This document shows, piece after piece, positions 1-33,043 of a stretch of DNA of 33,043 nucleotides. The notes under the pieces were generated by a model. The model saw only the letters and a program-made list of their open reading frames with translations. It was not told the origin of the DNA and did not search any database. Made by a program: the position numbers and the translations under genes. Positions within the stretch are counted from its first letter, which is position 1; each line of letters starts with the position of its first letter. The DNA lies in assembly GCA_964573245.1 (NCBI GenBank), contig CAZNJA010000013.1, forward strand, positions 1-33,043. Reading direction: 5' to 3'. This stretch comes from an uncultured bacterium. GTDB lineage: Bacteria; CAIJMQ01.

Positions 1-77
1 TTGTATCTTTGGGAAGAGATGGTAAAGAAGGCGGAGAGGGGCCTGATGCGGATATATTTTCGTGGGACATTGAGTGA
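1..77 (+). CDS. gspG: T2SS major pseudopilin GspG, C-terminal fragment (gene starts before the window)
   Basis: Not in the ORF track. Frame 3 reads VSLGRDGKEGGEGPDADIFSWDIE* (TGA 75-77), matching the GspG C-terminal S-x-G-x-DG-x-x-GG-x-G-x-D-x-DI-x-x-W motif; directly upstream of gspH. Confidence 0.9.
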   Translation, partial: VSLGRDGKEGGEGPDADIFSWDIE

Positions 78-597
78 GAAAATCAAAAATCAAATATCAA
101 ATATCAAATATGTAAAAAAAACGGGGTTTACCTTTCTTGAAATTTCTCTCGTTATTTTGCTTATCGGAGTAATTTTATCCCTTGTTTTGCCTAATATCGG
201 AATTCACAGGACAAAGTTGGACAAAGAAAGAGAACTGGAAAAAATATCCCAAACCATAAAATCTTTATATGATTTGTCTCAAGTTAGAAACTATGAAATT
301 GTTCTTTCGTTTGATTTAGACCAAAACAGCTTCCAAGCAGTATCTTTAAAGGATGGGGAGGAAAAGGTTTTACTGCCTGGGAAAAAATTAAGTTCGGTTT
401 TAACAATAAAAGATATTGTTAATGTCAAAGCAGATAAAATTACCAATGGAATAGTTTCTTTGGTTTTTAGCCCCGACGGTTTTGTCGAACCGGCGACTAT
501 TCATTTTATCGCCCAAAACACACAATTCTACACGTTTTTCATAAATCCCCTGACGGGTCAGAGCCATTTTGAAGAAGGGTATTGGGAGGATGAATGA
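70..597 (+). CDS. gspH: T2SS minor pseudopilin GspH-like
   Basis: Prepilin site G|FTFLE plus hydrophobic helix; C-terminal F-S-P-D-G and INPLTG motifs. Start probably TTG at 70 overlapping the gspG stop; ORF-track start 1 overlaps gspG. Confidence 0.8.
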   Translation: MSEKIKNQISNIKYVKKTGFTFLEISLVILLIGVILSLVLPNIGIHRTKLDKERELEKISQTIKSLYDLSQVRNYEIVLSFDLDQNSFQAVSLKDGEEKVLLPGKKLSSVLTIKDIVNVKADKITNGIVSLVFSPDGFVEPATIHFIAQNTQFYTFFINPLTGQSHFEEGYWEDE

Positions 598-1106
598 AAA
601 CTATTTCGGATTTCAGTCCGATGACTCCGAAAGGACGGAGTATACGGACTCTTCGGAGAATGCGGAATGCGGATTTAAAACCAAGGTATCGCGCTTTTTT
701 ATCATTTTTTGTTTCCACAATCCACAATCCACAATCTGCAATTAAAAGGGGTTTCACCCTTTTGGAGGTTCTTGTTTCTCTTGCGATTGTCGGTCTTACT
801 TTGACAGTTTTAATCCATTCCCAGATTTTATCCGTAAGGCAAGTAACCAAAGCAAAACATCATACAATTGCTTTGTTTTTGGCAAACCAAATTCTGTCTG
901 ATACGTTCATTCAGGATGAGCCGCTAATGAGAATTGAAGAAAATAAGTTTGAAGATTATCCCGGGTTTTCTTGGCAAAGAGAAGTAGAAGATTCGGATAT
1001 CGAAGACCTTAAAGCAATAAAAATAACTATATCAGGCCCCGAAAATACTCAAATTGTTCTCAACACTTATCGCTTGCAGCAGAACGTTATACAAACAAGA
1101 AGATGA
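594..1106 (+). CDS. gspI: T2SS minor pseudopilin GspI with a long repeat-derived leader
   Basis: KRG|FTLLEVLVSLAI; YPGFSWQREV motif; ATGA coupling to gspH. Confidence 0.82.
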   Translation: MKTISDFSPMTPKGRSIRTLRRMRNADLKPRYRAFLSFFVSTIHNPQSAIKRGFTLLEVLVSLAIVGLTLTVLIHSQILSVRQVTKAKHHTIALFLANQILSDTFIQDEPLMRIEENKFEDYPGFSWQREVEDSDIEDLKAIKITISGPENTQIVLNTYRLQQNVIQTRR

Positions 1107-1165
1107 TATGAAAAAATACCAATTCTCAATTTCTAATTTTCAATTATTGAATGCAAAAGGTTTTA

Positions 1166-1316
1166 CCCCGTTAGAGATAAGAAGTATGTGTTTTCCTATG
1201 TCTTAAGGAATGAAAAAATGGCAACTAATATACAGGAACTACCGAGGATTTACGGTCGCCACAGATACTCTCGGCTTTGCCGAGAGGCGAGCAGTGGCGA
1301 CCTATCTCTAACGGGG
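1166..1316. mobile_element. 151-bp MITE-like element (copy 1) inserted at the gspJ prepilin cleavage site
   Basis: Terminal inverted repeats CCCCGTTAGAGATA / TATCTCTAACGGGG; flanking direct repeat TTTA at 1162-1165 and 1317-1320. Confidence 0.9.
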
Positions 1317-1931
1317 TTTACTCTCGTTGAACTTCTCATCGCAATAGCCATTTCCAGTATTATCTTTTTGTCGATTATTTCCACTTACTCTCTGACTTTA
1401 AGAACGGTATCGCAATGGAACGATAGGCAAGAGGATTATTATCTTGCACGAAATATATTTAGGAAAATTTATACTGAAGTATCCTCGCTATATTTTATTT
1501 CCGATTTGCAAGTTGTTTCAACGCAAGAGGAAAAAACCGATTATAGCGGCTTGGAAGGAGACGAAAAAACTTTGAGTTTTTATACTACGGTAAAGTCTTT
1601 GTATTTCCCTAGTACGTGTTTAACGAAAGTTACTTATGAATTCATTGTTGATGAGGAGGGGAAAACACTTCTGATAAGGAAAGAAGAACCCGTAGTGAAT
1701 TTTCCTATTGAAGAAGACCCGTATTTTGAAACACAACCCAGACACAGCAAGTCGTATATCTGGGCCGATAATTTAAAGGATTTCAATTTCCGGTATTCGG
1801 ATGGAGAAGATTGGCATGATAGTTGGGATATTGAACAGACAAGCAAGGTGCTGAAATCTATCAAAATTGAGTTTGTCTCGTCCAACGAAGAGAAGTTTTC
1901 AACGATAATATATTTACCAATGCAGATATGA
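1218..1931 (+). CDS. gspJ: T2SS minor pseudopilin GspJ; original start (ATG 1108) is frameshifted by an inserted element, with a probable restart at ATG 1218 inside the element
   Basis: G|FTLVELLIAIAI; C-terminal FNFRYSDGEDWHDSWD. Removing the element and one TTTA fuses MKKYQFSISNFQLLNAKG|FT to LVELL in frame. Confidence 0.82.
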   Translation: MATNIQELPRIYGRHRYSRLCREASSGDLSLTGFTLVELLIAIAISSIIFLSIISTYSLTLRTVSQWNDRQEDYYLARNIFRKIYTEVSSLYFISDLQVVSTQEEKTDYSGLEGDEKTLSFYTTVKSLYFPSTCLTKVTYEFIVDEEGKTLLIRKEEPVVNFPIEEDPYFETQPRHSKSYIWADNLKDFNFRYSDGEDWHDSWDIEQTSKVLKSIKIEFVSSNEEKFSTIIYLPMQI

Positions 1932-3004
1932 ATAATAACTACAGGTTTTCGCTGTTCGGTTTTCGGTTTTCGGGAAATCATTTTAAAATTTTTCCACCAA
2001 CCACTATCCGGGAACCAATAACCGAAAAAGGTTTTGTGCTGATTTTTACGCTTATTATGATTGCTGTTTTGAGTGCGCTAACAATCGGTTTATCAAGCAA
2101 AATGAATCAAGAAATTTCGCTTTTGGAAAATTCATCCGATTATCTTAAAGCATCGGCGTTGGCTAAAGGAGGAGTCCAGTATGCGCTGGCGGTTCTTGAA
2201 ATGGACGAAGATTTCGAGGTGGATGGGCTGGGTGAGGATTGGGCGGAAGAAACTGTATTGACCTTTGGCGATGAAACTGTGAAAATAAACATAACGGATG
2301 AAAGTGGCAAAATAAATTTAAATTATCTTGATACAAAAAGCGAAAGGGAAAAAACCCTGAGAATCGAGCAAATGCTTGAACTTTGCGACAATATTAGTTT
2401 GGATTATGTTGTCGTTCCCGCTATCATAGACTGGACGGATTCCGATGTGGAAGTTAGCGAAATTTTATCGATAACGGTCGGAGAAAACAAAGGGGCGGAA
2501 AGCGATTATTATGAAGATTTGCCTTTTGCGTATCCATGCAAAAATGCGTCTTTTGATACAGCCGAAGAAATTATGATGGTGAAAGGCGTAGATAAAGATA
2601 ATTATTACGGGGAAAATGGTCTTGAAAATTTTGTTACCGTATTTTCCGGCGGTAAAATAAACATCAATACGGCAAGTGAAAATGTTTTAAAAGCTACGCT
2701 TCGGGCTTCGGTGTCGGCGTCTGAAGAAGAACAACCGGGAAATTTGGAATTGATGGATGATATTGCTGTTGCTTCCATAATGCAGTGGCGGGTTGATAAT
2801 ATGTTTTCCGAAATTCCTCAATTGAGTGAATTTTTCAGCGAGGAGGTTGTGAAAGTAATATCATCTTCCGGGCTTTTTGACGTCAAAAGCAATTTTTTTA
2901 TGGTTACATCATCTGCCCAAGTGGGCAAAATAGAAAAAAACATAATCGCGATTTTGAAGAGAAACCAGTCCGATATAAAAATAAAATATTGGAACGAAAA
3001 CTGA
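1928..3004 (+). CDS. gspK: T2SS minor pseudopilin GspK
   Basis: G|FVLI (no Glu5, as typical of GspK); ITDESGKINLN, AIIDWTD and GKININTAS motifs. Confidence 0.92.
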   Translation: MNNNYRFSLFGFRFSGNHFKIFPPTTIREPITEKGFVLIFTLIMIAVLSALTIGLSSKMNQEISLLENSSDYLKASALAKGGVQYALAVLEMDEDFEVDGLGEDWAEETVLTFGDETVKINITDESGKINLNYLDTKSEREKTLRIEQMLELCDNISLDYVVVPAIIDWTDSDVEVSEILSITVGENKGAESDYYEDLPFAYPCKNASFDTAEEIMMVKGVDKDNYYGENGLENFVTVFSGGKININTASENVLKATLRASVSASEEEQPGNLELMDDIAVASIMQWRVDNMFSEIPQLSEFFSEEVVKVISSSGLFDVKSNFFMVTSSAQVGKIEKNIIAILKRNQSDIKIKYWNEN

Positions 3005-3016
3005 TTAAATAAGCAC

Positions 3017-4480
3017 ATGAAAAAGTTCTTTGCTTTCGAAAAAGACAAAAACAAAATAAAACTCTTGTTGTTCCACATAAAAGAGAATAAAGTTTTTATA
3101 GAAGATTACCGTCAACAGGAAATCGGAATCGAAAGCAATGCTTCCGATGTTATCAAGAAGTTTCTTGCCGATAACAATGCAACGGGATTCAAAACGATTT
3201 GTTTTTTGCCTTTATCCTCTCTTTATTTAAGAAAACTTGCTTTCCCTTATAAGAGAATATCCAAAATAAAAAAGAGCATAAAATTTGCCATAGAGCCGCA
3301 TATTCCCATTCCCGTAGAAACCGCGAAGGTATTTTTTAGGCCGATTTACGTGCAAAACAATAAGCAATTCAATTTTTTCTTGTCAGGCGGCATTGAGGTC
3401 TTGTCGTTTGTTGTTCCCGAAGTTCTTTTAAACGAACAATTGGAACTTATAAATTCTTTAGGTTTAATTTGCAATGAAATTTATCTCGAACCGCTTTCTA
3501 TCTTTAGTTTTTTGATTTCTCGAGTCAAGGCAAAAGAGAATGTGCTATGGCTGTATGTTGGTAGCGATACCACATACATTTTCTCTGTGCTAAACGGTGA
3601 AGAACTTGCCGATTTAAGGCAAATACCGTTTGGCAAAGACGAAATTATGCAGGAAAACAGCGAATTAAAAAGAGAAATAAGCACGATTCTTCTTTCTCAA
3701 ACTCAAACTTCGCAACTTGGTGAAAATAAGGTTTCGGCAATTTATGTCTCGGGCAGGCCCACCATTGAAGATAAGGCGGGCGGGCACGAAATTTGCAGTT
3801 GGCTGGCCGAAACTTTTGATATCCCGACAAAGGCCGTGGAACTCGATAGCATACTATCCGTAACACGTTCCGTTGAGCCTGAAACCAAAGAGGAAATTTC
3901 AAGTTTTACTCCCGACATCATATATGCATCTTTGGCAAAAAGCGGCGATACGATGAATTTCTACCCTCCCGCTTTACAGGACAAGGAAAGGAAAGGTATA
4001 CGTGTTGCCTTTTTTCTCACGTTTTTTATTTTACTTATTATTAGTTTTAAGTTGCAGTTTGAAAGGAATATATACGAAGAAAAATTCAATACTTTGAATT
4101 CGCATATAGAAGAAATTTTCCTGCAGACTTTTCCCGACGCCAGAGATACGAGGACCCCTCTTCTTCAGATGAAAGCAAGAATAAAAGATTTGAGGGAAAG
4201 TTCCTCTAAAACAGATATCGTTTCTTTGAGTCCGCTGGAAGCGTTAAAGGAAATTTCCCGGAATTTGGCTAGCAGTTTGCAGATAGAACTTGACTATTTC
4301 AGGGTAAAAGAAAGTGATGTAACAATTTCAGGGAGGGCTTCTTCGTATGGCGATATAGATAAAATAAAATCGGCTTTGGAAAATTCGCCGCTATTTTCCA
4401 AGGTTGATATAGAATCCGCGCAGACAACGTCTCAAGGAGTAAATTTCAGATTGAAAATTGTCCCTGTTTTAAATAAGTGA
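3017..4480 (+). CDS. gspL: T2SS assembly platform protein GspL (PilM/PilN-like)
   Basis: Cytoplasmic actin-like region, single TM segment, periplasmic PilN-like domain (VTISGRASSYGDIDKIKSALENSPLF); operon position. Confidence 0.8.
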   Translation: MKKFFAFEKDKNKIKLLLFHIKENKVFIEDYRQQEIGIESNASDVIKKFLADNNATGFKTICFLPLSSLYLRKLAFPYKRISKIKKSIKFAIEPHIPIPVETAKVFFRPIYVQNNKQFNFFLSGGIEVLSFVVPEVLLNEQLELINSLGLICNEIYLEPLSIFSFLISRVKAKENVLWLYVGSDTTYIFSVLNGEELADLRQIPFGKDEIMQENSELKREISTILLSQTQTSQLGENKVSAIYVSGRPTIEDKAGGHEICSWLAETFDIPTKAVELDSILSVTRSVEPETKEEISSFTPDIIYASLAKSGDTMNFYPPALQDKERKGIRVAFFLTFFILLIISFKLQFERNIYEEKFNTLNSHIEEIFLQTFPDARDTRTPLLQMKARIKDLRESSSKTDIVSLSPLEALKEISRNLASSLQIELDYFRVKESDVTISGRASSYGDIDKIKSALENSPLFSKVDIESAQTTSQGVNFRLKIVPVLNK

Positions 4481-4492
4481 AAGAAGAAAGAA

Positions 4493-5017
4493 ATGAATAA
4501 AAAATTTGCGCTTTTTACGGGATATGGTATTGCCTTTATTCTCCTGTATTTGTTGTTTTTCATGTTTCCCACATTAAACAGGATAAACGTTTTGAAGAAG
4601 GCGATTCCTCAAAAAGAGCAGGAAGTCAAAGAAATGCAAACGCTTCAGGAAGAATATCTTGCCGCAAAAAAAGAATATGTTCCCGCATCCTCATCAACGC
4701 AGGAAAGCGAAAGCATTTTTTCTTTGGTGGAAAGAATCGCTAAAATGAGAGGTCTTGCGGAAAATATAACTTCTATAAAACCGTTGACTTCGGCTGCTCC
4801 GGTCAGAACGGACTTTTCGTCAAAGGAGGACGGTTTTCAGGAATCGAGTGTGGAAGTTAGGATGATAAATCTTTCCTTACAAAATCTTGTCAATTATTTA
4901 TATACTTTGGAAAATCCTCCTTATAGTTTAGGCATAAAGGATATCCAAATAACTTCTGCCAAAGATAAACTGTCCGTAGAAGTAACTTTTACGGCTTCCA
5001 GATTGGAGAAGAAATGA
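4493..5017 (+). CDS. gspM: T2SS protein GspM
   Basis: N-terminal TM, coiled coil, VEVRMINLSLQNLVNYLYTLE; follows gspL. Confidence 0.8.
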   Translation: MNKKFALFTGYGIAFILLYLLFFMFPTLNRINVLKKAIPQKEQEVKEMQTLQEEYLAAKKEYVPASSSTQESESIFSLVERIAKMRGLAENITSIKPLTSAAPVRTDFSSKEDGFQESSVEVRMINLSLQNLVNYLYTLENPPYSLGIKDIQITSAKDKLSVEVTFTASRLEKK

Positions 5018-5134
5018 AAATCAAGATACTCGATTATAGATGCTTGCAAAAAGTGTAACCAATATCTCACTTTTGTAAAGCGAAGCGTGTATTTCTGGAC
5101 TATAAATCGCGAACCGCAATCGCTGTTTTGCTGT

Positions 5135-5150
5135 TGGCATGTAAATTGCT
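5135..5150 (+). promoter_or_regulatory. Putative sigma-54 (-24/-12) promoter
   Basis: TGGCATG-TAAA-TTGCT versus consensus TGGCACG-N4-TTGCW: one mismatch, correct spacing. Confidence 0.65.
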
Positions 5151-5209
5151 CTTTACCGTATGAGGCAACTTAACATTGATAGGGTTAAAAGTCTTGCAGG
5201 TTTATGTTA

Positions 5210-5238
5210 TTGACAAATAAACACGTTAGTTTTATAAT
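5210..5238 (+). promoter_or_regulatory. Consensus sigma-70 promoter of the secreted-protein cluster
   Basis: TTGACA (5210-5215), 17-bp spacer, TATAAT (5233-5238): perfect consensus. Confidence 0.85.
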
Positions 5239-5277
5239 TCTCGAAACTTGTAGACACTGGATACAGTCTGTAAAAAA

Positions 5278-6042
5278 ATGGAGAGCAAATTCGTGAAGAA
5301 AAAATCATTATTGTTGACTTGTTCTGCTTTGGTTTTTCTTTTTTCATCCGTTTCTTGTGTTTTTGCGGGTAGTGCTTCAACAAAGGAATTGTTTTTCGGT
5401 CCTGTCGTAACGGGGCTGGGAGGGACAAGTCTTGTCGCTTCAAAAACTCAAGGGGAAACAGCCACTCTCAACAAGGCTTCTCTTGCCGCAGGAAAACAGG
5501 AAACTTTGCATTTTAGTTTGGATTTATCCAAGACATCGCTTGAAACTATGAAAAGTAAAGACTATGTGAGCATAGACGGCTTAAAGCCGCACGGCATTCC
5601 CGGCGAACCGCAGGTCCCTTTTCAGTCCTTCGTGCTTACTCTGCCTGCAGACAGCGAAGTTTTGGGAGTAAACGTCAGCGGTGTTGCTTACAGACCGATT
5701 TTCAACAAATTGGATATTGCTTTGGCTCCTATGCCTGTAAGCAAAACTGCGGTTGGAAATGGAGAGCGAACAGGCAAGCCGAATGCAATGCAAGTTATCG
5801 GGCAAACCGCCACCGGCGAAAAAACTGTGAACAAAAATGCACGCGTCAGTAAATGCAATACCTGCGACTCGGACTCTTTTTTCCCGGGCAATTTAGTCTC
5901 TTATATGACAAGCGGAGGCAGCGAAAATCTGCTGGTATTTATCAAATTTTTCCCGATGCAGTATGTCCCCGGTTCAAAACACGCAATATTAATTACTAAC
6001 GCGGATATAACGGTAAACTATCAAATTACAGGTAACGAATGA
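5278..6042 (+). CDS. Secreted stand-alone peptidase C25 (gingipain-type) propeptide protein
   Basis: Signal peptide; GIPGEPQVP...LTLP, FFPG and FFPMQYVP...NADITVNY fit the gingipain propeptide pattern. Start may be GTG 5293 (GGAGAG upstream). Confidence 0.7.
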   Translation: MESKFVKKKSLLLTCSALVFLFSSVSCVFAGSASTKELFFGPVVTGLGGTSLVASKTQGETATLNKASLAAGKQETLHFSLDLSKTSLETMKSKDYVSIDGLKPHGIPGEPQVPFQSFVLTLPADSEVLGVNVSGVAYRPIFNKLDIALAPMPVSKTAVGNGERTGKPNAMQVIGQTATGEKTVNKNARVSKCNTCDSDSFFPGNLVSYMTSGGSENLLVFIKFFPMQYVPGSKHAILITNADITVNYQITGNE

Positions 6043-9000
6043 AAAACAAAATGAAAATGAAAAAATATATTACTCTCACAATTAAAGGTTTCTTGAGTCT
6101 GCTTATTTTATTCTCTTTTTCCTCAATCGTTAAAGCCGCCGACTACAAATTTTTGGTTATCACCCCGGCAAAATACCAAGCCGTGGCGGAACAATTCATC
6201 GCTCTTCATGAGAATGCCGCCCTGCCGATAGATGTGCAAATGCGCGGCTGTTACGCTTTAGTAGAAGAGATAGAAGGCCGCTATAACGGCGAGCCCGGCG
6301 AGGAACCCGCTCCTGTTGGTGCGCCTGCGGTTCCTACTCCCGGGCCTGAACAGTACGGGTCAGAGGAGGAATATGAAAACGAATTAACACGCAAGATTGT
6401 CAGGTTCTTAAGGGGAGTTCTTAAATCCCCAGAAGAGTGGGTCGCGACCGACCCGAACAGACCGGGGCCATACGCATTTACTATACTTTACAACAGTTCT
6501 GGTGATACAATTAACCCAGAAGAAGCCAAATTCCAATATCTGCTTATTTTGGGAGATACCGGAGCGCCGGGACCTACGGGTACGACTTTAAACGGTGTTC
6601 CCGAAAGTTGGTATGTGTGGATGGACCCGGGTTACTATGACCAGGACCCTGATGCTGACGGCAGTTGGTTCCCGACCGATTTTTTCTATGCGTCGCCCGG
6701 CTATGAAGAGTGGACGCCTAACTTGAGAGTCGGAAGAATACCCGTTTACGATTTGGATGCTGCTGTTGCCAGAGGAGATGGAAAGGTTACAGAACTTAAT
6801 GTTGTGGATGAGGATGACCTTATCAATCCTTGGTCTGTTTTGGATGAATGCGATATATGCGATAGTCAAAGGGCTGCCGGCGGCACACGCAGCGCAGATA
6901 TATGGGTCCCCGGCGAATGGGAGACCGATGATACCGATACGCCGGCTTATGAGTTGGTAATAACCGCGGATGGAGGCGGAGAGAACCCTGCTCCTATCGG
7001 AACTACTTATATAATTTTGGATAATAGCGAAACCTGTCTTACGGTTTTGGGAGTACCGATTGATGATGGTGTAGAAGCAGAGACAGAAGCAGACATAGAT
7101 GACGGCGACAGTTTTGAGATACGGCAGACAACGGATGAAGCGCGAGCGATATATACCAAAGTTGCCGATTATATGGCTGAGGTTACTGCTCTTCCATATC
7201 CGAATACCGCATGGAATGCTTGGTTTAGAAAAGTCGTGACCGTTGGCGGCGATTCTCGTCCCGGTCTATTCAGTTTCTGGGACGAATTTGTTCTCGCCCA
7301 AATTATAAACGAAGGGTATTTTGAAGGAAATGAGGTTACCAAACTTAGGCATACTAATATAGACAATGTTCCTACGGACGATGATTTTACCGTAACTTCA
7401 CTTTCGCCATACCTTAATGATAAAGATTGCGGATTACTATTCCTTTTGGGAGGAGATACCGGTTTGGAAAACATTTTTTTTATAGATACTTTGCAGTTGG
7501 ATGATGCCTTCATAGATAATACAGACGTGTTTGCTTATACGTCACCACTTGATGACCGTATGCCCATTATGGTTTCTAATACTGCTGGGCATGGGCTCTT
7601 TGATTTTCCTAACATTGTTCCCGGGCTTGCATATCCTTCATTGGGAGCCGCAATAGTTCAGTCTGCTCTTGGCGGAGCGATAGCCTTTATTGGCTCATCC
7701 CACAGCACATATTCAGGGGTTACACCGTATTTTGACGATGGAGTGGTGAAGCAGGACCGCCTTTATAATTTTGATGAGTTATTAAGTTACACCGCAAAAA
7801 GTTTCCATTCTGCGCCGAGATTCCTCGGTGATATGTTCATGGGCTCGCCGTCCAGGCCCGGAGAGGGTCCTATTCATGATTTTATGGCATCAAATCTTGA
7901 TACGGAAGGCGAATTTTCATTCTGGTCACTGCACAAATCAGTTTGGGAATATACTTTGTTCGGGGACCCGGCGCTGCCTATCCCGTATCCTGTAACCGAC
8001 CCGATAGTAACAGGGACTTTTGCGCCGAGTTTGGCTTTTAATGAAACCACTTTAAGAAATAGAATACCTCAATATGAATCGCACGGTATAGGGGTTGACG
8101 AAATACCGGACGGCGGTTCGGCAAGCACTACTGTCAATGTAACGTCTGTAAAACCGGCGGCATATCCGGCAGTTCCCGAAGTAAGGATAACAAGGGTAGA
8201 TATAAGAAGGGATACAGGGGAAGAATATTCCGACACTCCTATTGTCAGCAGTTTAAACTACGTCTTTACTACTGCAAATACCGACCCCGGCTATTATTTC
8301 GTGAAAGTGGAACAGCCCGGATATGACAACACTGCTTCCGACTGGGGCAGTTGGTTTGGAAAAGAAACATGGATTTGCGTCCAGGAAGTCAATGAATTCG
8401 TTCCCACTACCAATAACATTTTGGTTGTAGATGATGATTGGGGTTTTCCTATTGTTACATATTCCGATACCTATGGTTACGAAGACTGGTATCTGAAGTC
8501 ACTTGAGACGTTGGGAGAGCCATTTGATATCTGGCATGTGGATTATGATGATGATTTATTCAATGTGATTAGTCCTCCAGAACATTCGGGCGATGATTGG
8601 GTATCCGGGACGGATATGGGCGATGCATTGATGCACGGTGAAGTTTATCAGGGATTGCTTGATGATTATGGTAAGGTTATATGGCTCACAGGTAACCCGG
8701 ATGGTTATTGGCATCCTGTCCCATATCAGACCGAATACTGGTTGAATGAAACGATTACTCAAGCAGAGCAGAATTATTTGATGGATTATTTGGATCTCAG
8801 CGGCCGGCTGTTTCTCTCGGGGCAAAGCATTATTGCGGATTTGGAATGCGAAGGCTATACGGAAGGACCTGGCGCACTTGGGTATTGTTACTGGCTCACC
8901 CTGGCCAACGAATTTTTATCCGATTATATTCACTTAAGCGCTGTTTATGCCGCATGGTCGAGTATTCATGGGCGTTTGGACCAGCTCGGGATTATTGCGG

Positions 9001-9686
9001 GAAATCCTATGCTGGAGACTTATGGCCCTATTCATATCGCGGGAATTGACGGAGCGGAAAACCAGGTTATATGGAATGATGCCGAACCTGATACAGGCGC
9101 GGCAGAAAGAATATTTGCGTACGATTTTGATGTCGGGGAAGCACCTACTGATGAGATAGGAGATCCCGCATATCCGTTTATAGGAACAGGCGGGACATGC
9201 TATTATCGGGGAGTGGGAGCAAATATATTCCTGCCGTGGGGCTTTGAATCAATTGATAAGCCGGAGGTAAGAGACGACATCATGGCTGCAGTTCTTGGTT
9301 GGCTTCATGAGCCGACAATGACCGGAGAAGGAGATGAAGACGACGGTGATGACGGCGACGGTGATGACGGCGACGGTGATGACGGCGACGGTGATGGCGA
9401 CGGCGACGACGACGTCAGCGGCGGCGGCGGAGACGGCGGGTCATTACATTGTTTCATCGCAACTGCCTGCTACGGAACGCCGATGACAAAAGAAGTGAAA
9501 ATTTTGAGGGAATTTAGAGACGATTATTTATTGAAAAATTCAGCAGGCAGATTCTTTGTCCGAAACTATTACAGGTATTCTCCGAAAGTGGCTGAATATA
9601 TTTCCGAGCGTCCGATGCTTAAAAAACTTGTAAGATTCGGGCTTAAACCATTGGTGAATTTTTCCGAAATATTACCGGATAAATAA
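6039..9686 (+). CDS. Secreted peptidase C25 (gingipain)-fold protein with Asp/Gly linker and CFI-box-CTERM domain
   Basis: Signal peptide (VKA|A); FLVITP, YLLILGD, PTDFFYA, VGRIPV, GGAIAFIGS and YTLFGDPAL are C25 hallmarks; second domain begins ILVVDDD; C-terminal CFIATACYG...LREFRDDYL...YYRYSP. Confidence 0.8.
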   Translation: MKNKMKMKKYITLTIKGFLSLLILFSFSSIVKAADYKFLVITPAKYQAVAEQFIALHENAALPIDVQMRGCYALVEEIEGRYNGEPGEEPAPVGAPAVPTPGPEQYGSEEEYENELTRKIVRFLRGVLKSPEEWVATDPNRPGPYAFTILYNSSGDTINPEEAKFQYLLILGDTGAPGPTGTTLNGVPESWYVWMDPGYYDQDPDADGSWFPTDFFYASPGYEEWTPNLRVGRIPVYDLDAAVARGDGKVTELNVVDEDDLINPWSVLDECDICDSQRAAGGTRSADIWVPGEWETDDTDTPAYELVITADGGGENPAPIGTTYIILDNSETCLTVLGVPIDDGVEAETEADIDDGDSFEIRQTTDEARAIYTKVADYMAEVTALPYPNTAWNAWFRKVVTVGGDSRPGLFSFWDEFVLAQIINEGYFEGNEVTKLRHTNIDNVPTDDDFTVTSLSPYLNDKDCGLLFLLGGDTGLENIFFIDTLQLDDAFIDNTDVFAYTSPLDDRMPIMVSNTAGHGLFDFPNIVPGLAYPSLGAAIVQSALGGAIAFIGSSHSTYSGVTPYFDDGVVKQDRLYNFDELLSYTAKSFHSAPRFLGDMFMGSPSRPGEGPIHDFMASNLDTEGEFSFWSLHKSVWEYTLFGDPALPIPYPVTDPIVTGTFAPSLAFNETTLRNRIPQYESHGIGVDEIPDGGSASTTVNVTSVKPAAYPAVPEVRITRVDIRRDTGEEYSDTPIVSSLNYVFTTANTDPGYYFVKVEQPGYDNTASDWGSWFGKETWICVQEVNEFVPTTNNILVVDDDWGFPIVTYSDTYGYEDWYLKSLETLGEPFDIWHVDYDDDLFNVISPPEHSGDDWVSGTDMGDALMHGEVYQGLLDDYGKVIWLTGNPDGYWHPVPYQTEYWLNETITQAEQNYLMDYLDLSGRLFLSGQSIIADLECEGYTEGPGALGYCYWLTLANEFLSDYIHLSAVYAAWSSIHGRLDQLGIIAGNPMLETYGPIHIAGIDGAENQVIWNDAEPDTGAAERIFAYDFDVGEAPTDEIGDPAYPFIGTGGTCYYRGVGANIFLPWGFESIDKPEVRDDIMAAVLGWLHEPTMTGEGDEDDGDDGDGDDGDGDDGDGDGDGDDDVSGGGGDGGSLHCFIATACYGTPMTKEVKILREFRDDYLLKNSAGRFFVRNYYRYSPKVAEYISERPMLKKLVRFGLKPLVNFSEILPDK
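9342..9395 (+). repeat. Tandem 15-bp repeat GACGGTGATGACGGC (3 copies plus a partial) encoding a DGDDG acidic linker
   Basis: Read directly; degenerate equivalents at about 11373-11460 and 13368-13455. Confidence 0.9.
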
Positions 9687-9689
9687 ACT

Positions 9690-11714
9690 ATGTTTAAAAA
9701 AATAAATTCGGGTTATAAGAATAAATTGCATTTACTTGTGGCAGTTCTTTTCTCGTTTTCCCTTATTCTTTCCGTATCCCAAACCGTATTTGCCCAGTCC
9801 AAAAGAACGGAAAATCCGTATTTGGTAGGAACATTCTGGGCAGGCGGGAAACTGATAGACAGGGTTATTTTCCCTGGCAGGCCTCCAAAATATTTCAGGA
9901 TGCCTGCGGCAAAAGTTCCCGAACCCAGTATTGCTATGGGAAATAATATCCTTGCGAATGTGCCTGCTTTTGACTGGTCTTACGGATGTTCGGCTACTTC
10001 TGCCGCGATGATGGCGGGGTATTATGATAACAACGGTTTTCCGAATATGTATGCCGGGCCCGGGGGAACACCTGCGGGAGTATGTCCGATGGATAATTCT
10101 GAGTGGGGTTCTAGCATATGGCCTTCAGGCGAATACAGTGAATGTCCGCTAAGCGCTACACATCTGGGCAAAGACGGACTGGGTGTGAAAGGGCATGTTG
10201 ATGATTATTGGATAGATTATGACGATGCGGGACCTGACCCTTACATTGTTGGCCCGTGGGCAGAGCATGTCAAGGCTAATTGCACAGGCGATTTCATGAA
10301 AACAAATCAATCTGCTTATGGCCTTACTGATGGCGCAACAGGATTCTTTATCTATCCTGACGGCTCGCAGACGACCTATGCTGACTTGGTTAATGAAGGA
10401 GTCTATGGCCCAATGGGCACTTATGCCGACTATGACGGCGGCTGCGGGTTGGCAGATTTTTTTACATCCCGCGGTTATACATGGACAACAATGTATAACC
10501 AGTATATAGAAGAAGTAGTGAGTGGCGGGTTTACATATGAACAGTTCCAGGCGGAAATAGATGCCGGCAGGCCTGTTTTGATACAGCTTTGGGGGCATAC
10601 GATGTTAGGTTATGGATATAGCACGACAGGCAATCTTATTTATGTCCATGATACATGGGACTACAGTAATCATACTATGACATGGGGAGGATATTATACC
10701 GGCGGGCTTCTCCATCAGGGAGTTACGGTTATTCACCTTGAACCATCTTTTGAAGGAACAGTCTTGTTGGACGCGGATTCTTACTCTGCGCCTGATACGG
10801 TTAATGTTACTGTTTGGGATGGTGATTTGGATTTAGATGTAAATAATCCGGATAATACGACTGTGGATTTTGAATCCGACCTTACTACCGATATTGAAAC
10901 TGTTACTTTGACCGAAACAGGTAATTCTACGGGAATTTTTACGGGTTCGATTGATACACAAATAGGGACTGCGGCGGTGAATGGAATACTTGATGTTGAA
11001 GACAGCGATACCATAACCGTTACCTATGAAGATTTAGACCATGATGGTGGGGGCACTCCCGCAACATTAACCGATGAGGCCAGGATTTCTCTTATCAGCA
11101 CTCCGACAGGCCTTACAGGCACGGCAGGACGGACATACGTGTTTTTAGGATGGAATCCCGTGGACAGCCCCGTATTGGATGGATATAACGTTTACAGGAG
11201 CAGTTCCCTGTCCGGAACAAAGACAAAACTTAACAGTTCTCTTGTGGCGAATAATTCTTATCGGGATTTGTATCTTGCCTCCGGAACTACTTATTATTAC
11301 TGGGTAGTTGCGGTGGATACCTACGGCATTGAAACGGATTATTCTCCCGAAGTTAGGGTTACTACGGTATCGGATGATGGCGATGATGGCGATGGTGATG
11401 ACGGCGATGATGGTGATGGTGATAATGGTGATGGGGTTGGCAGTGGCGGCGATGACGGTGTCGGCACACTCCCCGGCTGTTTTGTAGCGACTGCCTGTTA
11501 CGGCACGCCTATGGCAAGAGAAGTTAAAACACTTTCTTGTTTCAGAGACGAATATCTTTTAGGCAATTCTTTAGGCAGAATGTTTGTCCAAACATATTAC
11601 AAAGTAAGCCCTCCAATCGCTTCGTTTATTTCAAAGCATCCGCATCTTAAGAATTTGGTTAGATGTTTGCTGAAACCTGTTGCCGACTTTTCTAAGGCGT
11701 TGGTTAAAGAGTAA
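9690..11714 (+). CDS. Secreted papain-like cysteine peptidase (C10/C39-like) with Ig-like, FN3 and CFI-box-CTERM domains
   Basis: WSYGCSATSAAM (Cys), EIDAGRPVLI..GHTMLGYGY (His), VHDTW (Asp); FN3 W..V...GYNVYRS...TTYYYWVVAVD; CFVATACYG terminus. Confidence 0.75.
   Translation: MFKKINSGYKNKLHLLVAVLFSFSLILSVSQTVFAQSKRTENPYLVGTFWAGGKLIDRVIFPGRPPKYFRMPAAKVPEPSIAMGNNILANVPAFDWSYGCSATSAAMMAGYYDNNGFPNMYAGPGGTPAGVCPMDNSEWGSSIWPSGEYSECPLSATHLGKDGLGVKGHVDDYWIDYDDAGPDPYIVGPWAEHVKANCTGDFMKTNQSAYGLTDGATGFFIYPDGSQTTYADLVNEGVYGPMGTYADYDGGCGLADFFTSRGYTWTTMYNQYIEEVVSGGFTYEQFQAEIDAGRPVLIQLWGHTMLGYGYSTTGNLIYVHDTWDYSNHTMTWGGYYTGGLLHQGVTVIHLEPSFEGTVLLDADSYSAPDTVNVTVWDGDLDLDVNNPDNTTVDFESDLTTDIETVTLTETGNSTGIFTGSIDTQIGTAAVNGILDVEDSDTITVTYEDLDHDGGGTPATLTDEARISLISTPTGLTGTAGRTYVFLGWNPVDSPVLDGYNVYRSSSLSGTKTKLNSSLVANNSYRDLYLASGTTYYYWVVAVDTYGIETDYSPEVRVTTVSDDGDDGDGDDGDDGDGDNGDGVGSGGDDGVGTLPGCFVATACYGTPMAREVKTLSCFRDEYLLGNSLGRMFVQTYYKVSPPIASFISKHPHLKNLVRCLLKPVADFSKALVKE
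11421..11680 (+). repeat. 260-bp direct repeat, copy 1 (CFI-box-CTERM coding region)
   Basis: Aligns ungapped to 13417-13676 with about 11 mismatches by manual count. Confidence 0.92.
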
Positions 11715-11745
11715 AATTGATTGTTAATAACTAATAAAAAAAGAA

Positions 11746-13725
11746 TTGAAAAAGGTTAATATCTCCTCTTTAATAATTCTTGTTTTAATCTTAATAGGTT
11801 ATCCCCCCTCTCTTTTTGCCCAAACTTCCAAAGGCACCATCCTGTTGGATACCGATTATTATCTTGTTCCCGCGGTAGCCTATGTTACTGTCGAGGACAG
11901 CGATTTGGATTTGGATAAAAATAATCCTGATACCGTGACTGTCGAATTTACTTCTGATACAGAAAACGTTTTTCCTAAAGTTGCCACATTGACCGAGACA
12001 GGCAATTCCACGGGTATTTTTACCGGTTCAATAAAGTTAACAAATAAATTTTTAGGCAACATAATAGGAGACGGATATAACATCCCTTCCAATTTTTACG
12101 GTTATTGGAACCAGGTATCGCCGGAGAATGCGGGTAAGTGGGGCTCGGTCGAGGCGACCAAAGATGTGATGCAGTGGGGTCAATTAGACCAGATTTATAA
12201 TTATGCAAAAGCTAATGATTTACCGTTTAAAGAGCATACTTTTGTTTGGGGAAGTCAGCAACCGGGTTGGATGCTCTCTCGCTCTTCAGACGGCACCGAG
12301 AGGATAGAACTCCTTTCCCAAAAGAGTTTACATGCTGAACCTGATTGGCTAAAAGCATTTTCTTTAGAAGAACAGAGAGCAGAAGTGGAAGAATGGATAC
12401 GGCTTTTTGGAGAAAGGTATCCTGATACTGATTTTATAGATGTCGTTAATGAACCTTTGCATGCAGTCCCTTCCTATAAAGATGCTTTAGGCGGAACCGG
12501 TTCTACGGGGTGGGATTGGGTAATAACATCTTTTGAACTTGCAAGACAATATTGTCCCAACGCAAAATTACATATAAATGAATATAATGTTTTAGAAGGA
12601 TGGGCTTCAATAGATGATTATCTGGAAATAATAAATTTACTGAAAGATAGGGGTTTAATAGACGGTATAGGAAATCAGTGCCATAATTTACAATCGCCGA
12701 ATATGACCACTGTAAGCAACAATCTAAATAAACTCGCAGCAACAGGATTGCCTATATACATTACGGAACTGGATGTAGTTCATGCTGATGATGGTTCGCA
12801 ATTGTCGGTATATGAGAATAAATTTCCTGTTTTCTGGGAACATCCCTCTGTTGGAGGTATTACGCTTTGGGGTTATATACAAGGGAAGATATGGCTGGCG
12901 AATGGATATTTAATAAGGACGGATGAAACCGAAAGGCCCGCTATGGAGTGGTTGGGAGAATATACTTCTTCGCCGAACGGGATTCTCCGCGTTAAAAGCG
13001 GAGATACTGTAAGTGTTACTTATATTGATGCTGATGACGGCGAAGGTGGCCCCGTCATAGTAACGGATATGGCCGGGGCATCTCTTGTTAATATTACCAC
13101 CGGTCTTACGGCAACGGCAGGGCGGACGTATGCGTTTTTGGGATGGAATCCCGTTGAAAGCTCTGTATTATTGGCGGGATATAATGTTTACAGGAGCAAT
13201 TCCCGGTCCAGAGCAAAGACAAAACTTAACAGTTCGCTTTTAACGGATAATTATTATCGGGATTTGTATCTTACTCCCGGGACGACTTATTATTATTGGA
13301 TAACTGTGGTGGACGGTTTTGGAGATGAAACTGATTATTCTTCTCCAGTTAGGGTTACTACGGCGGCAGATGGTGACGGCGATGATGGCGATGGTGATGA
13401 CGACGATGGTGATAGTGATAATGGTGATGGGGTTGGCAGTAGCGGCGATGACGGTATCGGCGCACTCCCCGGCTGTTTTGTAGCGACTGCCTGTTACGGC
13501 ACGCCTATGGCAAAAGAAGTTAAAGCACTTTCTTGTTTCAGAGACGAATATCTTTTAAGCAATTTTTTAGGCAGAATATTTGTCCAAACATATTACAAAG
13601 TAAGCCCTCCAATCGCTTCGTTTATTTCGAAGCATCCGCATCTTAAAAATTTAGTTAGATGTTTGCTGAAACCTGTGGTCGAAGTTACGAACTCTGTGGT
13701 GAGTAAACTGACTACTGAACGCTAA
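11746..13725 (+). CDS. Secreted GH10 endo-1,4-beta-xylanase with split Ig-like, FN3 and CFI-box-CTERM domains
   Basis: GH10 motifs SPENAGKW, HTFVWGSQ, DVVNEP (acid/base), INEYN, GIGNQCH, IYITELDV (nucleophile), GITLWG; TTG start with signal peptide. Confidence 0.9.
   Translation: MKKVNISSLIILVLILIGYPPSLFAQTSKGTILLDTDYYLVPAVAYVTVEDSDLDLDKNNPDTVTVEFTSDTENVFPKVATLTETGNSTGIFTGSIKLTNKFLGNIIGDGYNIPSNFYGYWNQVSPENAGKWGSVEATKDVMQWGQLDQIYNYAKANDLPFKEHTFVWGSQQPGWMLSRSSDGTERIELLSQKSLHAEPDWLKAFSLEEQRAEVEEWIRLFGERYPDTDFIDVVNEPLHAVPSYKDALGGTGSTGWDWVITSFELARQYCPNAKLHINEYNVLEGWASIDDYLEIINLLKDRGLIDGIGNQCHNLQSPNMTTVSNNLNKLAATGLPIYITELDVVHADDGSQLSVYENKFPVFWEHPSVGGITLWGYIQGKIWLANGYLIRTDETERPAMEWLGEYTSSPNGILRVKSGDTVSVTYIDADDGEGGPVIVTDMAGASLVNITTGLTATAGRTYAFLGWNPVESSVLLAGYNVYRSNSRSRAKTKLNSSLLTDNYYRDLYLTPGTTYYYWITVVDGFGDETDYSSPVRVTTAADGDGDDGDGDDDDGDSDNGDGVGSSGDDGIGALPGCFVATACYGTPMAKEVKALSCFRDEYLLSNFLGRIFVQTYYKVSPPIASFISKHPHLKNLVRCLLKPVVEVTNSVVSKLTTER
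13417..13676 (+). repeat. 260-bp direct repeat, copy 2
   Basis: Aligns ungapped to 11421-11680. Confidence 0.92.
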
Positions 13726-14515
13726 CCGATTTTTTGCCTCTCTTTTTCCCAATCAGAATTGTCAAAGAAATAAAAACTATTCCCCCGCATATGATCTGAA
13801 AGAGTGTAAGATTATGGAAAAACGGGCCCAATCTATCCCCTCTTAAGAAATCCAAAAAGAATCTGAAAGCAGGATACAGGATGAGATAAAAAAGAAATGT
13901 TTCTCCTTCAAATGTTCTTTTATCTTCTATTTTTTTCAAAAGCAAAAAAAGGACAAATAGAAATAGCGAAGAATAAAGTTGTGTGGGGTGAAGCGGCAAT
14001 GCTCCGTAATGATAGCCTGCGGGAGAATTAAGGGTGAATACTTTTCCTATAGGCAAATCAGTTGGTTTTCCGTAGCAACAGCCGTTTAAGAAACAGCCGA
14101 TTCTGCCTATGGCTTGTCCTAAAGCAGCATAGGGTATGAGCAGGTCCGCTATGGGAAAGAAAGATAATTTTTTCTTTTTTGTATAGATGAAAATAGTTAT
14201 TAGGGATAAGAAGAATCCGCCGTGAAAAATAAACCCGCCTCGCCATAAACTTGCATCAAAAGGGTTTTGGATATAAAGGGGGAGGTTAGATATAATATAA
14301 GCAAGTTTGCCCCCCAAAAACCCCGAGGCAATTACCCAAAAGGCAATATCCAGTATTGTCTGAACGCTTATATTTTCTTTTCTTGTTTGCCTGCTAAGGG
14401 ATAACCGGGTAAGGTCTTTTGTTAAAAGATATAAACTTATATAAAAAGCCAGCGCCAATAAAACGCCATAGGAATAAATTTCAAACCGCCCGATTTTGAA
14501 AAGTATGGGATGCAT
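13712..14515 (-). CDS. lgt: Prolipoprotein diacylglyceryl transferase
   Basis: MHPILF..G...IYSYG, GGFIFHGG, GQAIGRIGCFLNGCCYG, HPTQLY, RFFLDFLRGD. Confidence 0.95.
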   Translation of the reverse strand: MHPILFKIGRFEIYSYGVLLALAFYISLYLLTKDLTRLSLSRQTRKENISVQTILDIAFWVIASGFLGGKLAYIISNLPLYIQNPFDASLWRGGFIFHGGFFLSLITIFIYTKKKKLSFFPIADLLIPYAALGQAIGRIGCFLNGCCYGKPTDLPIGKVFTLNSPAGYHYGALPLHPTQLYSSLFLFVLFLLLKKIEDKRTFEGETFLFYLILYPAFRFFLDFLRGDRLGPFFHNLTLFQIICGGIVFISLTILIGKKRGKKSVSVQ

Positions 14516-14528
14516 TTTAAAAATTAGA

Positions 14529-14651
14529 GATACAGGATACTAGATACTGGATGCTCGATACTCGTAAAAACAAAGAAAGGAAATTTCTTTTACGAGAATC
14601 CCCGCCTGCTGAATCTTAGCGGGCAGGCAGAATCTAGCATCGAGAATCAAG
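14529..14651. repeat. Inverted heptamer array (GATACTN units) with a nested GC-rich hairpin
   Basis: GATACAG GATACTA GATACTG GATGCTC GATACTC followed by complementary-strand units CGAGAAT..CTAGCAT CGAGAAT; hairpin 14601-14628 flanked by AGAATC direct repeats. Confidence 0.75.
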
Positions 14652-15122
14652 TTTTTTATATCTTGAATCTTTAATAACTTTTATTATTATCAGCCCCACT
14701 CCCGCAAGTATGGAAACGTCGGCGATGTTGAAAGAGTAGGGGAATTTATTAAGCAAGAGGTAATCAAGCACGAAGCCGTAAATTATGCGGTCTATTAGAT
14801 TGCTTGATGCGCCTGTTAATATGAGGATAAGTCCCCAGTGAAAAAGTGTTTTTTCTTTCTCTGTATGCAGGTATAAAAATACTATGAATAAAATAATGAT
14901 TGATGTAGAAACGATAAAAAACCTGCCGTAGTTTTGGAATAAGCCGAAGGCAATTCCCTGGTTTTCGGATGCTGGGACAAGATAGAATAAATTTTTTATA
15001 AGGGTGAGTTTTTCTTTTATTAATTGTCTGTTATAAAAGAGAAATTTAAGGGTTTGGTCTAAAATCAAAATTAAAGCAGCGGTTATGAACCTTGCTCTTC
15101 TTTCTCTTTGCATTTTCGACAT
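14634..15122 (-). CDS. lspA: Lipoprotein signal peptidase II
   Basis: LDQTLK, NQGIAFGL, GASSNLIDR..YGFVLDY, FNIAD; true start may be slightly downstream of the ORF-track start. Confidence 0.95.
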   Translation of the reverse strand: MSKMQRERRARFITAALILILDQTLKFLFYNRQLIKEKLTLIKNLFYLVPASENQGIAFGLFQNYGRFFIVSTSIIILFIVFLYLHTEKEKTLFHWGLILILTGASSNLIDRIIYGFVLDYLLLNKFPYSFNIADVSILAGVGLIIIKVIKDSRYKKLDSRC

Positions 15123-15457
15123 AATTCCGCGTATGGAACGGCTTTTAATCTTTTTATGCTGATATCTTTACTGCAATTTACGCATTTTCCGTAAGTTTTT
15201 TTCTCAATTCTGTTTAATGCTTCCTGTATCTGTTTTAAGAGTTTTCCCTCGGAAGACAAAAGGTCTAAAGAAGTATCTTCTTCGGCATTGTCCGAAGCAA
15301 TGTCTGCCATATGAATTTTATGAGAGGAAACTTCGCCGGAAGCGTCTTTGAAAGATTTCCCGAGATTATTTTTTTCTTTGTCGTCTAAGTCTTTGAATAA
15401 TCTTTCCTTTTCTTTAATTAAAATTTCCTTGAAAAATTTCACGTCTTTTACTTTCAA
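15083..15457 (-). CDS. dksA: DksA/TraR family C4 zinc-finger protein
   Basis: Coiled coil with HMADIASD, ALNRIEKKTYGKCVNC...RLKAVPYAELCRKC; TTG start with GGAGGA ribosome-binding site. Confidence 0.8.
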   Translation of the reverse strand: MKVKDVKFFKEILIKEKERLFKDLDDKEKNNLGKSFKDASGEVSSHKIHMADIASDNAEEDTSLDLLSSEGKLLKQIQEALNRIEKKTYGKCVNCSKDISIKRLKAVPYAELCRKCKEKEEQGS

Positions 15458-15471
15458 TTTAGTTTCCTCCG

Positions 15472-18276
15472 TTATTTTTTAAGAGCAACTATTCTATCAC
15501 ATCTTGGGCAAAGTTGGCTTATTTTGTCTATTTTTTTATCCCATTTCCAACATCTTGCGCATTTTTCACCCGGCGCTTTTTTGATTTCAATTCTTGCCCC
15601 GTTAGAAATAAGTTCCGACGAAATGTCGGAACTACCCGCCATTGTATCAGTGGCGGGATTTCTAATGGGGTTTATTTCAACATTTGAAACTATAAAAATA
15701 GTTGCCAAATCTTCTTTGGGTATACCTAGAGATTTTATGTATGAATCTTTTGTGCGCAGAATTACTTCTGCTTCCAAAGAGCCGCCTATTATTTGTTTTT
15801 GGCGCGCTTCTTCAAGGTATTTCTGAACGGTTTCTCTCAAGGCGAATATTTTTTGCCATTTTTGCTCTAATGCTTCGTCTATTTCTTGTTCATCGGTTAG
15901 ATTCGTCAAAAATACGGACTTTTCTTCGAAATCGCAGTTTTGCCATATTTCTTCTGCCGTAAAAGACATAAATGGCGCTATAAGTTGGGTCAGTGTTCTG
16001 AGAATGAAGTGCATGACTGTTTGAGCCGAACACCTTTCGGCAGAATCGGCTGGCAAAATATACAAGCGGTCTTTTAAAATGTCCAAATAAGTCGAACTCA
16101 TATCAACATTTGAAAATTGATAGAGCAACTGGTACGCTTTTATAAACTGAAAATTTTTATACGCCTGTCTTACATCTTTTAATAGCATAAGGCATTTGTT
16201 GTATGCCCACTTGTCAATTTCTAACCATTTATCCCGCGTAACTGCGTTTTGGGGATATTTAAAATCGTAGAGGTTCCCCAGTATAAATCTGGCGGTGTTT
16301 CGAATCTTTCTGTATGCTTCAACACATCGTTTTAGTATCTCTTCGCCGATTCTTATATCGTTTTCCCAGTCCGAAGACACAGCCCATAATCTTAAAATAT
16401 CCGCGCCGTAACTGTTAACGATAACCTGAGGATTAGTAACGTTTCCCATTGATTTGGACATTTTCTTGCCTTCGCTGTCGACTACGAACCCGTGTGTAAG
16501 AACTGTTTTGTATGGCGGTCCGTCGAATAAAGCAACTGATGTAAGTAGCGATGTTTGGAACCAGCCTCTATGCTGGTCGCTTCCTTCCAAATATAAATCA
16601 GCGGGCCAGTCTAACTGTTTGGAATCTTTTAAGACCGCAATGTGGGAGATGCCTGAATCCAGCCACACGTCAAGTATGTCTTTTTCTTTTCTAAAACCCT
16701 TAGTATTTTTGCATTTTGGACATGCGAAATCTTTCGGCAGGAATTTTTCCACTTCGTACTTAAACCATGCATCTGCTCCTTCTTTTGCGACAGTGTCCCT
16801 GACATTTTCCATTACGCGGCTGTTGAGAATTTCCACGCCGCATTTTTCGCAGTAAACTGCGGGTATTCCAACTCCCCATAATCTTTGCCGTGAAAGGCAC
16901 CAGTCAGGGCGGGTCTTTAACATTCCCTCTATTCGGTTTATGGAAATTCCAGGAGCCCATTGAACCTGTTTAACTTTTTCCAGAGCCCGTTGTCTTAAAT
17001 TTTTTCTGTCAACACCTATAAACCATTGTTTGCACGCTCTGAAAATTACGGGTTTTTTGCATCTCCAGCAGTGAGGATAAGAATGCTCTAATTTATCGCT
17101 TTTTAACAGAAGTCCTGTTTTGTCTAATAATTCCACAATGTAATCGTTGGCTTTAAAAACCTGTTTCCCGGTAAGTTCACCAACTTCGTCGGTAAAAAGC
17201 CCTTTTTCGTTTACAGGAGAGAAAATCGGCAGTTTATATTTTATTCCCGTAAGGTAATCTTCTTGCCCATGTCCGGGCGCTGTATGGACACAGCCGGTTC
17301 CTTCCTCCAAACTTATATAATTTGCGGTTACAGTTATGCCTTTCTTGTTGAAAAGCGGGTGCTTGTATTCCAATCCTTCTAGTTCTTTTCCTTTATTTGT
17401 TTTTGTGATTTTGTAGTCGCTGATTCCCAATTGTTCCATTACGGTTTTTACCAAATCCTTCGCTATAAGCCATGTTTCCGAATTTTTGATTTTTGATATT
17501 TTATTTTTTATTTTTACATCTACCCATGCGTAATCATATTCAGGATGCAAGGCAACCGCCAAGTTCGCGGGTATAGTCCACGGCGTTGTTGTCCATATAA
17601 TCACGAATTTGTTTTTTTCTTTTGTTAAAGGAAATTTTACCCAAATGGAGGGTGAGATATGCGGCGCATATTCTACTTCTGCTTCGGCTAAAGCGGTTTC
17701 GCAGGAAATGCACCAGTAAATAGGTTTTTTATCAAGATATACATAACCCTTTTTGGTAAGTTCTCTGAAAGCATCAATTATTTTACTTTCATAATCATAA
17801 CTCATGGTTATATATGGGTTGTCCCAATCCGCCAAAACTCCCAATCGCTTGAATTGTGTTCTTTGCCTGTCTACATAACTTTGAGCATATTCTCTTGCTT
17901 TTTTTCTAAATTCCAATATATCTATTTCTTCTTTTCTTTTGATATCCAGTTTTTTAAACAGTTGCAGTTCAACCGGCAGTCCGTGACAATCCCATCCTGG
18001 GGTAAAAGGAGTGGAATATCCTTCTAAACTTTTATATTTAATTACTATATCTTTAAGAATTTTGTTCATGGATTGGCCAAGATGAATGTCTCCGTTGGCA
18101 TAAGGGGGGCCATCATGAAGAATGTACTTTTTATTACTCTTGGAAAGCATCTTTTTATAGATGTCGTTCTCTTCCCAAAATTTTAAAGTGGCGGGTTCTT
18201 TTTGAGGCAAATTTGCCTTCATTTGGAACTTGGTTTTGGGAAGGTTTAGCGTGTGAGAATAATCTTTCTTTTCCAT
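15472..18276 (-). CDS. ileS: Isoleucyl-tRNA synthetase (type 1)
   Basis: HDGPPYANGDIHLGQ, GWDCHGLP, WTTTPWTIP, GSDQHRGWF, KMSKS, C-terminal CARCW...CPRC zinc finger. Confidence 0.98.
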   Translation of the reverse strand: MEKKDYSHTLNLPKTKFQMKANLPQKEPATLKFWEENDIYKKMLSKSNKKYILHDGPPYANGDIHLGQSMNKILKDIVIKYKSLEGYSTPFTPGWDCHGLPVELQLFKKLDIKRKEEIDILEFRKKAREYAQSYVDRQRTQFKRLGVLADWDNPYITMSYDYESKIIDAFRELTKKGYVYLDKKPIYWCISCETALAEAEVEYAPHISPSIWVKFPLTKEKNKFVIIWTTTPWTIPANLAVALHPEYDYAWVDVKIKNKISKIKNSETWLIAKDLVKTVMEQLGISDYKITKTNKGKELEGLEYKHPLFNKKGITVTANYISLEEGTGCVHTAPGHGQEDYLTGIKYKLPIFSPVNEKGLFTDEVGELTGKQVFKANDYIVELLDKTGLLLKSDKLEHSYPHCWRCKKPVIFRACKQWFIGVDRKNLRQRALEKVKQVQWAPGISINRIEGMLKTRPDWCLSRQRLWGVGIPAVYCEKCGVEILNSRVMENVRDTVAKEGADAWFKYEVEKFLPKDFACPKCKNTKGFRKEKDILDVWLDSGISHIAVLKDSKQLDWPADLYLEGSDQHRGWFQTSLLTSVALFDGPPYKTVLTHGFVVDSEGKKMSKSMGNVTNPQVIVNSYGADILRLWAVSSDWENDIRIGEEILKRCVEAYRKIRNTARFILGNLYDFKYPQNAVTRDKWLEIDKWAYNKCLMLLKDVRQAYKNFQFIKAYQLLYQFSNVDMSSTYLDILKDRLYILPADSAERCSAQTVMHFILRTLTQLIAPFMSFTAEEIWQNCDFEEKSVFLTNLTDEQEIDEALEQKWQKIFALRETVQKYLEEARQKQIIGGSLEAEVILRTKDSYIKSLGIPKEDLATIFIVSNVEINPIRNPATDTMAGSSDISSELISNGARIEIKKAPGEKCARCWKWDKKIDKISQLCPRCDRIVALKK
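15597..15670. mobile_element. 74-bp degenerate MITE-like element (copy 2), in frame within ileS
   Basis: CCCCGTTAGAAAT / ATTTCTAATGGGG termini; interior is two hairpins; flanks CTTG/TTTA are only a partial duplication. Confidence 0.8.
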
Positions 18277-18394
18277 AGTTTGTTTAATTTCCGCCTGCTT
18301 TGACGTAATGTCGGAGTGGGCAGATGTATGGTCGTTTTAAAATTCCCCGACAACTTCCGGGACGGGTGTGTTTAAACTTGTAATTTAAAGGCGT

Positions 18395-18422
18395 ATTATA
18401 CAGAAATTCGTTTGGAATGCAA
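18395..18422 (-). promoter_or_regulatory. Putative sigma-70 promoter of the ileS operon
   Basis: Minus strand TTGCAT-N16-TATAAT. Confidence 0.55.
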
Positions 18423-18462
18423 CATCTTTAACCCGCTGTGACTACAATGGGCGAGTGAACTA

Positions 18463-18492
18463 TTGACTTTTTATTTTATGATATACTACAAT
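18463..18492 (+). promoter_or_regulatory. Putative sigma-70 promoter of the ABC operon
   Basis: TTGACT-N18-TACAAT. Confidence 0.5.
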
Positions 18493-18525
18493 CTCGCATA
18501 AGGTTAATTTCAAACATTGGTTGTC

Positions 18526-20538
18526 ATGGAATATAAAAGAGAATTGTCCCTTAAAAAAACAAGCGTATTACTTATATCTTTGTTCGCATTTTTCTTTTTG
18601 TCTTGCCCGCAAATTTCCAACGCTCAAATTATCCCCCGCGATACCTGGCCAGAAAGCTGGTTTCATGCTCCCAAAACAGCTTCCGAACTGGGAATTACGA
18701 AATTTCACCAGTCCCCAATGTTAGATGAAGCAGTTACAAAAGGAGACATCCCTCCTGTAGAAGAGCGGCTTCCAAAGGACCCTCCTGTAATAGAGCCATA
18801 TGAAATAGGCCAATACGGAGGAACTGCCATAGTTTTTACAAGAAATGAGTTTGGAGAAGCGGATATGTTGAGTCCTCCCGCGCGAATGCTGATTATGGAT
18901 CCGGAACTAAAAAAAATATTTCCGCATTTTGCGAAAGGATGGGAATTTAAAGATGAGGGCAAAACATTAATTTTGCATTTTAGGGAAGGCATGAAATGGT
19001 CGGATGGCGCTCCCTATGGTCCGGATGATTGGCTATTATGGTATAACCAGGTGCTGCTAAATAAGGAAATGATGTCATACACTCCCAGAAGATGGAAGTT
19101 GGGAGGAGAGTTGGTCAAACTTGAAAAAATTGACGATTATACTCTCGCATTTCATTCCGTTGTTCCCAATCCTTATCTTATAAATATGCTGGCGCAGGGT
19201 TTGGATGTGAAATGGAATTCTCCCCCTGCTCATTATCTTAAACAGTTCCATCCCGATTTTGTTGACAAAGAAGAACTGATAAAAGAAGCGAAGAGACATG
19301 GCCGTGAAAGATGGACTGATTATTTCGGTTGGAGAGCTTTTTCTTTGGACGATGATGAGGCGGGCACTCCTGTCATGCGCCCTTTTGTTACTGTTTTGGA
19401 TACACCGACCTTGATAGTTCTTGAAAGGAATCCCTATTATCCTTTTATTGACCCTGAGGGCAATCAATTGCCTTATATAGATAGAATACAAGTCCATAAA
19501 GTCCAAGACGAAGAAATGATGACTGCGAAGGCGGCAACAGGACAGGCGACTTTTGCCGGACAAGCCACAAAAACATCCGATATACCTCTGTTTAAATTAT
19601 ATGAAGAAAAGTCCGGATACAAGACATATATTTGGCGACGTATCCATGCGGCTGACGTTACTTTTCAGTTTAATTTTAACGCTTTGATTTCTGCAGGAAA
19701 GCCGGATATCGAACTTCGTGAAATATTTTGGGATCCCCGTTTTAGAAAGGCCATGTCGCTTGCAATAGATAGAAACGAAATAAATAAGGTAGTTTATTTT
19801 GGACGCGCAGTCCCCCGTCAGACAACGGTCCTTCCCACAAGCAAGTTTTATGAAGAAGAATTTGCTCAAAGTTATGCGCAGTATGACCCGCAGGAAGCAA
19901 AACGACTTCTTGATGAGATGGGTATGAAAGATGTAAACGGGGACGGGGTTCGCGAAAAGCCCAACGGCAAACCGTTTGATGTTACGCTTGAATGGACGCC
20001 TATGGAAACGCCCAAAGAATTGATTACCGAACTTGTGACTGACCAATGGCGTAAGGTGGGCATTAATATATCTTTAAAATCTCTTCAGTCTAATTTTTTG
20101 CTTACCAGAGTCAATGCTTCTCTGCCGCAGATGGGGCTTTGGCACGCGGACCGCTGCACAGATATTTTATTTCCCGTAGAGCCGTATTGGTTTGCTCCGA
20201 TACATATATATTTTGAAAAGTGTATGTGGAACGAATGGACAAGATGGCTTCTGACGGGAGGTGAACATGGCGAAGAGCCCCCTCAAGTAGCTAAGGATTT
20301 ATTTAATTGGTGGGAAGAAATGAATACAACTTTTGATGATGAGAGGCGATTGGAATTAGGTAAAAAAATCTTGCAATCACAAGCAGAAAATATATGGACA
20401 ATAGGAACTGTGGGAATTGCTCCGCATCCCATAATAGTGAGTAATAAATTGCATAATGTTCCTAAAAACGGATACTGGGGATGGGATGGGAGATGGAGCG
20501 CTCCATATTATCCCGAAACATGGTATTTAAAGGAATAG
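18526..20538 (+). CDS. ABC transporter substrate-binding protein, family 5 (Opp/Dpp-like, possibly oligosaccharide-binding)
   Basis: QSPML...PPVEERLP...GQYGG, REGMKWSDG, ERNPYY...GNQLPYIDRI, FRKAMSLAIDR; exact start uncertain (TTG 18517 or ATG 18526). Confidence 0.92.
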   Translation: MEYKRELSLKKTSVLLISLFAFFFLSCPQISNAQIIPRDTWPESWFHAPKTASELGITKFHQSPMLDEAVTKGDIPPVEERLPKDPPVIEPYEIGQYGGTAIVFTRNEFGEADMLSPPARMLIMDPELKKIFPHFAKGWEFKDEGKTLILHFREGMKWSDGAPYGPDDWLLWYNQVLLNKEMMSYTPRRWKLGGELVKLEKIDDYTLAFHSVVPNPYLINMLAQGLDVKWNSPPAHYLKQFHPDFVDKEELIKEAKRHGRERWTDYFGWRAFSLDDDEAGTPVMRPFVTVLDTPTLIVLERNPYYPFIDPEGNQLPYIDRIQVHKVQDEEMMTAKAATGQATFAGQATKTSDIPLFKLYEEKSGYKTYIWRRIHAADVTFQFNFNALISAGKPDIELREIFWDPRFRKAMSLAIDRNEINKVVYFGRAVPRQTTVLPTSKFYEEEFAQSYAQYDPQEAKRLLDEMGMKDVNGDGVREKPNGKPFDVTLEWTPMETPKELITELVTDQWRKVGINISLKSLQSNFLLTRVNASLPQMGLWHADRCTDILFPVEPYWFAPIHIYFEKCMWNEWTRWLLTGGEHGEEPPQVAKDLFNWWEEMNTTFDDERRLELGKKILQSQAENIWTIGTVGIAPHPIIVSNKLHNVPKNGYWGWDGRWSAPYYPETWYLKE

Positions 20539-20552
20539 GAAGGTAATTAATC

Positions 20553-21536
20553 ATGACGCAATTTCTTATCAGAAGATTTTTCTTGATGTTGGTTACGATA
20601 TTTATAATATCGATTCTTACCTTTATTATAATCCAATTGCCGCCCGGAGATGTTTTGACTTCGAAAATTCAAAGGCTGCAAGCAGAAGGCGCAGAGGCAA
20701 GTTTGGAGGTAATAGAATCCTATCGCGTTAGGTATGGTCTGGATAAGCCAATGTATATTCAGTATTTCATTTGGATTGGTAATTTTATGACCGGAGATAT
20801 GGGACAATCCTTTATCCATAATAAACAAGTAAACCAACTTGTCTGGGACAGGATAGGATATACGGCGCTAATTGCTTTTCTTTCTCTTATTCTTACATGG
20901 GTTGTTTCCCTGCCTATCGGCATTTATTCAGCGGTTAGGCGCTATACCATTCCCGATTATATTCTTACTTTTTTGGGGTTTATAGGAATTGCCACTCCTG
21001 CTTTTATGTTGGCTTTAGTAGTTATGTATTTTGCTTTTGACCAGTGGGGAATAAGTGTAGGCGGACTTTTTTCTCCTGAAATGGAGATTGCCTCGTGGAG
21101 TTGGGCAAAATTCGTGGATTTATTAAAACATGCTTGGATTGCTATTGTTATAGTTGGCTTTAGTGGAGTTGCAACTTCTATTAGGGTTCTGCGAGCTAAT
21201 TTAATTGATGAACTGGAAAAGCCATATGTTAGAACTGCGCGGGCCAAAGGAGTAAGCCCGTTGAAATTACTCATCAAATATCCTGTCCGAATAGCGCTGA
21301 ATCCTTTCTTAAGCACCGTCGGTTGGACCTTGCCGTTTTTATTTTCAGGAACGGTTATTGTTTCGATAGTTCTTTCACTCCCGACGATTGGTCCTATTCT
21401 TTTCAATTCTCTTATGGATCAGGATATGTTTTTGGCTGCAAGTCTTATATTTATAACAAGTTCTTTAACTGTGGTGGGAACGCTTGTGTCTGATATTCTG
21501 CTTGCGCTTTCCGACCCGCGAATTAGATACGAATAA
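20553..21536 (+). CDS. ABC permease, OppB/DppB-like
   Basis: LPPGD, YGLDKP..IQY, YVRTARAKG, DPRIR. Confidence 0.93.
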   Translation: MTQFLIRRFFLMLVTIFIISILTFIIIQLPPGDVLTSKIQRLQAEGAEASLEVIESYRVRYGLDKPMYIQYFIWIGNFMTGDMGQSFIHNKQVNQLVWDRIGYTALIAFLSLILTWVVSLPIGIYSAVRRYTIPDYILTFLGFIGIATPAFMLALVVMYFAFDQWGISVGGLFSPEMEIASWSWAKFVDLLKHAWIAIVIVGFSGVATSIRVLRANLIDELEKPYVRTARAKGVSPLKLLIKYPVRIALNPFLSTVGWTLPFLFSGTVIVSIVLSLPTIGPILFNSLMDQDMFLAASLIFITSSLTVVGTLVSDILLALSDPRIRYE

Positions 21537-21537
21537 G

Positions 21538-22704
21538 ATGAGTGAAATAGAAAAAGAAGAACAGATAATTGCCGAAGAAAGCGCTAAAGATAAAAAACTT
21601 TCTTCGAAAGAAGAAAAACTCTATGTAGCTTCGCAGTGGCGTCTGATGTGGTGGAGATTCAAACGCCATAAATTAGCAATGGCTTCAGCGGTTGTTTTGG
21701 CTATTTTTTATCTTGTCGCAATGTTCTGCGAAGTTGTTGCCCCTTATGAACCGCTTTACAGAGATACAGATTATGTTCAAGCACCTCCGCAGAAAATTCA
21801 TTTTGTTGACGAAAACGACAAGTTCCATTTGAGACCTTTTGTTTATAGGACAACTCAAATTCTTGACTTGGAGACGTGGGAAAGGAAAGCTGTTGAAGAT
21901 AAGTCCAAACAATATCCTATCCGTTTCTTCGTGCGTGGTGACAAATATAAATTTTGGAGTCTCTTTTATTCAGATATGCATTTATTCGGAGTAGAAAAAG
22001 GCGGGAATATGCACCTTTTGGGAACCGATAGATTAGGCCGCGATATGCTGAGTCGTATTATCTACGGTTCAAGAATTTCTTTATCCATAGGTCTTATAGG
22101 CATTGTAATAAGTTTCTTTTTGGGAATTGCTATAGGTGGAGTTGCTGGTTATTTTGGAGGTGTTATTGATAATATTATACAACGTATGATAGAAACACTT
22201 ATATCGATACCGGGGCTTCCTTTGTGGATGGCTCTCGGCGCGGCGCTTCCTGCTACTTGGCCTCCTTTAAAAATATATTTCGGAATGACCGTTATTATGT
22301 CGATTATAGGATGGACCGGACTTGCTCGTGTTGTTAGAGGAAAATTCCTGTCTTTACGAGAAGAGGATTTTGTTGTTGCTGCGCAGCTTTGCGGGACAAG
22401 CGAATCTAAAATTATAGTTAGGCATCTGTTACCGTCATTTATGAGCCATATAATTGTTTCATTGACTTTGGCGCTTCCGGGAATGATATTGGGCGAAACT
22501 ACTTTAAGTTTTATAGGAATAGGACTTAGGCCTCCTGTTGTAAGTTGGGGCGTTTTACTTAATGGTTCTCAAAATGTTCAGGCAGTGGCTATGGCTCCCT
22601 GGCTTTTATTTCCAGCACTGTTTGTGATTGTAGCAGTTTTGGCGTTTAACTTTTTTGGAGACGGACTTAGAGATGCGGCTGACCCGTATTCTACGAACGA
22701 ATAA
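21538..22704 (+). CDS. ABC permease, OppC/DppC-like
   Basis: LLGTDRLGRDMLSR, REEDFVVAA, GDGLRDAADP; ATG 21538 follows the upstream stop. Confidence 0.93.
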   Translation: MSEIEKEEQIIAEESAKDKKLSSKEEKLYVASQWRLMWWRFKRHKLAMASAVVLAIFYLVAMFCEVVAPYEPLYRDTDYVQAPPQKIHFVDENDKFHLRPFVYRTTQILDLETWERKAVEDKSKQYPIRFFVRGDKYKFWSLFYSDMHLFGVEKGGNMHLLGTDRLGRDMLSRIIYGSRISLSIGLIGIVISFFLGIAIGGVAGYFGGVIDNIIQRMIETLISIPGLPLWMALGAALPATWPPLKIYFGMTVIMSIIGWTGLARVVRGKFLSLREEDFVVAAQLCGTSESKIIVRHLLPSFMSHIIVSLTLALPGMILGETTLSFIGIGLRPPVVSWGVLLNGSQNVQAVAMAPWLLFPALFVIVAVLAFNFFGDGLRDAADPYSTNE

Positions 22705-22721
22705 TTATGGAGTGAAAATTT

Positions 22722-23786
22722 ATGTCAGTAAATGCTGTAGAGATTGAAAAAGCGGAAAGTAAGCAAACTGCTTCAAAAGAAGTTATTCTCGATGTAAAGG
22801 ATTTGAAAGTAAAATTTCTTACTGATGAGGGAAAAGTGCATGCGGTTAATGGCGTTGACTTTAAAGTAGAATCAGGCGGTTCAGTTGGTATTTTAGGAGA
22901 AAGCGGCTGCGGCAAGACAATGACTGCTTATTCTATCCTACAAATATTGCCCCGCGTTAAAAAAATTGTGACTGGAAAAATTAATTTTAAAACAAAAGAC
23001 GGCAGAATTCAGGATTTACTTAAACTTGAAGCCGACGGCAAAGAAATACGAAAGATACGAGGAAAAGAAATATCAATGATATTTCAGGAGCCAATGACGG
23101 CGTTTAGCCCTGTTTATACCGTTTGCAACCAGATTTCCGAAGCGCTTATGATCCATCAGGCAATGGATAAAATAGCCGCGAGGGAAAGGTCAATAAAGCT
23201 TCTCGACCTTGTTGGCATACCCGACCCGGAAAGAACGGTTGATTCTTATCCGTTTCAATTAAGCGGCGGAATGAGACAAAGAGCGATGATTGCTATGGCG
23301 CTTGCCTGTAATCCTCGTATATTGATAGCAGACGAGCCGACTACGGCGCTTGACGTTACCATTCAGGCGCAGGTTCTTAAATTGATAAAAAGCATACAAA
23401 AAGAGTTCAATCTTTCGCTTATCCTTATCACTCATAATTTGGGAGTTATCGCGCATATGGTAGATTATGTATATGTAATGTATCTGGGTAGGATAGTGGA
23501 AGAAGGACCTGTTGCCGAGATATTCGACAATCCGAGCCATCCCTATACAAAAGCTTTATTTAAATCTATACCCAAATTGGGTGGAAACAAAGAAAAAATA
23601 TATCCGATAGAGGGCACTGTTCCAGATGCTTATGTTTTGCCGACAGGATGCGCTTTCCATACACGTTGCAAAGAAATGGTAGGAGATATTTGCCGTTTAA
23701 AAATACCCGGCCAAACAAAAATATCCGAAGAACACTATGTAAACTGTTTTAAATATTCCAACGAGGAAATTATAGAAAATGTCTGA
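22722..23786 (+). CDS. ABC ATPase, OppD/DppD-like
   Basis: GESGCGKT, LSGGMRQR, ADEPTTALD, HPYT, GCAFHTRC. Confidence 0.95.
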   Translation: MSVNAVEIEKAESKQTASKEVILDVKDLKVKFLTDEGKVHAVNGVDFKVESGGSVGILGESGCGKTMTAYSILQILPRVKKIVTGKINFKTKDGRIQDLLKLEADGKEIRKIRGKEISMIFQEPMTAFSPVYTVCNQISEALMIHQAMDKIAARERSIKLLDLVGIPDPERTVDSYPFQLSGGMRQRAMIAMALACNPRILIADEPTTALDVTIQAQVLKLIKSIQKEFNLSLILITHNLGVIAHMVDYVYVMYLGRIVEEGPVAEIFDNPSHPYTKALFKSIPKLGGNKEKIYPIEGTVPDAYVLPTGCAFHTRCKEMVGDICRLKIPGQTKISEEHYVNCFKYSNEEIIENV

Positions 23787-24804
23787 AAATCATAACGAAC
23801 CTATTTTGGAAGTGCAGGAGTTAAAGAAATATTTTTCTGTCAAACAAGGGTTTTTTAAAAAATCCACAGGAGTCGTAAAGGCAGTGGATGATGTGACTTT
23901 TTCTATTTATAAAGGAGAAACGCTTGGTCTGGTAGGGGAGAGCGGAAGTGGAAAAACCACAGTTGCAAAAGTAATAATGCGCGCTTATGACCCCACAAGC
24001 GGCAAAATTTTTATCAAAACAGCCGAAGGCAACCGAGTGGATATGGCTGAATTGGACAGAAAAGATTTAAAATCCGTGCGTAAAAATATCCAAATGATTT
24101 TTCAGGACCCGTATTCCTCTCTTAATCCCCGCATGCCTGTTTTTGATTTAATTGCAGAGCCGCTGCAGGCTTACGGATGGAATCGAGCAAAATGCGTGCA
24201 GAGAATCGGCGAACTTTTGAGTTTGGTCGGGCTTAATCCTCGTTATATGCGTCGTTATCCGCATGCTTTTAGCGGCGGACAGAGACAAAGAATAAGTATT
24301 GCTCGGGCGCTTGCTTTAAGTCCTTCGATTATTGTTGCGGATGAACCTGCTTCCGCTTTGGATGTGTCTGTTCAAGCCCAAATTCTTAATCTTCTCGAGG
24401 ATATGCAGGAAAAATTAAATTTGACATATCTTTTCATAACTCATGACTTGAGCGTTGTCAGATATCTTTGCGATAGGGTGGCAGTTATGTATGCCGGAAG
24501 ATTAATGGAAGTAGCAAAAACAGAAGAACTTTTCACCAAACCATTACATCCTTATACAAGCGCGCTACTTTCGGCAGTGCCCGATGCTGACCCTCATCAA
24601 AGGTGGTTTGAAGAAACTGTTTCCGGCGAAATAATCGACCTTTCAAAAGAAATACGAGGTTGTCCGTTTGCCCCAAGATGTAAATATGCTGTTCAAAGAT
24701 GCCATGATGTTCCCCCGCTTTTGGAAAACAAAATCGGAGACAAAGAAAACCCTCATTTTGCCGCATGCCACAGAAGCAATGAGATACAATTAAAAGGCGT
24801 ATGA
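23779..24804 (+). CDS. ABC ATPase, OppF/DppF-like
   Basis: GESGSGKT, FSGGQRQR, ADEPASALD, HPYT, GCPFAPRC. Confidence 0.95.
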   Translation: MSENHNEPILEVQELKKYFSVKQGFFKKSTGVVKAVDDVTFSIYKGETLGLVGESGSGKTTVAKVIMRAYDPTSGKIFIKTAEGNRVDMAELDRKDLKSVRKNIQMIFQDPYSSLNPRMPVFDLIAEPLQAYGWNRAKCVQRIGELLSLVGLNPRYMRRYPHAFSGGQRQRISIARALALSPSIIVADEPASALDVSVQAQILNLLEDMQEKLNLTYLFITHDLSVVRYLCDRVAVMYAGRLMEVAKTEELFTKPLHPYTSALLSAVPDADPHQRWFEETVSGEIIDLSKEIRGCPFAPRCKYAVQRCHDVPPLLENKIGDKENPHFAACHRSNEIQLKGV

Positions 24805-24809
24805 GCTTT

Positions 24810-24940
24810 AAATTTCCAAATTCCAAATTACAAGCACCAAATAAACATCAATTAACCAAATTCCAATGACCGGAAAGATTGTTTGAGGTTTTAGTCATTG
24901 GATTATTGTACATTATTTAAGATTTGGTTATTGTAATTTA
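24810..24940. repeat. Imperfect inverted heptamer array (CCAAATT-type) between convergent genes
   Basis: Left arm ..AAATTACAA..ACCAAAT..TCCAATGAC; right arm GTCATTGGA..ATTTGGT..TTGTAATTT. Confidence 0.75.
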
Positions 24941-25003
24941 CTGCCTTTTGAATTCTAATATTGTTGTATTTAAGTATTTATGTTGCTCAATGTGATAAAA
25001 AGA

Positions 25004-25885
25004 TTATCCCCGCGGGTGATATTTCTTGTGAATTTCTTTTAAAATTTTCCTATTAAGTTGCGTATAAATCTGTGTTGTAGAAATGTCTGCATGTCCCAAC
25101 ATTTCCTGAACGCTTCGAAGGTCTGCTCCGCCTTCCAGTAAATGCGTGGCAAAAGAATGTCTGAAAGTGTGAGGAGAAATTTTTGCAATTCCGCTCTTTC
25201 TTCCGTATTTTTTAATTATTTTCCAAATGCTTTGCCTTGAAAGTTTCTTCCCGCTTTTATTTAAAAATACATAGTTAGAATCTATCCCTTTACTAAAGCT
25301 TTCTCTCGCGTTCCGTATGTATTTTTCAAGCCAGTTTCTCGCGTGTTTCCCCATTGGAACGACTCTTTCCTTTGAGCCCTTCCCCAAAACCCGCACATAA
25401 CCGATTTCTGTATCTGTGTTTTCTATTTTTAAATCGGCGATTTCCGAAACTCTGATTCCTGTAGCATATAATAATTCCAGAAGGGTTCTGTCTCTCAAAT
25501 TCGTTTTTTTTTCGGTGTTGATGTTTTCAAGTATTGATTTTATTTGTTCTGCGGATAAAACAATCGGAAGGTGACGTTCTCTTTTAAAGGATTCCAAAAT
25601 CATAGTTGGGTCTTCTTTTATATATTTCTGACTCGACAAAAATTTATAGAAACTTCGAATAGTGGAAACCTTGCGAACAATGGAATGAGAAGAAAGGTTC
25701 TGCTTTCTTAAATATTCTATATACAATACAAGCTTTGGATAGCGGACAGCTTCAAAAGAGATGTTTTCTTTGGAAAGGAAGGCGAAGAAATCCCCCAAAT
25801 CCGTTTTATATGCTTGAATAGTATTTTTGGAAAGCCCTCTTTCGATTATCAAAAACTGCAAAAATTCTTCGATTTTCTGATTCAT
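25004..25885 (-). CDS. xerD: Site-specific tyrosine recombinase XerD
   Basis: IERGLSKNTIQAY, LYATGIRVSE, GKGSKERVVP, HTFRHSFATHLLEGGADLRSVQEMLGHADISTTQIYT, HPRG. Confidence 0.93.
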   Translation of the reverse strand: MNQKIEEFLQFLIIERGLSKNTIQAYKTDLGDFFAFLSKENISFEAVRYPKLVLYIEYLRKQNLSSHSIVRKVSTIRSFYKFLSSQKYIKEDPTMILESFKRERHLPIVLSAEQIKSILENINTEKKTNLRDRTLLELLYATGIRVSEIADLKIENTDTEIGYVRVLGKGSKERVVPMGKHARNWLEKYIRNARESFSKGIDSNYVFLNKSGKKLSRQSIWKIIKKYGRKSGIAKISPHTFRHSFATHLLEGGADLRSVQEMLGHADISTTQIYTQLNRKILKEIHKKYHPRG

Positions 25886-25967
25886 GTTAAATTGTGATTA
25901 CACCGATTAAAAATTAGTAATCTGTGTAATCTTGCGTTTTCTTTAATCGCTGTAATCGTTTTATTTT

Positions 25968-26606
25968 TTATAATAAATATGGATTCTCTCTTTTTTCTTT
26001 GCCGATTGTTGTGGGGCTGCCATGCCCCGGATAAACAATACAATCATCAGGCAGTGTCAATAGTTTATCTTTTATACTTTTTATAAGCAGATTATAATCT
26101 GCCAAAGGAAAACTTGTGTTTCCTATGCTTCCTGAAAAAAGCGCGTCTCCGGTAAAAACGCTATTATTTATAACGATTGATATCCCGCCTGGCGTGTGTC
26201 CCGGAGTATGGAGGATATCTGCTTTCAGGTTGCCTATCTTTAATTGCAAGCCGTTATGCAGCACTATATCAGGATTTGGAAAGGGCAAAAATTCGTCTTG
26301 TGAGCCGGGCGGCGCAAAATCGGACAGATTAAGCGAAGAGTCTTTTAAAAATTTAATATCCTTCTCATGCATGCAAATTTGTACGTTTTCTAACATTTCT
26401 TTTAGGTATTTGTTTGCTCCTATGTGGTCTATATGAGCGTGAGTGTTGATGATGTATTTAATATTTAAATTCTTTTTATTGGTAAGTTTAAGGATTTTAT
26501 CCGCTTCTGCGCCCGGGTCTATGACCAGCCCTTGGTTGGTTTGTTTGCACCCGACTAAATAACAATTTGTTTCTGCAGGGCCGACTATCAGTTTTTCCAG
26601 TATCAT
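25968..26606 (-). CDS. MBL-fold metallo-hydrolase (glyoxalase II/YcbL-like)
   Basis: THAHIDHIG, HTPGHTPGG, FTGD, YPGHG..TTIG.EK..NP. Confidence 0.92.
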   Translation of the reverse strand: MILEKLIVGPAETNCYLVGCKQTNQGLVIDPGAEADKILKLTNKKNLNIKYIINTHAHIDHIGANKYLKEMLENVQICMHEKDIKFLKDSSLNLSDFAPPGSQDEFLPFPNPDIVLHNGLQLKIGNLKADILHTPGHTPGGISIVINNSVFTGDALFSGSIGNTSFPLADYNLLIKSIKDKLLTLPDDCIVYPGHGSPTTIGKEKRENPYLL

Positions 26607-26666
26607 TTGGTTAATTTTATCACTTATTGAATGAGAATATGAAGTGTGGGAAAATAATAAATAATA

Positions 26667-26750
26667 GATGCTGGATTCTAGATACTTGATACTGGATTCT
26701 CGTCAGTAAATCTAATTGTTGTTACCAGCATCTAGTATCGGGCATCCAGT
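26667..26750. repeat. Inverted heptamer array (GATACTN units)
   Basis: GATGCTG GATTCTA GATACTT GATACTG GATTCTC ... CCAGCAT CTAGTAT CGGGCAT CCAGT; same family as 14529-14651. Confidence 0.8.
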
Positions 26751-26774
26751 GCTTTTTTTACATTTTATTAAACA

Positions 26775-27524
26775 ATGCCTAATTATAAATTAACAATTGA
26801 ATACGAGGGAACTAATTATCATGGCTGGCAAAGGCAAAAGTCGAAAATTACCGTTCAGGGGGTAATCGAGCAAACGCTTGAAAAAATCTTTAAGCAAAAA
26901 ATCACTTTGATAGGGCAAGGGAGACTCGATGCCGGAGCGCATGCTTTAGGACAAGTCGCACACTTTAAAGTAACGAAAGATTTCAATCCTCTTAATTTAA
27001 AAAGAGCGTTGAATGGACTGCTTCCTTCGGATATACGGATTAAAAATACTCAAAAGGCGGATGACAAATTCCACGCTCGCTACTTAGCAAAAACGAGACA
27101 TTACAAATATATTGTTTATAACGGCGAACCATCTGTATGGTTGAGGAAATTCGCCTATTTTTACCCTTATGAATTAAATATCAGCAAAATACAAAAAGGG
27201 GCAAAATATTTGCTTGACAAGCATGATTTTTCCTGCTTCCAGTCCACTGGTAGCCCTGTTAAAAGCCCGATTAAAACCATAAAATCAATAAAAATAAAAA
27301 AAGAAAATTTGATTTTTCCGGGTAAAATCGCTGTTATAAGATTTGATATAAAAGCGGACGCTTTTCTTTATAGAATGGTCAGAAACATAGTCGGGACGTT
27401 ACTAGAAATCGGCAGGGGTAAGATTCCGCCCGAAGAAATCAGGAAAATCTTAAAAGGCAAAGCGAAAAGAAAATCGCAAGTCGTCTCTGCATGTGGATTG
27501 TATCTGGTCGGTGTGGAATATTAA
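26775..27524 (+). CDS. truA: tRNA pseudouridine(38-40) synthase
   Basis: YEGTNYHGWQRQ, GRLDAGAHA (catalytic Asp), FHARY, AFLYRMVRNIVG. Confidence 0.96.
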   Translation: MPNYKLTIEYEGTNYHGWQRQKSKITVQGVIEQTLEKIFKQKITLIGQGRLDAGAHALGQVAHFKVTKDFNPLNLKRALNGLLPSDIRIKNTQKADDKFHARYLAKTRHYKYIVYNGEPSVWLRKFAYFYPYELNISKIQKGAKYLLDKHDFSCFQSTGSPVKSPIKTIKSIKIKKENLIFPGKIAVIRFDIKADAFLYRMVRNIVGTLLEIGRGKIPPEEIRKILKGKAKRKSQVVSACGLYLVGVEY

Positions 27525-27603
27525 GAGAATACAATAAATTATGTTATCATTTGTTTGTTTTTTAAAAAGAATAAGAAAATCCGCAAAATAAATAGGAGAG
27601 ATA

Positions 27604-27766
27604 ATGGAGCATTCGGATTTTGTTCACCCCGTTAGAGTTCGTCCCGATACATTATCGGGACGTCAGAAATGCTATTTGCTTTTTAGGTTTATAGCAGCTG
27701 GCAAGCTTTTTAAGATAAACGCGGTGTGCGCTTCTTATCTCTAACGGGGTTCATTTGCATGCTTAG
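27604..27766 (+). pseudogene. Abortive duplicate of the dnaE 5' end, interrupted by an element
   Basis: AGGAGA ribosome-binding site, then ATGGAGCATTCGGATTTTGTTCA; with the element removed it reads MEHSDFVHLHA* versus dnaE MEHSDFVHLHV. Confidence 0.75.
27627..27749. mobile_element. 123-bp MITE-like element (copy 3)
   Basis: CCCCGTTAGAG / CTCTAACGGGG termini; direct repeat TTCA at 27623-27626 and 27750-27753. Confidence 0.9.
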
Positions 27767-27806
27767 TTAGATAGAATATATAAGTAAATGTAAGCAAGGA
27801 GAAACG

Positions 27807-30800
27807 ATGGAACATTCTGATTTTGTTCACCTGCATGTTCATACAGGTTATTCGCTTTTGGACGGGATGTGCCGCATTCCTGATTTGGTTAAAAAAGCCA
27901 AAGAATATAAGATGCCGGCTCTTGCAATAACCGACCACGGGAATATGTTCGGAGCTATAGAATTTTATAATGTGGCTATGTCCGAAGGAATCAAGCCGAT
28001 TGTGGGAAGTGAAATGTATTTGGCTCCCAAAAGCAGGAAAGAGAAAAAAGTAGAACGCGGCGAAACGCTTTATTATCATATGACTTTTTTGTGTAAGGAC
28101 GAAAAAGGTTATAAGAATTTAATGCAGCTAAGTTCCATCGGCTATTTGGAAGGATTTTATTACAGACCTAGAATAGACAAGGAAATTTTAAGTGAATATT
28201 CGCAAGGTTTGATTAGTCTTTCGGGGTGTCTTAAAGGCGAAATACCCCAAAAAATATTACAGGATAAGCAAGAGGAAGCGTCACGGATAGCGGGACAATA
28301 TCAGGAAATTTTTGGCAAAGGCAATTTTTATTTAGAACTTATGGATTTGTTTTTGCCCGAGCAGAAAAAAGTCAACGAAGGTTTGCTAAAGATTTCAAAG
28401 CAATTGGATATTCCTTTGGTTGTGACTAATGATGTACATTATTTACTGAAGGAACATGCGATTGCGCACGATGCCTTATTGTGTATCCAGACAGGAGCTG
28501 TTCTTCAAGAAGAAAACAGGTTGAAGTTCAAGACAGAGGAATTCTATTTTAAATCACCGCAGGAAATGAAGAAAATGTTTGCCGATTATCCTGAAACTTG
28601 GGAAAACACTATTGAAATTACCGAAAAGTGTAATTTGCAGTTGGAATTCGGGAAATTTCACTTGCCGCATTTTCCAGTTCCGGAGGGCGAAACTTTGGAT
28701 TCACGTCTTGAAAAACTCTGTTACGAGGGCTTAAAAGAAAAACTTCCCGATACAGACGAAAAAGTAAAAGAAAGATTGAAACATGAATTATCGGTTATAA
28801 AAAATATGGGTTTTTCTAGTTATTTTTTGATTGTTAACGATTTTATAAATTTCGCTCGTTCTCAAAAGATTGCAGTTGGTCCCGGAAGAGGCTCCACCGC
28901 CGGAAGTTTGGTAGCTTTTTGTTTAGGCATTACGGAAATAAATCCTTTGAAATACGGTTTATTTTTCGAAAGGTTTCTTAATCCCGGAAGAAAAAAAATG
29001 CCGGATATAGATATTGATTTCAGTGATGTGAGAAGAGGCGAAGTCATAAATTATGTTTCCAACAAATACGGGAAGGATAAAGTCACTCAAATTATTACGT
29101 TTGGAACGATGGCGGCAAGAGCGGTGATAAGAGATGTGGGTCGGGTTTTGGATATGCCTTACAGCGAAGTTGACCAGATTGCAAAAAGGATTCCTTTGCT
29201 TGGGCATTTCACATTAGAAGAAGCCGTTAAAAAAGATAGTGAGTTAAAAATTTTTCAGGATAAATATCCCGCACTTTTCGAAATATCCAAAACTTTGGAA
29301 GGACTTCCGCGTCACGCTTCTACACATGCGGCTGGGGTTGTAATAGCAAGGGAACCATTGACCAAATACACGCCGCTTTATCAAGTGAGCGAGGGTGAAA
29401 TCCTGACTCAATACCCGATGGAGATTCTGGATAAAATCGGGCTTTTAAAAATGGATTTGCTGGGGTTGAAGACACTTTCTTTATTGGATAACGCGCTCGA
29501 AATAATCAAGGCCACAAAAGGAAAAGAGATAGATTTGGTGAATTTGCCGTTGGATGATTCCGCGACATATAAACTTTTGCAGGCGGCGAAGACTATCGGC
29601 ATTTTCCAGCTGGAAAGCGAGGGCATGAGGGAACTTATAAAGAAAATGCGTCCCGACAGTTTCAAGGATTTGATAGCACTTTTGGCTTTATATCGCCCTG
29701 GTCCTTTGGGAGGCGGACAAGTGGATTTGTTTATCAAAAGGAAGTCTGGCAAAGAAGCAATCGAATATCCTCATCCTTTATTAAATAAAATATTGGAAGA
29801 GACCTACGGGATTATTCTCTATCAGGAACAGGTTATGCAGATAGCTTCGGAAATCGCTAATTTTTCGTTGGCAGATGCGGACGATCTAAGAGGCGCGATG
29901 GGGAAGAAAATTCCGGAAATTATGGACGAAAAAAGGGCTCAATTTATAAAAGGCGCGAAAAAGAATGGGATTTCAGAATCCAAAGCGAATAAAATTTTCG
30001 ATTATATGGCATATTTTGCGGGTTATGGATTTAATAAAGCCCATAGCACTGCTTATGCCTTTGTGTCTTATCGGACGGCGTATCTTAAAGCTAATTTCCC
30101 TCTGGAATTTATGGCGGCGCTTCTAAATTCTGAAAAAGCGAACAGAGACAAAATGGCTATTATTATGAATGAGTGTAACGAAATGGGCATAAAAGTTTTT
30201 CGGCCGGATATAAACGAAAGTTCTATTGATTTTACCGTTGTAGGAGACAGTATAAGATTCGGGCTATTAGCGGTTAAAAATGTGGGAGAGCAAGCCGTTC
30301 GGGATATCATTAGGACGAGAGAAGAAAAAGGAAAATTCGTTTCGCTGACAGATTTTATAGAGAGGATTGATTCGCGAAAAGTTACGAAAAAAGTCATAGA
30401 GAGCTTGATAAAATGCGGTGCTTTCGATTGTTTGGATAAAAACCGTGCTTATTTAATCAGTGTGTTGCAAAAAGGTCTTAATAATAGGTATGGCAAGAAA
30501 ATAGGTCAGATTGCTCTTTTTTCGGCTTTGCCAAACAAGACAGCAGAAGAAGAGGTTAATATCCCACAATGGAGCAAATCCGATATTTTACAGTTCGAAA
30601 AAGAGCTTTTGGGGTTTTATTTGACGGGACACCCTTTGGCTAAATATGAAAAGTTGCTTGAAAAATTTACTAACAGCGATACTGCTGCTTTGTCGAAACT
30701 TAACGTTCCTAAAAACGTAAAGATTGCCGGAGTAATAAGCAATGTCAAGAAAAAATTCACTAAACGAGAAGGCAAGAGAATGGCTATATTTAAATTGGAA

Positions 30801-31256
30801 GATTTGAAAGGAAGTATAGAGGTCATATTATTCCCGGACGCTTTTGAGAAGAGGAAAAATGATATAGAAAACGGTGCCGAAGTAATAGTCGAAGGCAGAT
30901 TAGAAACAAACGGCGACGCATCCAAAATAATAGCTTCTTCCTTAAAATCTATTGCTAAAGTCATAAATCAAACGCAAACCAATTCGCAATTACCGAAATC
31001 TCCGAAAATAAAACGAGCGGTGCACATATACATAAACGAATCCTATACAAACGAGCATGTTTTGGATAATTTGCAACATCTTTTGCGTGTTTCAAGAGGA
31101 GAAAGCAAAGTGTATTTTCACATACGCGAAGGTTCTAAGGAAACAGTCCTTTTAGCGGGGAATTATACGGAAGTGAATCCTGATAGACTTCCTTTGGATA
31201 AAATTGAAGGAATTTTGGGTAAAGGAACAGTCTCCGTAATTCAGGAAGAGGAATAA
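27807..31256 (+). CDS. dnaE: DNA polymerase III alpha subunit
   Basis: PHP domain HLHVHTGYSLLDG, GPGRGS, PDIDIDF, YGFNKAHS, C-terminal OB fold; no intein-sized insertion. Confidence 0.98.
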   Translation: MEHSDFVHLHVHTGYSLLDGMCRIPDLVKKAKEYKMPALAITDHGNMFGAIEFYNVAMSEGIKPIVGSEMYLAPKSRKEKKVERGETLYYHMTFLCKDEKGYKNLMQLSSIGYLEGFYYRPRIDKEILSEYSQGLISLSGCLKGEIPQKILQDKQEEASRIAGQYQEIFGKGNFYLELMDLFLPEQKKVNEGLLKISKQLDIPLVVTNDVHYLLKEHAIAHDALLCIQTGAVLQEENRLKFKTEEFYFKSPQEMKKMFADYPETWENTIEITEKCNLQLEFGKFHLPHFPVPEGETLDSRLEKLCYEGLKEKLPDTDEKVKERLKHELSVIKNMGFSSYFLIVNDFINFARSQKIAVGPGRGSTAGSLVAFCLGITEINPLKYGLFFERFLNPGRKKMPDIDIDFSDVRRGEVINYVSNKYGKDKVTQIITFGTMAARAVIRDVGRVLDMPYSEVDQIAKRIPLLGHFTLEEAVKKDSELKIFQDKYPALFEISKTLEGLPRHASTHAAGVVIAREPLTKYTPLYQVSEGEILTQYPMEILDKIGLLKMDLLGLKTLSLLDNALEIIKATKGKEIDLVNLPLDDSATYKLLQAAKTIGIFQLESEGMRELIKKMRPDSFKDLIALLALYRPGPLGGGQVDLFIKRKSGKEAIEYPHPLLNKILEETYGIILYQEQVMQIASEIANFSLADADDLRGAMGKKIPEIMDEKRAQFIKGAKKNGISESKANKIFDYMAYFAGYGFNKAHSTAYAFVSYRTAYLKANFPLEFMAALLNSEKANRDKMAIIMNECNEMGIKVFRPDINESSIDFTVVGDSIRFGLLAVKNVGEQAVRDIIRTREEKGKFVSLTDFIERIDSRKVTKKVIESLIKCGAFDCLDKNRAYLISVLQKGLNNRYGKKIGQIALFSALPNKTAEEEVNIPQWSKSDILQFEKELLGFYLTGHPLAKYEKLLEKFTNSDTAALSKLNVPKNVKIAGVISNVKKKFTKREGKRMAIFKLEDLKGSIEVILFPDAFEKRKNDIENGAEVIVEGRLETNGDASKIIASSLKSIAKVINQTQTNSQLPKSPKIKRAVHIYINESYTNEHVLDNLQHLLRVSRGESKVYFHIREGSKETVLLAGNYTEVNPDRLPLDKIEGILGKGTVSVIQEEE

Positions 31257-31305
31257 TGAAAGTTTATAGTTGAATGTTTAGACTGAAAATCTCTGGCAGG
31301 GTTTA

Positions 31306-31431
31306 CCCCGTTAGAGATTATGATATAACAAAATGTTTAACTGTAAACAATATTGTAAAAGCTAATGGTTAGGAAGAGCTACTCCCAACTAATTACGTTT
31401 CGATGTCATATTGAAACTATCTCTAACGGGG
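31306..31431. mobile_element. 126-bp MITE-like element (copy 4), intergenic
   Basis: CCCCGTTAGAGAT / ATCTCTAACGGGG termini; direct repeat TTTA at 31302-31305 and 31432-31435. Confidence 0.9.
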
Positions 31432-31471
31432 TTTACAAACGTATACATTTTCTCTATCATATCCGACTAAA

Positions 31472-32488
31472 ATGAGTAAATTAACGATATCATCGTCTCC
31501 TCACATAAGAGATAAAACCACTGTCGGATCGATGATGTGGGGTGTTGTGATTGCGCTTTTGCCTGCTGTTTTTTGGGGTGTTTTTTATTTTCAGGCGCAC
31601 GCTCTTTATTTAATTTTGATTTGTGTTACTACCGCTGTTTTATCGGAAGCAATTTGCCAAAAAATCCTTAATAAACCTATAACCATAACCAATGGCAGTG
31701 CTTTTTTGACGGGACTGCTTCTTGCTTTGGTTTTGCCTCCCACTTTTCCTTTATGGGCGGGTGCTTTGGGCGCGGTAGTTTCTATTGTAATCGGCAAACA
31801 TATCTTTGGAGGGTTAGGATATAATATTTTTAACCCCGCACTTTTGGGAAGAGCATTTCTTTCGGTTGCTTTTCCTGTTTTTACTACTACATGGAAAGTT
31901 CCCGTTTTGAATACTGCAAAACTTTTTTCTGAAGGAAAGTTTAATACTTTTTTCCTGGGCGATGCAGTTACTTCGGCAACTCCGCTTGCTTTGGCGCTGC
32001 CGAAGTTCGGCGTGCTTAATCCTGATATTCCGTCTTATCTTGAACTTTTTTTAGGCATGCGGGGCGGCTGTATAGGAGAGGTTTCCGCGCTTGCTTTGCT
32101 TATCGGCGCAGTATATCTGCTTGCAAGGAAATGTATTGATTGGCGCATTCCTTTGGGTTATATAGGGACTGTTTTTGCGGTAAGCTCTTTGTTGTGGTTT
32201 TCGAATAAAATCAACCCGACGCCTCTTTTTCATATTTTAAGCGGAGGACTTTTGATAGGCGCTTTTTTTATGGCTACAGACCCTGTGACTTCGCCTGTTA
32301 CAAAAAAAGGCAGATGGATTTTCGGGATGGGCGCGGGAATTTTGACAATAAGTATAAGGATATGGGGCGGATATCCCGAAGGAGTCATGTATTCTATTTT
32401 GATAATGAACGCGTTTACCCCCTTGATAGAAAAATTCACCGCTCCGTTTCAGTTTGGATATATTAAACAACAGAAAAATGAAAAATAA
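31472..32488 (+). CDS. rnfD: Rnf electron transport complex subunit D
   Basis: SSSPHI, FGGLGYNIFNPAL, DAVTSATPL (FMN-Thr), FFMATDPVTSP, GGYPEG. Confidence 0.95.
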   Translation: MSKLTISSSPHIRDKTTVGSMMWGVVIALLPAVFWGVFYFQAHALYLILICVTTAVLSEAICQKILNKPITITNGSAFLTGLLLALVLPPTFPLWAGALGAVVSIVIGKHIFGGLGYNIFNPALLGRAFLSVAFPVFTTTWKVPVLNTAKLFSEGKFNTFFLGDAVTSATPLALALPKFGVLNPDIPSYLELFLGMRGGCIGEVSALALLIGAVYLLARKCIDWRIPLGYIGTVFAVSSLLWFSNKINPTPLFHILSGGLLIGAFFMATDPVTSPVTKKGRWIFGMGAGILTISIRIWGGYPEGVMYSILIMNAFTPLIEKFTAPFQFGYIKQQKNEK

Positions 32489-33041
32489 ATCTTCGCAAAT
32501 TTTTATCGCACTCGGCGTTGTTTGTTTGTTTTCGGGAAGCGCTTTGGCGATTATGTATAATTTTACGAAACGGCCTATTTATGAAAATCAGCAGGCGGAA
32601 TTGAAAAACGCTATAGTGAAAGTTCTGCCGGCTGTTGAAACTTATCAGGAAATAAAAAAAACCGAAACTATAACCATCTACAAAGGCGAAGATAAAAACA
32701 AGAACACAATCGGATATGCCGTAGTAGGAGAGGGCAATGGTTTTCAGGGTAAAATCAAGTTGATTGTCGGCTTGGATAAGAATTTAAAAAGTTTTTTGGG
32801 TATGGAAGTCCTTGAGTCTTCGGAAACCCCGGGACTTGGAACGAGGGTAGGGGAAGAGCCTTTCAAAGAACAAGTAAAGAATTTAAAGTTGGGCGGTGAT
32901 ATTCCTATCGGGATTGTGAAAGATGAGAAAAGTAAAAAAGAAACTGATGTCCAGGCAATTACCGGTGCAACTATTTCGTCTACGGCAGTTGTCTCTATTT
33001 TGAATGAAATTGTCAAAGAAACGGATGGAACCGTCAAATAA
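32478..33041 (+). CDS. rnfG: Rnf electron transport complex subunit G
   Basis: N-terminal TM, GFQGKI, ETPGLG, VQAITGATISS (FMN-Thr); start ATG 32478. Confidence 0.92.
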   Translation: MKNKSSQIFIALGVVCLFSGSALAIMYNFTKRPIYENQQAELKNAIVKVLPAVETYQEIKKTETITIYKGEDKNKNTIGYAVVGEGNGFQGKIKLIVGLDKNLKSFLGMEVLESSETPGLGTRVGEEPFKEQVKNLKLGGDIPIGIVKDEKSKKETDVQAITGATISSTAVVSILNEIVKETDGTVK

Positions 33042-33043
33042 CA

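What the first reader, a model, noticed from the sequence alone, without database searches (positions are those of the whole stretch)
1166..31431. Family of tiny inverted-repeat elements with 4-bp target duplications and largely unrelated interiors
Seen: four elements (1166-1316, 15597-15670, 27627-27749, 31306-31431; 151, 74, 123 and 126 bp) share CCCCGTTAGA(G/A) ... (C/T)TCTAA(C/T)GGGG ends. Three have perfect 4-bp flanking duplications (TTTA, TTCA, TTTA). The left 19 bp of the gspJ copy (CCCCGTTAGAGATAAGAAG) equal the reverse complement of the right end of the 27627 copy, but I cannot align the interiors. No transposase is in the window. Established: MITE copies normally share their interior. 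Inference: a high-copy, target-biased (TTYA) non-autonomous element in which only the ends are conserved, with interiors either captured or freely drifting, mobilised in trans by an unknown enzyme.
Basis: partly seen in the sequence, partly recalled or inferred. Interest (0 to 1): 0.85.

Follow-up and report, generated by a model that had tools for sequence, protein, structure and literature searches.

The report
Mini-elements from a tiny GIY-YIG transposon
The four small inverted-repeat sequences are stripped-down copies of a roughly 280-base mobile element whose only gene encodes an 86-residue DNA-cutting enzyme; the family is scattered through many uncultivated bacterial phyla and often sits, in frame, inside working genes.

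Summary
Observation confirmed. The four elements are at the stated coordinates. Three have perfect 4-bp flanking repeats. Related genomes show empty sites at all four positions.

These are non-autonomous, target-biased mobile elements: 52 copies in this 1.46-Mb draft genome, and the same ends recur in Patescibacteria, Omnitrophota, Planctomycetota, Desulfobacterota and other phyla.

The interiors are not unrelated. The gspJ copy still holds the first ~23 codons of a GIY-YIG nuclease gene. The "unknown enzyme" now has a strong candidate: elements of 265-295 bp with the same ends enclose one ~86-codon GIY-YIG (UPF0213/Slx1-like) gene. One lies in a same-genus genome, one in a distant genome, and at least 71 distinct ones in metagenome contigs. 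The last residues of that protein are encoded by the right end itself.

No DDE, piggyBac/IS1380 or HUH transposase goes with the ends. In this genome 21 of 52 copies are read through inside open frames, and 20 of those 21 add whole codons. Four of 18 prepilin-type genes carry a copy exactly at the leader-cleavage site.

How the elements move is inferred, not shown. My searches found no published description. The scan had already noted a related GIY-YIG-linked family and in-frame palindromes on other DNA.

The parts
1166..1316 (+). Element 1 (151 bp), inserted in the GspJ-like pseudopilin gene right after GGT TTT A, the G|F-T prepilin cleavage site. It is an internal-deletion derivative of a GIY-YIG-coding element.
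   Evidence: Removing the element plus one TTTA restores ..NAKG|FTLVELLIAIA. The orthologue in G004 has a short leader ending SG|FTLLE.
1162..1165 (.). Left copy of the 4-bp duplication TTTA of element 1 (right copy at 1317-1320)
   Evidence: a single TTTA stands at the site in G004.
1186..1255 (+). Remnant of the 5' part of the GIY-YIG gene inside element 1. It reads ..YVLRNEKNGN*YTGTTEDLR and is broken by a stop and frame changes.
   Evidence: BLAST gives 78% identity to the full-length copy G003:C13:10750-10853; alignment A2; G003 sequence. The translation was read by eye.
1254..1302 (+). Subterminal hairpin GGTCGCCAC..GTGGCGACC next to the right end. This module recurs, with compensatory changes, in the 122-131-bp copies.
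1218..1931 (+). Open frame that starts at an ATG inside element 1 (AAGGA lies 8 nt upstream) and runs in frame into the pseudopilin body: M..GDLSLTG|FTLVELL.. It is a possible replacement leader.
   Evidence: N_methyl 23 bits; T2SSJ 21.5 bits, below its cut-off of 28. Whether this frame is used is inferred.
121..134 (+). ACG GGG TTT AC.. at the G|F junction of the upstream pseudopilin gene. Probably the footprint of a lost element end; in G003 this same site holds a full-length GIY-YIG element.
15597..15670 (.). Element 2 (74 bp: inverted ends plus two inner hairpins). It is read through in frame in ileS on the minus strand, between the anticodon-binding domain and the C-terminal CxxC pairs.
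   Evidence: G001, G003 and G004 lack it. G002 has an element at the same site with a different interior.
27627..27749 (.). Element 3 (123 bp) with TTCA duplication (27623-27626 and 27750-27753), inserted in a truncated duplicate of the dnaE 5' end.
   Evidence: G002 has the same copy (85% identity over the region). G003 and G004 have one dnaE start with a single TTCA.
27604..27766 (+). Pseudo-5' end of dnaE (ATG GAG CAT TCG GAT TTT G TTCA | element | TTCA TTTGCATGCTTAG). The real dnaE starts at 27807.
31306..31431 (.). Element 4 (126 bp), intergenic between dnaE and the rnfD-like gene, with TTTA duplication (31302-31305 and 31432-31435).
   Evidence: Empty sites with one TTTA followed by CAAA in G002 and G003; G001 also lacks the element.

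Best explanation
The four sequences are miniature, non-coding derivatives of a very small mobile element. The full-length form is 265-295 bp. It consists of the same 11-14-bp inverted ends (CCCCGTTAGAR.. / ..YTCTAACGGGG), a ribosome-binding site, and one gene of about 86 codons for a GIY-YIG nuclease of the UPF0213/Slx1 branch. The last residues of that protein (..LSLTG or ..NYLTG) are encoded by the right end itself, and its stop codon usually lies in the 4 nt just outside the end.

Shown:
- Short and full-length forms share the ends.
- Element 1 retains the 5' part of the nuclease gene.
- Copies are true insertions at YNNR sites (mostly TTTA or TTCA), often with a 4-bp duplication.
- Inside genes, only insertions that add whole codons have survived.
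- At prepilin genes the end plus duplication (ACG GGG | TTT AC) rebuilds the T-G|F-T cleavage site.

Inferred:
- The nuclease, a relative of structure-selective endonucleases, recognises the hairpin or cruciform made by the inverted ends and nicks at its base.
- It, or a paralogue acting in trans, also opens YNNR targets.
- Host repair or replication copies the element in. The process is strand-polar: on one strand the element always follows a YTNR.
- The 4-mer on the other side is either a second copy of the target 4-mer or a lineage-specific 4-mer that arrives with the element.

The window's genome has no full-length copy. Its 52 copies are therefore either fossils or moved by one of its six small GIY-YIG paralogues.
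For: Full-length copies:
- L075:6919-7199.
- G018:C20:54886-55163.
- G003:C13, 280 bp.
Those stretches hold 124 matches, of which 72 carry a GIY-type ORF in the same layout.
- All 71 of 71 distinct ORFs match Pfam GIY-YIG.
- Catalytic-type positions are invariant in alignment A1: Y3, Y5, Y16, G18, R26 and H30, with E62 in at least 90%.

Link between short and long forms:
- Element 1 matches the G003 full-length copy at 78% over 100 nt and aligns to three full-length copies up to GATTTACGG.

Gene and ends are co-inherited:
- The end variant changes 9 times on a tree built from the first 68 residues, against a mean of 33.1 (minimum 28) with shuffled labels.

Co-occurrence:
- Among 41 related genomes, the five best matches to the element-borne protein (52-72% identity) lie in G018, G003, G002 and G015, all four of which carry the elements. 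The best match in a genome without elements is 44%.

Mobility:
- Empty sites were found for all four window copies and for C7:21676.
- Direct 4-bp flanks number 16/52, 88/160 and 35/124, against 4.4, 11.1 and 8.5 by permutation.

Polarity:
- Flank classes over 336 elements are FF 69, RR 83, FR 70 and RF 2.

Selection:
- 21 of 52 copies are read through, and 20 of those 21 have (length+4) divisible by 3; among the rest the figure is 15 of 31.

Enzyme relatives:
- The A1 profile hits UPF0213 proteins (1zg2, 1ywl) and SLX1 (7cq2, 4xlg).
- Slx1-Slx4 cuts branched DNA, and its family includes YhbQ and YazA (PMC7017083, passages read).
Against: - No experiment or read-level evidence shows the nuclease moving anything. 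The link is architecture, co-inheritance and co-occurrence.
- An 86-residue nuclease cannot join DNA, so most of the pathway must be host-borne and is not identified.
- The window's own genome (93% complete) has no full-length copy. Its best paralogue is 48% identical and is flanked by different ends.
- G001 has elements (12 exact matches) but only a 34%-identical small GIY-YIG gene.
- Small GIY-YIG genes also occur in genomes without the elements.
- 52 of the 124 mid-size matches have no recognisable GIY ORF.
- From recall, not from any call here: GIY-YIG enzymes studied so far leave 1-2-nt 3' overhangs, which does not predict a 4-bp duplication.
- No single model accounts for both the direct-repeat class and the FR class.
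- Contigs of four public runs showed no form in which an element is skipped exactly. They are contigs only, so this says little either way.
Confidence: 0.68

Rival explanations
1. Classical MITEs moved by a DDE transposase of the IS1380/piggyBac kind, encoded elsewhere or not binned. The GIY-YIG gene would be a passenger.
For: The elements have a 4-bp duplication at T-rich YNNR sites and ends that begin CCCC. PMC10813416 (abstract and passages seen) reports for piggyBac a 4-bp TTAA duplication with rare variants such as TAAA, TCAA and TATG, 5' end motifs CCCTC/CCCTT/CCCAT, and IS1380 as its prokaryotic outgroup. Metagenome-assembled genomes often lose insertion sequences.
Against: PF13843 (piggyBac) gave 0 matches in G001-G003, G015 and G018, but it also matched none of the 14 control genomes, so that search is uninformative. 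PF13701 (IS1380) gave 0 matches in G000-G003, G015 and G042-G044, and only a 25-bit fragment in G018. The one good IS1380-like gene, in G041, lacks these ends. PF01609 gave 0 matches in G000, G001, G018 and G042. No pair of ends encloses a transposase: the two long pairs found enclose ribosomal and tRNA-synthetase genes. G042 is a 0.6-Mb genome with about 45 copies and none of these families. TTAA is rare as a duplication (1 of 88).
Confidence: 0.12
2. REP/REPIN-like repeats moved by a RAYT (HUH Y1 transposase), or IS200/IS605-type single-strand elements.
For: The structure is palindromic. Flanks show strand polarity (FR 70 against RF 2). Insertion is next to a tetranucleotide. The genome has one Y1_Tnp hit.
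Against: The Y1_Tnp protein of G000 has no such ends nearby, and by eye its HUH site is degenerate. Y1-like genes do not track the elements: G001 has elements and no Y1 match, while G007, G011, G021, G032 and G033 have Y1 matches and no elements. The Y1 genes in G002 and G018 are not flanked by the ends. Direct 4-bp duplications with empty sites are not a feature of those families (recalled).
Confidence: 0.05
3. The repeats are kept mainly for a host function, such as an RNA or DNA structure, a protein linker or a leader peptide, and are no longer mobile in this lineage.
For: Hairpin stems vary with compensating changes. Several insertions are old and shared across species, with interiors that were replaced while the ends stayed. 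There is no full-length copy in G000. 4 of 18 prepilin genes use the end as the last codons of the leader.
Against: Rfam gave 0 matches in the window at gathering scores. Element 4 is specific to this species. The copies lie in unrelated genes and spacers. This reading does not explain origin or spread and is compatible with the main explanation.
Confidence: 0.15

Closest known systems
Rickettsia palindromic elements (RPEs) and intragenic REP-type repeats (Di Nocera et al. 2013, PMC3733652: listing and abstract seen; RPE facts recalled)
   Same: Short palindromic repeats that insert into protein-coding genes and persist when they keep the frame. Here 21 of 52 copies are read through and 20 of those 21 add whole codons.
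   Different: These elements have sharply conserved 11-nt ends shared across phyla, a 4-bp duplication, and a coding full-length form. From recall, no enzyme has been tied to RPEs. The GTAG/CGTC tags of REPs are absent.
Bacterial MITEs (Correia/NEMIS, RUP, ERIC and others; recalled)
   Same: Inverted ends, target duplication, many non-coding copies, and derivation from a longer coding element by internal deletion.
   Different: The parent carries no transposase of any known class. Its only gene is an ~86-aa GIY-YIG nuclease, and the whole parent is about 280 bp, shorter than any insertion sequence I can recall.
Free-standing and intron-borne GIY-YIG homing endonuclease genes (I-TevI, seg/mob genes of T4; recalled). 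TIGR01453 group I intron endonuclease matches weakly, at 21-29 bits against a cut-off of 56.
   Same: A selfish gene whose only product is a GIY-YIG nuclease, so spread must rely on host repair.
   Different: There is no intron and no long cognate target. Insertion sites are hundreds of unrelated places marked only by a 4-mer. The element has inverted ends, and the protein has no separate DNA-binding domain (86 aa in all).
Slx1 / UPF0213 (YhbQ, YazA) structure-selective nucleases
   Same: These are the nearest solved relatives by profile: 1zg2 at 1.8e-11, 1ywl at 7.6e-7, and SLX1 at 2e-4 to 1e-3. Slx1-Slx4 cuts Y, 5'-flap and fork structures (PMC7017083).
   Different: Those are host repair proteins, not part of a repeat. 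The element-borne protein lacks the PHD/RING finger of Slx1, and its C-terminus is encoded by the element's own end.
piggyBac / IS1380
   Same: 4-bp duplication at T..A sites; ends starting CCC (PMC10813416).
   Different: No DDE/DDD transposase was found with these ends. TTAA is rarely the duplicated 4-mer.
Earlier notes of this scan on other DNA: e1-1061211 (GIY-YIG-linked miniature element at start codons in Patescibacteria), e1-1058451, e1-4727906, e1-3396871
   Same: Palindromic mini-elements of CPR and Omnitrophota, in-frame insertions, and in one note a tiny GIY-YIG gene in the full-length form.
   Different: I did not compare sequences with those notes. The sub-lineage here with TATG flanks and ..KFFF..F C-termini may be the start-codon family of e1-1061211, but this is untested.

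Membership tests
MITE (non-autonomous inverted-repeat element) | Terminal inverted repeats | tested here: met
   11-14 bp perfect or near-perfect ends in all four window copies and in 52 copies across the genome.
MITE (non-autonomous inverted-repeat element) | Target-site duplication, with empty sites in relatives | tested here: met
   Direct 4-bp flanks in 16/52, 88/160 and 35/124 copies, against 4.4, 11.1 and 8.5 expected. Empty sites. A second class without duplication exists.
MITE (non-autonomous inverted-repeat element) | A longer coding element with the same ends from which the short copies derive | tested here: met
   Full-length GIY-YIG copies. Element 1 retains the 5' part of the gene.
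MITE (non-autonomous inverted-repeat element) | The parent encodes a transposase that acts on the ends | not testable with these tools
   The parent encodes only a GIY-YIG nuclease. Its activity on the ends has not been assayed.
piggyBac / IS1380 | DDE/DDD transposase (PF13843 / PF13701) between the ends or in the genome | tested here: not met
   The PF13843 search matched no genome, controls included, so it is uninformative on its own.
piggyBac / IS1380 | 4-bp duplication; ends beginning CC(C) | tested here: met
   compared with the passages of PMC10813416.
REP/REPIN-RAYT and IS200/IS605 | HUH Y1 transposase associated with, or flanked by, the repeats | tested here: not met
Rickettsia palindromic elements | In-frame persistence inside coding genes | tested here: met
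   ileS.
Rickettsia palindromic elements | Sequence homology to RPE families | not tested
   No RPE sequences were fetched.
GIY-YIG homing endonuclease genes | GIY-YIG catalytic domain with conserved Tyr, Tyr-x-Gly, Arg, His and Glu | tested here: met
   71 of 71 match PF01541; invariant columns. Mapping these columns to catalytic residues is from recall.
GIY-YIG homing endonuclease genes | Homing into one long cognate site, usually with an intron or as a free-standing gene between conserved genes | tested here: not met
   Copies lie at many unrelated sites that share only a 4-mer.
Known RNA families (Rfam 15) | Match at gathering score | tested here: not met
   0 matches in the window.

The most novel reading that the evidence does not exclude
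This would be a new class of DNA transposon, and the smallest self-encoded mobile element known, at about 280 bp. Its only protein would be an 86-residue Slx1-like GIY-YIG nuclease that recognises the hairpin formed by the element's own ends. The element would move by a strand-polar route that depends on host repair and uses 4-nt matches at the target. It has spread across Patescibacteria, Omnitrophota, Planctomycetota and Desulfobacterota. It survives inside essential genes as extra in-frame loops, and at prepilin genes it rebuilds the peptidase cleavage site. In G003 the nuclease itself is made as the 'leader' of a pseudopilin.
Probability: 0.45. Interest if true: 0.9.

Novelty: new variant of a known kind. 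Interest (0 to 1): 0.8.

Why it matters
- **A fifth kind of mobility enzyme.** If the nuclease is what moves these elements, a structure-selective GIY-YIG enzyme would join the DDE, HUH, serine and tyrosine enzymes among those that drive transposon-like spread. The lower size limit of an autonomous mobile element would fall to about 0.28 kb.
- **Genome annotation.** The family is abundant in the small genomes of uncultivated phyla. One 0.6-Mb Patescibacteria genome has about 45 copies. The protein search found 5757 clusters at E <= 1e-10, and among the 120 best listed the only names given are 'putative endonuclease' or 'GIY-YIG nuclease family protein'.
- **Effect on host proteins.** The copies add loops to IleRS and other proteins, remodel pseudopilin leaders, and lie next to duplicated gene starts such as dnaE. 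They therefore affect gene calling, protein models and assembly: contigs of G018 end inside copies.
- **A testable function for an orphan family.** The bacterial UPF0213/YhbQ family has solved structures; from recall, its role is not settled. This finding gives it a concrete hypothesis to test.

Tried and rejected
- **RAYT/Y1 transposase.** There is one hit in the genome. It is not near any element end, and Y1 genes do not co-occur with the elements.
- **IS1380, piggyBac and DDE_Tnp_1 families** in element-rich genomes: none goes with the ends. The weak G018 fragment is not a transposase next to ends.
- **Long pairs of ends** as candidate autonomous copies: L101 (3362 bp) and L132 (2365 bp) enclose ordinary genes.
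- **Contig ends of G000**: only C43 ends 191 nt after an element end, and no hidden longer element showed up.
- **Viral contigs**: the 14-mer CCCCGTTAGAGATA gave 81 stretches, about what I estimate chance would give. Only one true element was found (L205, 56 bp, flanks TCTG/TCTG).
- **Rfam** on the window: nothing.
- **Integron attC sites**: considered and dropped. The GTT/AAC boxes are in the opposite order, and the copies are scattered inside genes (by eye; attC consensus recalled).
- **Terminators**: dropped. The TAAA..TTTA flank arrangement a bidirectional terminator would need is the one that is almost never seen (RF 2 of 336).
- **Ribozyme or translational bypass** at the gspJ copy: considered. 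I saw no conserved ribozyme core by eye and there was no Rfam match. Not tested further.
- **Public runs.** Sampled words of the stretch occur in salt-marsh, sediment and marsh metagenome runs. Contigs of four of them showed no joint that skips an element exactly, only cross-mapping of other copies' ends. Contigs drop rare variants, so this says nothing about present mobility.
- **Literature.** Searches for a described bacterial GIY-YIG inverted-repeat element returned nothing relevant in title or abstract. ISfinder, Dfam and paper supplements could not be consulted.


Full report
**1. What is in the window**

The motif CCCCGTTAGAR, with up to one mismatch, occurs 8 times in the window. These 8 matches are the ends of the four elements; 0.64 are expected and none of 100 shuffles reaches 8.

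Three copies have perfect 4-bp direct flanks (TTTA, TTCA, TTTA). Each copy folds on its inverted ends as a single strand, with z from -5.3 to -9.6. Rfam finds nothing in the window at gathering scores.

**2. The family in this genome**

The window is contig C13 of a 1.46-Mb draft genome (110 contigs, 38% G+C, 93% complete). Earlier notes of this scan call it Omnitrophota/Ratteibacteria-like; I did not test that.

The genome holds 52 copies of 29-160 bp with both ends within one mismatch of the 10-mer. The lengths cluster as follows:
- About 30 bp: the ends alone.
- About 50 bp.
- 62-74 bp: the ends plus two inner hairpins, giving a three-way junction.
- 100-106 bp.
- 122-131 bp: an A+T-rich part, then TTTACGG, a hairpin, and the right end.
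- 147-158 bp.

Hairpin stems differ between copies by compensating changes. Positions 11-13 of the two ends always match each other within a copy (GAT/ATC, AAT/ATT, AGT/ACT).

**3. They are insertions**

Orthologous loci in three same-genus genomes (G001-G003) and one same-family genome (G004), at about 70-80% DNA identity, show the following:
- **Element 4** is absent from G001, G002 and G003. G002 and G003 read ..TTTA CAAA.. with a single TTTA.
- **Element 3** lies after GTTCA of a short duplicate of the dnaE start. G003 and G004 have one dnaE start with a single TTCA.
- **Element 2** lies in frame in ileS (Pfam). G001, G003 and G004 lack it. G002 has an element at the same place with TTTA on the left and a different interior.
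- **Element 1** lies after GGT TTT A of a GspJ-like pseudopilin. Removing it plus one TTTA restores ..KG|FTLVELLIAIA. G004 has a short leader. G003 has what looks like a decayed right end (..GGTCGCCGGAACTAACGGGG TTTACT) in frame.

**4. Distribution**

Counts of exact matches (both ends, 20-140 nt apart) in 41 related genomes:

| Genome | Relation | Matches |
|---|---|---|
| G000 | this genome | 28 |
| G001, G002, G003 | same genus | 12, 26, 14 |
| G004 | same family | 0 |
| G010, G015, G018 | distant | 1, 6, 22 |
| 33 others | various | 0 |

The record titles name Patescibacteria groups (Saccharibacteria, Parcubacteria and others), Omnitrophota, Planctomycetota, Deltaproteobacteria/Desulfobacterota, Edwardsbacteria, Stahlbacteria, Thermodesulfovibrionia and more.

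One 0.6-Mb Patescibacteria genome has 44+47 ends. G018 has a uniform 94-bp sub-family, and several of its contigs end inside copies. Viral contigs hold essentially none.

**5. The full-length form**

- L075:6919-7199 is a 281-bp element with the same ends around an 86-codon ORF. The ORF starts about 20 nt after the left end and finishes ..RFLSLTG inside the right end.
- G018:C20:54886-55163 has the same layout.
- So does a 280-bp copy in the same-genus genome G003.

These hold 124 matches, of which 88 have an ORF of at least 60 codons and 72 have the GIY-type N-terminus. Seventy-one distinct ORFs align at 57% mean column identity, with invariant Y3, Y5, Y16, G18, R26 and H30. All 71 match Pfam GIY-YIG.

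The profile's nearest solved relatives are the UPF0213 proteins 1zg2 and 1ywl, then SLX1. NCBIfam gives only a sub-threshold match to group I intron endonucleases. The large protein collection holds 5757 clusters at E <= 1e-10. The best 120 are 81-95% identical, mostly exactly 86 residues long, and named at most 'putative endonuclease' or 'GIY-YIG nuclease family protein'.

**6. Short copies derive from the long form**

The left 90 nt of element 1 match the G003 full-length copy at 78%. They align with three full-length copies through the ribosome-binding site and the first ~23 codons, up to GATTTACGG, where the deletion begins. Read by eye, the remnant translates as ..YVLRNEKNGN*YTGTTEDLR, against MFYTYILKSEKDGGWYTGTTNNLRKRF in G003.

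The TTTACGG + hairpin + TATCTCTAACGGGG module of the 122-131-bp class corresponds to the ..DLRKRF.. and ..KRFLSLTG coding parts. This suggests a deletion between their similar AAGCG(C/T)TTCC stretches (by eye). The 62-74-bp copies look like two such right-end modules placed head to head (by eye).

The interiors are therefore related, but too decayed to align among only four copies.

**7. Gene and ends travel together**

On a tree built from the first 68 residues, which excludes the part encoded by the end, the end variant changes 9 times. With shuffled labels the mean is 33.1 and the minimum 28. Related rows share labels, so this shows co-inheritance as a unit; it does not prove enzyme specificity.

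Among the 41 related genomes, the five best matches to an element-borne protein (72, 64, 52, 52 and 52% identity) lie in four element-carrying genomes. The best in a genome without elements is 44%. G002 and G003 are kin, so these are not four independent cases.

A sister form exists with ends CCCTGTGAAATAA../..TTATTTCACGGGG, flanks TTTA/TGAA and the same layout (G015:C76).

**8. Results against the reading, or unresolved**

- The window's genome has six small GIY-YIG genes (plus a 569-aa frame with a GIY-YIG match in C42, probably UvrC), but none lies between these ends. The closest is 48% identical and is flanked by different CCCC..GGGG ends.
- G001 has elements and only a distant paralogue.
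- 52 of the 124 mid-size matches have no recognisable ORF.
- Nothing here shows catalysis.

**9. Flanks**

- Of 672 flanking 4-mers, 616 are YNNR, against 23% background.
- Direct repeats flank 16/52, 88/160 and 35/124 copies. Permuting the right flanks gives 4.4, 11.1 and 8.5.
- Write F for YTNR and R for YNAR. The (left, right) classes are then FF 69, RR 83, FR 70 and RF 2. Every element thus has, on at least one strand, a YTNR just before its CCCC.
- In ORF-bearing copies the 4-mer after the ORF is TGAA or TAAA in 40 of 71, which supplies the stop codon. (TTTA, TGAA) occurs 11 times and (TTCA, TAAA) 9 times, but the perfect complements occur only 2 and 1 times.
- One clean case is G000:C7:21676. 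Three genomes have the empty site ..AATG TAAA ATT.., and the filled site is ..AATG TTCA [71 bp] TAAA ATT... Here TTCA arrived with the element, TAAA was the target, nothing was duplicated, and 75 bp were added in frame.

I can offer only an outline: insertion next to a 4-mer shared with the target, with the 4-mer on the far side either copied from the target or brought along. I cannot derive both classes from one mechanism.

**10. Life inside genes**

Twenty-one of 52 copies are read through inside long open frames, and 20 of those 21 have (length+4) divisible by three. Among the other 31 the figure is 15.

At orthologous sites the interior can differ between species while the CCCC..GGGG ends stay. 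This is seen at the ileS site and at the C5:31325 site in five genomes.

Of 18 prepilin-type N-termini found by a codon pattern, four carry an element end exactly at G|F. These are the window's GspJ-like gene, C4:23505, C17:24155 and C53:8880. Two more read ACG GGG before TTT AC, including window 121-134. The reason is visible in the sequence: the right end plus TTTA reads ACG GGG TTT AC, that is T-G|F-T.

In G003 a full-length copy sits at this site in the pseudopilin gene upstream of gspJ, and the nuclease ORF runs in frame into the pseudopilin as one 245-aa open frame. Pfam finds the GIY-YIG domain in it but not N_methyl.

In the window the insertion breaks the original frame (155 nt). However, an ATG at 1218 inside the element, with AAGGA upstream, is in frame with the intact downstream gene. 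Whether this start is used is inference.

**11. Rivals**

A DDE enzyme of the IS1380/piggyBac kind fits the 4-bp duplication and the CCC ends (PMC10813416). None was found with these ends. A RAYT or IS200-type enzyme fits the polarity but neither co-occurs with nor flanks the repeats. A purely host-kept structural role cannot be excluded for old copies, but it does not explain spread.

**12. Novelty**

My searches of the held library returned nothing describing a bacterial inverted-repeat element whose only gene is a GIY-YIG nuclease, or its miniature derivatives (titles and abstracts seen). ISfinder, Dfam and paper supplements were not available.

The scan itself has met related things before: e1-1061211, e1-1058451 and e1-4727906 on other DNA, and e1-3396871 in this genome.

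I file the window's copies as a new variant of a known kind (MITE/RPE-like repeats). The parent element may turn out to be a new class.

Noticed in passing
window 27604-27830; L019 (G001:C1:6200-7900); L018 (G003): The first ~33 nt of dnaE are duplicated. The upstream pseudo-copy carries element 3 and the real start follows at 27807. G001 has a longer pseudo-copy (through ..YSLLDG) with a degenerate element, then what read by eye as a small antitoxin/PIN-type toxin gene pair (not run through Pfam), then the real dnaE start. G003 and G004 have a single start. The order of events, duplication first or insertion first, is open.
   Followed up: partly
G000:C1:9950-10400 and G000:C14:13050-13620: Two small GIY-YIG genes without the CCCCGTTAGA ends lie between duplicated halves or copies of tRNA genes. 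In C14 one tRNA copy has a hairpin in place of its middle. They look like nuclease genes that landed in tRNA genes and carried a replacement piece.
   Followed up: no
L381:1024-1758 (G003:C13, minus strand): A 245-aa open frame fuses an intact GIY-YIG nuclease (86 aa, ending LSLTG) directly to a pseudopilin body (FTFLEISLVILVIG..). The prepilin peptidase site would separate the two.
   Followed up: partly
L109:5057-5166 (Bdellovibrionales MAG contig): One copy has a complete tRNA-like gene as its interior between the two ends. It is the only clear case of foreign cargo among the 160 public copies inspected.
   Followed up: no
window 613-664: A hairpin repeat (..TCAGTCCGATGACTCCGAAAGGACGGAGTATACGGACTCTTCGGAG..) at the gspH/I junction matches several loci of G002 at 96-100%. 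It is a different repeat family.
   Followed up: no
window 14528-14651, 25887-25967, 85-115, 17480-17516: Further short repeats are shared with many loci of G001-G003. They include runs of GATACT-like units plus a CCCCGCCTGC..GCGGGCAGG hairpin, TGTAATC-unit runs, and AAATATC heptamer runs before the pseudopilin genes.
   Followed up: no
L010 / L009 (G001:C4, G002:C19, gspJ leader): In G001 and G002 the GspJ-like leader contains another two-hairpin palindrome (CCCCAGAAAATC..GATTTTCGGGG and CCTCGGAATTT..AAATTCCAGAGG) read in frame, giving a 38-residue leader.
   Followed up: no
G000:C12:23859-25168 (L001:1429-2739): A 436-aa protein has an N-terminal IS200-like Y1_Tnp domain whose HUH position reads, by eye, K-V-Y. 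It also has a C-terminal part resembling the neighbouring secreted protein. It is conserved in G003 at 77%.
   Followed up: partly
G015:C76:700-1100 (L383); G000:C27:11380-11800: Sister element types have other ends around homologous nuclease genes: CCCTGTGAAATAA../..TTATTTCACGGGG with flanks TTTA/TGAA in G015, and CCCCACACCTT../..GAAGGTGCGGGG in G000.
   Followed up: partly
G018 contigs C8, C20, C36, C61, C69, C76: Contigs begin or end inside 94-bp copies of the element, so this repeat fragments short-read assemblies.
   Followed up: no
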